Below are positions 1 to 64,000 of a stretch of 64,000 nucleotides of DNA, one piece after another. The translations under genes and the position numbers were made by a program. The notes beneath the pieces were generated by a model, which was not told the origin of the DNA, did not search any database, and saw nothing but the letters and a program-made list of their open reading frames with translations. The DNA lies in assembly GCA_963845755.1 (NCBI GenBank), contig CAWJTV010000036.1, positions 32,001-96,000 of the forward strand. Direction: 5' to 3'. This DNA comes from an uncultured Planctomycetota bacterium (GTDB lineage: Bacteria > Planctomycetota > Planctomycetia > Isosphaerales > Isosphaeraceae). Position 1 is the first letter of the stretch. Every line of letters begins with the position of its first letter.

Positions 1-2225
1 CGATTCGGACACGGCGCGCCCGTAATGTTCGGCCAGCGCGAGCGGCGAATGGATCGGGTCGTCTCCGAGCAGGCCGGTCACCGCCGCAGTCGCCGGCAAG
101 GCCGGCGATCCTTGATCGGAGAGGAGGACATTTCCGACAGCGACATATCCCTCGGGGCCGCAACCGGCCGGCGGGCCCATGTCGTGGAGGTCTTGCGTCG
201 TGGAGTCCGCGAACTCGAGGTAGGCGCGTCGGCCTCGCCACATCTCCAGGTCGAATGTATGCCAGCGAGGGGCGTCGTCGTTGAGGATGAACCGAAGCCG
301 GCCGTAGAGCGGATCCTGGATCATCACGAAGTGTTCGATGACCACGTTCACCCGCGACGCCTTCCCTGCGGCCAGGACGTGCAGGAATCGACGGTCGATG
401 GAGAACGACGGCGAGCGGAGCGTTCCTTGCAACCGTCGCGAAAGTTGACCGCTGTGGGCCCAGGCTCCGCTTCGAACCAGACTGACGACCGGTCGTATGG
501 CTTCGGCCCCGAGGAGGATCTCGCCCGGTCGCAACGGCGCCTGGCCGAACGCCTGGTCCTCGACGAACCAGCCTTTGAAGCCCGATCGGCTGAAGTCGGC
601 CAGGACGATGTCCTTCTCGCGCCGAGGGGCGAGGGCTTTCAAGGCCCGCGTCGCTTCCTGGATCTCTCGCCAGCGCCGCCACAGTCTCGGACGTTGGTCC
701 GGGCCCGAGATCGGCGATGCGCCGCCAGGCGAACATCGGGTGGCTCGAATCCGAAACGGATTCCTTCGCCGCGTTCACCCACCGCCGTAAGCGATCCGGA
801 TCGAGGCCCTGGTCTTTGGAAACTCGCGGCAGGTCCTTATCCGATCGGACGCGGAGGGCCGCCAACAGGTAGCGGGGAATCCTCGCGGCGTGCGACGCCC
901 CTGCTGCGCCGAATGCCCGACCGATCTCGATCCGGAGCGCAGCCATCCGGGCAGCCGCGGCGTCGAGCTCGACGCCGTTCAGCAGCGTCTGTGTATATCG
1001 AGAGCTCTTCAGATAACCATAGAGGCCGTAGTAATCCTCCTGGGTGATCGGGTCGAACTTGTGGTCGTGGCAGCGGGCGCAGGCGATGGTCAGGCCGAGG
1101 AAGGTCTTGCCCATCACGTCGAGGCGGTTGTCGAAGGAGTCCGCCTGGGCCTGCCGCAAGTCGAACGGGCGACCGCTTGCCCTCGCTCATCCAGAAGAAG
1201 GCGGTGGCAAGGACCGATTCGTTGTCGTCGCCGTCGGGGAGATATCGTGGGTCGTCGAGCAGGTCGCCGCCGAGGTGTTCGAGGATGAGCCGATCATAGG
1301 GCAGGTCGGCGTTGAAGGCGCGGACGAGGTAGTCGCGATACCGCCAGGCGTTGGGGATGGGCATGTCGGCTTCATTGCCGAGCGTGTCGCTGTAGCGGAC
1401 GAGATCCATCCAGTGCCGGGCCCATCGCTCGCCGAATCGCGGCGAAGCCAGCAGCCGGTCGGCCACCCGCTCCAGCGCATCGAGCGACTGGTCCTGGAGA
1501 AAGTTCTCGACCTCCTCCGTCGTCGGGGGCAGCCCGAGGAGGGCGAAGTGGATCCGCCGGAGTAACGACCGGCGGTCCGCTGGCGGCGCCGGTCGCAGGC
1601 CGGCGGCGTCGAGCCGGGCGAGAATGAACGGGTCGACGCGGGTCCGCACCCACCCCTCATCCGCGACAGCCGGCGGCGCCGAGGTCCGCACGGGTTGCCA
1701 GGCCCAGTGTGTGGCCCGCCGATGCCCCATGTCGGGGCGACTCGCCGCCGCGGTCGCCTGAACAACGCTGCCCGACCAGGGGGCTCCCAGCTCGACCCAC
1801 CGCACCAGGTCGGCCACCTGCTCGGCCGACAACCGGCCCCGGGGCGGCATCTGAAGCTCCGGGTTCGCGTACCGGACGGCCTCGATGAGCCGACTCCGTT
1901 CCGGCTGCCCCAGGACCAGGCCCGGGCCACTCTCGCCACCCTTGAGCAGGCCCTCGCGACTATCCACCAGGAGCCCGGCCTTGACCTTCTCGGCCTTCGC
2001 CGAATGGCACCGATAGCAGTGTTCCACCAGCAGCGGCCGCACTCGACTCTCGAAGAAGCTGGCCCCGGCCTCGTCCGTCCCGCCGGCCAGGACGGGGCTG
2101 GCGCAGACGAAGAGCGATGCCACCAGGCATAATTGGCGCGGAAGCAGTCGGCTTCGGAGATCAGGGAGAGGATGTTGAGGCATCATCGGGCGCTTCATAG
2201 AGCCTGAACGATCGGTTGGAATCAT
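1..2225 (-). CDS. Planctomycete cytochrome c + DUF1549(/DUF1553)-type protein; runs off the window edge; frameshift near 1165
   Basis: N-terminal CYRCH heme motif; HWAWQP and FGERWARHWMDLVRY motifs; after removing one base near 1165 the frame continues DLRQAQADSFDNRLDVMGKTFLGLTIACARCHDHKFDP. True start may be 2198 or 2186. Confidence 0.85.
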
Positions 2226-2319
2226 CCGTGCGGCTGTTCCAAGTCTATCCTCGAGAGGATGGCGAGGGAATCACAACCCTGGAATTCCGGACGAGCGAGT
2301 TTCGAGCGAAGGAGATCGC

Positions 2320-3090
2320 ATGAGTCGGCAACTCTTTGATTTGACGGGACGCGTGGCTCTCGTGACCGGGGGCAGCAAGGGACTCGGCAAGGCGATGGCC
2401 CGAGGTTTCGCGGAGGCAGGCGCCGACGTCGTCATCTCCAGCCGACACGAGGACGAACTCCGTTCCACGGCGGCCGAGATCCGCTCGGCCGCGGGCGTGA
2501 GGGTCGCCCATTTCGTCGCCGACATGACGCGCCGCGAGGACGTTCGGCGACTCGCCGACCAGGCGTTCGAGGAGATGGGCCATGTCGACATCCTGGTCAA
2601 CAACGCCGGTACGAATGCCCCGCAGCCGATCGACGAGATCCGCGACGAGGACTGGGACCGGCTCGTCGAGCTGAACCTGAACTCGTGCATGGCCCTGACA
2701 CGCTCGCTGGTCGGGCCGATGAAGGAACGTCAATGGGGGCGGATTATCTACATTTCCTCGATCATGGGATTCACCTCGGCGCCGGGACGAAGTGCGTACT
2801 CGGCCACCAAGAGCGCCCTGACCGGCCTGACTCGTGCCGTCGCGAACGACCTGGGCAGTTTCGGAATCACCGTCAACTGCCTGGCCCCCGGACCGTTCCT
2901 GACAGACCTTCCCGCCAGCCTCTTGACCGAAGCGCAGCGGTCGGCCTTCGCTCAGCGAACGGTCCTGGGCCGCTGGGGGAGTCCCGAGGAGCTGGTGGGA
3001 CCGGCCCTGTTACTGGCGAGCGAGGCGGGAAGCTACATCACCGGCGCGACGCTGGTCGTGGACGGCGGAGCCCTGGTGAAGGCCTTCTGA
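2320..3090 (+). CDS. Short-chain dehydrogenase/reductase (SDR)
   Basis: TGGSKGLG, NNAG and YSATK motifs; AAGGAG RBS upstream. Confidence 0.95.
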   Translation: MSRQLFDLTGRVALVTGGSKGLGKAMARGFAEAGADVVISSRHEDELRSTAAEIRSAAGVRVAHFVADMTRREDVRRLADQAFEEMGHVDILVNNAGTNAPQPIDEIRDEDWDRLVELNLNSCMALTRSLVGPMKERQWGRIIYISSIMGFTSAPGRSAYSATKSALTGLTRAVANDLGSFGITVNCLAPGPFLTDLPASLLTEAQRSAFAQRTVLGRWGSPEELVGPALLLASEAGSYITGATLVVDGGALVKAF

Positions 3091-3197
3091 CACGCGCCTG
3101 TCACGGATTATGACTCCGGCATCCAGGATTCGCACCAATCCTGACAGCCGATTCGGTCCAGCAACCGTCCGTCGCAACTCCCGGAATACAAGCGATC

Positions 3198-3281
3198 AAC
3201 CACGGAATCCACGGGAAGACGCGGAAAAAAGAATGAGGATCTACTTTCCTCTTTCCGTGTCCGTCCGTGTTTTCCGTGGTT
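3198..3281. repeat. Imperfect intergenic palindrome (REP-like or terminator-like) between convergent genes
   Basis: AACCACGGAA...TTCCGTGGTT with internal CACGG/CCGTG sub-repeats. Confidence 0.6.
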
Positions 3282-3342
3282 AATCGTTTGTGACGATCTT
3301 TCTTCCCGGAGTAATAACCCTGGAATTCCAGCGATACCGGCG

Positions 3343-4721
3343 TCATTCGCGCGGTACGGACGAGAACAGGTCGCCGAGCCCCTCGGCCATCGTCGGGTGT
3401 GTCAGGACCATGTCCCTCAGCACCGTGTACGGTAGTCCGGCCGCCATCGCGACCTGGGCGGCGGCCATGATTTCGCCGGCCTCGACCCCGAATCCAGTGA
3501 AACCGAGTATGCGGTCGCCGCCTTTCTCGATCAGCGCCTTCAGGAAACCCCGCGTCTCGGAAAGCGTCCGGGTCCGCAGCACGGCTTCCAGAGGGATCTT
3601 GACCAGGCGGTACGCGACACCGCGCTCGCGGGCCTCCCGCTCGCTCAGCCCGACCCGGGCCAGTTCCGGATCGGTGAACAGGCAGAACGGCACCTGCCGC
3701 CCGGTGGTCACGCGATTCCCGCCGGAGAGGTTGTCCAGCACCACGCGGAAATCGTCGACTCCGATGTGCGTGAAGTACGGGCTGCCGGCGCAGTCGCCCG
3801 CCGCCCAGACGTCCTTTGCCGTCGTTTGCAATCGTTCATTGACCTTGACGTGACCGCGCTCGTCGGTCTCGACCCCGGCCTTCTCGAGGCCAATGCCGTC
3901 GGTGTTCGGGGTGCGCCCCCCGGCGACGAGGAGGTGCGTCCCCTCGATAGCGCCGCGCGCCGTACTCAGGCGGACGGACTGTCCGGATCTCCCTTCGACG
4001 CGCTGGACGGCGGTCCCGGTCAGGACCGCGATCCCCTCGTCCCGGAAGAGTTGCTCGACCGCCTCGGTCACGTCCGGGTCTTCGCGGTGAATCAGCGAGC
4101 CGTTCCGTTCGACCACGGTCACGCGGCTACCGAGGCGGCGGAAGACCTGCGCCAGCTCGAGGCCCACGTAGCCGCCGCCCAGGACGATCAGGTGTTCCGG
4201 GAGGTGATCCAGCTCCAGGGCCTCGACATGAGTCAGCGGGCGCGACTCCGAGAGGCCGGGGGTGTCGTCGATCCGGCGCGCGAGCCGGTGTTGATCACGA
4301 CGGTCTGGCCGCGGAGTGTCCGGGTCCCGCCCGCGTTGAGCGCGACCTCGACAGTCTTCGGCGCGACGAAGCGTCCGCTGCCCATGACGAGTTCCGCGCC
4401 GCTCTCCCGGTACTTCTGCTGATGGATCGCGACCAGCCCGTCGACCATCTTCCGCTTGCGGTCGCGGACGACGGGCATCTCGACCTTCCACGCGCCGGTG
4501 GTGATCCCGAACTCGGCGCCCCTGCGGAAATAGCTCGCGACCTTCGCGCTATGGACCACGTTCTTGCTCGGGAGGCACGCGATGTTCGGGCAGGACCCCC
4601 CGACATACCGCCGCTCGATCACGGCCAGGCGCTTCCCCTGCGAGGCCAGCGTCCAGGCAAGGAGTTTGCCGGGCGCTCCACTGCCCAGAACGACCAGGTC
4701 ATATTCTTCCGTCGTGGACAT
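3343..4721 (-). CDS. Class I pyridine nucleotide-disulfide oxidoreductase (MerA/LpdA/RclA-like); frameshift near 4280
   Basis: GSGAPG FAD motif, redox-active GGSCPNIAC, GGGYVGLE, AAGD, C-terminal THPTMAE; no C-terminal Cys-Cys pair. Confidence 0.9.
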
Positions 4722-4795
4722 GGTTCCCTCCTCAATCGGGGATGAGCTCATCGAAAACTTGCCACCGGAGAAGACAATCGAGATGCTATCATTGC

Positions 4796-5166
4796 TCATC
4801 GACGGATCGAATAATAGTACCCGTTGCTCGTGATCGTTCCCGGATTCGACGCCGGGACCTGGTAAACGGGTTGAGGAGAATAGTACCAGTAGCCGGTGAC
4901 CGGTGCCGGGACCGGATAGACCGGTTGGGGGTAGTAATACCAGTAACCTGCGACCGCTCCTGGGATCGCCGCCGGGATTTGGTAGTTGGCTTGCCCGCGG
5001 GGGAATCCGGCATAGCGACCTCGGCCGGAGCTCCCGCCCCCTGCCGGGCGCCGGAGGAGTAGCGGAGCAACTCTTCGCCTCTTGCAGGCGCCGCCGAGCC
5101 GAGGATGACCGATGCCCCCACCGCAAGAGCCGCCACGAAAAGCAACGCCCGCAAATAAGCACGCAT
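4796..5166 (-). CDS. Small secreted Tyr/Trp/Pro-rich repeat protein (one-base frameshift in homopolymer near 5040)
   Basis: Signal-peptide-like N-terminus MRAYLRALLFVAALAVGASVILGSAAPARG; corrected frame reads GYWYYYPQPVYPVPAPVTGYWYYSPQPVYQVPAS...GYYYSIRR*. Confidence 0.55.
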
Positions 5167-5339
5167 GGTGAACCTCTCAGTCGTCTGAAGCCCAGAATGT
5201 TCACATCCGACACTCCTTCGACGCCGGGACTCTCGAGGTTCTTACTCACCTCCTCGCGAACGCTCGCAACTTCGTGCCGGGCCCCCGACACGGCGTTCTT
5301 CAGGGGCAGGGCCAAGGATTCGCCGTCCCGCGACGTGGC

Positions 5340-5475
5340 ATGGGAGAGGGCTTCGATGGCCATCGCCCGGAAGGTCGTCCTGAACCGCGGAGTCGTGGCC
5401 GACGTGGCACAACTCCGCCGTGCCGGCTATACTAACGGCGAGGTCGGTGAGATCGTGGCCGACGTGGCGTTATGA
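5340..5475 (+). pseudogene. Fragment of AhpD/carboxymuconolactone decarboxylase-like gene
   Basis: AIARKVVLNRGVVADVAQLRRAGYTNGEVGEIVADVAL resembles the C-terminal half of AhpD-like proteins; no start, premature stop. Confidence 0.5.
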
Positions 5476-5550
5476 CGTTCAGTGGCACTCGGCCGGATGA
5501 TTCGGATCAGACCGGACGGCAACTGGGCAGCTCGATCGGTGGCGGCCATC

Positions 5551-6162
5551 ATGGACCGGGACAACGAGACCTGGCGGACGCACCTGGATGGCACGGGCCC
5601 GGACCAGCAGGCGGCCCTGTCGGACCTGCGCGATGCGCTGTTGGGCGGGTTGCGGCGGGCGTTGTCGCATCGGGCCGGTGTCGGTGACGCGTTCGTGGAA
5701 GATGTCGTCCAGGACGCGCTCGTCCGCATCCTCGAGCGGCTCCCGCAGTTCGAGGGGCGGAGCCGGTTCCTGACTTGGGCGATCTCCATCGCCATCCGCG
5801 TCGCCATGAGCGAGCTGCGACGCCAGCGGTGGAAGGACGTGTCCCTCGACGCGGTGGTCGCCGACGCCGATCTCCCGCCGGTACGAGCCATCGATGACGG
5901 ACCCGGCCCGGACGCATTGTCGGAGCGCGAGGCGATCCTCGACGCGATGCACTTGGTGATCCGGGACGGGCTGACGGAAAAGCAGCGCGCGGTGCTGCTT
6001 GCGGAATTGCGAGGGGTGCCCCTGGACGAGATCGCCCGGCACCTCGGCAGCAATCGCAACGCCGTCTACAAGCTGACGCACGACGCACGCAAGCGGCTGA
6101 AACGGGGGCTGGAGGCGGCCGGGTTCACGGCCGAGGACATCGGCACCGCGTTCGCCGGGTGA
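5551..6162 (+). CDS. ECF RNA polymerase sigma factor
   Basis: Region 2 EDVVQDALVRILERLPQFEGRSRFLTWA; region 4 LDEIARHLGSNRNAVYKLTHDARKRLK. Confidence 0.9.
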   Translation: MDRDNETWRTHLDGTGPDQQAALSDLRDALLGGLRRALSHRAGVGDAFVEDVVQDALVRILERLPQFEGRSRFLTWAISIAIRVAMSELRRQRWKDVSLDAVVADADLPPVRAIDDGPGPDALSEREAILDAMHLVIRDGLTEKQRAVLLAELRGVPLDEIARHLGSNRNAVYKLTHDARKRLKRGLEAAGFTAEDIGTAFAG

Positions 6163-6172
6163 GGACAGGACC

Positions 6173-6409
6173 ATGTCGCTCTCGAAGGAAGAAATCGACG
6201 ACCTCGTGCGGCAGATCAGCCTCACGAGGGACGAGGAGATCGATTGCGAGCGGTGCCTGGCGCTGGTCGCCGAGTTCGCCGAGCGGGAGCTCGCCGGCCA
6301 GTCGGTCCCGGCCGGCCTGGAGGCCGTCGCGCATCACCTGTCGATCTGCGCGGACTGCTGCGAGGAGTACGAGGCGCTCCTTCAGGCGTTGAAGGCCATG
6401 GACCGGTGA
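6173..6409 (+). CDS. Small soluble zinc-binding (ZAS-type) anti-sigma factor
   Basis: HLSICADC (HxxxCxxC) plus upstream CERC; directly downstream of the ECF gene with an RBS. Confidence 0.75.
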   Translation: MSLSKEEIDDLVRQISLTRDEEIDCERCLALVAEFAERELAGQSVPAGLEAVAHHLSICADCCEEYEALLQALKAMDR

Positions 6410-6594
6410 TACGACGCTTCGGCGGGGATCTCGGGAGACCAACGCCGACCGGGCCCCTGATTCGATCGCCGCGTCGTGTCGTCGAACCGACGCGCGCAGG
6501 CTTTTGGGGGATCCAAGGCACGACGAAGGTTCGCTTGCTTTCAGCTACTGGCGTCCAGGCCTCGCCGTAACGTGTTCCCGGGGTGCCCGTAGGC

Positions 6595-7572
6595 TCATTT
6601 CTTCGCCTCATCGAACTCCTCGGCAGCAATCGACATAGATTGCGCGCCACGCTCACGCACTTGGGCTTTCGGCGTGCGGTCGATCAGCAGGCTGAGCAGT
6701 TCCGGGCGACTGTAGTGGCCGCGCGAATCCATCAACCGCTTCCGCTCGTCGATCGAGCGGAAATCGAGGTCGGCGATCAGCACACCTTCACCCGAACGTA
6801 CCGGCGCGCCGAGCAATCCGCCCTCCGGGGAGACGATCGCGGTGAAGCAGCCGCCCGAGATCGGGCCGATCGCGCAACCGGTGTCCTGCATGATCCGGGC
6901 CTGCTGATCGGCGTCCAGCCAGGCGGTGGCGCAGACGACGAAGCAGCCGGATTCCAGGGCGTGCTGGCGGATATTGACCTGGATCTGCTCGGCGAATGCC
7001 TCGCCCGCGAACGAGCCGGGATACATCGCCGAGTGGATCTGCTCGCCGTCGACCATCAGGGCGTAACGGGCGAGCGGGTTGTAATGCTCCCAGCACGCGA
7101 GCGAGCCGATGCGCCCGACCGCGCTGTCGACAGCGCGCAGCCCCGAGCCGTCGCCCTGCCCCCAGACCATGCGCTCGTGGTAGGTCGGGGAGATCTTGCG
7201 GCGATGCTGGAGCAGCCCACCGTCGGCATCGAACAGTAATTGTGCGTTGTAGAGCGTGCCGCCGTCGCGCTCGTTCACGCCGATGGACACCACCGTCCCC
7301 GCCTGCTTGCAGGCCTCGCCGATGGCCTGGGTGGCGGCCGACGGGACGGTGACCGCTTGCTCGAGCAAGCGGTGGTGTTCCGCGCCCATCTTGAACGGCG
7401 GCTGCACGAAGGAGAAGTAGGGGTAGTAGGGCACCACCGTCTCCGGGAAGGTGGCGAACTGCACGCCCTGGCGACCGAGGGCGAGGATCTGCCGGCAGAC
7501 CTTGTCCACGGTGCCTTCGCGGCTGTAGAGGACCGGACTCAACTGGACGGCGGCGGCCTTGATGACGGTCAT
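6595..7572 (-). CDS. Nitrilase (carbon-nitrogen hydrolase)
   Basis: Catalytic E-K-C triad motifs [22 protein letters not shown]-terminal GHYSRP. Confidence 0.93.
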
Positions 7573-7633
7573 CGCGGATCCCCAATTGTTTGACGTCGGC
7601 AAATCGGTATCTCTTGACATGCGGCCTCGCTTC

Positions 7634-8572
7634 TCAGTGAGAAACAGGGGCCGGTTTGCTCGAACCGAAGAGCTCGGGGTGTTTCGCGACGTACTCCCGA
7701 ATACTCGTCGCCGGCCTGCCGATGATCGCCTCGAAATCGTGGGTCAGCCGGTCATACCGGTTGTCGGCATGGAGCTGGGCCATCGTCTTGAGGTGACCGG
7801 CGACGTGCTCGGGCAGCCCGCGAGCGGCGAGCTCACGCTTTCGCCATTCCGCCATCGGTACATCGACGTAGGTGATCGTCCGCCCGAGGGCCTCGGAGTA
7901 TTCCGACGCCACGGCCCGCATGTCCTCCGACTTCGGCCCGGTCAATTCGATCACCCGGCCGACTTGGGCTTCCGGGTGTTCCAGGACGGCCGCGATCACC
8001 TCCGCGACATCCCTCGTATCGATCGGGGAGGTCCTCGCGTCCCCGAAGGGCAGCCGGATCGTGCCGTCCCTCGCGATCGATTCGGCGGCCCATTGGGTGA
8101 AGAAGAAGTGCTGGAGGAAGACCGTGGCTCGGACGTGGACCACGGGCAGCCCGGACCAGTTCAGGGCCTGCTCTCCCAGCCAGTGCATCCGCTGCTGGAG
8201 CGAGTCGGTCATCGCCAGGAGGCTCATCTGCGAGACGGTCAGTTGGGAGATGTTGACGAACGCCTCCAGGCCACCCAGCTCGCGGGCGACCGCGGCGACG
8301 GTGACTGTCGCTTCCAGGTAGGGCGCGGACACGCTCATGCCGAAATACAGGCGACGGCAGCCGTCGAGGGCCCGCGCGACGTCCTCGGCCCGGGTGAGAT
8401 CGCCCACGACGACCTCGGTGCCTGTCGCCCGGAGCGCCTCGGCCCGATGGTCATCCGTCCGCGCCAGGGCCCGGACCGGCAGGCCCTTGCTGCGAAGGAT
8501 GGCGACCACCTCTCCGCCCACCCCTCCGATACGGCCTGCGGCGCCGGTGACGAGGATCGGTGATTGCGACAT
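7634..8572 (-). CDS. NmrA-like NAD(P)H-binding protein
   Basis: [14 protein letters not shown] and [11 protein letters not shown] motifs. Confidence 0.88.
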
Positions 8573-9167
8573 GGACGCGGCCCCTTTCTCTGCGATCCGG
8601 GTCTTGCCTGGATTCGGAACCGGAGGCGCCTGCCTCCGACGACTCGGGTCGCCGATCGCGGAACCGCTTCACGGCCGGCGTCCCGAAGACGAGGAAAGCT
8701 GCGACCTGGCTCCCGACCGCCTGTCGAAGGACCACTGCCCACCCAGGGACACCTTGCTTCAGATCTTTGTCGGTATCGCCCGGAATTTCCAGGTCCTTTC
8801 GACCGGCCTCAACACGCCTTACGTTAGCCACGAAACCGCATAGTATCAACGTCCGGATGTACAACGCCGATCAATTTCTTTGCGTTCAATATCCGTTGTT
8901 GCTATCCTCGCGTTGAGCCCGCGGAGCCGCAATCGAGGGCCCGGTGTGTTCGAGGGGTTTCACTTCCGGGATCAACTCGAAGGAGCCGCCGGCGGGTGTC
9001 GGGAAACCCGTCGGGATCTTGATCGACCGATCGGACGGAGCCATCCTGCCACGTGCACGGCCAGTTCTCGGGGGCTTGTGGAAATCCACACTCGACCCCG
9101 GTGGCGGCCCGCTCCAGGGCAGATACGTCAACTCCCGTGTTCGATCATTCGCCATCGCGAGGTTGAC

Positions 9168-12100
9168 ATGGCTGAAATCCCGACGGCGGACGGGAGCTGG
9201 ATCAACGCGGCGGCCGAGCGGTTCGAGCGCGCCTGGAAGAACGGGGAACGGCCGCGGATCGAGGAGTTCCTCATCTACGTGCCGGAGCCGCAAAGGCCGC
9301 TCCTGTTCCAGGAGCTCATGCGCATCGAGGGGGAGTTGCGTCGCCGCGCCGGCGAGGAGCCCAGCGTCGAAGAGTACCGCCGACGATTCCCGGGGCAAGA
9401 GAACACCGTCAGGGCCGTCTTCGAATCGCCCCTGTCTGCAACCAACGCGGCGGACGAGGCCGAGCCGGTCGGGCCGACTCGCGCCAGTTCCGTGTTCCGT
9501 CCGCCGGCCGGCTCCCCACCGCCCGAACTGGCCAACCACACCGACTACGAGATCGTCCGCGAGCTGGGCGTCGGCGGCATGGGCGTCGTCTACCTCGCCC
9601 ACAACCGCCTGATGGCCCGCCACGAAGTCCTCAAGGTCATCGGCCAGCAAATCGTCGAGCAACCCGGCGTGCTCGACCGCTTCTTGCGGGAGATCCGCGC
9701 CGTCGCCCGGTTGCGACATCCCAACGTCGTGAGCGCGTACTCGGCGTTCCGGTGCGGCACCAGTCTCGTCTTCGCCATGGAATACGTCGAGGGGTTGGAC
9801 CTGCGCCGGATGGTCAAGGCCAAGGGGCCGATGCCCATCAGCCACGCCTGTTATTTCGTCCACCAGGCGGCGTTGGGGTTGCAACACGCGCACGAAGAGG
9901 GGTTGGTCCATCGCGACATCAAGCCCGCGAACCTGATGCTGTCGCACCACAGGAATCGGCCGGTGATCAAGGTCCTCGACTTCGGCCTGTCCAAGGCGGT
10001 CAGCGAGCAGAATGCGAGCGAGCTAACGATCGGCATACCGAGCCTCCCGATGGACTTCGGCGAGCATCTCACATGCACCGGCGCGATGCTCGGCACGCCC
10101 GATTTCATCGCACCCGAGCAGATCGTCGACTCCCAGCGGGCCGACATCCGCGCGGACATCTACAGCCTGGGCTGCACGCTCTATTCCCTGCTGAGCGGTC
10201 ATCCGCCGTACCCGGATCGGAATCTCCAGGACCTCCTCAAGGCCCACTGCTCGCTGGATGCGCGGCCGCTCGTCGACGTGCGTGCCGAGGTGCCCGCCGA
10301 GCTGTCGATGCTGGTCGCCAGGATGATGGCCAGGGAGCCGGCCGGTCGCTTTCAGGAGCCGGCCGAGATCGCCGAGGCGCTGACGCCGTTCTTCAAGAAG
10401 GGGAGCGTCACTGTCGGGGGGGCGAAGCCAGACACCTCTCAGGTGGGACATCCGACGGCCGGAGGGCCGTCGGATGCGACGCGACCGGGTTCGATGTTGG
10501 AGGGCCTGATCGATCTCTCCGAGACGGATCCGCTGTTCGACACGATCCTGGACACCAGCCGGCCCGAGGCCGGCCCGGATCTCCTTCAGCGAGGGACGAC
10601 GGCGGTTGCGAAGCGGCGTCGGCTGGGGCCGCGGGGGTGGTGGGCCGCCGCCGGTGTGTTGCTGCTGGGTCTGTCGGGCGCCTGGTGGGCCGCGATCCTC
10701 AAGACCCAGCACGGGGTGATCGTGATCGAGAATGTGCCTGCGAGCGCGGTCGTTGAGATCGACGGAGACCGGCTGAGGCGCAGCCGCACCGGCGGCGAAC
10801 CCATCCAGATCGAGGCCCGCGCCGGCAAACACGTCGTGCTCGTCAAGCGGGGTGACGACGTGCTCCTGGGCGAGAGCGTGGTCCTCCCATCGGGGAAGCA
10901 ACTGAAGCTCAGCGTGCGTCTCGATCCTCCCGCGGCGGCGCAAACGACGAGAGCCGACACCGCCAAGGGACCATCTCCCCCGGGGCGTCCCACAGCGAAC
11001 GAGTCAACGGATGTCGAGTCCAGCACGCCATCCCCCTCGTCACCGACGACCGTGCTCTCGAACGCCGACCGCAAGTTGGCTCAGGACACCACCAAAGTCG
11101 GCGGGCCGAAGGTCGCGGAAACCGAGCCGGCCGTCGCAAGGAGCAATGGACCCAGGACCCCTGCGCCGCCGGTTGCCGCTATCGATGGCCCCTACCCGTT
11201 CCGGCTCGAGACCAACGGGTTGGGAGGCAGGCGATTCATCGACCCCGTCCGATTCGGTCCCGATGCCCTGGGTTTCAACGAAGGGTCCGCCAATACCGCG
11301 CCTTGGGCGACCAACGACGCCTTCGCCCGGCTCACGACCAAGGGCACGCTCGGCTACCCGCAATTGCCGGTGTCCCGATACGTGTTTGAAGTCGAACTCA
11401 CCTTGAACAAGGGCGGCGACGTCAATTTCCAACTCGGCGACCCGTTCCAGGCATCACACCTCGAGTTTCGATGGAATCCCAAGCAGGAGATGACCGAGTG
11501 TAAGCTGGTTCAATGGTATAATGATGTGGCGTATCACGGCCCGGGACGGAGCTTCACCACGGGCATGCGGATCAAGCTGAGAGTCGTGGTCGGGGACGGC
11601 TGGCAAACGTTGTTCCATGAGGACAACCGGGTTGTATCGACCTTCGCCTGGCCGGCTGACTGCTGTCTGCGGATCCGGTCGGACAACCCGGATTCCGCCG
11701 TGATCCACCGCTGCTCGCTCCGCCCTCTAACGGTCCAGGACCTCGCAGCCTGCGAGTGGCCGATCGCGCCGTCCCACCTGACCTTGGATGCCCGCGAAAC
11801 CGCGGAGCGGCTGGCTCTGATCCTCGCGCGATATCCCGCGCGGCCGAGAGCCGGGAGGCGTTTCGCCCTGAAGACGACCAATACCCCGATGGCGTGGATT
11901 CCGCCCGGCGAATTCGAGATGGGGTCGCGGGACCCGAAGGACGAAGGGCGGCATCGCGTGCGCTTGACGAAGGGGTACTGGATGGCCCAGATCGAGGTCA
12001 CCCAGAGGGAATACAACAAGGTGACCGGTGCGAATCCCAGCCGGTTCGCGGGCTCACCCTATCTGCCGGTGGACTGGGTGGCGTGGGACCAAGCGGCGGC

Positions 12101-12581
12101 GTACTGCCGGAAACTCACTGACCTGGAGCGCGAAGCAGGCCGGTTGCCCGCCGGGTACGAATACCGCCTCCCGACCGAGGCGGAGTGGGAATACGCCTGT
12201 CGCGCCGGCTCTGACCAGGATTTCAGCGTGCCGGAAGAATGGGCCTGGTCACGGGCCCGCAGTGGTGGCCGGCCGCACGAAGTGGCCGAGTCCCAGCCAA
12301 ACCCCTGGGGCCTGTATGACATGCATGGAAATGCCATGGAATGGTGTATCGATGCCTGGACCGAGTATCCGAAGAGCAAGAACGATGTGACGGTCGATCC
12401 GGTCAAGATCGGCCGGCCCGACAAGGAGACGACCTTCGTTGTCCGCGGCGGGGCCTGGTGGCTCCCTGCGGACCAGTGTACCAGCCAATGGCGCTCCCGG
12501 AATCACAACAACTCCAACGGTTTCCGCGGCTTCCGCATCGTGCTGGGGCCCGAGATCCGAGCCGCCGAGGTGAAGAACTGA
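9168..12581 (+). CDS. Membrane Ser/Thr protein kinase with C-terminal FGE-sulfatase (SUMF1) domain
   Basis: GVGGMGVVY, HRDIKPAN, DFG, GTPDFIAPE; TM segment WWAAAGVLLLGLSGAWWAAIL; YRLPTEAEWEYACRAG, NPWGLYDMHGNAMEW, GFRIV. Confidence 0.93.
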   Translation: MAEIPTADGSWINAAAERFERAWKNGERPRIEEFLIYVPEPQRPLLFQELMRIEGELRRRAGEEPSVEEYRRRFPGQENTVRAVFESPLSATNAADEAEPVGPTRASSVFRPPAGSPPPELANHTDYEIVRELGVGGMGVVYLAHNRLMARHEVLKVIGQQIVEQPGVLDRFLREIRAVARLRHPNVVSAYSAFRCGTSLVFAMEYVEGLDLRRMVKAKGPMPISHACYFVHQAALGLQHAHEEGLVHRDIKPANLMLSHHRNRPVIKVLDFGLSKAVSEQNASELTIGIPSLPMDFGEHLTCTGAMLGTPDFIAPEQIVDSQRADIRADIYSLGCTLYSLLSGHPPYPDRNLQDLLKAHCSLDARPLVDVRAEVPAELSMLVARMMAREPAGRFQEPAEIAEALTPFFKKGSVTVGGAKPDTSQVGHPTAGGPSDATRPGSMLEGLIDLSETDPLFDTILDTSRPEAGPDLLQRGTTAVAKRRRLGPRGWWAAAGVLLLGLSGAWWAAILKTQHGVIVIENVPASAVVEIDGDRLRRSRTGGEPIQIEARAGKHVVLVKRGDDVLLGESVVLPSGKQLKLSVRLDPPAAAQTTRADTAKGPSPPGRPTANESTDVESSTPSPSSPTTVLSNADRKLAQDTTKVGGPKVAETEPAVARSNGPRTPAPPVAAIDGPYPFRLETNGLGGRRFIDPVRFGPDALGFNEGSANTAPWATNDAFARLTTKGTLGYPQLPVSRYVFEVELTLNKGGDVNFQLGDPFQASHLEFRWNPKQEMTECKLVQWYNDVAYHGPGRSFTTGMRIKLRVVVGDGWQTLFHEDNRVVSTFAWPADCCLRIRSDNPDSAVIHRCSLRPLTVQDLAACEWPIAPSHLTLDARETAERLALILARYPARPRAGRRFALKTTNTPMAWIPPGEFEMGSRDPKDEGRHRVRLTKGYWMAQIEVTQREYNKVTGANPSRFAGSPYLPVDWVAWDQAAAYCRKLTDLEREAGRLPAGYEYRLPTEAEWEYACRAGSDQDFSVPEEWAWSRARSGGRPHEVAESQPNPWGLYDMHGNAMEWCIDAWTEYPKSKNDVTVDPVKIGRPDKETTFVVRGGAWWLPADQCTSQWRSRNHNNSNGFRGFRIVLGPEIRAAEVKN

Positions 12582-14641
12582 AACCCTCCGGCCCACGAGC
12601 CGTCATGGACCTCCGCTCCGGAAGTGAACTCGTCAGCACGGAGGTTTCCACTGTCGTCAGCGCGCTTTGGTCGGATCGACGAATGGGTCGCCGTGGCTAA
12701 GGTTTGTCTGGTCTTGTCGGGAGTGCCCCGACCCCGCTGGAAGAAGGCGGGTCAAACGTTCCGCTGACCTTCAACCGAAAGGATCGAGGGGACAACAGCA
12801 TGCGGAAGAAGCGACGTGAGGCCCAGCGTCAAAGGGCCGAGAGACGTTCGCAAGTTAGGCCACGCATGGGTAAGGCTGGATTGCTTGAACTCCAGTCCCA
12901 GTGGGTGTGCTCGATCACCGCCGGGAATGACGCTGAAACCCGGATTCCTGTCTCACGGGGGCATGCCATTCACCTCCGTGATCTTCCGGCAGGACACACC
13001 CTGCAATGAGCAGGGGCAAGGGATGAACGGAGGCCCTCAACGTGGACCGGACCTGACCGACAACCACGGGATCGCCTAACGGCAGCAATGCCCAAGGCGA
13101 CAGAGTCCCCGTAGTAGGCATCGGCCCAAGGGGGACAGGACACAGGGCTTCACCAAGAAAGGGGTGACTCGGATGAGTCATTCAGCCCTACTCAGGCTTG
13201 AAGCACTGCGGAAGTGCAACACGGACCTCAACTGGGTCAACGCGGATCTGTATCGACTCCTCTACAAGACGGATCTCTACATCGTCGCGTATGAGAAAAT
13301 CAAATCCGCTCCCGGGAACTTGACTCCTGGCACCGACGGGATGACTCTCGATGGGTTCTCCATGGATGCCATCGACGACATCGTGGCGACCCTGCGAGAC
13401 GAGGGTTTCCAATTCAAGCCTTCGCGGCGGGAATACATTCCCAAGGCAAATGGCAAGATGCGGCCTCTCGGCATCTCATCCCCAAGGGACAAGATCGTCC
13501 AAGAGGTCATCCATGTGATCCTCGAAGCGATCTACGACAGTCCGAAAGGGCCTACCTTTAGCGACTGTAGCCATGGTTTTCGGCCTGGTCGAGGGACTCA
13601 CACGGCCCTGCATGAGTTCAGGACCAAGTGGTCTGGTGTGACGTGGATCATCGAAGGGGATATAAAATCCTGCTTCGACGAGATCGATCACCACGTCCTG
13701 GTTTCCCTGATCCGGAAGAGGATCTCGGACGAACGCTTCATCGGCCTGATCTGGAAAGCACTCCGGGCAGGCTACCTATGGAGGAAGGAACCGGGGGCCT
13801 CGTTTATCGGGACCCCGCAGGGGAGCGTGGCCAGCCCTATCCTCGCCAACATCTACCTGCACGAACTCGACCTCTTCGTCGAGGGACTACAGCAGAAGTA
13901 CGAGAAGGGCAGCAAGCGGAAGGACAGCCCCGAGTATCACCGGATCAACTATCGCAGGCAGCGAGCGTTGAAACGGTCAGGTGGGATCATGACGCCGGAG
14001 ATTCGCGCTTTGACGAAACAGATGCGATCTCTCCCGTCGATGGACACGTTTGACCCTGGCTTCGTCAGAGTCAAATACATCAGATATGCAGACGATTGGA
14101 TCGTCGGCGTCACGGGGCCGAGGTCCCTGGCCGAACAGATCAAGGACGAGATTCAGGCGTTCCTATGGGACAGGCTGAAACTGCAACTCAGCCAGGAAAA
14201 GACGGTCGTCACTCACGCCAAGACCGAGGAGGCCTTCTTTCTCGGGACGCGGCTTCAGGTGGGGGCCGTCAACCCACAGCCCAAGGTTACCCACTGCCAC
14301 AACCAACGGCGGCACTACCGGCGCCGGTGTACGGGGTGGAGCCCGCTGATGCGAGCGCCGATCAGGAAACTGGTCAAGCGTCTTCACCAGAAGGGCTTCT
14401 GTGACGGTGAGGGCATCGCCCGATCCAAGACAGCGTGGGTCTGCCTGGAGGTGAAGCACATCATCGAACTGTTCAACAGCACCAATTGGGGGCTGTTGAA
14501 CTACTACAGTGATTAGCGACAATTAGATTTCCTTGTCGACGACAATTAGAATTCCCTACTCGGCCATAGTGTACAAGCCCCTGGGATTCTGGCCAATTGA
14601 CCATCCCTCTCGCCTCTGGGATCAACCATTCCTGCGCTCGT

Positions 14642-15419
14642 TCATCCCTCCTCTCGTGCGTCTGTCGGTTCCACCGGCTTTTGACGCGACTTCTTGGCCT
14701 GCTCGGCTCGGTAGCTCGGAACGTTCAACTCCACGATCACGCTATGGTGCACCAGCCGGTCGATGGCGGCGGCGGTCGTCATCGGATCCTTGAAGATCGC
14801 CTCCCATCCCGAAAACGGCAGGTTGCTCGTCAGCATCACGCTCCCGCGCTCGTACCGTTCCGCCAGCAGGTTGAAGAGCACCTCCATCTCGTCCCGGCTG
14901 TATTGTACGTATCCAATATCGTCAAGGATCAGCACCTCATATCGGGAAATCTTCTTGAGAAAACCGCGCAGCTTCAGGTTGTGCTTCGCGGCCAACAGAT
15001 CTTGAACCATCAAGCGGCACGTCGCGAACATCACCTTCCGCCCCGAGCGGATCAGTTCCTGCCCGATCGCGCACGCCACGTGGCTCTTGCCACTGCCGGG
15101 ATTCCCGAATATGAGCACATTGTCATTTCGTCCAACAAAATCGCCTTCGAGCAGAGTTCTGACCTGCTGCGCCGCCTTGGACGGCAGTCGCTTCAGGTCC
15201 AGGCTTGACAGGTTCTTTTCCATGAACAGCCTCGATTCTCGCAACAACCGCTCGACCCGGTGGGAACGCCGCGACTCGCACTCGCGCTCCGCCAGATCCA
15301 GGAGGTAACGTTCGTAACTGGTTCGACTCCTGACGGGCTCGTGCCGCCGCCGATTCGTACGCCTGCCGGATCGTCGGCAGGTGGAGCTCGCGAAGGCAGT
15401 CCGTCAGAGACTCATGCAC
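14642..15419 (-). CDS. istB: IS21 helper ATPase IstB (frameshift near 15320)
   Basis: GNPGSGKS Walker A, LILDDIG Walker B, TSNLPFSGW, AAIDRLVHH. Confidence 0.92.
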
Positions 15420-16914
15420 ATCGATTGGCTTACTGATGGAATATCCTCCCTGGTCTCGAGTAACAGGTCGTACATCGACAAATCCACCGTCGTGACGACC
15501 ACCTCCATCGCGCGAGGCAGGCCCAGGTCGTGACCCAGGTGCTCCGTGACGACGGTCGGGGTGATCGGCATGTTCCCGTCCAAGAGCCGGCCCAGGACGG
15601 CGTTGACCCCGACTTCCGACTCCTTCGCCGCCAACTCCAGGATCCGGAGATAATCCTTGGTGGCGCGGGCCGGGCTTTGTGCCAGCAAGACGTCGTAGGC
15701 TCGGCGAAACCGGCCGGTTGGGAACATCGCGTCCCGGTGCCGATAGGCCGCGAACGCCCCCGGCTTGCGCACCAACCAGTCGATCACGTGCCGATAGTTA
15801 ATCACGTGTTTGTTGTGGCCGCGCTGCCGAGGGACCCTTTCAATCAGCGCCCGCCGTGCCACACCTCCAGGCATTCCGCCATCACATGGACATCGACCTG
15901 TTCACCGATGAGTCGGCTCGGCACCGAGTAGGTGTTGGAGCCAACCCGGATCGTACTCCCCTGGGTGACCCGCACCCGGCGCCGGTGCCAGGCGTCCACC
16001 CGCCGCGAGGGGAGGTCCTTCAGCAACAGTCGTTCCTCGGTGAACCGCGGGATCCGTCCGCTGTTGCGCTGAGCGAAGACCTGGCGAAGGAACAGCTCGT
16101 AGGCTGCTCGGTCGGCGAAATCGCGGCCGCTGCGCAACATCAGGGCCTGATCCATCGCTTGTTTGAACCGGTTATGACTCTGTTCGGCGTCTCCGTTCTG
16201 GTTGGCCTTACCAGCCTGGATGGCTTGAGGTGCCATGCCATAGTGGGCCATCAAGGCGCGGTATCGTTGCTGGAACAAGTCCCGATCGCCGAGGTTGTTG
16301 ACCGCGGCCGTGAGCCGATCGGTGCGATGAGTCTGGGGAACCCCTCCCAGTTCCCAAAGGGCGTTCTGGAGCCCCTGGCTGAGGCTCTCGAAACTTTCGG
16401 AGAAACAGACGGTGCCGGTCTCCCAGTTGGAGTAGGTCAGAACGAAGTGATAGACCAGGTGATCGAACGATTGGCCAGCGAGTGTGACCTGCAAATCGTT
16501 CAGGGAAGTGAAGTCGGAGGCGCCGAACGCGCCGGGCGTGTGGATCTGATCGAAGAAAACCTCCTTGGGTGGACCGTCGGTGGCCCGCCACGCTTTGATC
16601 TTCCGTTGCAAGGTCCGGAGCTGGCCGTCGGGGAACCGGCCCGGGAAGCGATGCTGAAGATCCTCAAACAGGGTCTTGGCTTGGAGCCCCGGGTTGAGCA
16701 CCAGCCGATCGTGGAGTTCCGGCCAGACTTCCTGGAACGGATCCTCCCGGGTCCGCCAGGTCTTGGGAGTCCACGATTCACTGGGCAGGCGATCCGAGTC
16801 TCGGTACTTTTGAGCGGTCTTGGCGTCCATACCCACCTTCCAAGCCGCACGGTAGAGCGGCATTCCCTCGCCGAGAAGCTGGCGAAGCTTGAGAACCTGG
16901 ATGTCCTTGGTCAT
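15404..16914 (-). CDS. istA: IS21 transposase IstA (frameshift near 15850)
   Basis: DFT, HRTDRL, NGDAE DDE-type motifs; YSVPSRLIG; continues as NYRHVIDWLVRKPGAF. Confidence 0.92.
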
Positions 16915-17961
16915 GGTGGTTGCCTCCTGACCGAGGAGGAAACCACGTAGTGAACAACCAAGCGAGAGGAGGCGGGAATTCTGATTGTCGCTGGGCGGGA
17001 ATTCTAATTGTCGCTAATCAACTACAGGTTTGCTGACAACTTCGCCTCCATGAGCCGTATCCAGTACATCCTGCATTTGTCACTTGCGAAGACCTTAGCC
17101 CACAAGTTGCAGAAGCCCGTTAAGCAGCTCCTCTGCGAACACGGACGCACTCTGCAATTCAACTGGAAAGACGGCGAGGGGAAGGAACGGAACACCTTCT
17201 TCAAAGCCAACTCCGACTGGACCCGGAACCCCACGGCATTTCTAACGGGAAGAGATCAAACCGACCCACTGGAGATGCACGTCCGATTCCGGACAAGGTC
17301 CCGCCTGGACCACCCATGCATCATCTGCGAAACAACGGTCGGGGTGCAGATGCACCACGTCCGTCACATCCGAAAGATGGAGGGCAAACCTGTCGGTGGG
17401 TTTGCCTGGCTGATGCGACTCCAGAACCGGAAGCAAGTGCCCGTCTGCCGAGAGTGCCACCGTAAGATCCACCGAGGAGAATATGATGGCCTCCGACTGG
17501 CGGACCTGGCATACCGGGTTGGACCGTGACACAAATGTAGATCCTGTGTCTGGAGAGCCGGATGCACGAAAACGTGCCTGTCCGGTTCGGGAGGGGGCGG
17601 TTGGATTCCCTTGAGATCAAGGGGCTGGCCGCCTACCTCATCACGAGCTTAGCGGCAAATCGATTCTGATAAAGGCTTTGTACCTGAAGGATCGGCTTCT
17701 CGCGGGAATTATATTAATATTGTCAATAATTGTTAGTAGACTAGGCGGGAAAATAGGGTTCCGATGGAGACCCCGGGAATAAAGCCCAAGGAGCAGGAAA
17801 AGCCCGTGTTTGCAAGTTCAAGCCCGACAGCGATTTGCGCCTATGCTAGTGCCATTCGTCGGGTCGACCGATGCTCCGGACAGTCGCCTTGCGTGCGTCG
17901 GTCTGATCGACTGCGGTGTTGTCGGCCCGGGCGCCGAACGTGACCTGCGCGGCGACGGCGA

Positions 17962-19029
17962 TCAGAAGGTCGGGATGATCCGGGCGCGGCGATACTCGTC
18001 GAACCGCCTCAAGAAGCCCTCCAGCGTATCGGGGTGCCGGGTGAAGCCGGCCCGGCGGATCTTGCCGAGTGCCAGCACGATGTCGTACTCGATCGCGAAC
18101 ATGAACTCGAGGAAGCCCCAGTTCACGAGCGACCCGAGTTCGGGCTGGGCGAGCCCATATTTCGCCGCCATATCCCTCCAGAGCGGAGCCAGCTCCGGCA
18201 TGAAGGAGGACAGCGGTATCGGGCGCGGGCCGCCGGTGGGGACCCCGAAGTAGTCCGCGAACGCGGGCCAGAGGTGTGACCACCGCGTCGGGTCGCCGTT
18301 GGCGACGTTGAAGACCTCGCCCGCCGCCTGCGGCGTCACCGCCGACCAAGCGGACGCCTCGGCGAGCTGCTCGGCGTTGACGACCTGGGTCATGGTGCCG
18401 AAGGCCGCCGCGGAACCCGGGAAATCGAGGCGGAGCCCGGCCGCGCGGACGAGCGACGCGTAGACGGCGACCGACAGAGCCAGGTTCATCGGGTTGCCGG
18501 TGGCGAAGCCGGTCAGGTGGGTCGGGACCAGGTGGGTCCAGCGCCAGGTGGCATCGCGGCGCGACCGCAGGTAGTCCTCCTGGTCGTAGTAGAAGTTCGG
18601 CCCGAGGTGCCGCGGCTCGGTCTCCGCGGCGGGCGCCGCAGACGGGCCGAGGTGGACGCCGTAGTACTTGGCCCCGGTGATGAGTGTGACGTGCTGCAAG
18701 GGGGCGCCGACGGCCTCCAGCCCCTCGACCGCGTTGACCAGCAACTCGCGGTTCGGCCCGACCTCCGCCGCCCAGTTCGCCTGGGGCAGGTAGGCCGCGA
18801 AGAACAGGTGGGTCGCGCCGGCGGCGGGGGCCAGTCGCCGGCGGGCTTCCTCCGAGTCGCGCAGGTCGACGGCGATGGCCTCGTCGACGCCGGGGACGGT
18901 GCCCCCGGACCGCGTGACCCCGAGCACACGCCATCCGCCAAGCCCGGCGAGCTTCGCCGCGATCGCCCGGCCGATGATTCCAGTCGCGCCCACCACCACA
19001 GCGGTGCGCGTCGTCGATTCGTTCGGCAT
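17962..19029 (-). CDS. Atypical SDR, progesterone 5-beta-reductase/iridoid synthase (PRISE)-like
   Basis: VVGATGIIG, TGAKYYG, NFYYDQED, FNVANGD motifs. Confidence 0.85.
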   Translation of the reverse strand: MPNESTTRTAVVVGATGIIGRAIAAKLAGLGGWRVLGVTRSGGTVPGVDEAIAVDLRDSEEARRRLAPAAGATHLFFAAYLPQANWAAEVGPNRELLVNAVEGLEAVGAPLQHVTLITGAKYYGVHLGPSAAPAAETEPRHLGPNFYYDQEDYLRSRRDATWRWTHLVPTHLTGFATGNPMNLALSVAVYASLVRAAGLRLDFPGSAAAFGTMTQVVNAEQLAEASAWSAVTPQAAGEVFNVANGDPTRWSHLWPAFADYFGVPTGGPRPIPLSSFMPELAPLWRDMAAKYGLAQPELGSLVNWGFLEFMFAIEYDIVLALGKIRRAGFTRHPDTLEGFLRRFDEYRRARIIPTF

Positions 19030-19058
19030 GATTCGTGACCCTCCGCTGACGGCGCCGG

Positions 19059-19163
19059 TCACCCTGGCGATACGACCGAGACCCTGGCCTCGGCGATCCC
19101 CTCGCCGACGCCCCTGGACGCCCCGGTCACCACCTCCACCTTGCCCGCAAGTCGGTCGGACAT
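19059..19163 (-). pseudogene. Internally deleted SDR remnant
   Basis: MSDRLAGKVEVVTGASRGVGEGIA joined directly to RVSVVSPG*; AAGGAGG RBS upstream. Confidence 0.6.
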
Positions 19164-19186
19164 GTCGGTCTGCCTCCTTGAGTTTT

Positions 19187-19204
19187 CTGTACCGTGCGGT
19201 ACAG
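19187..19204. promoter_or_regulatory. Probable TetR operator palindrome
   Basis: CTGTACCG-TG-CGGTACAG between the divergent TetR and SDR genes. Confidence 0.7.
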
Positions 19205-19261
19205 TGAAAGTGTACGGGGCCCGTCAAGGGCCAGCAAGACAATTCTCGATGGGAGGTCGGC

Positions 19262-19848
<587 letters not shown>

Positions 19849-20177
19849 CCGCTCGCGGCCCTCCGTCCAAGACGACTCGGCCCCGCGGAGAGCTTCCATG
19901 AGGGCTGGGGGCCGTTCGGGTGGCAGATTCGCGAGTCGTTACCAATGGCACTCGGATCAGGACTGGAGGGCGGGAGGGCGGGACTTTCGGCAGATTCTTC
20001 TCGAAAGGCAGTCCTGCTGGCCATACCATTAAGGACGGCCCTCAGGTGGTCCAATCCCAGGGGCGCACTTCAAGTGGACGGCGCCCTGGTGTTGGCCTTC
20101 TGACAAGGGGGCCTGGCACAGATTCGTCAGGAAGTCAGCGTAATTCGTTCAGATCAGACAGCTCCGCACCGATCGAT

Positions 20178-20209
20178 TCACCCCGGGGCGCGGAGCGCCC
20201 CCGGGGTGA
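20178..20209 (-). terminator. GC-rich hairpin downstream of the repeat-protein gene
   Basis: TCACCCCGGGGCGC-GGA-GCGCCCCCGGGGTGA about 15 nt after the stop at 20224. Confidence 0.6.
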
Positions 20210-20223
20210 GAGTCGATGCGGAG

Positions 20224-23200
20224 CTAGTTGATTTGAGTACCGTTGTCCTTCACCACCACACCGGTGACACTCGCAAGCGCATTGGTGGATACAATCCACG
20301 AAACGCGGCCGACGGCCGTCGAGATGTTGACAGGGCTGCTGGTGTCGGCGAACTTGAAGTTGATCGCCGCCGGAGCCAGCCCGGTGATCGAGCCCCAGTT
20401 CGCGCCGGCCGAGGCGAACGTGCTCAGCGTCGCGAACCTCGCCGTTGCGTCGGCCGAGTCGTTGATGTTGAGCGTCGTGAAGTTGGGCGGGTTCTGGATG
20501 TTCAGGGCGCCGAGGATGCCCTGCACGCTGCCGGCGTTGCCCACGTTGACCGTGTCATGCCCGCCGAACGAGCTCAGGTTGGTCGTCACGCCGGTGGCGA
20601 GCACGTTGACCGTGTCGTTGCCCGAGCCGGTCAGGATGGACAGGCTCGTGGTGTCGGCGTACTTGAAGTTGATTGCGGCCGGAGCCAGGCCGGTGATCGA
20701 GCCCCAGTTCGCACCGCCGGAGACGACCGTGCTCAGGGTCGCGGTCCGCGCCACGGTGTTCGACCGAGTCGTTGACGTTGATCGTGTCGAAGCTAGGCGG
20801 GTTCTGGATGGTCACGGCGCCCCGGATATCCTGCAGGTTGCCGAAGTTGCCCACGTTGATAATGTCACGACCTCCGCTGGTGCTCAGGTTGGTCGCGACG
20901 CCGGTCTGGAACACGAAGACCGTGTCGTTGCCCGAGCCGGTCGTGAGGTTCACGCCGCTGGTGCCGGAGTAACTGTACTCGATCAGCGCCGGAGCCAGCC
21001 CGCCGATCGCGCCCAGGTTCGGGCCGTTGTTGCTCAGCCCCACGCCCCGCCCCGTCGCGTCGGCCGAGTCGTTGACGTTGACCGTGTCGGTGCTGTGCAG
21101 GTTCTGGATGATCAGGGTGCCGGTGATGCCCTGCACACTGCCGGCGTTGCCCACATTGACCGTGTCGTGCCCGCCGCTGGTGCTCAGGTTGGTCGTCCTG
21201 CCGGTGGCGAGGACGTTGACCGTGTCGGCGCCCGAGCCGGTCGTGACGTTCACGTTACTGGTGTCGGCGTACTTGTAGACGATCGACGCCGGGGCCAGCC
21301 CGATGATCGAGCCCCAGTCGAATCCGCCCGAGTTAAACGTGCTCAAGGTCGCGGTCCGCGCCACGGTGTCGGTCGAGTCGTCGACGTGGACCGAAGTGAA
21401 GCCGCCCGGGTTCTGGATGGTCAGGGCGCCGAGGATGCCCTGCGCGCTGCCGGCGTTACCCACGTTGACCGTGTCGTTGCCGCCGAGAGTGCTCAGGTTG
21501 GTCACTACTCCCGTGGCGCGTACGTTGACCGTGTCGTCGGCGAAGCCGGTCGTGAGATTCACGCCGCTGGTGTCGGCATATTTATATTTGATCGCCGCGG
21601 GAGCCAGACCGGTGATCGAGCCGAAGTTCGCCCCGCCCGAGACGAACGTGCTCAAAGTCACGTTCCGAGCCACGCCGTCCTCCGAGTCGTCGATATTGAT
21701 CGTGTCGAAGCTGGGCGGGTTCTGGATCGTCAGTGCCCCGAGGATACCCTGCACACTTCCGGCGTTGCCCACGTTCACCGTGTCGCCGCCGAGGTTGGAG
21801 CTCAGGCTGGTCGGCACGCCGGTGGCGAGCACATTGATCGTGGTGCCGTTGGCCAGGCCCGTCGTGATGTTCACGCCGCTGGTGTCGATGTACTTGTAGT
21901 CGATCGCCGCAGGTGCCAGCCCGGTGATTGAGCCCCAGTTCGCGCCGCCCGAGGTGAACGTGTTCAGCACGACAGTCCGCGCCGTCGCATCGACCGCGTC
22001 GTTGACGTTGATCGTGTCCGTGCTGGGCGGATTCTGGATGGTCAGGACACCGAGGATGCCTTGAAGACTGCCGGCATTGCCGACGTTGACCGTGTCGTGC
22101 CCGCCACTGGTGCTCAGGTTGGTCGCGACGCCGGTGGCGAGCACGTTGACCGTGTCGTTCCCCACGCCGGTCCTGACGTTCAAGCTGCTGATGTCGAAGT
22201 TGCTGAAGTCGATCGTCGCCGGCGCCAGCCCGGTGATCACGCTCCAGTTCTGGATGCCCGAGTCGGAGGTGTTCAAGGTCACGGTCCGCGCCACGGTATC
22301 GGCCGAGTCGTCGACGTTGAGCGTGGTGAAGCTAGGCGGGTTCTGGACGCTCAAGGCACCGCGGATGTTCTGCATGGTGCCGTTGCCGACGTTGACCGTG
22401 TCGCGCCCGCCGCTACTGCTCAAGCTGGTCGCCACGCCGGTGGCGAGGACGTTGACCGTGTCGGCAGCCGAGCCGGTCGTGAGGTTCACGCCGCTGGTGC
22501 CGACGAACTTGTAGTCGATCTCCGCCGCCAGCCCGGTGATCGAGCCGAAGTTGGCACCGCCCGAGACGAACGTGTTCAAGACCACGGTCCGCGCCACGGT
22601 GTCCGCCGAGTCGTTGACGTTGATCGTGTCGGAGCCGTGCGGGTTCTGGACGCTCAGAGGCATGAGGATGCCTCGCTGGCTGCCGGCGTTGCCCACGTTG
22701 ACCGTGTCGTTGCCGCCCCCGGAACTCAGGCCGGTCACCGCGTCGATGGCGAGCACGTTGACCGTATCGGCGGCCCTGCCGGTCGTGATGTTCGCGGCGA
22801 TGGTGTCGGCGTCCTTGTAGTTGATCGCGGCCGGGGCCAGCCCGGTGATCGAGTCCCAGTTGAAGCCGTCTACGACGAACGTGCTCAGACTCACGGTCCG
22901 CGCCACGGTGTCGGCCGAGTCGTTGACGTTGACCGTGTTGACGAAGGGCGGGTTCTGGACGCTCAGGGCGCCGAGGATGCCCTGCACGCTGCCGGCGTTG
23001 CCCACGTTGACCGTGTCGTGTCCCCCGAGGCTGCTCAAATTGGTCGCGACGCCGGTAGCGCGGCACGTTGACCGTGTCGGCGGCCGAGCCGGTCGTGACG
23101 TTCACGCTGCTGATGTCGGCGTACTTGTAATTGATCGCGGCCGGAGCCAGCCCGGTGATCGTGCCGAAGTTGGCCCCGCCTGAGACGAACGTGCTCAAGG

Positions 23201-24269
23201 TCGTGGTCCGCGCCACGGTGTCGGCCGAGTCGTTGACATTGAGCGTCGTGAAGCTGGGGGTGTTCTGGATGGTCAGGGCGCCAAGGATGCCCTGCACGCT
23301 GCCGGCGTTGCCCACGTTGACCGTGTCGTGGCCTAACTGGGAGTTCAAGGTGGTCGCCACGCCGGTAGCCCGCACGTTGACCACGTCGTCGCCCGCGCTG
23401 GTGATGAGGCTCACGCCGCTGGTGCCGGCGTACTTGTAATTGATCGCGGCCGGAGCCAGCCCGGTGATCGTGCCCCAGTTGGCCCCGCCCGAGACGAACG
23501 TGCTCAGCGTCATGGTTCGCGCCGTCGTGTCGGCCGAGTCGTTGATGTTGATCGTGTCGGCGCCGTGCGGATTCTGGATGCTCAGGGTGCCGAAGAGGGA
23601 CTGCACGCTGCCTCCGTTGCCCAGGTTGAGCGTGTCGTGACCGCCGCTCGTGCTGATGCTGGTCGGCACACCGGTGCCGAACACGCCGACCGTGTCGTTG
23701 CCCGAGCCGGTCGTGACGTTCACGCCGCTGGTGTCGGCGTACTTGTAATTGATCGCGGCCGGAGCCAGCCCGGTAATCGTGCCCCAGTTGGCCCCGCCCG
23801 AGACGAACGTGCTCAGACCGACGGTCCGCGCGACAGTGTCGGCCGAGTCGTTGATGTTGAGCGTCGTGAAGCTGGGCGGGTTCTGGACGGTCACGGCGCC
23901 GAGAATCCCCTGCACGCTGCCGGCGTTGCCCACGTTGACCGTGTCGAAGGCCGAGCCGTCGCCGAGGCTGTTGACCGTGATGGCAATGTGGGCCGAGGTG
24001 TCCAGGATGTTGATCGTGTTGCCTCCACTTCCCGTGTTGACCACGAACGGCGAAGTCGGGTTGACGAAAGTCGTCGTGACGTTGTTAACCGTCTCTCGGA
24101 CAACCGGAACTCCGGAGGAGAAGGACTCGGAGATCGTGTACGTGGAGAGGAGCGTCCGCCCCTCGAGGTCCTCCAACTGAAGCCGGAGTTTACGGCTCGG
24201 TCCCCGAGCTCTTGTGACGGCGCGAAGAGAACGGTCGTCCTGCCGATTCGATCGATTCCAGAATCTCAT
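20224..24269 (-). CDS. Large secreted repeat protein (~1350 aa, 12 x ~103-aa RTX-like repeats); frameshifts near 23062 and 20760
   Basis: N-terminal LQLEDLEGRTLLS motif; 12 copies of DTVNVGNAGSVQGILGALTIQNPPSF...GLAPAAINYKYADTS...GSGNDTVNVLATG spread across three ORFs. Confidence 0.88.
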
Positions 24270-24620
24270 TGCAGTATCCTCTCGAAGTAAGTGACCTGAT
24301 ACGCAGTCTCTCCACGGTTGACACCGAGGCAGAGGCCGACCCAACGGGACATGGGACCCAAAGCGGACCCGGGGTGGATGCTCGCCGGGCCGAGCTCAAT
24401 GCTGACGACGGTACACGCCACGGCGCGGACGCTTCCCGGAGCGCCCGGTCGGAGCGACCGGGAGTCTGGAGAGCCTGCCTCGCTCGGCGTCCGACCTGGC
24501 CGAACTGGTCGGTACGCGGCGCGTGATGGCGATTGGGAATCGCCGAGCCCTGCCCTGAGGGATGCTCGGGATCAGGGCCTCTCGAACGGACCGAAAACCC
24601 GCCCTACGAAGCCCTAACTC

Positions 24621-24662
24621 GAAGGGGACTGGCTCCGAGTCATCGAGATGCCTGTCTCCTTC
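24621..24662. repeat. REP-like palindrome, copy 1
   Basis: GGGGACTGGCTCCGAGTCATCGAGATGCCTGTCTCC; similar inverted copy at 53669-53704. Confidence 0.65.
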
Positions 24663-25526
24663 TTGTCAGGGCCTGTTAGAGGTTCTGGAAAGACCTGTTG
24701 AGAAACTGGAAGGCTTTGCAACCACCGGGGTCTTGCCAGACTCTCAAGGGTACGACTGACACCGATGAATCGGTGAGGACCATCCGTCCCAGGATCGGGA
24801 GACTGTCTGGAAACACCTCGGTCGCCTCGTCCTGCATGGCGTCCGACAAATGCCGAATCTTGCGAGGGAGACACTTCCGACTCTCCGTGATTAGGGCACG
24901 ACGATCCTCGGGTTCAGCGAACACGCCTGGGACTCCGGGCCCTCACGCCCGGCGATGGCCCGCCGTGCTCGTCAGGTCTCTATGCGACGCGGGATTACGA
25001 AACACGTCACAGAACGCTGAGCGTCTTGATATTTCTGAGGAGGGCCCGTGAGTCGCGAGGGGAGCTGATGGCGAATTCGGGGTAGCCCACCAGCCGCACC
25101 CCTGCTCGAGCAAGGACCGCACCAGCACGCGAGGAACTCGGCCTGGATCATTCAAACGGGTGTGCGGCTCGTGCGGCTTTACATCAACGGACAAATCTGG
25201 GACATTCACTCGTTGCTTGCCTCGGTGGTTGACGTCCGCCTGCGACGTAACTGTGCCCCCCCAACAGGAACACACTCGGTGGCTGAATCGCGGCTGTGGA
25301 GATCAAGCGAGGAATGATCCATGACGGGACCGATGACATCGGCCCGGCCATGGTCGAAGACAAGACAAGTGTGCCGCACCCATACACAGCGGTCCGCCTC
25401 TCCTCCGCGGTCCATCAGGCGGGATTATATGTCGAGTTCAACCGCCTGCAAGAAAGCCTCAGCTTGGTGTTCGTGGCCGGGGTCGTGTAACGGAACCTTG
25501 TCTTTCCTAACCTCCAGGAGACTCTC

Positions 25527-26567
25527 ATGCGACGGTCTGCACTCTCCGCGACCGTGGGGTTCATTCTCGGGGCCACCGTGACGGTTGCGGCTGACGACCT
25601 CGTTCCGCCAGAGGCCAGGTTGGAGTTGCTCTACACCCGAGCCGCCCCGATCCGAGGGGGACTGACGGAAGGCGTCGCCGCCGCGCCGGACGGCACGATG
25701 TACTTCTCGGAGATCCCCTTCGGTGAAGACAAAGGCATGATCATGCGGTTCGACCCACGCACGAAGTTGACCTCGGTCTTCGCCCAGGACAGTCACAAGT
25801 CGAACGGCCTGATGTTCGACGCCAAGGGCTTCCTCATCGCCTGCGAGGGCTCCGACGGCGGTGGCCGCGGCGTGGTGCGCTGGGACGTGAAGACCGGCGA
25901 GCGACGGGTCATCGCCGACCGTTTCGAAGGCAAGCGATTCAACGCCTGCAACGACCTTTGCATCGACGAGAAAGGGCGAATCTATTTCACCGACCCGCGT
26001 TACCTGGGCACCGAACCTCGCGAGCTGAAGTACCACGCCGTCTACCGGCTCGACACCGACGGGACCATCGTCGAGGTCACCCATGACGTCGAGAAGCCCA
26101 ACGGCATCGCGATCAGCCCCGACCAGAATTCACTCTATGTCGCCGATCACAACAATGGCACCGACCGGATCGACCCCACCGCCCCGAAGCCCAAACTTGG
26201 GGCGATGAAGGTCTATGCGTTTCCCCTCGGCTCGGACGGGCTCGTGAACGGCCCGCGGCGCACCCTCATCGACTTCGCCGACGAGGAAGGGAGTGACGGG
26301 ATGACCGTTGACACCGAGGGTCGAATCTACCTGGCCTCCCGTAAGCCGAGTCGCCCCGGCGTCCTCGTGATTGACCCGACCGGCAAGGAAGTGGCCTTCA
26401 TCAAGACCGGCGAGCCGCAGCAGGCCGCTCGCGAGCCCGTTGGCAACCCGAGCAATGTCGATTTTGGCATCGGCGACGATAAGAATGTGCTCTATATCAC
26501 CGTGGATAAGAGCCTTTACCGGATCCGTCTAAACGCGACCGGCTACCATCTCCCCTGGGCCGGTTGA
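25527..26567 (+). CDS. SMP-30/gluconolactonase family protein with signal peptide
   Basis: LTEG, SNGL, FNACND, PNGIAISPD, DGMTVDTEG motifs. Confidence 0.92.
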   Translation: MRRSALSATVGFILGATVTVAADDLVPPEARLELLYTRAAPIRGGLTEGVAAAPDGTMYFSEIPFGEDKGMIMRFDPRTKLTSVFAQDSHKSNGLMFDAKGFLIACEGSDGGGRGVVRWDVKTGERRVIADRFEGKRFNACNDLCIDEKGRIYFTDPRYLGTEPRELKYHAVYRLDTDGTIVEVTHDVEKPNGIAISPDQNSLYVADHNNGTDRIDPTAPKPKLGAMKVYAFPLGSDGLVNGPRRTLIDFADEEGSDGMTVDTEGRIYLASRKPSRPGVLVIDPTGKEVAFIKTGEPQQAAREPVGNPSNVDFGIGDDKNVLYITVDKSLYRIRLNATGYHLPWAG

Positions 26568-26653
26568 GGTCCATGGTGCGGGAGTTCGAGGCATGAATCC
26601 TGAGAAAACCGTAAGCGACTGCGCCGCGATTCGCAGCGTCTGAAGGCTGGGGG

Positions 26654-27589
26654 ATGTTGCCCGATGGGTGGCGTTTCGTCGAGGTGGCCGGCGTCGCGAC
26701 CGACTCGCACGACCGGGTCTTCGTTTTCAACCGGGGCGACCATCCCATCATCATCTTAGACCGCGAAGGCCGATTCATCGGCTCATGGGGAGAAAACCTC
26801 TTCGCGCGACCGCACGGGATCACGATCGGGCCTGACGATACGGTGTATTGCACCGACGATCTCGACCACACCGTGAAGATGTTCACGCCCGAGGGGAAAC
26901 CGGTGGGGATGCTGGGCAAGAGCGGATGTTCCTCGGACACGGGCGCCACCAGCATGGACTTCCGGACGATCTGCCGCGCCGGGCCGCCGTTCCATTATCC
27001 GACCAACCTGGCATTGGCCGCGGACGGTTCATTGTACATCGCCGATGGATATGGTAATGCGTGCGTCCATCGCTATACGCCTGATGGCGTACACCTCGCT
27101 TCATGGGGCGGGCCTGGCGGAGCACCTGGCGAGTTTCGGCTGCCGCACGGGATCGCCGTGGGGCCGGACGGCACGGTCGTCGTGGCCGACCGGGAGAACA
27201 GTCGCCTTCAGTTCTTCAGCCGCGACGGCTTCTTCCTCAAGGAATGGACCGACGTCGCGCGGCCCTGCCAGGTCCTCGTCGACACCGGCGGGCGCGTGTA
27301 CGTCGCGGAGCTGGGCTTCCGCGCGGGGATGTGGCCGGGTACGACCGCACCAACCCCGGACGCGCCCGGGGGACGGGTCAGCGTCTTCGATCCCGACGGC
27401 CGGCTGCTCGCCCGCTGGGGCGGTGGGTCAAACCCGTGTGCCCCCGGCGACTTCTACGCGCCCCATGACCTCTGCCTCGATTCGCGGGGCGACCTCTACG
27501 TCGGCGAAGTGACCTGGTCGGCGGGCGGCAATAGCGGCGCGGTTCCCGCCGACTGCCACTCGCTTCAGAAATTCGTCCGCCAGAGTTGA
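26654..27589 (+). CDS. NHL-repeat beta-propeller (PAL-like); true start probably 26593 with a frameshift
   Basis: Repeated PHGI, PTNLA, ADGYGN, ADRENSRLQFF motifs. Confidence 0.85.
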   Translation: MLPDGWRFVEVAGVATDSHDRVFVFNRGDHPIIILDREGRFIGSWGENLFARPHGITIGPDDTVYCTDDLDHTVKMFTPEGKPVGMLGKSGCSSDTGATSMDFRTICRAGPPFHYPTNLALAADGSLYIADGYGNACVHRYTPDGVHLASWGGPGGAPGEFRLPHGIAVGPDGTVVVADRENSRLQFFSRDGFFLKEWTDVARPCQVLVDTGGRVYVAELGFRAGMWPGTTAPTPDAPGGRVSVFDPDGRLLARWGGGSNPCAPGDFYAPHDLCLDSRGDLYVGEVTWSAGGNSGAVPADCHSLQKFVRQS

Positions 27590-27695
27590 GGACGATACGG
27601 CTCATCGGGGCCCCACGTCGGGCGTCGAACGGATGGCCCCGCAGGGCTCGTCTTCTCAGTTCGATGAACAAAATGGCTTGAATCCTTACGATGGT

Positions 27696-27803
27696 ATGAG
27701 GGCCACCCTCGATCTCGACGACGGCGTGAAGGTCAACTACCGTAAGTTTGGCGACCTGCTGGCCGAAGTCTATGTCGTAACTGGTGGCGTCGATGAGGAT
27801 TGA
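27696..27803 (+). pseudogene. pglX: C-terminal tail of BREX PglX adenine methyltransferase
   Basis: Short frame absent from the ORF track: MRATLDLDDGVKVNYRKFGDLLAEVYVVTGGVDED*, matching the LDLDDGVKVNYxKF tail I recognise from BREX-1 PglX. Confidence 0.75.
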
Positions 27804-27822
27804 GCTGCGAGACAGAACCGAG

Positions 27823-29001
27823 ATGAACATGCCCCTGAGAATCCTGAAAATCACGGCAAGGAATTTCAAGTCGCTCGTCGGGTTCGATATGGAGCTCGCG
27901 AAGTTCAACTGTTTGATCGGTCTCAACGGCGCCGGCAAGTCCACGGTCCTTCAGTTCATCGACTTCCTGGCTCAACTGGTTCGTGGCGACGTCAAGGGAT
28001 GGCTTAGTGAGCGGCACTGGAATCCCAAGGATCTTCATTCCCGGCTCTCCCCCCTCAAGAACATCCCTTTCGTCGTGACCTTGGTTTCGGAAGACGGGAA
28101 GTATCGGGGGTACTGGTCGGCGAGCTTCAACACAACGCGACTACATTGCACTGGGGAGATCATCCAATCGCGGGACGCCATTCTCAGGGTCCAGGAGGGA
28201 GAGCTCTTGATCGGCAACAGTCCTGATTTGGCGAACGTGGACGTCAACCTCAGGGAGACGATTGCGTTCAGTTATGAGGGATCAGTCTTATCCCAGCTAC
28301 GTGAGGAGATCCTCCCGCCGTCACTGATCGAGTTCAAGCGATTCTTCGCAGGCGTTCGGTCGCTCGATCTGCTCTCGCCGGAGAACTTACGTCAACGGAC
28401 CAGGGATGCGGGAGATTCGATCGGACGGGGTGGGAGGCGTTTGTCGGCGTTCGTCCATGAGCTGGGATCAGGTGGCCGGGAACAGCTCACTTCCCGATTG
28501 AAAAAGGCTTATCCCCACCTCGAGACCCTGGGAACCAAGGCTCTGCGCTCGGGTTGGAAACAATTGGAGATCCAGGAATCTTACGGCGGCAGGAAGTTGG
28601 TGACGGAGGCGAGGCATATCAATGACGGGATGCTCCGGCTCATCGCCATCCTCGCGGAGATCCAGGACGACCGCCATGAGTTCCTCCTGTTCGATGAAGT
28701 CGAGAACGGGATCAATCCGGAACTGGTCGAGTTCCTGCTCGACGCGCTCGTATCCGCTCCGCAGCAGGTGATGGTGACGACGCACAGTCCCGTGATCCTG
28801 AACTACCTGGATGACGAGATTGCCCGCGCCGGGGTGATCTACCTCTACAAGAACGAGTCGGGCGCCACGCGTGCGATTCGTTTCTTCTCGATCCCATCAC
28901 TGGCAGAGAAGTTGAAATTCATGGGCCCTGGCGAAGCGTTCGCGGATACCAACCTTACTGACCTGGCCGACGAGATCGCCCAGGTTGCCGCAGGACGATG
29001 A
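27823..29001 (+). CDS. ABC-type AAA ATPase (AAA_21/OLD-like)
   Basis: NFKSL, Walker A GLNGAGKS, signature-like INDGMLR, Walker B LLFDEVEN, H-loop TTHSP. Confidence 0.9.
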   Translation: MNMPLRILKITARNFKSLVGFDMELAKFNCLIGLNGAGKSTVLQFIDFLAQLVRGDVKGWLSERHWNPKDLHSRLSPLKNIPFVVTLVSEDGKYRGYWSASFNTTRLHCTGEIIQSRDAILRVQEGELLIGNSPDLANVDVNLRETIAFSYEGSVLSQLREEILPPSLIEFKRFFAGVRSLDLLSPENLRQRTRDAGDSIGRGGRRLSAFVHELGSGGREQLTSRLKKAYPHLETLGTKALRSGWKQLEIQESYGGRKLVTEARHINDGMLRLIAILAEIQDDRHEFLLFDEVENGINPELVEFLLDALVSAPQQVMVTTHSPVILNYLDDEIARAGVIYLYKNESGATRAIRFFSIPSLAEKLKFMGPGEAFADTNLTDLADEIAQVAAGR

Positions 29002-29732
29002 GCATGTATTTCTTGCTGAGCGGAGAAGGGCCGAGCGACCTGGGAGTTTGTCGTGATGGTGCGGATCGTTGCGAGGGAGGAGTTCTGATCCATGGTCCCA
29101 TGGCGATGTTTATCGATCGGATTGTGAGCGGGCGGCACGCGTACTCCCTGCTCGACGCCGGGTGTTATGACTTCGTCTCAGAGCGAGGTCTCAGCACGCG
29201 AGCCGTCGAGTTGAAAGCGGCGCCCAAGGCACTCGGTTTGCCCGGTAAGAAACGTGCGAAAGAGACGCGGTACTTCTTCAACAATGCCCGGGTTCTGGCG
29301 AGGATCGCCGGAGAGTCAATGGTAGTCAAGCGAGACGACGTCGTCGCGATCCTCTTCAGGGACTCCGATGGCACGGCATCCGCCGGGCGGGGCCTTTGGG
29401 AGGATAAACGTCGATCCATGCTCGATGGTTTCGCGGAAGAGCGTTTCCCGCGCGGCGTGCCGATGATCCCCAAGCCCAAGTCGGAGGCGTGGTTGTTGTG
29501 TGCCCTCAAGCCCAACTCCTATCAGAGCTGCGCGGATCTGGAGGACCGGTCCGGCAACGACAACTCGCCGAATTCGCTCAAGAGAGAGCTGAATCAACGG
29601 CTGAGCGGCGATGCGCCTCTGGTCGAGGCGCTTTGTGGGATGATCGAAGATGGTACGATCGATGTTGATAGGATCCAGATGCATAGCTTTTTGGCGTTTC
29701 GTTCGCGTTTGGAAGAGGTGATTTCCCAGTGA
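28998..29732 (+). CDS. Hypothetical TOPRIM-like (DUF4276/RloB-like) protein coupled to the ATPase
   Basis: ATGA overlap with the ATPase; GEGPSD, FRDSD and SEAWLL acidic motifs. Confidence 0.65.
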   Translation: MSMYFLLSGEGPSDLGVCRDGADRCEGGVLIHGPMAMFIDRIVSGRHAYSLLDAGCYDFVSERGLSTRAVELKAAPKALGLPGKKRAKETRYFFNNARVLARIAGESMVVKRDDVVAILFRDSDGTASAGRGLWEDKRRSMLDGFAEERFPRGVPMIPKPKSEAWLLCALKPNSYQSCADLEDRSGNDNSPNSLKRELNQRLSGDAPLVEALCGMIEDGTIDVDRIQMHSFLAFRSRLEEVISQ

Positions 29733-29845
29733 TGACAGATGACTCCTTACGAAGGCACAAAGCACACGCATCGATCCAGACATCCGGACACAACCGGACA
29801 TGCCGCGAACTGAAAGAAAACCGCGAGACGTCTCAGGAGTCGATC

Positions 29846-30937
29846 ATGAAAGCCTGGCGATTCCACGGTTTCGGCGACATGCGGCTCGACGAGGTCCCGG
29901 AGCTGGTTTGCCGGCCGGGCCACGTGATCGCCGAACCGCTCTGCGTGCAGCCCAGCGTCACCGAGGCCCAGCTCGCCTTCGGCATCCCGACCCTCGCCTA
30001 TGAGGCCATCAAACGCCGGCTCGAGACCGAGGCCCCCGTGCAGCTCTTCGGCCATGAGTTCTGCGCCCGAGTCGTCGAGGTTGGACCAGGCGTCACGCGG
30101 GTTCGGCCGGGCGATCGCGTGGCGGCGCGAGCGAAACTGCCCTGCGGCTCCTGCTCGTTCTGTCTCGACGGCAAGGACCACCTCTGCCGCAAGGGACCGA
30201 TCATCGGCTTCCAGCTTCCCGGCTGTTTCGCCGAGCGAGCCCTCCTCCCCGAGATCGCGCTGGTGCGCGTGGACGATCGGATCTCGGACAGCGAGGCCGC
30301 CTGCTTACAATCCCTCAGCGACAGCGTCGCGGCCGTCGAGACCGCCGGCATCGCCATCGGCGATTCCGTCGCGATCTACGGGCAAGGGAGCATGGGTCTG
30401 GAGTGCCTCCAGATCGCCCGCTCCAGCGGTGCCGGATTGATCGTCACCGTCGACGTGCGCGACGAATCCTGCCGGGTCTCTCGAGAACTTGGAGCGGACC
30501 TTGCCGTGAATGCCCGGGCCGACGATCCCGTCGCCGCCATCCAGCGGCTGACCGGCGGCAATGGCGCCGATGTCGTCTTCGAATGCGCGGGAGGGAGCCC
30601 GAAGCAGGGCCTCGCGGGCACTCGGTCGTTGATGCAGGCGATCGAGTCGGTCCGCTCCGGGGGCAAGCTTGTCGGTGTCTCCTGGTTCGGCGCTCCGCTG
30701 CAACTCGACGTCAACCTCCTGCGCGAGCGCAGCCTCCGATTTCTCTTTCCAGACATCAGCACGCTGGCCCACCTGGAACATACGGTCCGGCTGGTGGCCT
30801 CGGGTCGCGTGAGGCTGAAATCGACGATCACGCACGTCCTGTCCGGCCTTGAAACGGTTCCCCAGGCGTTCGAGATCACGGCGAACAAGGGGAAATACCA
30901 GGCGATCAACCCCGCGCAGGTGGTCCTATGTCAATAG
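29846..30937 (+). CDS. Zinc-dependent (MDR) alcohol/sugar dehydrogenase
   Basis: GHE motif, structural-zinc CGSCSFC...C, GQGSMG. Confidence 0.9.
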   Translation: MKAWRFHGFGDMRLDEVPELVCRPGHVIAEPLCVQPSVTEAQLAFGIPTLAYEAIKRRLETEAPVQLFGHEFCARVVEVGPGVTRVRPGDRVAARAKLPCGSCSFCLDGKDHLCRKGPIIGFQLPGCFAERALLPEIALVRVDDRISDSEAACLQSLSDSVAAVETAGIAIGDSVAIYGQGSMGLECLQIARSSGAGLIVTVDVRDESCRVSRELGADLAVNARADDPVAAIQRLTGGNGADVVFECAGGSPKQGLAGTRSLMQAIESVRSGGKLVGVSWFGAPLQLDVNLLRERSLRFLFPDISTLAHLEHTVRLVASGRVRLKSTITHVLSGLETVPQAFEITANKGKYQAINPAQVVLCQ

Positions 30938-32253
30938 GCGGATCGGACGCATCCCCGCGCCGCGAGATCCAGAGTCTGCGCGACCTGTCGCCGTACCAGT
31001 GGAAGTCCGGGATCGCCGCCTGGCTCGGCTGGCTGTTCGACGGCCTGGACATGCATCTATATGTCCTGGTCGCGGCCCCGTTTGTCGCCGAGCTGATCGG
31101 GGTGACCGACACGCGGAACGAGGTCGTCGGCTGGTACAGCTCATGGATCCAGGCTGCGTTCCTGGTCGGCTGGGCACTCGGCGGCGGCTTCTTCGGTCGC
31201 GTCGGCGACCTGATCGGCCGCAGCCGCACGCTCTGCCTGACGATCCTCACCTACGCGCTCTTTACCGGCCTGGCCTTCTTCGTGCAGACCTGGTGGCAAC
31301 TGCTCATCGTCCGATTCCTGGCCGCCCTCGGCATCGGCGGCGAGTGGGCGGTCGGCGCCTCGCTGCTGTCGGAGACGTGGCCTCGCCGCTGGCGTCCCTG
31401 GATCGCGGCCGTGCTCCAGAGCGGCGTCAACGTCGGAATCCTGCTGGCCTCGTGCGCGACGTTTCTGCTGGCGGGCCAGAACCCCCGCGTGGTCTTCCTG
31501 GTCGGCGTGCTGCCGGCCCTCCTTGTGTTATGGGTCCGCCGTGAGGTCCCCGAGACCGAGGAATGGCGAGCGGCCAAACGGCAGGCGACCGATGCGAGTC
31601 CGGGCATCGTCAACCTGTTCCGCGGCGAGGTCCGCCGCACGACCATCCTCACGATCCTGGTTTGCTCCGTGAGCCTGACAGCCCACTGGGCCTTCATTTT
31701 CTGGTACCAGCAACATTTGCGGAACCTGCCGGATGTGATCGACATGTCTCCCGTCCGGAAGAACGAACTGGCCAGCGTCGCCAACCTCCTGGTGATGGTG
31801 GCGTCCATCCTCGGCAACTTCCTCGCGGCGAAACTGGCCCTGGTGATGGGCTACCGGCGGTCGATCGCGCTCTTGTGCCTGGCTTACGGGCTGGCCATGG
31901 TCGCGATCTACATCGTGCCGCGCAGCCACACCACCTTGCTGGCCCTTCTTCCGATCATGGGCGCAGCGAGCGGCCTGTTCGCGCTCTTCACGATGTATCT
32001 GCCGCCGCTATTCCCGGTCTTGCTGAGAACGACCGGGGCCGGCTTCTGTTACAACATCGGTCGCATCGCCGCGGCGGCCGGAACCGTCATCTTCGGGCTA
32101 TTCTCAAACGTGGGGGACTATCGGATTGCCCTCCTCTGCGCCGGGTTGCTTTTCCTGCCGGCGACGCTCCTCGCCTTGTGGTTACCCGATCTCCCCGATC
32201 ATCATCCTGAGACATTATCCGTCGGCATTGAGGGCACTCGCATCGTGGATTGA
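30928..32253 (+). CDS. MFS transporter
   Basis: About 12 hydrophobic segments; FDGLD, GDLIGR, GIGGEW, YNIGR motifs. Confidence 0.92.
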   Translation: MSIGGSDASPRREIQSLRDLSPYQWKSGIAAWLGWLFDGLDMHLYVLVAAPFVAELIGVTDTRNEVVGWYSSWIQAAFLVGWALGGGFFGRVGDLIGRSRTLCLTILTYALFTGLAFFVQTWWQLLIVRFLAALGIGGEWAVGASLLSETWPRRWRPWIAAVLQSGVNVGILLASCATFLLAGQNPRVVFLVGVLPALLVLWVRREVPETEEWRAAKRQATDASPGIVNLFRGEVRRTTILTILVCSVSLTAHWAFIFWYQQHLRNLPDVIDMSPVRKNELASVANLLVMVASILGNFLAAKLALVMGYRRSIALLCLAYGLAMVAIYIVPRSHTTLLALLPIMGAASGLFALFTMYLPPLFPVLLRTTGAGFCYNIGRIAAAAGTVIFGLFSNVGDYRIALLCAGLLFLPATLLALWLPDLPDHHPETLSVGIEGTRIVD

Positions 32254-32338
32254 CCGTGTCGAGCTAACGCGGCCTTCGGCCGCAACTCAAGAGGGATTCA
32301 CGATTCCCAATTCCGGATTCCGGATGAAGAAGGATTCG

Positions 32339-32570
32339 GGAATCTGGAGTCTCGAATTCGGAATCTGGAATCTGGAATCTGGAATCTGGAATCTGGAGTC
32401 TGGAGTCTCGAATTTGGAATCTCGGAATCTCGAATCCGGAATCTCGAATCCGGAATCTCGAATCCGGAATCTGGAATCTCGAATCCGGAATCTCGAATCC
32501 GGAATCTCGAATCCGGAATCTCGAATCCGGAATCTCGAATCCGGAATCTCGAGTCCGGAATCCGGAATCG
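32339..32570 (+). repeat. Heptamer tandem array (~33 units of GGAATCT/CGAATCC)
   Basis: Read directly; second half is a 14-bp higher-order repeat; short inverted units at ~32293-32325. Confidence 0.95.
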
Positions 32571-32726
32571 AAGGATCCCCGAGATCGCGTGCGCACGACG
32601 CAGGGATCCTACGGAGGGAGACTCTTATTCGGAGATCGGCAGCTTGCCAGCGGAAAGGGATTTGCTGCTCGACGCCGCGACGATCGACCTGCGCGATAGG
32701 TCGTGTGCGAGACTCTCGATCCCGCG

Positions 32727-33229
32727 CTATTCATGCTCCTCGCCCCTCTCGCGTCGTCCCAGGCTGTTGACCGTGCTGGTGGCGGCGTAGATGAGATCGG
32801 GGACCACCGGCCCATCGGTGCGATAAGCGCCCGTGCCGCCCTGGTACCGGCGTCCGTGCGACCAGCCCAGGATCACGCGGCGTCGGAAATGCGCGGCACC
32901 GGTTTCGTCCCAGCCCCAGGTCCCCTCGTCGCGCCGGCGGGCTTCACCCTGGCGATGGCCATGGCCGATCGGGACGCCACCGCCGACATAGTAACCGATT
33001 CCGCCGGGCGTCGCGCTCGGCTCCAGGTGACCGGCCGGCGTTCGCGGGTAGCCCCGCGGTCGTCGGTGTGCGGGATGAACCGCGGCTCGCCCGGCGGCGG
33101 CGTCCCCTCTTTCTTCTGGTGATGACGGGCGAAGAGGTGGAATCGCCGGGACGGGTCCTCGGCGTACGCCGCGACGCCGGCAGCCAGGATCTGGCCCGCC
33201 AGGATGGCTCGCAACACGGATGCTCGCAT
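32727..33229 (-). CDS. Small secreted hypothetical protein (frameshift near 33055)
   Basis: Signal-like MRASVLRAILAGQILAAGVAAYAE; corrected frame GYYVGGG...EGTWGWD...LGWSHGRRYQGGTGAYRTDGP; 16 nt downstream of the GlcG-domain gene. Confidence 0.65.
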
Positions 33230-33245
33230 CAGCTCCCTCCGAGGA

Positions 33246-35352
33246 TCACGCCTTCTTCCTCCGCGGCGCCGGCAAGGGCAAGGGCAAGGCCGACCCTTCC
33301 GCATATTTGGGACCGCCGATCGGCACGTGCGGGTTTCGGTTGAACTTGAAGAACGGCAGTCGGACGCCCCGGACCTTCACCATGTCGGCACGCTTCCGAC
33401 TGGGCGGGGCATAGGCCAGCGCCGCCTCCGCGGTCACGTCGTCGTCCTGGAACACACCGTCACCGCTGACCCCCAGGCCGCCGACGAGCGGCTTGGTCGC
33501 TCCGGTGCCGGTGAGGTCCTTGTACAACGGCGCACTGCCGGGGAAGAACACCACGCCGTTCTGGTTCGCCGGGTTGGACGGGTCGTGGAAGTTCGCGTTG
33601 GGGTTGAAGTCGGCGTAGCCCTGGAGGCTCTGATAGTCCTTGGCCGGCAGTGGAGCGCCCTGATTCGTGCCGTACGGGGTCACGCCACCGTCGGTCAAGA
33701 TCGAGCCCGGACCGGCCGGGTCGATATCGATCCCCTCGGGGAAATGCGGCAACGAGAGGTAGCGGAAGGTCCGGGCGGTGAGCGCCGTGCCGGCGGGAAT
33801 CCCCTTGATCTTGTCGGCCGGCTGGAGCTGGCTGGCGTTGTCGTAGTAGGCGACGTTGCGGGCCTTGGCGACCGCCACGCCGATCGAGAAATACGTGGCG
33901 TCCGGCATGCGGTACAGGCCCAGGATGTCGCCGTTCTCGTCGCTGACGGCGAAGACCATCCGGGTGGTACTGTTCAAGGGCAGTCGGATCTGGGCACGGA
34001 CCTGGCCGGCCTCGGCGATCCCGCGGGCCACGATCGCCTCGACGTCGGCTGCGGTCAGGTCGCCGCCGGCGTGGGGCGTCACCAGCCAGCCATAGGGCAC
34101 ACCCTGGCCGGGCAGGTAGATGTCCCCCTGCGCGTCAACCGGCTGGTCCGTGCCGTCATCGGGACTCCCCGCCCCGAATTTCGCGCCGTAGCTCAACACG
34201 TTCTTGACGCCTTCCAGCCCGCCGTGACCGAAGAGGTTGAGCGTGATGCCGACCAGGTCGATCCGGCCGAAGGGCTCGGTGAAATTGGGCAGCGCCGGCG
34301 CGCCGTTGACCGGGCCGTTGATCGGCACCCCGGCCTGCGAGCTCCCTCCGGCCGCCACGAACGCCATGTACTCGGCGACGTCCGAGTAATCCGGCTCCTT
34401 CTTGTTCCGCAGGAGCGGCGTGTTCAGAGTCGAGTTCTCTTCGGTAGCGTAGCCCGTGGTACCGGGGAAGAAGACGCCGATGCCGCCGACCTCGGCGAAG
34501 GTCCCGTCCGGCTGCTTCTTGTACAGGGGCAAGCCGCCGGGCAGGGTCGCAATCCCCCGCGACTGCGCCGTGGGCAGGATGCCCGTGACCTGCCCGTACG
34601 ACTCGGGCGCGACAAGGTTGCCGCCGGCCGGAATGTCCTGTGAGGGGACGTTGAACCGCGTCCCTGTGGCATTGCTGATGCTGTCCCGGTTCGTGCCCTC
34701 GATGTCGAAGAGATCGACCTGCGGCGTGAACTGGATGCCCGGGGGGAAGTGTCCCTTGATCGCCACCGGCGCGACGTAGCCCGGGCCGTAGATCGTCGAG
34801 TTGCCGCCCGGATCGGGGACGTCGGGGTTGGAGTTCGACCTCGCGCTGGGAGACCGTGGTCTGGCTGATGTCCTGGACGGTTCGGGAGGTCAAGGGCGCC
34901 GTGTCGTTGGCGAAATAGGCGCCCGTGCGAGCCAGCGAGACGGCGCCATCGATGGCGAAGACCTTGTTCGTCACATCGTCCGTGATCTGCGTCGAGACCC
35001 CGCTCTCGATCCGGACGCCCAGGATCGTCCCGTTGCGGTTGACCACGGCGATGATGGCATCATTCAGGTCGGTGGCCGCCGCCGCGCGCTCCAGGAGCGT
35101 CTTCACGTCGCCGGGCGTGAGCACCTGGTCGGGCAAGGGCGGCGCGGAGGGATCGTCGGGATTGGTCGGGTCGTAGCCATGCACGCCAGGAGCGATGTCG
35201 GTGCCGCTGGTGACGGCCGAGGAGACATGCGCGGCGGAGTGCCGGGCCGACGCGCTGAGCAGCATACGCGGCTCGAGCCGGTCACACGACAGGCCGACAA
35301 CTCCGTCCCACCTGCGGCGCGGACGGGAATCGCGCAAGCTCCACCATCGCAT
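33246..35352 (-). CDS. Secreted heme-binding-type protein with two GlcG/HbpS-like domains (frameshift near 34835)
   Basis: CDRLEPRMLLS export motif; domain 1 AIIAVVNRNG...LARTGAYF...LPGGLPLYK...GGIGV; domain 2 VFAVSDENG...AKARNVAYY...FPGSAPLYK...GGLGVSGDG. Confidence 0.78.
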
Positions 35353-35789
35353 GGCGTTCCGTCGCCTCTCGCCTCGGGTTCCCCGGGCCGACGGGCCATG
35401 AGCCGCCGGACGCGCCGTACTCCGAGAAATGGGCCCTTGACCGCCGTCCCTATTGCCGACGGTCGATCGCGTTCCACGCTCCATCACTCAGGAGGATCGG
35501 CGGTCCTGCCGTCACAGATCACTTTTTCCGTGCGATCGTGGCCATGCATGTGATCGCGACAATCGAAAGATTCGTCAAAATCCTCAACTTTTCCTGTCGT
35601 GTGAACCGATCTTGAAGCGACAGACCATACCTTGTCTTCGTGGTATCGGTCCGGGCCGAATACGTCACGTCGTGAGTCACCGATCGACTCTTCATTTCCG
35701 GCAGGCGTCACCAGCCGTGTTCTCGCATGCCGTCGGGACACGTATCGTTCCTGCGCCCCAGCGCCAACGAAGATCTCCGGGGGAAATCG

Positions 35790-37786
35790 ATGGGGCTGAG
35801 CCGCCGAGCCTGGGTCCTGGCTACGACACTCGCGCGATCGGCGCGTGGTGCGGGCCGGTCGGCGCCCAGGAGCGAACGACGCCTTCGGTCCCGCCGCCGG
35901 CGGCGTCCGGCTCGCCCTCGGATCCGAGTCCGACGAACCTGCCTCCGGTCTTCCCCACTCCGGACTCGCCGAGCGAACGAATGACGCGGGACTCGGGGGC
36001 TACGAATCGCCCGCTCACCGGCCCTTGGCCCGGCGTGCTAAGGCGGCCGATCGACGTCCCGTCCTCGCCGGCCCTGGTCGGGCCGCTCTTCGACACCGGC
36101 CCGTTCCTCCAGGTACCGATGGATCCCCCGACCGGCTATACCGGACCGTCCGGAGTGCTCCCCACCGAGCCGCAGCAGTCGAGCCATTTCGTCCCGGTCG
36201 AGGATCGCTGGCGGATCGGATCTCCCACCTGGGACCGCTACGACAAAGGCCATCCGATCACCGACGAGTACCCCTACATGCCCGGCCGATTGCTCGACCC
36301 GTACAACCTCAACGTCTTCAAGGGGGATTACCCGATCCTCGGCCAGCATACGTTCCTCGACATCAGCGCGACGGCCAACCTCGACTTCGAAGGCCGTGAG
36401 ATCCCGACCCAGACCTCGGGGTTCGAGAGCACGGAGCGCCCGTTCTCCGGAAACTCGTTCGGCCGGCCCAACAGCTTCTTCACGCTCAACTTCTTCTCGT
36501 TCTCGTTCGACCTGTTCCACGGCGATGGGGCGTTCAAGCCGGTCGATTGGCGCATCAAGCTGGTCCCGACCCTGGGCGTCAGCAACTTCTCGTTCAGCGA
36601 GCAGGCGCAGACCAGCCCCAACGTGGCCCAGGGGACCATTCGCACCCGAGAAGTCTGGGCGCTCCAGGAGGCGTTCGCGGAGTACAAGCTGGCCGACCTC
36701 GGCCCCGATTACGATTTCGTCTCGGTCCGCGCCGGCAACCAGCCGTTCAACGCCGATTTCCGCGGATTCCTCTTCTCCGACATCAACCGGGGAGTCCGGC
36801 TCTTCGGCACCCAGCACTCGAATCGCGACCAGTTCAACCTGGTGTACTTCCGCCAGTGGGAAAAGGACACCAACACCGGCCTGAACACGTTCAACGACCG
36901 CGGACAGAACCTGATCTTCGCCAATTACTACCGCCAGGACTTCATCTTCCCCGGCTACACGGCGCAGGTGAGCCTGAACTACGACAACGACCCGGCGTCG
37001 ATCAAGTTCGACAAGAACCGGTTCCTGGTGCGCCCGGACCCCGTGGGCAACTTCCAGCCGCACGAGGTGGACGTGGCCTATCTGGGCATCGCGGGCGACG
37101 GACACTGGGGCCGGTTCAACCTGACGAACCAGTTCTACTGGGCGTTCGGCCGCGACAGCATGAACCCGCTGGCCAACCGCCCGCAGACGATCAATGCGCA
37201 GATGGCGGCGATCGAAGGCTCGTACGACCGCGACTGGGTGCGGTACCGGCTGTCATTCTTCTTCGCATCGGGGGACGGCAACGTCAACGACACGCACGCC
37301 ACCGGGTTCGACACGATCCTCGACGCGCCCAATTTCGCCGGCGGCCAGTTCAGCTTCTGGAACCGGCAGCAGATCGGCCTGCAAGGAGTGAACCTGGTAC
37401 AGCGGCTCAGCCTGGTGCCCGACCTGCGCTCGAGCAAGATCCAGGGCCAGGCGAACTTCGTCAACCCCGGGCTGATCCTGCCCACCTTCGGCATGGACTT
37501 CGAGCTGACGCCCACGCTCAAGCTGATCACCAACTACAACCTGGTCTGGTTCGACAAGACGGCCCCGTTACAGCAGTTCTTGTACCAGGGGAACATCGAC
37601 CGTTTCGTCGGGTTCGACATCGGCTATGGCTTCGAGTATCGACCGCTGTTGAGCGAGAACGTCGCGATCATCGGCGGCGTGCAGATGTTGATCCCCGGTC
37701 AGGGTTTCCGTGACATCTACAACAATTTCGACAATCGGGTCGGCGGCCTGGTCGCGGGGTTCCTCAATTCGGTGTTCACGTTCTAG
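35790..37786 (+). CDS. Predicted outer-membrane beta-barrel protein (frameshift near 35835)
   Basis: Signal peptide MGLSRRAWVLATTL..AIGAWCGPVGAQE, Pro-rich linker, many amphipathic aromatic strands, C-terminal FLNSVFTF ending in Phe. Confidence 0.7.
37712..37786 (+). repeat. att-like direct repeat, left copy (3' end of barrel gene)
   Basis: 75 bp with about 6 mismatches to 46729-46803. Confidence 0.9.
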
Positions 37787-37828
37787 AGCGCATGGCGTTC
37801 GAATTGCGACACGGTGCGAGGCCGCCCG

Positions 37829-38158
37829 AGTTAACTTGGTCCTTGATCTGTTGAGGCCCATGGGCCCATGATCTCATTTCTTTCCGAACATTCTTTGCCC
37901 ATCTTCCGTGCTCGCTCCCCTATATGTTGCTATTTATTACCTCTGATCTGCTTTGTTCTCGGAATAATTTCCGCCTTCCATAGCTGGCGATTCCCTAACT
38001 AAGTAAGGCATGTTAATTTTTATCAACAGTCTGTTGACCGCGCATTGGATCATTGTTATCAGAAGAGAATCCATGCGGATGGTCGTCGTTAACTTGCGGT
38101 CGCGGCTCGGGTCGGGCTGTGGGTGAGGAAGGCGAAGAAAGGGATCGAAGAGAGTTAA
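37829..38158. repeat. 330-bp AT-rich non-coding direct repeat, copy 1
   Basis: Near-identical to 44865-45195. Confidence 0.95.
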
Positions 38159-38357
38159 ATCACCTTTCGTGATTCTGGGAGACTTTCATCCAGCGCTGGC
38201 TCGCGGGTAGCAATGGTGCCCGCGCTTGTTCCAAGCCTCAAGGTAGATCTTCTTGTTCCATAAGTTTCTCCATGGTCGGGCACCGATGGTTCCATGGGAC
38301 GGTGGCGTGTAAGTCCTCCCAGACCCGTTCGATGCGATTGTGATCGGGGCAGTCAGC
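38159..38357 (-). pseudogene. IS630-family transposase C-terminal remnant with IS end
   Basis: DCPDHNRIERVWEDLHATVPWNHRCPTMEKLM on the minus strand. Confidence 0.7.
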
Positions 38358-38359
38358 CC

Positions 38360-38760
38360 GGGCGTACCTGAAACAGACCGGCTATCGCCATGGGCTCCTG
38401 TTCTGGGCCGAGAAGAACGGCCAGGGTGGTCCGTTGCGATATCAATGAGACTCCTCGCCGATCTCCATCGGGTTTTTATGATAACATGAAGGTAGAAAAG
38501 GACTTAAACTCATTCCCACGCTCCGCGTGAGAACGAGAGGGGGAGCGTCGGGCGGTGGCGATCAGCGAGGAGTCTCATATCAATCGGTGCAAGAACGCTG
38601 GGCGGGCTACTGTGCCCGGGCCGGGGTCTGCTGCACGCTCCACCGGTTGCGTCACACGCACGCGACCGAGCTGGTTAAGGGAGGCGTGAGCCTAGCGACG
38701 ATCCGCAAGCGTCTGGGGCACAAGACTCTCCAGACCACATTGCGATATGCCAAGCAGTTC
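38360..38760 (+). pseudogene. Tyrosine recombinase C-terminal fragment interrupted by a MITE
   Basis: RAYLKQTGYRHGLLFWAEKNGQGGPLRYQ | SVQERW...HRLRHTHATEL...RLGHKTLQTTLRYA (HxLRH, LGH, catalytic Y). Confidence 0.85.
38447..38576. mobile_element. 130-bp MITE
   Basis: TIR GAGACTCCTCGC(C/T)GATC at both ends; 8-bp TSD ATATCAAT (38439-38446, 38577-38584); removal restores RYQSVQ. Confidence 0.88.
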
Positions 38761-38938
38761 GGATGCGACGGCCGATGGGAAGTGCGCAGCGGAAGCAATT
38801 GCGATCCCGATGATAATCCTAGACGACGTTTGCGGATGAGCCAGGCCCACTCACCGGGGCTCAGAGCATGTTTTCGCAGCAATCTGGGCGGCACCATGAG
38901 TCCGAAACTGGATTGCTCGAGCAAATTGGGACACCTAG

Positions 38939-40587
38939 GAGCCTGTCCGAGAATTCGCCCGTGTCTCGCCTTGGCCCCTGGGTTCCCACCGGGCCTTGGC
39001 CATTTCGGCCTCGGCCGCGCCCTCGGCGCGCACTATCCCACTCAACTCTCGGCGGCGGCGCAGGTGTGGCGCCAAATCTTCAGTAGATTGTGGGTCAGGC
39101 AGATCAGTTGCCACTCGGCGGAGACTTTCTCCAAGCCACGGAGCAGAAACTGGCGAATCCCCCGCGCGAATTTGATCTGGCCGAAGACCGGTTCGACGAT
39201 CTGCTTCCGCGCCGCGTACAGGGCTTTGCCGGCCGCCGTACGCAGTTTGTGCTGCATCTTCTCGTTCACACTCGCTTCCGGTGCGGGAGCCGTCGTCGCC
39301 GACGTCACCGCAGCCACGTGGTGCTTCTGACGCTCAACAGCCACATACGGGTCCATGCCGAGCTGCTCCAGTCCCGCCACCGCTTTCGCGCTGAAATAGC
39401 CCGTGTCCGCCGTGTTCGGAATCGGCGTCGGGGTCCCGTCGCTGGCCATCGGCCGCGGGATCCCAGCCGCCTCCAGATTGTTTAAGGCTGCTTGCGCCAT
39501 CGGCACCGCCTGTTCCTTGTCGTTGGGCGCTCGAGGTCACGTCCGGGGCGACGATGATCTGGTGCGCGCCATCCACCACCGCCTGGGCGTTGTACGAATA
39601 ATCGAACCCCTTGTTGCTCTGCTTCATGATCTTCGCTTCGGGGTCGGTGAAGTTCATTTGCGCCTTCTCCTCGGGACTCGGATCGATCGGAGCCGGTGGC
39701 TTGCCCCGGCGTTTGCGGCCGTCCGCTTCCCGCTGGGCTTGGGCCTGATCCCGGCGGCGTTGTTCTTCGTCCGCCCGGGCAGCCGCCTCGGCTTCCAGCC
39801 GCGCTTTCGCCTCGCGAATCTTGGCCAACCGATCGTCACGCCGCTTCAATTCCGCCGGCAGTTCGTCGCCGCGACGGCTCCCCAACGCCGCATCTTGCTC
39901 GGCGTCGAGCTGCTCAGCTTCCTGGAGCATTTGCTCGATCTCGGCCTTCAGCCGTTCGATTTCCTTCCCCATGTAGCCGTAGCTCATCGCCTTGTGCCGC
40001 GAGGCGTTGGCCCCCATCTTGGTCCCGTCGGTGGACAGGTTCCCCAACTTGACCATCCCCAACTCGCCCGCGATGCGCAGCACCTCAAGGAACAGGGGCC
40101 GCAGTGCCGCCAGGTGGATCTTGCGAAAATCGCTGATAGTGCGGAAGTCGGGCCGATCGATACCGACAATGGCTCGGAACGCCAGATTGCGCTCACAGGC
40201 GGCGGCGATCTTCCGGCTGGAGCGGACACCGATGCAGTAGGCATAGACCAGCAGCGTCACCATCATGGTCACGTCGAAGGGGGGTTGGCCGCGCAGTTCC
40301 TGGGCATAATGCTTGTGGAACGGAGTGAGGTCAAGCTGCGGGATGAGATCGATGAGGAAGAACACCAGATCGTCTTCGGGGAGCGCCTCCCGCGGCGAGA
40401 TGGCGTCGTGACCATTCTGTCGAGGGTCCCAGGCTCGGTAGGTCTTGCGTCGGCCCTCCATGATTCGGCTCCCCGATCAGGCACCAAGGTAGAGGAAAGG
40501 TCGGAAACCCGCATTGTGCCCGAACCGACTCCGTCCGTACACCTGGCTCATCCGCGACAATGCGGGTCAGAGTTCTCAGACAGGCTC
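38939..40587 (-). mobile_element. IS1182-family insertion sequence
   Basis: IRs GAGCCTGTC(C/T)GAGAA(T/C)TC, CTAG duplicated on both sides, transposase inside. Confidence 0.9.
39042..40461 (-). CDS. IS1182 transposase (frameshift near 39530)
   Basis: SSRKIAAACE, PDFRTISDFRK, DGTK, TDPEA, ADTGY, RKQIVEPVFGQIK. Confidence 0.9.
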
Positions 40588-40760
40588 CTAGCCTGCGATT
40601 GGCGTGACCGAGAGGCCGAAGGTGCAGTACTGGAAATGCCGTCTGCCGTTTACCCCATACCGAGGGTTTCGAAATCCTCTCTCGGCAAGGTGCATGATGC
40701 CCAACGAATGTGGTGGTCCCCCCTGTTTCGAGATCGCTCGCATAGACGTGGAATTCGGCA

Positions 40761-41918
40761 ATGATCGGCCCTCTATTGAGCCCGGCTTTCGAGAGCGGCG
40801 GGCCAATGCGTGGGAGCTTCCTATTGCCTACCATCTGCCGGATCGTTGATCGCAACGGCGAGCTGGTCGCCACGGTCGCCAACCTCGATGAGATTCACGC
40901 GCTTCTCAGCGACAATACCCCTCGGAAGCCGTTGCGAGGGAAGCCGCCTTTGCTGAGCGTGGTCATCCCGCTGTTCAACGAAGAGCTGAACGTGGAGCAG
41001 CTCCATCGTCGGCTGGTGGATTCGCTCGACACGCTAGGTGAACCCTACGAGATCCTCTTCGTCAACGACGGCAGCCGCGATGATACGCCGGGGCGGCTGG
41101 AGCGAATTCAGGACGAGAGTCCCCAGGTCACCGTGATCCACTTGAGCCGGAATTTCGGCCACCAGGCGGCCGTATCGGCAGGGTTGGAATATGCCAGGGG
41201 CCGGGCCGTCGTCGTGATGGACGGCGACCTCCAGGATCCGCCCGAAGTCCTCCCGCAGTTCGTGGATCGCTGGAGGAAGGGCTACGACGTGGTCTACGCG
41301 GTTCGTCTGCAGCGGAAGGAGGGGCCGATCAAGCGACTCTGCTACTTCCTCTTCTACCGGATCATGAACGCGATCAGCGACATCGACATCCCGCTCGATA
41401 GCGGCGATTTCTGCTTGATGGACCGCAAGGTGATCGAGGTCCTGGTCGGCCTGCCCGAACGGATGCGTTTCGTCCGCGGGCTGCGTACGTTCGTCGGGTT
41501 CAAGCAAACGGGCCTCGAGTACAAACGTGCGGCACGTGCGGCCGGCAAGCCGAAATATACCTTGCGTTCGCTGATCTCGTTGGCCATCGACGGGCTGGTC
41601 AGCTTCAGCGGCTATCCGTTGCGGCTCTTAGCCTACGTGGGAGTCGCGACCGCGTTCGCCTCAGGCCTGGTGACGGTCTGGGTGCTGATCGACGCCCTGG
41701 CCAACCATACGGCCCCCCGCGGCTGGGCCAGCGTCATGGCCGCGATCCTGTTCGTGGGCTCGATCCAGCTCATCGGGCTGGGGGTGGTCGGTGAATACAT
41801 CCGCCTGATCTTCCTCGAGTCGAAGCGACGGCCCATGTACATCATCGGCGAATATCGCCCCATGGGGTTCACCGCGGCGGAGGGCTATCGCGTGGCCCCG
41901 CCGATCGAGATCTGCTAG
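40761..41918 (+). CDS. GT2 polyprenol-phosphate glycosyltransferase (GtrB/ArnC-like); start uncertain
   Basis: SVVIPLFNEE, VNDGSRD, SRNFGHQAA, MDGDLQDPP, two C-terminal TM helices, GEYI. Confidence 0.92.
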   Translation: MIGPLLSPAFESGGPMRGSFLLPTICRIVDRNGELVATVANLDEIHALLSDNTPRKPLRGKPPLLSVVIPLFNEELNVEQLHRRLVDSLDTLGEPYEILFVNDGSRDDTPGRLERIQDESPQVTVIHLSRNFGHQAAVSAGLEYARGRAVVVMDGDLQDPPEVLPQFVDRWRKGYDVVYAVRLQRKEGPIKRLCYFLFYRIMNAISDIDIPLDSGDFCLMDRKVIEVLVGLPERMRFVRGLRTFVGFKQTGLEYKRAARAAGKPKYTLRSLISLAIDGLVSFSGYPLRLLAYVGVATAFASGLVTVWVLIDALANHTAPRGWASVMAAILFVGSIQLIGLGVVGEYIRLIFLESKRRPMYIIGEYRPMGFTAAEGYRVAPPIEIC

Positions 41919-41929
41919 GAAGTCAAGAC

Positions 41930-42760
41930 ATGATCCACCGCTGGTCCGAGGGCGTGGCCGCCGACAACATGGCGGAGGACATCCTCGTCGAGTTGGGCTC
42001 GCTCATCAACCGCCACCCGTGGTGGCGGGCGCGGTCGCGGCTGACGCAGGAGCTCCTCGGTCGCCTGGGCGTGGCGCCGCCGGCGCGGGTGTTCGATGCG
42101 GGCTGCGGCTGGGGCACCACGTTGGAGGCCCTGGAGCGGGCGGGATACCGCGCCACCGGCGCCGACATCTCGCGGAGGGCCCTCGAGCGACTGGATCGAC
42201 CGGGCCGGGAGCTGGTGGAGGTGGACCTCACCAAGCCCTTGCCTCCGGAGGAGGTCCGGGGCTACGACGCCGTGCTGGCCCTCGACGTGATCGAGCATCT
42301 CGACGATGACCGGGCCGCGGTCGGCCGGCTGGGCGAACTGGCACGCCCGGGCGGATACGTGGTCGTGAGCGTCCCGTCCCGGCCCGACCTGTTCTCGGAG
42401 TTCGATCGCATCCAAGGGCATCGCCGCCGCTACCTGCCGGAGACCCTGGAGCGGGCCTTCCAGGTCGCCGACCTGGAACTCGAGCAGACCTTCTGGTGGG
42501 GCGCCTGGATGGTGCCCCTGATCCGCTGGTCGCGCGGCCGCTCCAAGGCGGCGGCCGGCAAGTTGACCGCCGCGGCCTACTGCCATTATCTCGCTCCCCC
42601 CTTGGCCGGTGCCGCTCGCCATGAAGGCCGCCTACGCGATCGAGCAGCCCCCGCGCTGGCCGGCAAGCTCCGCGACGGGACGTCGCTCTTCGCCGTCGCT
42701 CGCCGGGTCGCGCGAACCGAGGCCATGCCGTCGGCGATCCTCGAACCGGAGCGAACATGA
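41930..42760 (+). CDS. Class I SAM-dependent methyltransferase
   Basis: VFDAGCGWG, ALDVIEH, GHRRRY motifs. Confidence 0.88.
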   Translation: MIHRWSEGVAADNMAEDILVELGSLINRHPWWRARSRLTQELLGRLGVAPPARVFDAGCGWGTTLEALERAGYRATGADISRRALERLDRPGRELVEVDLTKPLPPEEVRGYDAVLALDVIEHLDDDRAAVGRLGELARPGGYVVVSVPSRPDLFSEFDRIQGHRRRYLPETLERAFQVADLELEQTFWWGAWMVPLIRWSRGRSKAAAGKLTAAAYCHYLAPPLAGAARHEGRLRDRAAPALAGKLRDGTSLFAVARRVARTEAMPSAILEPERT

Positions 42761-44485
42761 GCCCCACACCCGACCCGGCCAAGACTGGCGCCACCCCGTC
42801 GTCTTCTCCATCGGGCGAGCTGGGCTCCATCCTGCTGCTGACGGCAGCCTGGGTGGGCATGGCGACCCTCGTCGATCCGCGGGGCGAGTTCTCGCTGAAT
42901 GATGACTGGGCCTATGCGCTTCCGGTCAAGACCCTCGTCGAGCGGGGCTCGATCCGCTTCACGTTCTGGCAGTCGATGACCCTGATCGCCCAGGTGCTCT
43001 GGGGCGCCCTGTTCTGCCTGCCCCGAGGGTTCTCGTTCCTGTGCTGCGGGTGTCGATGCTGACGGCCGGTCTAGCGGGCGTCTTGGGACTCTACCGCCTG
43101 TGCCGGCATATCGGTGCGGGCACCGCGCTGGCGACCTTGGCCACTCTGACGCTCGCCCTCAACCCCATCTACTTCGGACTGTCTTGCACGTTCATGACCG
43201 ATGTCTCTTTCACGGCAATCATGATCCTCAGCATTCTGGGGCTCTTCATGGGGCTCGATACGAGGAGGGATCGGCTCCTTCTGGTCGGGTTGGCAGCGGC
43301 TTTCGCAGCCCTGTTCGTCCGCCAGCTTGCCCTGGCGGTGTTCCTGGCCTTCCTCGTCGCCTCTCCGCTCAAGCTCGGCCTCGGTCGCCGATGGCTGCTC
43401 TACGCGGTGTCTCCCACGCTGCTCGCGGGCGTCTCCCTGGCAGCCTATTCTCGCGTACTTACCTACTTCGGCCGGCTTCCGGGGATGTACTACGCGAAAG
43501 CCAATACCCTCAACGCGATGATCCGGGATCTGCTCTATTTCCGGCCCGGCGCGGTCAAACCGGCCTTGGCGCGGCGATCATGATGTTCATGCTCGCGGGG
43601 CTCTTCGCCCTACCCGTGCTTTCGGCACTCTGGCCCGCGCTGGTCTCAGGATTCGAGAGGGGCCGGCGGAATCGCCGCTACGGCTGGATCGCCGGCTTCA
43701 CCTGTGCCGTGACCGCGGGCCTCGCCGCGATGGGCAACTTGCTGCCCATGTCGGGGAACATCATGCAAGATCTGCGGATGGGGATCGTCTCGCTTCCGGG
43801 CTCGGGTTTGGCGGCGGCCCCGAAGACTTACTGGATCGTCCTCACGGCGGCCGCGGCACTCGGGCTGTCGCTTCTGCTCCTCGTCCTCCTCGACCTTTCG
43901 ACGGCCGCGTTCCACGCGCGGGACGAGAATGGGACGACATTGCGGTTCCGCATCGTTTTCCTGGTGCTGACGGGCGTGCTTTATTTCGGCCCGCTGGGCT
44001 TGCCCTATCAGGCCATGCTGGACCGCTATGTGCTGCTGATCCTCGCCCTGTTCATCGCCCTCTCGGTACTCGTGCTCCAAGTTGATAGCGGACAAGTCAC
44101 CCGCCGCTCGCTGGCGACCGGCCTGATCCTCGCGGCCATGTTCGGCGCGTACACGGTGGCGACAGTGCACGACCTCTTCGCATGGCAGAGGGTGCGCTGG
44201 GAAGCCTGCAACGACCTGATGGCCGGAAGGGTAAACGGCGTCGAGGTGTCCTCCGACCAGATCGACGGCGGATTCGAGTTCAACAACCAGATCCCCAACG
44301 AGCGGACCATTTACACGACCAGCGTCAACGGAGACCTGGTCACCGATGCCCAAGCCCGACCCTACGCAGTCGCGTTCAGCGAGCTGCCGGGTTTCGAGAC
44401 GCTGGAACGCCGGAGGACTCCGGTCTGGCTCCCGTATCCGCCGCAAGAGATCCTAGTTCTCCGCCGGATCCAGTCGCATCCTTGA
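42757..44485 (+). CDS. Multi-pass GT-C (ArnT/PMT-like) glycosyltransferase (frameshifts near 43040 and 43570)
   Basis: LNDDWAY luminal DD motif, FMTDV, many TM segments, DRY; three overlapping ORFs. Confidence 0.75.
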
Positions 44486-44769
44486 GGGGTAGGGCAACGA
44501 TTCGCGAGCAGCCGGGCCATTCTCGTCGGGCGCGTCCTGGCGTCTCATCGAGGAGGACGCCTATCGCACGCGGTTCCCGGGCGCACTCGACGCGGGGCGA
44601 TTCGATGCCATCATCGGCCCGCCGTTCGCACTGCCGACGGTTCCGCATGGCGGCTGCATGGCGGGTCCCGCCTTCAGCTACGCGATGCTGTACAACCTCA
44701 TGGGAGCGCCGAGCTGGAACGGATCTTCCCGGCCCTGGCTCCAGCTCATCTGGCCGCCTGACCCTCTAC

Positions 44770-44864
44770 TGGCCGCCTTGGAGTGGACCATCGCGTGGCT
44801 GCATTCCTTCGGCCGGCTGCGCCGCCGTTGGGATCAGCTCGCGGAGATTCAAGCGCCTTCCTCA
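44770..44864 (+). pseudogene. IS5-like transposase C-terminal remnant
   Basis: LEWTIAWLHSFGRLRRRWDQLAEIQ. Confidence 0.55.
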
Positions 44865-45195
44865 AGTTAGTTTGGTCCTTGATCTGTTGAGGCCCATGGG
44901 CCCATGATCTCATTTCTTTCCGAACATTCTTTGCCCATCTTCCGTGCTCGCTCCCCTACATGTCGCTATTTATTACCTCTGATTTGCTTTGTTCTCGGAA
45001 TAACTTTCGCTTTCCATAACTGGCGATTCCCTAACTAAGTAAGGCATGTTAATTTTTATCAACAGTCTGTTGACCGCGCCATTGGATCATTGTTATCAGA
45101 AGAGAATCCATGCGGATGGTCGTCGTTAACTTGCGGTCGCGGCTCGGGTCGGGCTGTGCGCGAGGAAGGCGGGGAAAGGGGTCGAAGAGAGTTAA
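44865..45195. repeat. 330-bp AT-rich non-coding direct repeat, copy 2
   Basis: Near-identical to 37829-38158. Confidence 0.95.
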
Positions 45196-45357
45196 GGGGT
45201 CGGGAACCCGAATGTGGAATTCGGTTCCTGATCGCTCTGCTGCCCCACGGACTCAGTCCGAATCGACGGCCAGGTCCGAATCGACGGCCGGCCGAGATTC
45301 GCCGACCGGGTGCGTTGCTGCTCACGGGCGAGTTCTCTCGCTAAAGGTCATTCATGA

Positions 45358-46591
45358 ATGGCTGCCATAGTGGGGAAACGACCAATCCATCCGAACGCGC
45401 CGCCGCGGGCTAGCAATGCCGCGGTCGCGAACAGTTCCACGGATTCCGCGCCCGTCTCGAACGTCCCCGAGACGATGGCGCGGCCGCCGAAGAGACGGAA
45501 GATTCTCGCGGGCTTGACGTTTCTCGGGTTCAGCCTCGTCCTGAGCGTGTTCATCGTCGAGATCCTCAGCCGGTTCCTTTTCCGCAGAGTCGCCGACGAC
45601 GTGGCGTATTACGCGAGGCTTGAGGGTAACGTGGTCCGCTCTGCGCCAATCCTGGAGCCCACGAGAAAGCCGGGAACGTTCGACGCCAAGTTCGGTTACG
45701 TACTGTCGCCCAACGCGACGCATACCTCCTCCCGCCTCGGAAAGACGATCACCGAGCGAACGAACTCCCTGGGTTTTCGGACCCGGGAGATCGAGCCGCG
45801 GCTTCCCGGGGAATACCGTGTGCTGCTCGTCGGGGACTCCTACTTTTACGGCCACATGATGAATGAGGAGGAGACCATCGCAGTCCGGCTCGAGCGGATG
45901 AGCGGATCGGACCCGCGGGTCAAGCGGCCCCTTCGGGCCTACAATTTCGCCCGCTCGGGCTATTGCAGCGTGCAGGAACTCCTCGTCGCCCGGACGTACG
46001 CGGCTGAGGTCCAGCCCGACATCATCATCCTGGGTTTCTTCGCCGCGAACGACGTGATCCCCAACCGCGCTGACGCAGATCGACGACGAGGGGCACTTCG
46101 CCCCCGTGGCCGAACGTATCGAGCGGTTCCGGAACGAACTCCGAGCGGAGTTGGGACCGTGGCCTCACAGCGAGATCTTTCGGATTGTCTCCCTGACCAA
46201 GCCCTTCGGGTCTCGGATGGTTTACCGACTCGGCCGGCAGCCCTGGGTCCTCGAGCAGAATTACGAAGTCCTCCGCCAGTTTCAGAGGTTCGCTCGGAAT
46301 CAGGGGTATCGGTTCGGCGTCGTGTTCCAGCACACGGCCGACAGCCTCGACTCCGGTTTGCGGGCGGCCCTTTACCCCCGTGAGGATGTCCACCGCCCCC
46401 TCAGCGCGTTCTGCGAACGCGCCGGAATCCCGTTCGTGGACATGCGCCTCGAGTTCCTCGAAGCCGGCGACTGGGAGCGGTTCATCATCAAGGGGGACGG
46501 ACACTGCACCGTCGAGGGCGTCCGCAAAACAGCCGAGGCGATCTACCGGCAATTGATCCGGCCGGAACTGGTCTGTCAGGATCGACGCTAG
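45358..46591 (+). CDS. Membrane-anchored SGNH/GDSL hydrolase-like protein (frameshift near 46068)
   Basis: N-terminal TM; NSLGFR, VGDSY, ND, and C-terminal DGH. Confidence 0.8.
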
Positions 46592-46728
46592 TGCCGTGTC
46601 AAGCGATCTCCGGCGGTCGAGACATCACCAGAATGCCCCGTCGGTTCGGCTCGACGTTTGCAGGATACCGGCGAGATTCTTGGCGAGCCAGGGCCCAGTA
46701 TTCGTTCCATCCCCTTTCCGGGCCCCGG

Positions 46729-46803
46729 GACATCTACAACAATTTCGATAATCGCGTCGGCGGCCTGGTCGCGGGGTTCCTCAATTCGGTGTTCGCGTTT
46801 TGA
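46729..46803 (+). repeat. att-like direct repeat, right copy (orphan barrel 3' end)
   Basis: Encodes DIYNNFDNRVGGLVAGFLNSVFAF*. Confidence 0.9.
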
Positions 46804-46809
46804 ATGCAC

Positions 46810-47786
46810 TCACGAGCCGGCATACGCGATCCCGGGGAATTCTACGCGAGCACCCTGGTATTGCTTCTCCCACTCGGGCGGCCAGCCGAATGCCTTGCGG
46901 GCGAGCGGCCTCAGGTCCTTATTGGCGGCCCCGCTCATGAAGTGGAGGAACTCGCCCCAGTTCATTTCGCGCGTGTAGTGCAGAGTCTTCCCCTGCCCCT
47001 CCGGGCCCTTGGGGTAGTGCTGGGCGAGGAGGCGGAAGAAAGCCGGCATCAGCCGCGAGCGGCCATGATCGCGCCAGGCCGGATAGAAGAAGTCGCGGAA
47101 CCAGTGGGTGCCCGGCCTCGGGAAGTCGTCGGACTGGGCGGTGAACCGGTCGAAGGCGCGGCGGGCCTCATCCTTGAGGCGGAGGCCGACGAAGAGGTCA
47201 TACTGGTAGAGCTCGATCCATTTGCTGTCCTTCCAGAGCCCGAAGGCTGGCGACTCGTGGACGCCGTTGCTGGCACTCTCGACGATGTGGCCGATCTCGT
47301 GGGTCGGTATGCCCAGCGACGGGACGTCCCAGGGGCCGGGCCCGCAGTCGGTGACGTTCCGGTGATCGTGCGAGGCGTCGAAGTAGGTTGACGGATGCCC
47401 GCCGCTGTAGCGCCCCTGGTGGAAGATCGCGTAGAGGCGGCCATCGGGGCCGCCGAAGGGTCCATACGTCGCCTTGGTATAGCGCCAGGCCCGGCTCATG
47501 AACGGGGCAATCCAGGCGGTCGCCTTGCCGCGGGGGACGTCGTCGTCGAAGTAGATGGCCACGTCGTCGTTGGAGCTGACGAGCGTGACGACCCGATCAT
47601 GCTCGAACCAATGTTCCTTCCAGGTCCGCGGCGGCGCGGCGCGGGCACCTTCGCCTTCCGGGCCGGCTTCGCAACCTCCTTGGCGGCGGGTTGCTGGGCG
47701 ACGCCGGACTGGGCGACGGCGGCCGCCCCCGCGAGACCGGCCACTCCCAGCAGACCGATGGCAATCCTCGGGCGATTCGACACCAT
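46810..47786 (-). CDS. Secreted HExxH (zincin-like) hypothetical protein (frameshift near 47640)
   Basis: Signal-like MVSNRPRIAIGLLGVAGLAGAAAVAQ; WKEHWFEH; THEIGHIVE. Confidence 0.65.
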
Positions 47787-47899
47787 GGCCACCTCTCAAC
47801 TCGAGTTGGGCGCGGGACCACGTTACCGACTGGCGGATTCTATCGATTTCGAGGAGAAAATGGGACGGATCGGGGGAACGGGGGCGGGCCACCGTGAGG

Positions 47900-48026
47900 T
47901 CATCCGTTCCCGCTTGGTCGGGCAGTCCGCGCCGGCTGCGAGCGCGAGCGACGCGTTCTTCAGATCATTTTCCGCCTTGGCGATCCATTCGCGGATCACC
48001 ACGATGACCGGATTAGGGGCGGACAT
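47900..48026 (-). pseudogene. Truncated HEPN-domain toxin gene
   Basis: VIREWIAKAENDLKNASLAL, overlapping the MNT stop, then loses similarity. Confidence 0.65.
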
Positions 48027-48354
48027 ACAGGACCTTGCCTTCCCGGGTCGCCGGCCACTCGATGGTGCCGACGTAGTCTTTTCGCCATGCGAAGTCCTCG
48101 GGGGTCGTGACGATGATGTCCACGGGAACGGGGATGCTGTGAAGCGCCTCGCGTATATCGAGGCTCTTCTCAAAAATCGAGCCCTCCACCGGCATCACGA
48201 CCAGCAGGTCCACGTCGCTATCCGGACCGGCATCTCCCCGGGCCTGCGAGCCGAAGAGGATGATCTTCTCGGGGTGAAACCGCTTGACGATCCGCTTGAC
48301 CATGCGGTCGATCTGCTCGGGAATGCTCAGGGTTTTCCGCCTGGCTCTTGGCAC
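48013..48354 (-). CDS. Minimal nucleotidyltransferase (MNT) antitoxin
   Basis: LFGSQARGDAGPDSDVDLLVV; GAGGAGG RBS before GTG. Confidence 0.88.
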   Translation of the reverse strand: MPRARRKTLSIPEQIDRMVKRIVKRFHPEKIILFGSQARGDAGPDSDVDLLVVMPVEGSIFEKSLDIREALHSIPVPVDIIVTTPEDFAWRKDYVGTIEWPATREGKVLYVRP

Positions 48355-48629
48355 GATCGACCTCCTCACGTCGGCACGCGGACCCGTCGGCACGCTTCCG
48401 GATTGTAGCAGCGCGACGGCTCGCGGTCGATCGAGTCGCCTCGTTGAGAGGGCGAACGAGCCTACTGCGGGATCGCCGCCGGTGCTGGGTGGGTTGAGCC
48501 GCGAATTCATCGAAGGCCCGAGGGGTTCAGGAACTGATTCGGCGTGTCGGCTCGTGACCCTCTTCTGCCTCCGAATCCCCTCGCCTAAGCCGGGCACAGC
48601 AGGTATCCTGGAGCCAACAGGAGCATCAC

Positions 48630-48953
48630 ATGATCGCACTCACTCCCGAACAGCGCCAGACCATCGATCGACAATTCCGGAACCTGGCGAATCAGTGGTC
48701 CGAATTGACTGCGTATCGTTCGAACATGGGTGCCCTGCGCCATCATCCGGTCTATCAAGAGTTGGTTGCCTTGGGCGAACCGGCCATCCCCTTGATCCTC
48801 CGCGAGCTGGAACGGGAGCCCAGTGTATCGTGGTTCGGCATCCTTACCGCGATCACGGGCGAGAATCCGGTCCCACCCGAACTGGCGGGTCGCGTCGTGG
48901 CGATGGCCGGGGCATGGCTCGAATGGGGACGTCGGCAAGGATACCTGGCGTGA
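48630..48953 (+). CDS. Small helical hypothetical protein
   Basis: AGGAG RBS; HPVYQELVALGEPAIPLILREL; GTGA overlap with the next gene. Confidence 0.7.
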   Translation: MIALTPEQRQTIDRQFRNLANQWSELTAYRSNMGALRHHPVYQELVALGEPAIPLILRELEREPSVSWFGILTAITGENPVPPELAGRVVAMAGAWLEWGRRQGYLA

Positions 48954-49392
48954 GTGCCGAGCTGGAACGGATCTTCCCGGCCCTGGCTCCAGATGGCTAT
49001 GTGGTGTCGAGCCCCGAGGCCACCGCTTACAACTGCATCGCCTGGTCCGTGGGGGAGTCGCATCGCTGGCGGGAGCCCGGGACCTACTGGCCGATTCAGC
49101 CTGGGACGACCTGGACCTTCAATCTCTTCACATCGCTCGGCTATTCCCTCTGCTGACGACCAACTCGAGACTGGCTATGAAGAAGGTCGCGGCTGCTATG
49201 CCGACGATTGCGGCGAATGGACGCACGCCGCCCGGCAGCTCCCGGACGGTTGGCGGACGAGCAAGCTCGAGCAGGCGGTTGACATCCTTCACCCGGACCC
49301 CAGGGGCCCTGGTGGGCGATGCCTATGGGGATGTCCGGGCCATCATGAAACGAGCGAGACTCCGCGTCGCCGAGGATAACCATCCAGGCTAG
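48950..49392 (+). pseudogene. Degenerate gene with YNCIAW...HAA...SKL motifs (papain-like Cys-His candidate)
   Basis: SAELERIFPALAPDGYVVSSPEATAYNCIAWSVG, later WTHAARQLPDGWRTSKLE in another frame; multiple indels. Confidence 0.55.
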
Positions 49393-49430
49393 CCGGCATT
49401 CGTGACCGTCTTCTCGCTCGCTGAGCAGCT

Positions 49431-49657
49431 TCACGGCATGTACTCGGCGAAATCCTCGAGATGGTCGTCGTCGTCCGAGAGGATCGTCAGCATGCCTTTA
49501 CCGCGTCCTGGCAGCGGGCGGGGCACCTCGGTGGTCGTCCCGACCAGCTTTGCGACCGGCCGCTCGCCGCGCGTGACAACGAGCTCCTCGCTCGGCCTGA
49601 GACCGGCGATCAACTCATCCAGATGAGCTTGGCTTCCTGGAGCGTGACTGTAGACAT
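49431..49657 (-). CDS. Phd/YefM-like antitoxin (frameshift near 49630); partner toxin reduced to MKLL
   Basis: MSTVTLQEA..HLDELIAGLRPSEELVVTRGERPVAKLV...DDDDHLEDFAEYMP. Confidence 0.75.
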
Positions 49658-49827
49658 GGTACACGCTGCTCCTGGCACGGCAACTATATGGATTTCTTGA
49701 GAGTCCTGCGGTCATAAACTCACCATACGCAAATTGTCATCTCGTCTGATAGTCCCGGACCCCCGTCCAGTTCCGGTCCCAATGTTCGTTCGGTCCCCTT
49801 TCCGGGCCCCCCCTTTCCGGGCCTCCT

Positions 49828-49911
49828 GGCCGGACATCCATCCCGCCTGCCCCGCAGCTCGTCGCAGCTCGACCAGAGGGAGGAGTCGAGTTCGGATTTC
49901 TTCAGGGCCAT
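49828..49911 (-). pseudogene. hsdM: N-terminal remnant of type I restriction-modification M subunit
   Basis: MALKKSELDSSLWSSCDELRG followed by a degenerate GMD..Q. Confidence 0.7.
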
Positions 49912-49939
49912 GTCGCCAGCTCCGATCCACAATCACCAT

Positions 49940-50356
49940 GGGTTGAACTATCTTGCTATTTACGACGTTCAAGGTAATTGCCTGGATGAGCACGAATGAG
50001 GATGGAAGCTTTGGCGGCATCTTTACCGATCCCGAATACTTCGCTGCCGCGGCCCTTTTCTTGTTGTCCTCAAGCAACACGTCAACACAGTCATCCACTC
50101 GTACCAGGACGACGTTGCAGGGACGCGGCCCGGGATGTTTGCCAATATGAATTCTCTCCTTCCAGACACCATCAGCGTGGGGCTTGATCCGACACATCGG
50201 CCAATACTTGTCATCAGCTTGGGTGAAGAGCCAGTAGTTTCCTTTGAGTTTCCTGTGGGTCCCGGAAATCTCAACCTCACCGGGGAGAACAACATCCCGC
50301 ATAGGCGGGTGTGTGATCAGAATGATCCCATTTCGCCACTTGTCGAGAAAGCCCAA
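49940..50356 (-). CDS. Hypothetical lower-GC protein (boundaries uncertain)
   Basis: Part of ORF 49712-50356 with protein-like composition; no recognised family. Confidence 0.35.
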
Positions 50357-50891
50357 CCCCTTGGTACGCCGTGTTACCGATGCTCCAAGCTGTTTTCAAC
50401 CCCTCGAACCCAACTTGACCCATCTCCACGCCGCAGGCCAGCATCGCCGTCCCGCCCATCGCTGCCCTCCACCAGGTGTTGTTTGGAAGCCGCAGTATTC
50501 GGGTCCAATCGGTATCAGGCCTGGTTTCGAGTTTTTTTATGCCCTCGACATCCCCGAGATCGGCCCTCGCCTTCTTCGGGGAGGTTTGTGTCCTCTCCAT
50601 GACCACCAGAGGCGGGCTCGACACGGAGAGAGGGCGGTCGACGAGGCGGGGCGTTCGACCCAATGCCGTGAAGACATCGGCGATCGTATGGACGGTGAGG
50701 TTGGACCCGTAACGCAGCATCTTCGTCACGTAAGCTCGGCTCTTCCCCAGGCGCGAGGCCAGCTCAGCGCGGCTCACGCCCTGGTCATCCATGATGCGCA
50801 AGATCGACTCGGTGACTTCCGTTGCCAGACGCTCGCGCTGGAATTCCCTCATCCGCTCCGGCGAAGCGGCGATCTGATCGAGTAGGTCCAT
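50277..50891 (-). CDS. XRE HTH antitoxin (C-terminal extent uncertain)
   Basis: VSRAELASRLGKSRAYVTKMLRYGSNLTVHTIADVFTALG; AGGAGG RBS. Confidence 0.8.
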   Translation of the reverse strand: MDLLDQIAASPERMREFQRERLATEVTESILRIMDDQGVSRAELASRLGKSRAYVTKMLRYGSNLTVHTIADVFTALGRTPRLVDRPLSVSSPPLVVMERTQTSPKKARADLGDVEGIKKLETRPDTDWTRILRLPNNTWWRAAMGGTAMLACGVEMGQVGFEGLKTAWSIGNTAYQGVGLSRQVAKWDHSDHTPAYAGCCSPR

Positions 50892-50903
50892 CGCAAACCT
50901 CCT

Positions 50904-51374
50904 TCAAGTGCGTTGTGGAGGACCTTGACCAGCGAGATCCTCGCAAATAATCGGCTCTGCCCGCTTCGTCTGAACGCTCAGGTTTTCACCTTTGCGAAAG
51001 CCGTGTGTCAGGACCCACTGTCTGCCCTGAAGGAAAGCCATGATCCGCTGGCCACTTCCCGAATGAATCTTGAACTCTGCGATGGGCACCGTCTGGCTGC
51101 GATTGCCCACTTTGCAGGTCGCCTCGCCGGCGTTGAACCGAAACTTCTCGGTATTGCGAATCTCGCCGCGTTCGGCCATCCAGATAAAGAGAACGTTGAA
51201 TCGGTCTTGATCCGACACCGAGAGACTCTCCAGGAACTCCTTCGCGGGTGACGATCCATCATCTCGAACCGCGAACACGATTTCGCGAACCGGACCCCTG
51301 TGGTGGATCGGTCTTGGGCGCGAGGGCCTTGGAGGGGGAGTCGCTGCTTGGCCCCTTCGCCTATGCTTCCCCAT
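50904..51374 (-). CDS. RelE/HigB (Gp49-like) toxin
   Basis: GSSPAKEFLESL, IAEFK, RIMAF, VLTHGFRK; upstream of an HTH gene. Confidence 0.75.
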   Translation of the reverse strand: MGKHRRRGQAATPPPRPSRPRPIHHRGPVREIVFAVRDDGSSPAKEFLESLSVSDQDRFNVLFIWMAERGEIRNTEKFRFNAGEATCKVGNRSQTVPIAEFKIHSGSGQRIMAFLQGRQWVLTHGFRKGENLSVQTKRAEPIICEDLAGQGPPQRT

Positions 51375-51380
51375 GGTTAG

Positions 51381-51398
51381 TTAACCTCAATGTTAACA
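51381..51398. promoter_or_regulatory. Possible TA operator
   Basis: GTTAAC-CTCAAT-GTTAAC immediately upstream of the toxin start. Confidence 0.45.
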
Positions 51399-51752
51399 CG
51401 AAATCAAGGGTGAGCCTCGGCACCGACTCATTTTCTTGGGCCTCCTCTCAGGGCACCAGCCTCGACGCCGGATCCTGGATCTGATGAAGTTCCGGCTTCG
51501 TATTGCAGTTGACCATGGGGCCAGTCGGAGTCAGGCCAGATTTCGGGCTTTTTTCATGCCCTCGACATCTTCGAGGAATCGTAGGGTCGCTCCATAACGA
51601 CCAGGGGCGGGCTCGACACGGACAGAGGCCAGTCGACGAGGCGGGGCGTTCGACTCACCGACGCCTTCTCGAACTCCACGAGACCGGTTCGGGCATCGGC
51701 TCATGTTGGGGCCGAATCGCGGGGCCGGTCGCAGTGTCGGGCTGGTGTCACT

Positions 51753-52448
51753 TCAGTCCTCGTGGATCTGGACCTTTCGGAACTCGACCCGGCCGCTGTG
51801 GCTCTGGAGTGCCACGTATCCCCGGCGCGGCTTGTCCTTCGGCGCGGGCGCCGCGGCCGGCCGGGTGGCCACATCGGCGAGTTCGGACTGATCGGCCTCC
51901 AGGATCGTCCGGCCATTCAGCCGGATGGTGATCCGGGGGCCGGCGCACGTGACCTCGATCGTGTTCCACTCGGGGGCCGGCCGCGCGGGGTTGGCGGTCG
52001 GGCTCTTGTACCGATAGAGCGACCCGGTCCCGTGTGCCGACGGGACGCTGCCGGCGTCGTCGAGCAACTGCACCTCGAAGGCGGCGTACGACGGGCGGGT
52101 CTCACGCGACCGACTGGGGTCGAAACGGCCCGTCCGGATGCCGAGCCCGCTGTTACCTTGCGGTTTGCCCGCCGGCGCCGGGGTGAACCGGTACTCGACC
52201 CGGAAGGTGAAGTCGCCGAACTCCCGGCGGTCGTACCGGAGGAACCCGAACCCCTCCCCGAGGCAGACGATCCGCCCGTCCTCGACAGACCACATCGTCC
52301 GTCCGGCCTTGTCCCTGGCCGGTCCCTCCACGACCCAGCCGTCCAGGCTCTTGCCGTCGAACAGGTCGCGGAAGTCGTCGGCCGAGGTCGCCGGGGCGAG
52401 GATGAGCAGCAGGACGAGCGGGGCCAGGCGGAAACCCAGTCGGGACAT
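51753..52448 (-). CDS. DUF1080 (3-keto-disaccharide hydrolase family) secreted protein
   Basis: LFDGKSLDGW, GNSG, EVQLLD, EWN, ALQSH. Confidence 0.9.
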   Translation of the reverse strand: MSRLGFRLAPLVLLLILAPATSADDFRDLFDGKSLDGWVVEGPARDKAGRTMWSVEDGRIVCLGEGFGFLRYDRREFGDFTFRVEYRFTPAPAGKPQGNSGLGIRTGRFDPSRSRETRPSYAAFEVQLLDDAGSVPSAHGTGSLYRYKSPTANPARPAPEWNTIEVTCAGPRITIRLNGRTILEADQSELADVATRPAAAPAPKDKPRRGYVALQSHSGRVEFRKVQIHED

Positions 52449-52483
52449 CGTTCGTCTCCTTCGCGAGATCGGAGGTGCCCTGC

Positions 52484-52864
52484 TCAATCGAACCACTCAT
52501 CGGCCGGGTCGAACGGCGGCACCACCATGTTCAGAATCGTCATCCGGCCGATGGCCCGGTGCCGGACGCCCGGCGGGATCATCACCGCATGGCCCGTTGC
52601 CACCGGCACCCGTTCGCCGTCCAGCTCGATGGCCGCGCCGGGGGCACACTCCAGGATGTAGTAGAACTCGGTGTGCTCGCGGTGGTAGTGGGTGCGGGCG
52701 TCGACCTCGACCTCGACGCGGTGGACGCTGGCCGGCGCATTGGGTATGTCGGCGAACGCGCGACGGGCCCAGCCGCAGGGGCATCGGACCGGCTCGATCG
52801 TGGAGTAGTCGGCAACGATGGGTGCGGCGGCGTCGGCCGGGATCTCGGTCGTGGCTCGACTCAA
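52484..52864 (-). CDS. Cupin domain protein
   Basis: CPCG, HYHREHTEFYY, IPPGVRH. Confidence 0.85.
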   Translation of the reverse strand: MSRATTEIPADAAAPIVADYSTIEPVRCPCGWARRAFADIPNAPASVHRVEVEVDARTHYHREHTEFYYILECAPGAAIELDGERVPVATGHAVMIPPGVRHRAIGRMTILNMVVPPFDPADEWFD

Positions 52865-53668
52865 GGGATTGCCCTCATGCGAGGTTCGGTCGGCTCGGTC
52901 GTGACGGCTGGGATTCCAGCATACCCGCTCACGCCGCGCCCGGAGTCGGAGACCGGGACCCAGCTCGTATAGAGCCTATCATAACGACCAGGTTGGACAG
53001 ATCGTGTCCAACGTGCCCCATGTTCACCTCGAGGAAATCCCCGTCCTCTCCGCGGTCATTCGGCGGTTGGAGTGGAACGCCGTCGTCACAATCGTCCCAA
53101 CCCGACCCGACAAATCCCCGAGTCCAGATGCCGGGCCCGACAACGGAGCGTCATCGCGGACGACCAGCAGTCGCCGTGCCCGTCGCGGCGGACGCGGGGG
53201 AGCGGTCGTCGAGCGGGCCGTCAGGTCGGATCTTCCCGTCGTCCGCCGCTTGCCCTCCCCTCGGCCCGCCGACGGCGGAGCGCAATCTCCCGTCAAGAAA
53301 TTTTTGAAAAGATTTTTATCTCCCACGGCTGTTGAGAGTTCGGAAGCAAAAAACCGTGGATCCGGTACTAGGTGCATTAACGCTTTTCCAAAGTTGCGGC
53401 ATCCTGATAATAGAGGGGCCGCACGATCACTTCCCCGCCACGTCCGAGGCATCAGCAACCCATGTCAGGGGACACCGGAACTCGCCGCCGTCCGCCGGCG
53501 GCCGGTCGCAAGACCCGACCGGACCAACTCGGCAGACGCTCGTCCCGAACTCGTTTCAGGCCAACGCGATCGGGGATGGGCCGCTTCGTAATTGATGTTA
53601 GAATGTGCCCCTTTGTGCCACGACCCGCACCGCAGGCCGCCTCCCGGGGGTCGGACGCGTTCCAAAAC

Positions 53669-53704
53669 GGGGACCGGCACCTCGAAGACTCGGAGCCGGT
53701 CCCC
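53669..53704. repeat. REP-like palindrome, copy 2 (inverted relative to 24621)
   Basis: GGGGACCGGCACCTCGAAGACTCGGAGCCGGTCCCC. Confidence 0.65.
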
Positions 53705-53836
53705 ATCGTTGGAAAGAGCGTCCAGGGATCGGCGATCGCCGTTGACGGGTGTGGGCATCGATGTTATGGTCCGGCCCCCTGGTCTCATTCCGCGCCGGGG
53801 TGATGGGAGCCCGTGGACACGGAGGTTGACCGCAAT

Positions 53837-56800
53837 ATGACCCGGTCCCGCTGCGCAACCTCGCCGCGCCTGCGAGCGAGCCAGGCCCTCGCCCTGGCGG
53901 TCCTCATCATGGCAGCCGTCCTGTTCGGGACACCCGGCCGTCGCGATGGGCATGAGGCGATGGCCCAGGCACCACCAATGTCCCCACCCTCGACACGGCC
54001 CGCCACACCCAGATCGACCGTGCCTTTCCCCGTTCCGCCCGAGCTCCAGGGCATCGATCTGTCCCGGCAGACGGCCGAGGAGGCAGCCGCCAGGAGCGCC
54101 GGCTGCGTGACGTGCCATCGGGGACAACACGAGCCCCACGGCAAGCCGGAGACGGTCCGGCTCGGCTGCGTGGACTGTCATGGCGGCGACCCGCGGGCGA
54201 CCGACCTGCAACACGCCCATGTCTGGCCGCGATTCCCCGACGCCTGGGGCGGTTCCGGCAACCCGGTCCGGTCGTACACGCTCCTGAATCACGAGTCGCC
54301 CGAGTTCATCCGGTTCGTCAATCCCGGCGACTTGCGAGTCGCCCACCTGGGTTGCGGCACGACCAACTGCCACGCCGACCAGGTGCTCCAGGTGCGCAAG
54401 AGCATGATGACCCACGGCGCGATGCTCTGGGGCTCGGCCCTGTACAATAACGGCTCGGTCCCGTTCAAGCCGGCGCGATTCGGCGAAAGCTACAGCATGC
54501 ACGGGGCCCCGCAACGGCTCCAGACGGTCCCACCGCCGACCCCGTTCGAGATGGAATGGAAGGCCGTGGTGCCGTTCCTCGACCCGCTGCCGCGGTTCGA
54601 GATGTCGCAGCCGGGGAACATCCTGCGGATCTTCGAGCGTGGCCGGCGCGACCCGCAGGAGGTCGGCATTCCGAACCCGTTTGAAGACCCCGGCAAGCCC
54701 CGCGCCGGGCTGAGCGCCCGCGGACTGGGGACCCGCAACCGCACCGACCCGGTCCTCGTCAGCTTGCAGAAGACCCGCCTGTTCGACCCGACGCTCAACT
54801 TCCTCGGGACCAACGACCATCCCGGCGACTATCGATCCAGCGGCTGCACCGCCTGCCACGTGATCTACGCCAACGACCGATCGCCGGTCAACTCCGGCCC
54901 GTACGCCGCCTTCGGCCACCAGGGACTGAGCGCTCAGGCTGACCCCATGATCCCGCGCGATGAGCCGGGCCACCCGATCCGGCACCGGTTCACTGTGGGA
55001 ATCCCGACCAGTCAATGTATCGTCTGCCACGTCCACCCGGGTACCAATGTCCTCAACTCATACACCGGCTACATGTGGTGGGACGAGGAGACCGACGGCG
55101 AGCTGATGTACCCGCCGCGACAGAAAGACCCCACCGCCGAGGAATTCACCCGCTCGATGATGTCGAATCCGGACGAGACGGCGGCGCGGGGGAACTGGTC
55201 CGACCCGGCGTTTCTGGAACGGGTCGCCGAGCTGAACCCGCAGGCGCGGCACACGCAGTTCGCCGACTTCCACGGCCACGGCTGGGTCTTCCGCGCCGTG
55301 TTCAAGAAGGATCGGCACGGGCAGTTGCTCGACCACCGCGGCGAGACCGTGACCGACCAATCGACCGCGGCGCTGATGGCGGCCGTGCGGCTGCCCGCCG
55401 AGCTGAAGGAGCGCTATCGCACCCGCAATGCCGCCGCGACCCAGCAGGCCGCGTTCGATCGCGCCGAGGCGCGGCGCGATGGGGTCCCTGTCCACCAGCT
55501 CGACATCCACCTGGAGAAGGGGATGCACTGCGTCGATTGCCACTTCATCCAGGACGTGCACGGCAACACCAAGCTCTACGGCGAGGTCCGCGCGGCCATC
55601 GAGATCCAGTGCAGCGACTGCCACGGCACGCCCGCTCGACGGGCCGGCCTGATCACCTCCGGGCCGGCCTCGGACACCTCCGCGGTCGAGTCGGGCAAGG
55701 ACGGTCGCGACCTCTCGGCCTTGCGGACACCCTTCCGACAGCGACGTTTCGAACGACGTGGCGGCGCGATCATCCAGCGCTCGATGGTCGAGCGCGACCT
55801 GGAATGGGAGATCACTCAGGTCGCCGACACGATCGATCCCAAATCCAGGCACTACAACGAGCGCGCCCACCTGGCCAAGACCGTGCGGTTCCAGGGCGAT
55901 CAGATGGTCTGGGGCGACATCCCCGGCGGCAAGGAGCAGGTTTGCGCCCACGCGAGCGAGAAGATGAGCTGCATCGCCTGCCACTCGGCCTGGAACCCGA
56001 GCTGCTTCGGCTGCCACCTGCCCCAGCGCGCAACAAGAAGATGCCCCAGCTCCACAACGAGGGCGACGTCACGCGCAACTACGTCTCCTACAATTTCCAG
56101 ACGCTGCGCGATGATGTGTTCATGCTGGCCAAGGACGGCAATGCGACCGGCAACCGGATCGGCCCGGTCCGGTCGTCGTGCGCGATCCACGTCGGGTCGT
56201 ACAACGCCAACCGCGAGTCGATCTATGTCCAGCAGCAGACGATCTCGGGCGAGGGGATGTCGGGGGTCGCCTTCAGCACGAACGTGCCGCATACCGTGCG
56301 GGGCGGGCCGCCGGTCCGGCACGATCCGCGCCGTCCGGATAACGGCCGCCCGGCCAATGCGGGTGCCTATCAAGCCGGCCACTCCGACACCAAGACCTGC
56401 ACCGACTGCCACCTCGCGAAGGGCGATGACAACAATGCGATCCTGGCGCAGCTCCTGATGCAGGGGACGAATTATGTCAACTTCATCGGGCGATACTGCT
56501 GGGTCGCGGCGGGGGACCACGGCCTGGCGGCGGTGGTGGTCACCGAGCGCGACGAGCCCCAGGCCGTCATCGGCAGCTCGCTCCACCGACTCGCCTATCC
56601 CGAATACTACCGCGAGCACGTCGAGCGCGGCGGCAGACTGGTCCACTCGCACGAGCATTCCGGCAGGGACGTCGGCGAACGCCTCCGCCGGCCGGAGGTC
56701 CTCTCGATCCAGGCGCGCGGCGAGTACCTCTATGCCGCCTGCGGCGAAGCGGGGCTCCGGGTCTTCGACATCGCGTTCATCGATCACAAGGGCTTCTCGG

Positions 56801-57852
56801 AACGGATCGTCACCGCGCCGGTGTCTCCGATGGGTCAGCGCTTCTTCGTCCGGACCTCGTATTCCACGGCGGTCGCCGCGCCCACCACGACCGCGCCCGA
56901 CCCGACCCGCAGCCATCGCCCGGAAAACTCCGAAAAGCCCGTCCACGCGCTCTATGGCTACATCTACGTCACGGACCGCGACGAGGGCCTGATCCTCGTC
57001 CCCGCCGCGACCCTACTCGACGGCAACCCCCTGAACAACTTCCTCGGCCGCGAGCTGACCTTCAATCCCGACGGCGTCCTCAAGGGGGCACGTGGGATCA
57101 CGATCGTGGGGACGTATGCGTACATCTCGTGCGACGCCGGGCTCGTCGTGATCGCGCTCGACGACCCGAAGCACCCGCGCGTGACGGCCGTGGTGGGCGA
57201 GCCGTTCGTGAAGCATCCGCGGGCGGTCCAGGCCCAGTTTCGCTACGCTTATGCCTGCGACACGGAAGGCATCAAGGTCCTGGATATCACCGACCTGGCC
57301 CACCCCCGGCCGATCGCGATGCTCCCGATGCAGGATGCCCGGAGCATCTACCTGGCGCGGACCTACGCCTACGTGGCGGCCGGGAAGGAAGGGCTGGTGA
57401 TCCTCGACATCGAGCGGCCGGCGCAGCCGCGGGTCGATCAGGTGTTCAATCCCGGTGGCTGCATCAACGAGCTGAACGACGTGAAACTGGGGATCACGTA
57501 TGTCAGCGAGTTCGCCTACCTGGCCGACGGGCGCAACGGGCTGCGCGTGGTGCAGCTCACTTCGCCCGAGACGCCGGGTAACGCTGGGTTCAGTCCGCGG
57601 CCTACCCCCCAGCTCATCGCGAATTTCAAGCTACCGGTCGGCGCCCGCGCGCTGGCGATCTCGAAGGGGCTCGACCGCGACCGCGCCGTGGACGAGTCGG
57701 GCAACCAGATCGGAGTCTTCGGGCGCATCGGCGCCCGGCCCCTCAATGCCGAGGAGCAGCGCAGGCTGTACATTCACAACAATCAGATCTGGAAAGTCAG
57801 CGACGATCCGCAGGATTCAATCTACCGGCGCATTCCGGAACGCGCGCCGTAA
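53837..57852 (+). CDS. Large exported multiheme c-type cytochrome with C-terminal LVIVD-repeat propeller (frameshift near 56028)
   Basis: CVTCH, CVDCH, CGTTNCH, CTACH, CIVCH, CVDCH, CSDCH, CIACH, CFGCH, CTDCH; repeats [16 protein letters not shown] and [13 protein letters not shown]; hydrophobic N-terminus. Confidence 0.85.
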
Positions 57853-58173
57853 TCATGTCTCCCGACCTTGCCCCCGGTGAACCAACCGTTCCAATCGACC
57901 AGGTCCCTGCCCGGATTCGCTCGGGAGATCTCCCCGAGGTTCTCGATATACTACATCAGCGCTTCTGCGATGATTGACATCGATAAGAAACACAACTCTA
58001 ATGATGAAAGCGACTTGAGTGACATCACCAGACTTCGATCGGGCCAGAGAGACCGAGGGCCCAGAAGAAACTGGGGGTTTGCCTGCGGAAATCGCCGGGC
58101 TCAATCGATGGTATAATAACGGGTTTGCGCGGGAATCGGCGACTCTATTCGCGGGGATCGGGAAGGTTCAATC

Positions 58174-60947
58174 ATGACTCACGGGAAGATTAGACAACCT
58201 TTGCGCCACCATCGCGGTTTTCATGCGTGGGGCGAGCCGCTCGAACCGCGAACGCCTCTGTCGGGGATCACGGTTAACGTCGTCACGACGCTGGACACGG
58301 TTGATCTGGTCTCGCTTCGGGTCGCGATTCTCACGGTTGATAACCAGGGCAGCCCGACGAGCCCGAATACCATCAACTTTCACATCCTCACGTCCGACCC
58401 CGGTTACGACCCTGTCAACAAGACGTTCACGATCGGTTCGTTCGACGCGTTGCCGCCGATCACCCGGCCGGTCATCATCGACGGCACCAGCGAATCGGCC
58501 TTTCTCGGACAGCCAGCGGCCATCGCGATCGACGGTAGTGAAACGAGGGAACCCTTCTCCAACGGACTGATTCTGGCCACCGGCTCAGACGGCAGCACCA
58601 TCGATGGCCTGGAAATCGGCCACTTCAATAACTCGGGTATCCTCGTCGAATCGACGGGCAACACGATCGGCGGCACAACCGCCGGCACAGGCAACATCAT
58701 CGGCCCAAACACCACGGCAGGTGTGGAGATTCTCGGATTAGCCAACCCGCCGATTACGAGTGCTGGTGCGAACGTCCTGGTCGGTAACTTTATCGGCACC
58801 AATGCCAAAGGCGCCGACCTGGGCAACGGTACCGGCGTGGACGTCGAAAACGGAAGCAACACCATCGGTGGAACCACGACGGCCGCGGCGAACGTCATCG
58901 GATTCAACCTATCTGCGGGCGTGGAGATTCTCGGTCAATCGGTGACGTCGAACGTCGTGGAAGGCAACTTCGTCGGCACCAACGCCAACGGCGCCAACCT
59001 GGGCAATCCGATCGGCATCCTCGTTCAATCGGTGGGCAACACGGTTGGTGGGACCACCGCCGGCGCGGCGAACGTGATCGGCTTCAATACCACGGCGGGC
59101 GTGTCCCTGATATCCGGCTTGAACGCTGTGGAAGGCGACTTCATCGGTACCAATGCCAGCGGTGCCTACCTGGGCAACGACGTGGGCCTGACTCTAGTAA
59201 GCAGCCCGAACAACACGATCGGTGGGACACCACGCGCCGACGGCGAAACATCATCGGCTTCAATACCGCGGCGGGCGTCGCAATGACATCCGCGTCGAAC
59301 GTGGTGGAAGGCGACTTCATCGGTACCAATGCCAGCGGTGCTAACCTCGGCAACGGCGTCGGCCTGATGGACAGCAGTGGCGGCAACACCATCGGTGGTC
59401 CCACCTCAGGCGCGGGAAACATCATCGGCTTCAATACTACGGCGGGCATGTCTTTGGTATCCGGCTCGGACGTCGTGGAAGGCAACTTGATCGGCACCAA
59501 TGTCAACGGCGCCAACCTGGGCAATCCCATTGGCATGCTCATTGAATCGGGGGGCAACACGGTTGGTGGGGTGACGGCCGGCGCAGCAAACATCATTGGC
59601 TTCAATATATCATCAGGTTTATATTTAATGTCTGGATCGAACGTTGTGGAGGGTGACTTCATCGGCACCAATGCCGCGGGTGCCAATCTGGGCAATGCCG
59701 TCGGCGTGCTCGACCACAGTGGCGGCAACACAGTTGGCGGAATCACCGCCGGCGCGGCAAACCTCATCGGTTTCAACACCTCCGCGGGCATTCAGATCGG
59801 CGGCACGGCCACTTCAGGAGACATCCTGATCGGTAACGTCATTGGCACGAATGCCTCGGGGCAGGTTGCGCTCGGCAACGGCATCGGCGTGCTGATCAAT
59901 GGTGGCTCATCGACCATGATTGGTGGAACCACGGCCGGAGCCGGCAACGTCGTATCGGGGAACCTGACGGCTGGAATAGAAATCGATGGGACCGCGGTCA
60001 GTGGGACGCAGATCGTCGGAAACCGGATCGGTACCGACCCGACCGGAACTTCAGCGGTTGTTCAGACCGGTCAGTCCGATCCTCAGGTTGCTCTTCAGAA
60101 CGCCGGGATCGTGATCATCGGCTCGCAGGGTAACACGATCGGCGGCACCAGTTCGGAGGCGCGTAATCTCATCTCGGGAAACTACGTCGGCGTGATGCTC
60201 GCCACGATCTCGGGACAGGGTAACCCCAACCAGGTGCTGGGTAACTGGATCGGCACGGATGCCTCCGGCCAGAAGGCGCTCGGAAACATCGTCGGGATCT
60301 ATATCAACGGGGCATCGGGGAACCAGGTTGGCGGGACGGGACAAGGTTCCGGAAACACGATCTCCGGCAACAGTTCAGTCGCGGTCGAGATCTACGGAAG
60401 TGCCTCGACCGCCAATCTCATCGAGGGCAATATCATCGGCCTGGCTGGCGATGGTCGCGGGGTCTTGCGGAAAGGCAATGGCCTGTTCGTTCAACCTGAA
60501 GGCATCTTCCTCCAGGATGCGTCCGGCAACGTGATCGGCGGGACCGCCGCGGGAGCGGGGAATGTGATCTCGGGCAATGAATCGGCCGGGATCTTCATCC
60601 TGGGCCGTACCGGGGTCTCCCGAGGGAACATCGTGGAATCGAACCTGATCGGCCTGGGGCCGGGCGGGAGCCCCGGTCCGGGAAACGATGGATACGGCGT
60701 CTTGCTCGCCAACGCGCAACACAATCAAGTCCAGCGCGCCGGGCCGGCCGCGAACCGGTTCGGCCGCAATGGGATCGCGAGCGTCCGACACGTTACGGGC
60801 CCTCTCAGCGCGGACCAGGCCCTGGCCTCGGCCCGCCGCACCCGCAGACTGACCTCGACCTCGACGCGGAAGCCGGTCCATCCCGCCGGGCCTGCGCGTT
60901 ATTCAGAATCCGCCAACCACGGGCGGAGTCGTGGGTCGTCGCAGTGA
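58174..60947 (+). CDS. Secreted parallel beta-helix repeat protein (frameshift(s) near 59235-59270)
   Basis: EPLEPRTPLS motif; repeated GNTIGGTTAGAGNVISGN and NVVEGNFIGTNA units. Confidence 0.85.
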
Positions 60948-62374
60948 CCGGCCGTAGTAGACGTTCAGGAAGACCATCGACTCGAAGTCGAACGGCTTGG
61001 GGCTGGAGACTGGCGTCACGATCGCGAACGTCAGAAGACTCCGGTCGTAGATCCCGATATTCAGGCCATACGTGAAGTCGACGATATTGGGCGATCCGGC
61101 GGGATCGCGGGGGTTGAATGGATCGTTGTGGTTGAGCGGCGTGTTGACGTGGACCTCGAACGTCGGCGCGATCGTCGAGATCATCGGGTTCACGCTCGAA
61201 TTCGGATCGGGTCGGCGGATCAGATAGCCCACTGCCGCGTCGTTGTACCACAAGGTCGGGTTCTGAGAGTTCGCCGCGGCGTCGATGATGCTGAATCCCT
61301 GAAAATAGATCCGGCCGGAATTGAGGATGTAGCCGAGAAACGGCTGAAAGCTCGTGGTATGAGTCGTGCTGGCGAAGGTATCGAAGCCAGCGAACTTGCC
61401 CGGGCCCGTCGGCGCCGTGACCGCCAAGCCTCCGGAAAGGATACTGCCGCTCTGGCGATCCTCCAGCAGGATGTACTTGGCATAAATGCTCAGGTCGCCG
61501 ACGGCCGTGCTCGTGCCGCCGAAATTGCCGTAGTTCCGCGGCACGCTCGACATGGCGGTGACCGTATCGATCGGCGGCGCGCATACCGATCGAGGCCTGT
61601 CCGTCCAGGAAGGTCTTCTCGAAACCGGCGATGTAACGAAAGACCTGGGTGTAGCCGATCGGCGCCTGCAATCGCTGGTTAACCTGGTCGTTGACCCCCT
61701 GGAAGTAGTTGAAGGTGAAATAAACGCGATCCTGGGGTCGTGGCGACTGATTCTCACTGATCTTGATGCCGCGGATCGAGGGAACCACCATCGACGCATG
61801 CCTCGGCCCGGGCACCCCCGGCGGTCGCGGAGGCGGAAACGGAGACGGGAGACTGATCCGAGATGCGAGCGGGCCCAGGTCGCCGATCATCTGGGGGATA
61901 CCGCCCGACGAGATTCCGGCCAAGCTTCCAAACGTCCCGGGCTGGCCCGGGAGCGTCGAAGCGTCGAGTTCTTCGGAGAGCAGCCGGTCGAGATTCGCCC
62001 GCGCGGATTCATTCGGGGACGGAGCGGTCGCCGTTGCCGATGAAGCGGCCGGCTGGGAAGTCGCTGGAGCCGCTCCCGGGGTTCGGGGTTGTGACGGCGC
62101 CGCCGGCTGAGGGGTTTGGCCCGGAGTCCGAGGCTGAGGAGCCGTTGGTCTTCGTGGCGGAGTCTGAGCCGGCGCAGCGGGCCGAGGTCCGGTCGTTGTC
62201 CCTCCAGGCCGGCTCGGAGGCGACGTAGGCGCCTGCCCCGGCTGGGTTTGGGGTCTCTCTTGCGCGGGATCGGGGATCGGGGTTATCGCCGTGCCCAACG
62301 ATGCCCCGTCGTCCTGGGCGTAGGTCCGCGCAGAGGCATGGGACTAAGGCCAGGTACAGAACCCCCAGGATCAT
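60903..62374 (-). CDS. Planctomycete secreted/outer-membrane hypothetical protein (frameshifts near 62310 and 61580)
   Basis: Signal-like MILGVLYLALVPCLCA, Pro/Thr linker, ISENQSPRPQDRVYFTFNY, strand-like C-terminal half. Confidence 0.65.
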
Positions 62375-62662
62375 GGTTCTCTCAAACCTCACGGGATTCT
62401 CCGTCGGCGCGAAAACGATGGACCATCCCCTCGTGACAGGCAACCTTCGCGGCATCGCAAAGGCGATAATTCCGCCATATCTGGTGGAATCGTCAAATTC
62501 ACGCCCATTCCTTGAGTGGATTTCATGGAAAGAGGGTCCTTGCTGGTTCGCGCAATCTGGGGCAATTGCGAAAGCCAGGACCATCGCACAACCGTGCGGG
62601 ATCGGGATTTGGCAAACGCCCCTCCGACCTCGGGCCTCGGCCGAGTTGTACTCAAGGCGGCT

Positions 62663-64000
62663 TCAACCCGAGCGGACCGACTCGGGCATCGAATCGCGGA
62701 GTCTCCTGAAGTCGTCGCGATCGCGAAGGGGTTTGAGGTCCGGTAGGTCGAGGATGGCCCTGATCCGGATGACGTGGTCTCGCACAGCGTCGCCGAGGAC
62801 TTTGACAGCTCGGGCCAGGCTGTCCTCCGCCAGTTTCTGCCCTTCGCTAGAGTTCGCGGCCGTATTGGCGCACCGGATCAAGAGGGTGGCCGCGTGGAGG
62901 TAGACCTTGGGATCAGTCGGGTGTATTGCCGGGAGCTGTTCGGCGGCAGCCTGGGCGTCGGCGAGACGGCCGGCGTCGATCAGGGCCAGCGTCAAGAGAA
63001 CCTGATCCTCGGCCAGGTAGACCTGGTCCGAGTCCGAATCGGGCCGGGCCTCCAAGACCTGCTTGTGGAGCGATTTGGCCTTTTCGGCATGATTCACGGC
63101 CTCGGCGGGCTTATGTCCGAGAAGGAGCTGGGCAAGCTGGTAGTGACCGCGGCCCAGAGTGCGCTGGTATTCGGGGACGTTGGGGTATTCGGCCAGCAGC
63201 GCCGACTCCACGTCCAGCGCCTTCACGAGGGCGGTCTCTGCCTCGATCCACGCGGTTCCCGCGAGGGCTCCTCCGACCGCAGCTTGCGCGATGGCCAGCT
63301 TCATACGATAGGAGGGTGTTCCGGGGAATCGTTGCTTCAGCGATTCGAGGAGCCGTGCCGCCTCCTTGTAGGAGGCGACGGCCTGCTCGGGCTGACGCTC
63401 GCGTTGGGCCAGGAAGCCCAGGTTGTATGCAACGGAGGACAGTTCCAGCGAGTACTGTGCGATGGCCGCGTACTCGGTTGCGAGCGTCCGCAGGAGTTTC
63501 TCGGACGTGTGAAGATAGTTCGCCGCTTCCTCGCTCCGTTTTTGCGGGAGCAGGGCCCCCAGATTGTTGGAAGCCCGGGCGTATTGCCATCTCGTCGCGG
63601 GGAGCGATTCGGGGCCTTCCAGCGAAGGGGCAAGCAGGTCGAGCGTGGCGCGGAAGGTCGTCTCGGCATCGGAGGAATGCCCCGAGGCTTTCTGAAGGAT
63701 CCCGAGGTTATTCCGGTATCGCGCCAGCCGGGTGCGATACTCGGGTCGATCGCCGAATTGCTTCAGGAGCCCTTGTTGAACCTCGATCGCGGTCTGATAC
63801 GCCGCCAGATCCTCGGCGCGGTTGCTGCCGCGGCGGGCCAGCAGCGCTCCCAACTGATAGCGACTGTCCGCCAGCGCTTGGTGGTCCTCGGCGGTCGGAT
63901 CCGGCAACTGGGTGATCTCCTCACGCAACCGGATGGCCCGGCGCAACAGGTCTTCCCCCTGCTGGAAGCGATTGGCATCCTTCAGCAGAACGCCCATCCC
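62663..64000 (-). CDS. TPR-repeat C-terminal part of a large protein (probably a Ser/Thr kinase); partial
   Basis: Repeated LARYRNNLGIL and YARASNNLGAL helices; C-terminal DLKPLRDRDDF. Confidence 0.75.
   Translation of the reverse strand, partial: GMGVLLKDANRFQQGEDLLRRAIRLREEITQLPDPTAEDHQALADSRYQLGALLARRGSNRAEDLAAYQTAIEVQQGLLKQFGDRPEYRTRLARYRNNLGILQKASGHSSDAETTFRATLDLLAPSLEGPESLPATRWQYARASNNLGALLPQKRSEEAANYLHTSEKLLRTLATEYAAIAQYSLELSSVAYNLGFLAQRERQPEQAVASYKEAARLLESLKQRFPGTPSYRMKLAIAQAAVGGALAGTAWIEAETALVKALDVESALLAEYPNVPEYQRTLGRGHYQLAQLLLGHKPAEAVNHAEKAKSLHKQVLEARPDSDSDQVYLAEDQVLLTLALIDAGRLADAQAAAEQLPAIHPTDPKVYLHAATLLIRCANTAANSSEGQKLAEDSLARAVKVLGDAVRDHVIRIRAILDLPDLKPLRDRDDFRRLRDSMPESVRSG

Follow-up and report, generated by a model that had tools for sequence, protein, structure and literature searches.

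The DNA analysed here (the window) is a stretch of 64,000 nucleotides from an uncultured, soil-type member of the Planctomycetota (assembly GCA_963845755.1, contig CAWJTV010000036.1, positions 32,001-96,000 of the forward strand), and the locus of interest occupies positions 32727-57852. Four genes form its core, and all are found at the positions and on the strands given in the initial annotation. They encode a small exported protein, a protein with two DUF336 (GlcG/HbpS) domains, an outer-membrane beta-barrel and an exported decaheme cytochrome. The features are listed in Table 1.

Table 1. Genes and other features of the locus (positions in the window)
Feature	Position	Strand	Remarks
Small exported Gly-rich protein, no known family	33229-32727	-	GYYVGGG and EGTWGxDY motifs; indel ~33055
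Double DUF336 (GlcG/HbpS) protein	35352-33246	-	N-terminal LExRxLL motif; indel ~34835
Outer-membrane beta-barrel	35790-37786	+	ends in Phe; conserved N-terminal domain; indel ~35834
Barrel gene 3' end, first copy of att-like 75-nt duplication	37708-37782	+	
331-nt direct repeat	37829-38158; second copy 44865-45195		copies 95% identical
Tyrosine-integrase fragment	38572-38754	+	PF00589
Insertion sequence, DUF772 transposase	38934-40591	-	copies >99% elsewhere in genome: three full, two partial
Barrel 3' end, second copy of the duplication	46725-46799	+	95% identical, then stop; right border of ~9-kb integrated element
Exported decaheme cytochrome fused to seven-bladed LVIVD beta-propeller	53837-57852	+	indel ~56032
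Heme-free loop of cytochrome, conserved	54629-54736	+	enters barrel in orthologue complex model
Beta-propeller domain of cytochrome	56485-57750, end approximate	+	

Each of the four genes contains a one-base indel (33055, 34835, ~35834 and 56032), and these are most likely assembly errors. The genes rpoB and rpoC of the same assembly are likewise split, while valS is intact; the indels at 33054, 34834 and 35834 are absent from single low-depth contigs of a public metagenome; and the differences from the orthologous locus L029 concentrate at third codon positions (for example 65/44/233 in the N part of the cytochrome). For these three reasons we rejected the possibility that the genes are pseudogenes.

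The DNA between the barrel and cytochrome genes had been described as demonstrably accessory. This description holds for the 75-nt duplication, the 331-nt repeat, the integrase fragment, the insertion sequence and the dispersed repeats that the spacer also carries. For the remainder it is indicated at the DNA level: a glycosyltransferase cassette, the protein encoded at 46813-47892, a hydrolase and a cupin are without a DNA match in related loci. When 107 barrel loci were scanned for exact 18-mers, there was a single match (L107), and no hotspot of repeated integration was thus found where the barrel gene ends.

We then analyzed the distribution of the genes. The barrel is present in 27 of 200 sampled Planctomycetota genomes, and the full-length cytochrome is encoded by the same 27. 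The DUF336 protein was detected in 23 of these 27 genomes and in none of the other 173 (E<=1e-10). Likewise, among 40 closer relatives the barrel and the cytochrome are present in the same 10 genomes, nine of which also encode the DUF336 protein. The cytochrome gene lies at most 1.5 kb behind the barrel gene in 50 of the 65 loci with enough flank, and the DUF336 gene is divergent in 42 of 59 loci. Moreover, the pairwise identities of barrel and cytochrome correlate (Spearman 0.89 over 61 loci, related loci not being independent). Barrel, cytochrome and DUF336 genes thus co-occur and cluster in Planctomycetota and Sphingobium loci, as the initial annotation had anticipated. Since other loci keep these genes as neighbours, we read the arrangement in the window as one that was split by insertions, and the conserved clustering bears out the ancestral cluster that had been proposed. 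The barrel is common among species of Sphingobium, which are aerobes, and in Sphingobium herbicidovorans the genes for a pentaheme protein, the DUF336 protein, the barrel and the cytochrome form one run. The taxa of Atlas clusters indicate that Acidobacteriota are also members. Altogether, species-representative genomes contain at least 589 loci of the family, and its cytochromes fall into more than 7,800 clusters at 90% identity. Among the papers found on multiheme and porin-cytochrome clusters, GlcG/HbpS and LVIVD proteins, we found no published description of the barrel, the cytochrome or the double DUF336 protein.

The small protein, initially regarded as a partner within the system, behaves differently. 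It belongs to no Pfam or NCBIfam family, it is present in 46 of 80 loci, and its profile gave no match in L106, L107 or L121-L140. Because it is confined to the class Planctomycetia among the loci searched, we do not consider it a core part.

The barrel product has no family in Pfam or NCBIfam, and PF13372 gave no match. The structure model and its fold matches agree that it is a beta-barrel, as predicted in the initial annotation. Eighteen strands were counted on the model, which is weak as a monomer (mean pLDDT 53), and its fold is shared with AlgE (Z 21.5, rmsd 4.3, 310 aligned), Campylobacter MOMP (Z 18.6) and the OccD/OccK channels (Z 16-17). The sequence identity to these channels is 9-13% (11-12% for AlgE), and the window barrel differs from them by a conserved N-terminal domain of ~80 residues that touches the cytochrome in the complex model. 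None of these channels is known to be paired with a multiheme protein. Some of the Sphingobium barrels carry the UniRef name "Alginate export domain-containing protein".

The cytochrome contains ten heme motifs (nine CxxCH and one CxxxxCH) and a match to LVIVD (E 1.5e-17). Its hemes are spaced at ~84 residues per heme, compared with ~33 for MtrA (PMC5566968). With 82-86 residues per heme on average, more than 1200 residues and a propeller, it does not have the form of a compact MtrA-like decaheme wire, and the DmsE/MtrA models gave no match. The 1200-residue model is compact (pTM 0.91), although the heme-free loop has low confidence in the monomer. Outside the motifs, nine histidines are invariant and five are kept in 61-65 of 66 sequences. 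This surplus means that all ten hemes could be bis-His carriers, and a catalytic heme therefore stays putative. No PDB sequence relative was found with phmmer, and a profile search gave only matches at E>=0.009. Searches with the whole model were filled with propellers, so that the fold of the heme domain was barely probed. Among the matches are the propeller redox enzymes cytochrome cd1 nitrite reductase, NosZ, selenium-binding protein and hydrazine synthase, which like the cytochrome are exported redox proteins with a beta-propeller. However, these matches span only the propeller and rank level with unrelated propellers, and these enzymes have neither a decaheme domain nor a barrel as partner. 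The similarity to ExtM of the Geobacter ExtHIJKLMNOPQS system, in which ExtM belongs to a selenite/tellurite operon, is weak and partial (E 2e-22), and the scores of 62-79 bits fall far short of the curated ExtM cut-off of 800.

Multimer prediction, which the initial annotation had suggested as a check, predicts that barrel and cytochrome bind each other. The model of the L020 orthologues scored 0.81 (runs 0.84, 0.81 and 0.60), and the best of three controls scored 0.00; 116 out of 157 solved complexes and 2 out of 215 mismatched pairs attained the mark used, counts that are approximate with the alignments used. At least 50% of the contacts were common to the runs, and the partner pLDDT was at least 71. 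The best contacts join residues 196-201 of the cytochrome loop to barrel residues, many of them 94-100% conserved, that lie in short turns and in loops folded inwards. The conserved heme-free loop, an ExGxP loop, apparently enters the barrel from the periplasmic side in this model, the side being a reading of strand topology on the weak barrel monomer (mean pLDDT 53). Docking covered residues 1-460 of the 1200-residue cytochrome model, so that other parts of the protein could also touch the barrel. Within residues 1-460, heme motifs are absent from the interface except for residue 90 and residues 104-108 beside heme 3.

These results bear on the question of whether the pair conducts electrons across the outer membrane. 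In the MtrAB, MtoAB and PioAB systems, too, an exported decaheme cytochrome binds a barrel in the outer membrane and is encoded next to it. The MtrB barrel, however, has 26 strands and is much wider than the barrel modelled here with 18 strands, and MtrB is not among the best 50 fold matches of the weak barrel model (pLDDT 53). Nothing above cut-off was obtained with the MtrA/MtrB families that the Pfam and NCBIfam searches cover, the hemes of the window cytochrome are far more widely spaced, and a heme-free loop instead of hemes is modelled inside the barrel. The MtrAB-type conduction through the barrel suggested initially is therefore not supported, given the 18-stranded solute-channel fold and the heme-free insert of the models. 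Since the models place the decaheme at a narrow channel, which it would plug, it is likely to be a redox station fed from inside the cell instead of a trans-membrane wire. Extracellular electron transfer could still occur if the chain led to or from minerals or humic quinones through a cytochrome part outside the docked model or by a small shuttle passing the channel. The combination of a barrel, a multiheme cytochrome and a b-heme membrane protein is the layout behind the PCC3/PCC4 proposal of He et al. (PMC5566968), the histidines would suffice for an all-bis-His wire, and cytochromes with 15-18 hemes adjoin the pair in two planctomycete loci (L122 and L123). Besides the narrow channel and its insert, the compactness of the cytochrome model, the absence of a surface cytochrome gene from the cluster and the prevalence of the barrel in aerobic Sphingobium species argue against this possibility, which we consider unlikely.

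The DUF336 protein contains two stretches matching PF03928 (E 2e-13), and the PDB sequences that match it best are those of EfgA (6bws, E 1e-5), 2a2l and PduO-C (5cx7). Compared with the known proteins EfgA, PduO-C, OrfY and HbpS, it is an exported chain of ~650 residues with two domains and long insertions. Pocket residues are kept in domain 2, where R497 (67/68), K512 (68/68), S640 (68/68) and D647 (65/68) are the equivalents of EfgA R42, K57, S114 and D121, numbers that were mapped with an inferred tag offset of 20 residues; domain 1 is without the pocket Ser. Most of the EfgA pocket is kept throughout the DUF336 proteins (PMC8153426, S14 legend), so that its conservation does not name the ligand. 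The residue ligating heme in PduO is His18 (PMC4923194). The position equivalent to it is Ala in 60 of 68 DUF336 proteins, and the helix is without any His column. With this histidine missing, the label "heme protein" given to it initially is unsupported, although heme binding of another mode is conceivable.

Two other possible functions involve this protein. It might capture heme, cobalamin or a metal, with the barrel acting as importer and the cytochrome freeing the metal by reduction. Binding of heme and cobalamin is known for HbpS and PduO-C (PMC8153426, PMC4923194), a His in GHFPP is kept in 61 of the 68 proteins, and the partial ExtM match (79 bits) would also fit. Such scavenging seems quite improbable to us, however, given the missing His18 equivalent, the replacement of H200 by Arg or Gln in four divergent members, and the absence of any TonB, ABC or heme-utilisation gene that recurs in the clustered neighbourhoods. 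Alternatively, the barrel might export a cargo in the manner of AlgE, or present the DUF336 protein on the cell surface, while the cytochrome modifies the outgoing cargo. The exporter AlgE is the best fold match of the barrel, the UniRef name mentioned above points in the same direction, and DUF336 proteins have LExRxLL, RTX or lipobox-like N-termini. Yet the clustered neighbourhoods show no recurrent gene for a polysaccharide synthase or another cargo, and the low identity to AlgE, the lack of a PF13372 match and a lumen that is filled by the cytochrome loop in the model make export a rather improbable function.

The layout in the initial annotation was correct for the four genes, but the system is larger and its inner-membrane and cytoplasmic half, located beyond the window, had been missed. 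An NADH/flavin, Fe-S/cNMP, cytochrome-b and multiheme chain is located 10-38 kb past the cytochrome, among kinase genes. The pentaheme, c3-like decaheme and NuoEF/Fe-S/cNMP genes are at G000:C36 99.9-128k, and a frameshifted gene for a membrane b-heme protein, with two WX3HX13H motifs and SGxxG, is at ~102.0-102.9k; 20 ORFs of this type were found in related loci. Every one of the 27 genomes with a barrel encodes this b-heme family, and in 23 the gene lies no more than 15 kb from the barrel, cytochrome or DUF336 gene; the family also occurs in 40 of the 173 genomes without a barrel. The genes linked to the outer ones encode an enzyme that is either NuoEF-like or of the FAD/NAD(P) type, a cNMP/4Fe-4S protein with two cNMP-binding domains, and the membrane protein carrying the two WX3HX13H motifs. 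Cytochromes are linked as well, namely a c3-like decaheme and between one and three c554-like proteins with four or five hemes. In S. herbicidovorans these inner genes are 2-7 kb away from the outer ones, and the system there comprises B6S01_RS18410-18425 and RS18445-18455. The flavin input varies: it is NuoEF-like in the window genome, Pyr_redox in Sphingobium and FAD/NAD/Fer2 in ptd-type loci.

PCC4 (He et al. 2017, PMC5566968) and ptdABCDEFG (Elbon et al., bioRxiv 10.1101/2023.11.21.568154), two clusters predicted from genomes only, have this inner half as well. The two-WX3HX13H/SGxxG membrane protein, the cNMP/4Fe-4S (PF13247) protein, the flavin-NAD(P) input, the c3-like decaheme and the tetra/pentaheme c554-like proteins are all in common, and profile matches to PtdD-type genes have E values of 1e-17 to 1e-25. 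The outer half is different. Between the PtdB-type porin and the window barrel the HHalign probability is 2%, and the combination of a PtdB/PCC4 porin with a PtdA pentaheme is thus not found here. For the propeller cytochrome, HHalign gave 20% over 16 columns with PtdG-type and 64% over 81 columns around the heme motifs with PtdA-type proteins; we assigned the PtdA/B/G sets from a gene order and a domain content that fit the text of Elbon et al. Conversely, the propeller cytochrome and the DUF336 gene are absent from eight ptd-type loci. "LVIVD" and "GlcG" are absent from the main text of He et al., and "beta-propeller" from that of Elbon et al. The EET1-EET4 clusters from peat (bioRxiv 10.64898/2026.05.27.727921) encode compact, heme-dense proteins, and the main text contains neither "propeller" nor "LVIVD" nor "decaheme". 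The distinction from Mtr/Pcc that had been claimed thus stands for Mtr and for the outer half of PCC4/ptd, but not for the inner half. As the inner module is found with two unrelated outer units, the predicted PCC4/ptd chain would be a modular electron supply.

The cNMP-binding domains also raise the possibility of a sensory role, in which the DUF336 protein would sense a small molecule outside the cell and the chain would signal to these domains without metabolic flux. EfgA and HbpS are sensors (PMC8153426), and genes for Ser/Thr kinases and adenylate-cyclase-like proteins are found near the cluster in the window genome and in some planctomycete loci. But kinases are abundant in planctomycetes and absent from the Sphingobium cluster, and ~25-30 c-type hemes with an NADH-oxidising module far exceed the needs of a sensor. 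We regard sensing as very improbable.

The explanation we favour, to which we give just short of an even chance, is that the four genes form the outer half of an envelope system that is conserved and that acts as a periplasmic reductase, fed by NAD(P)H and placed behind a gated channel. Both the folds and the contact between barrel and cytochrome are predictions from structure models. The ten-heme propeller cytochrome would dock on the periplasmic mouth of the 18-stranded channel, plug it with its heme-free loop, and there likely reduce a small substrate, using electrons that come from NAD(P)H in the cytoplasm. These would pass from NAD(P)H by flavin/Fe-S to two b hemes, the c3-like decaheme, the pentahemes and finally the decaheme-propeller protein. 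By analogy with ferric-reductase-type membrane domains, electron flow is probably outward rather than inward. The channel may let substrate in or product out, with the loop as gate, and the exported DUF336 protein may bind or pre-process a small ligand at the cell surface. More tentatively, and somewhat below an even chance, this may be a new class: a decaheme-propeller enzyme without a solved fold relative whose peptide plug gates its own 18-stranded channel, combined with ligand capture by a double DUF336 protein at the surface and an NADH-wired inner module that is swapped between this outer unit and PtdAB. Such a class would extend to hundreds of species or more, common aerobes among them.

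Gene pairs for a barrel and a multiheme protein are routinely used as markers of extracellular electron transfer, and the large family described here resembles such a pair. If its plug is indeed heme-free, it would be a different kind of machine, and marker counts would overstate mineral respiration. Cultured Sphingobium has an intact and compact copy of the system, which opens the question to ordinary genetics and one structure.

The window spans G000:C36:32001-96000, and the four genes of interest lie where the initial annotation had placed them (see the table), and each carries a one-base indel. Because rpoB and rpoC are also split in this assembly (14.3 Mb, 88% complete; valS is whole), three of the indels are absent from single contigs of an independent metagenome, and substitutions relative to the orthologous locus L029 fall mostly on third positions, we read the four genes as intact. 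Among the matches listed, the nearest relatives of the barrel carry Isosphaerales or Planctomycetales labels. The DUF336 and small genes occur a second time, 78-90% identical and with neither barrel nor cytochrome, near a Ser/Thr kinase gene on another contig (G000:C25:47417-50033; L025). Directly behind the small gene, at 32305-32593, is an array of ~7-nt units (GAATCTG/GAATCTC/GAATCCG); 111 such arrays with at least four units are present in the genome, and a related one separates the pentaheme and membrane-protein genes (C36, ~101.3-101.9k).

Positions of the outer genes (window coordinates) and inner genes (contig C36 coordinates) in the source genome
Feature	Position	Strand	Remarks
Small gene	33229-32727	-	
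Double DUF336 gene	35352-33246	-	
Barrel gene	35790-37786	+	
Cytochrome gene	53837-57852	+	nine CxxCH and one CxxxxCH; LVIVD repeats
Pentaheme	C36:99.9-101.2k		
Membrane protein	C36:~102.0-102.9k		
c3-like decaheme	C36:103-104.5k		
NuoEF and Fe-S/cNMP	C36:123.5-128k		

A copy of the barrel gene's final 75 nt stands at 46725-46799 and runs into a stop, the pattern that integration into a gene end would leave. The DNA between the two copies contains a 331-nt direct repeat, part of an integrase gene, an IS of which the genome has several copies, and a glycosyltransferase cassette (40761-44485; GT2 glycosyltransferase, methyltransferase and membrane protein, with DNA relatives of 67-70% on contigs C28 and C11). 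The rest of the spacer, past the integrated element, carries genes for nucleotidyltransferase and HTH proteins, a hydrolase and a cupin, as well as dispersed repeats. When the spacer DNA was compared with related loci, only three stretches matched: the copy of the barrel end, the ~160 nt in front of the cytochrome, and a single run of 80 nt. Two dispersed repeat families were seen at 44781-44931 (~20 genome matches) and 53146-53639 (35-40 matches), and a minus-strand gene just outside the element (46813-47892) encodes an exported protein of 360 aa that has an HE motif and gave no Pfam or NCBIfam match.

The outer genes are linked in other genomes. Ten of 40 relatives have the barrel; the full cytochrome occurs in exactly these ten, with one weak partial match elsewhere, and the DUF336 protein in nine of them. 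Among 200 Planctomycetota genomes, each at least 85% complete, 27 contain the barrel and the same 27 the full-length cytochrome, partial cytochrome matches occurring in four more; the DUF336 protein was found in 23 of the 27 and in none of the other 173. All these counts are samples, and related genomes within them are not independent. In a scan of species-representative genomes, at least 589 stretches out of 597 were confirmed. For gene order, 80 loci were kept. In 65 of these the sequence extends 2 kb past the barrel, and among them the cytochrome comes within 1.5 kb in 50 loci, after ~5.5-6 kb in two, and is out of view in 13. Of 59 loci, 42 have a divergent DUF336 gene in front of the barrel. 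Relatives of the cytochrome numbered 7,856 among 7,999 candidates scored. It occurs in thirteen Sphingobium and Sphingopyxis replicons, and in the two examined the pentaheme, DUF336, barrel and cytochrome genes form a single run. Judged by the taxa in Atlas clusters, Pseudomonadota and, probably, Acidobacteriota are also among the carriers. The outer module is real and conserved. One family (G090, G201 and G216; L139) has a much longer cytochrome, its open frames spanning 1704-2333 aa and its heme motifs separated by large insertions.

The 1200-residue cytochrome of orthologous locus L020 was modelled from 149 sequences (pLDDT 90, pTM 0.91) as a ~730-residue heme domain and a seven-bladed-type propeller at 757-1154 (against 6nau: Z 29.0, rmsd 2.6, 296 aligned). 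All 66 full-length cytochromes have at least 10 heme motifs; outside these, the invariant residues include nine His, M196, K216 and K946, and another five His are kept in 61-65 of 66. By this alignment, the conserved His would be enough for ten bis-His hemes, leaving spare ligands for a further site.

Ten sequences went into the barrel model, whose overall confidence is low (pLDDT 53). Its barrel part, in which we counted 18 strands, is closest in fold to AlgE (Foldseek E 8e-10; Z 21.5, rmsd 4.3, 310 aligned), followed by MOMP and the Occ channels. These are solute or polymer channels. Export with redox modification is an improbable reading of the system. Because segment 186-221 of the cytochrome is unconfident in the monomer model yet as conserved as the rest (0.73 versus 0.70), we docked its N-terminal half (1-460) with barrel residues 40-576 (first row of the alignment), both from L020. 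The complex scored 0.81 (single runs 0.84, 0.81 and 0.60), versus 0.00 for the best of three controls; of 157 solved complexes 116 passed the scoring mark, as did 2 of 215 mismatched pairs, though for these alignments such counts are only rough. The runs had at least 50% of contacts in common, with partner pLDDT of at least 71. No comparable solved complex is known to us, and the PDB contains no sequence relative of either protein; it is therefore less likely that the predictor passed by reproducing a known structure. In the complex model, the tightest contacts are those of cytochrome residues 196-201 (ExGxP), in the loop encoded at 54629-54736, with the in-folded barrel loop PFNxDFRG and strand ends beside short turns, and those of residues 144-151 with the N-terminal domain of the barrel. 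Many contacted barrel residues are 94-100% conserved (105 sequences). The predicted interface supports binding of cytochrome 1-460 to the barrel, and with the usual topology, counted back from the C-terminal strand, the contacted face would be periplasmic. No heme motif of cytochrome 1-460 lies within the modelled lumen; the closest to the barrel is the CX4CH site of heme 3, next to M196. The MtrB barrel is much wider. The barrel-cytochrome chain is probably no Mtr-type wire, and extracellular electron transfer, the strongest of the rival readings, is unlikely.

The N-termini of the DUF336 protein carry LExRxLL in most planctomycete members, RTX repeats in several and a lipobox-like LxxC in sphingomonad ones. 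Among extracellular proteins of planctomycetes, LExRxLL serves as an export motif. Given these N-termini, a surface or extracellular location is likely. The planctomycete proteins differ in what is added at the N-terminus (L085, L020, L061 and L053): RTX repeats occur, and L085 has an M10 peptidase domain. The closest solved relative is EfgA (E 1e-5), followed by 2a2l and PduO-C. EfgA is a formaldehyde sensor, and its pocket residues R42, K57, S114 and D121, as described in the consulted part of PMC8153426, are kept in the second DUF336 domain in 67, 68, 68 and 65 of 68 sequences. Sensing is the least probable reading of the system. The initial annotation had called this a heme protein, a label left unsupported, as the PduO-C heme ligand His18, identified in the portion of PMC4923194 consulted, has no counterpart here. 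A small-ligand site is the better reading, although its pocket is shared by the family as a whole; heme or metal scavenging is slightly less probable than export with redox modification.

Related loci also encode a membrane protein, a c3-like decaheme, between one and three c554-like tetra/pentaheme proteins, and a cNMP/4Fe-4S protein whose partner is either NuoEF-like or of FAD/NAD(P) type. The source genome has every inner gene on the same contig, beyond the window; a lone pentaheme gene of the cluster's family lies on another contig (G000:C11:925.4-926.9k; L109). The membrane protein has the same two WX3HX13H motifs and SGxxG that the consulted part of He et al. (PMC5566968) describes for PCC3/PCC4 and reads as two b hemes. 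This family is present in all 27 barrel genomes and 40 of the 173 others. We compared 18 loci of this family. Eight (L144-L147, L151, L152, L154 and L157), all in planctomycete genomes that lack the barrel system, show the complete ptdABCDEFG/PCC4-type order, as far as the gene order is described in the part of Elbon et al. consulted (bioRxiv 10.1101/2023.11.21.568154). Because none of these eight carries this barrel, propeller cytochrome or DUF336 gene, the ptd-type porin is unrelated to this barrel by profile comparison (2%), and the ptd-type decaheme and pentaheme match the propeller cytochrome only in heme motifs, one inner module would, judged from sequence, serve two outer modules, the one here being neither PCC4 nor ptdAB. 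Four further loci (L122, L123, L149 and L156) pair the same b-heme membrane protein or the barrel-cytochrome pair with 12- to 26-heme cytochromes, and are further variants of the chain.

The inner half is already published, as a prediction. Our literature search, covering mainly open-access papers and the main text of preprints, found no description of the barrel, the propeller cytochrome or the double-DUF336 protein. In the parts consulted, a 2026 peat preprint (bioRxiv 10.64898/2026.05.27.727921) and a Verrucomicrobia paper (PMC5615132) describe porin-cytochrome clusters of other kinds, and the LVIVD protein named in a Tenderiales preprint is unrelated. The outer module is a new variant among barrel-cytochrome envelope chains. 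In what we tentatively regard as its most likely role, electrons would pass from NAD(P)H through flavin/Fe-S centres, membrane b hemes, the c3-like decaheme and the pentahemes to the decaheme-propeller cytochrome, which would act on a small substrate passing the channel that it is predicted to plug, and the DUF336 protein would handle the same small ligand outside the cell.
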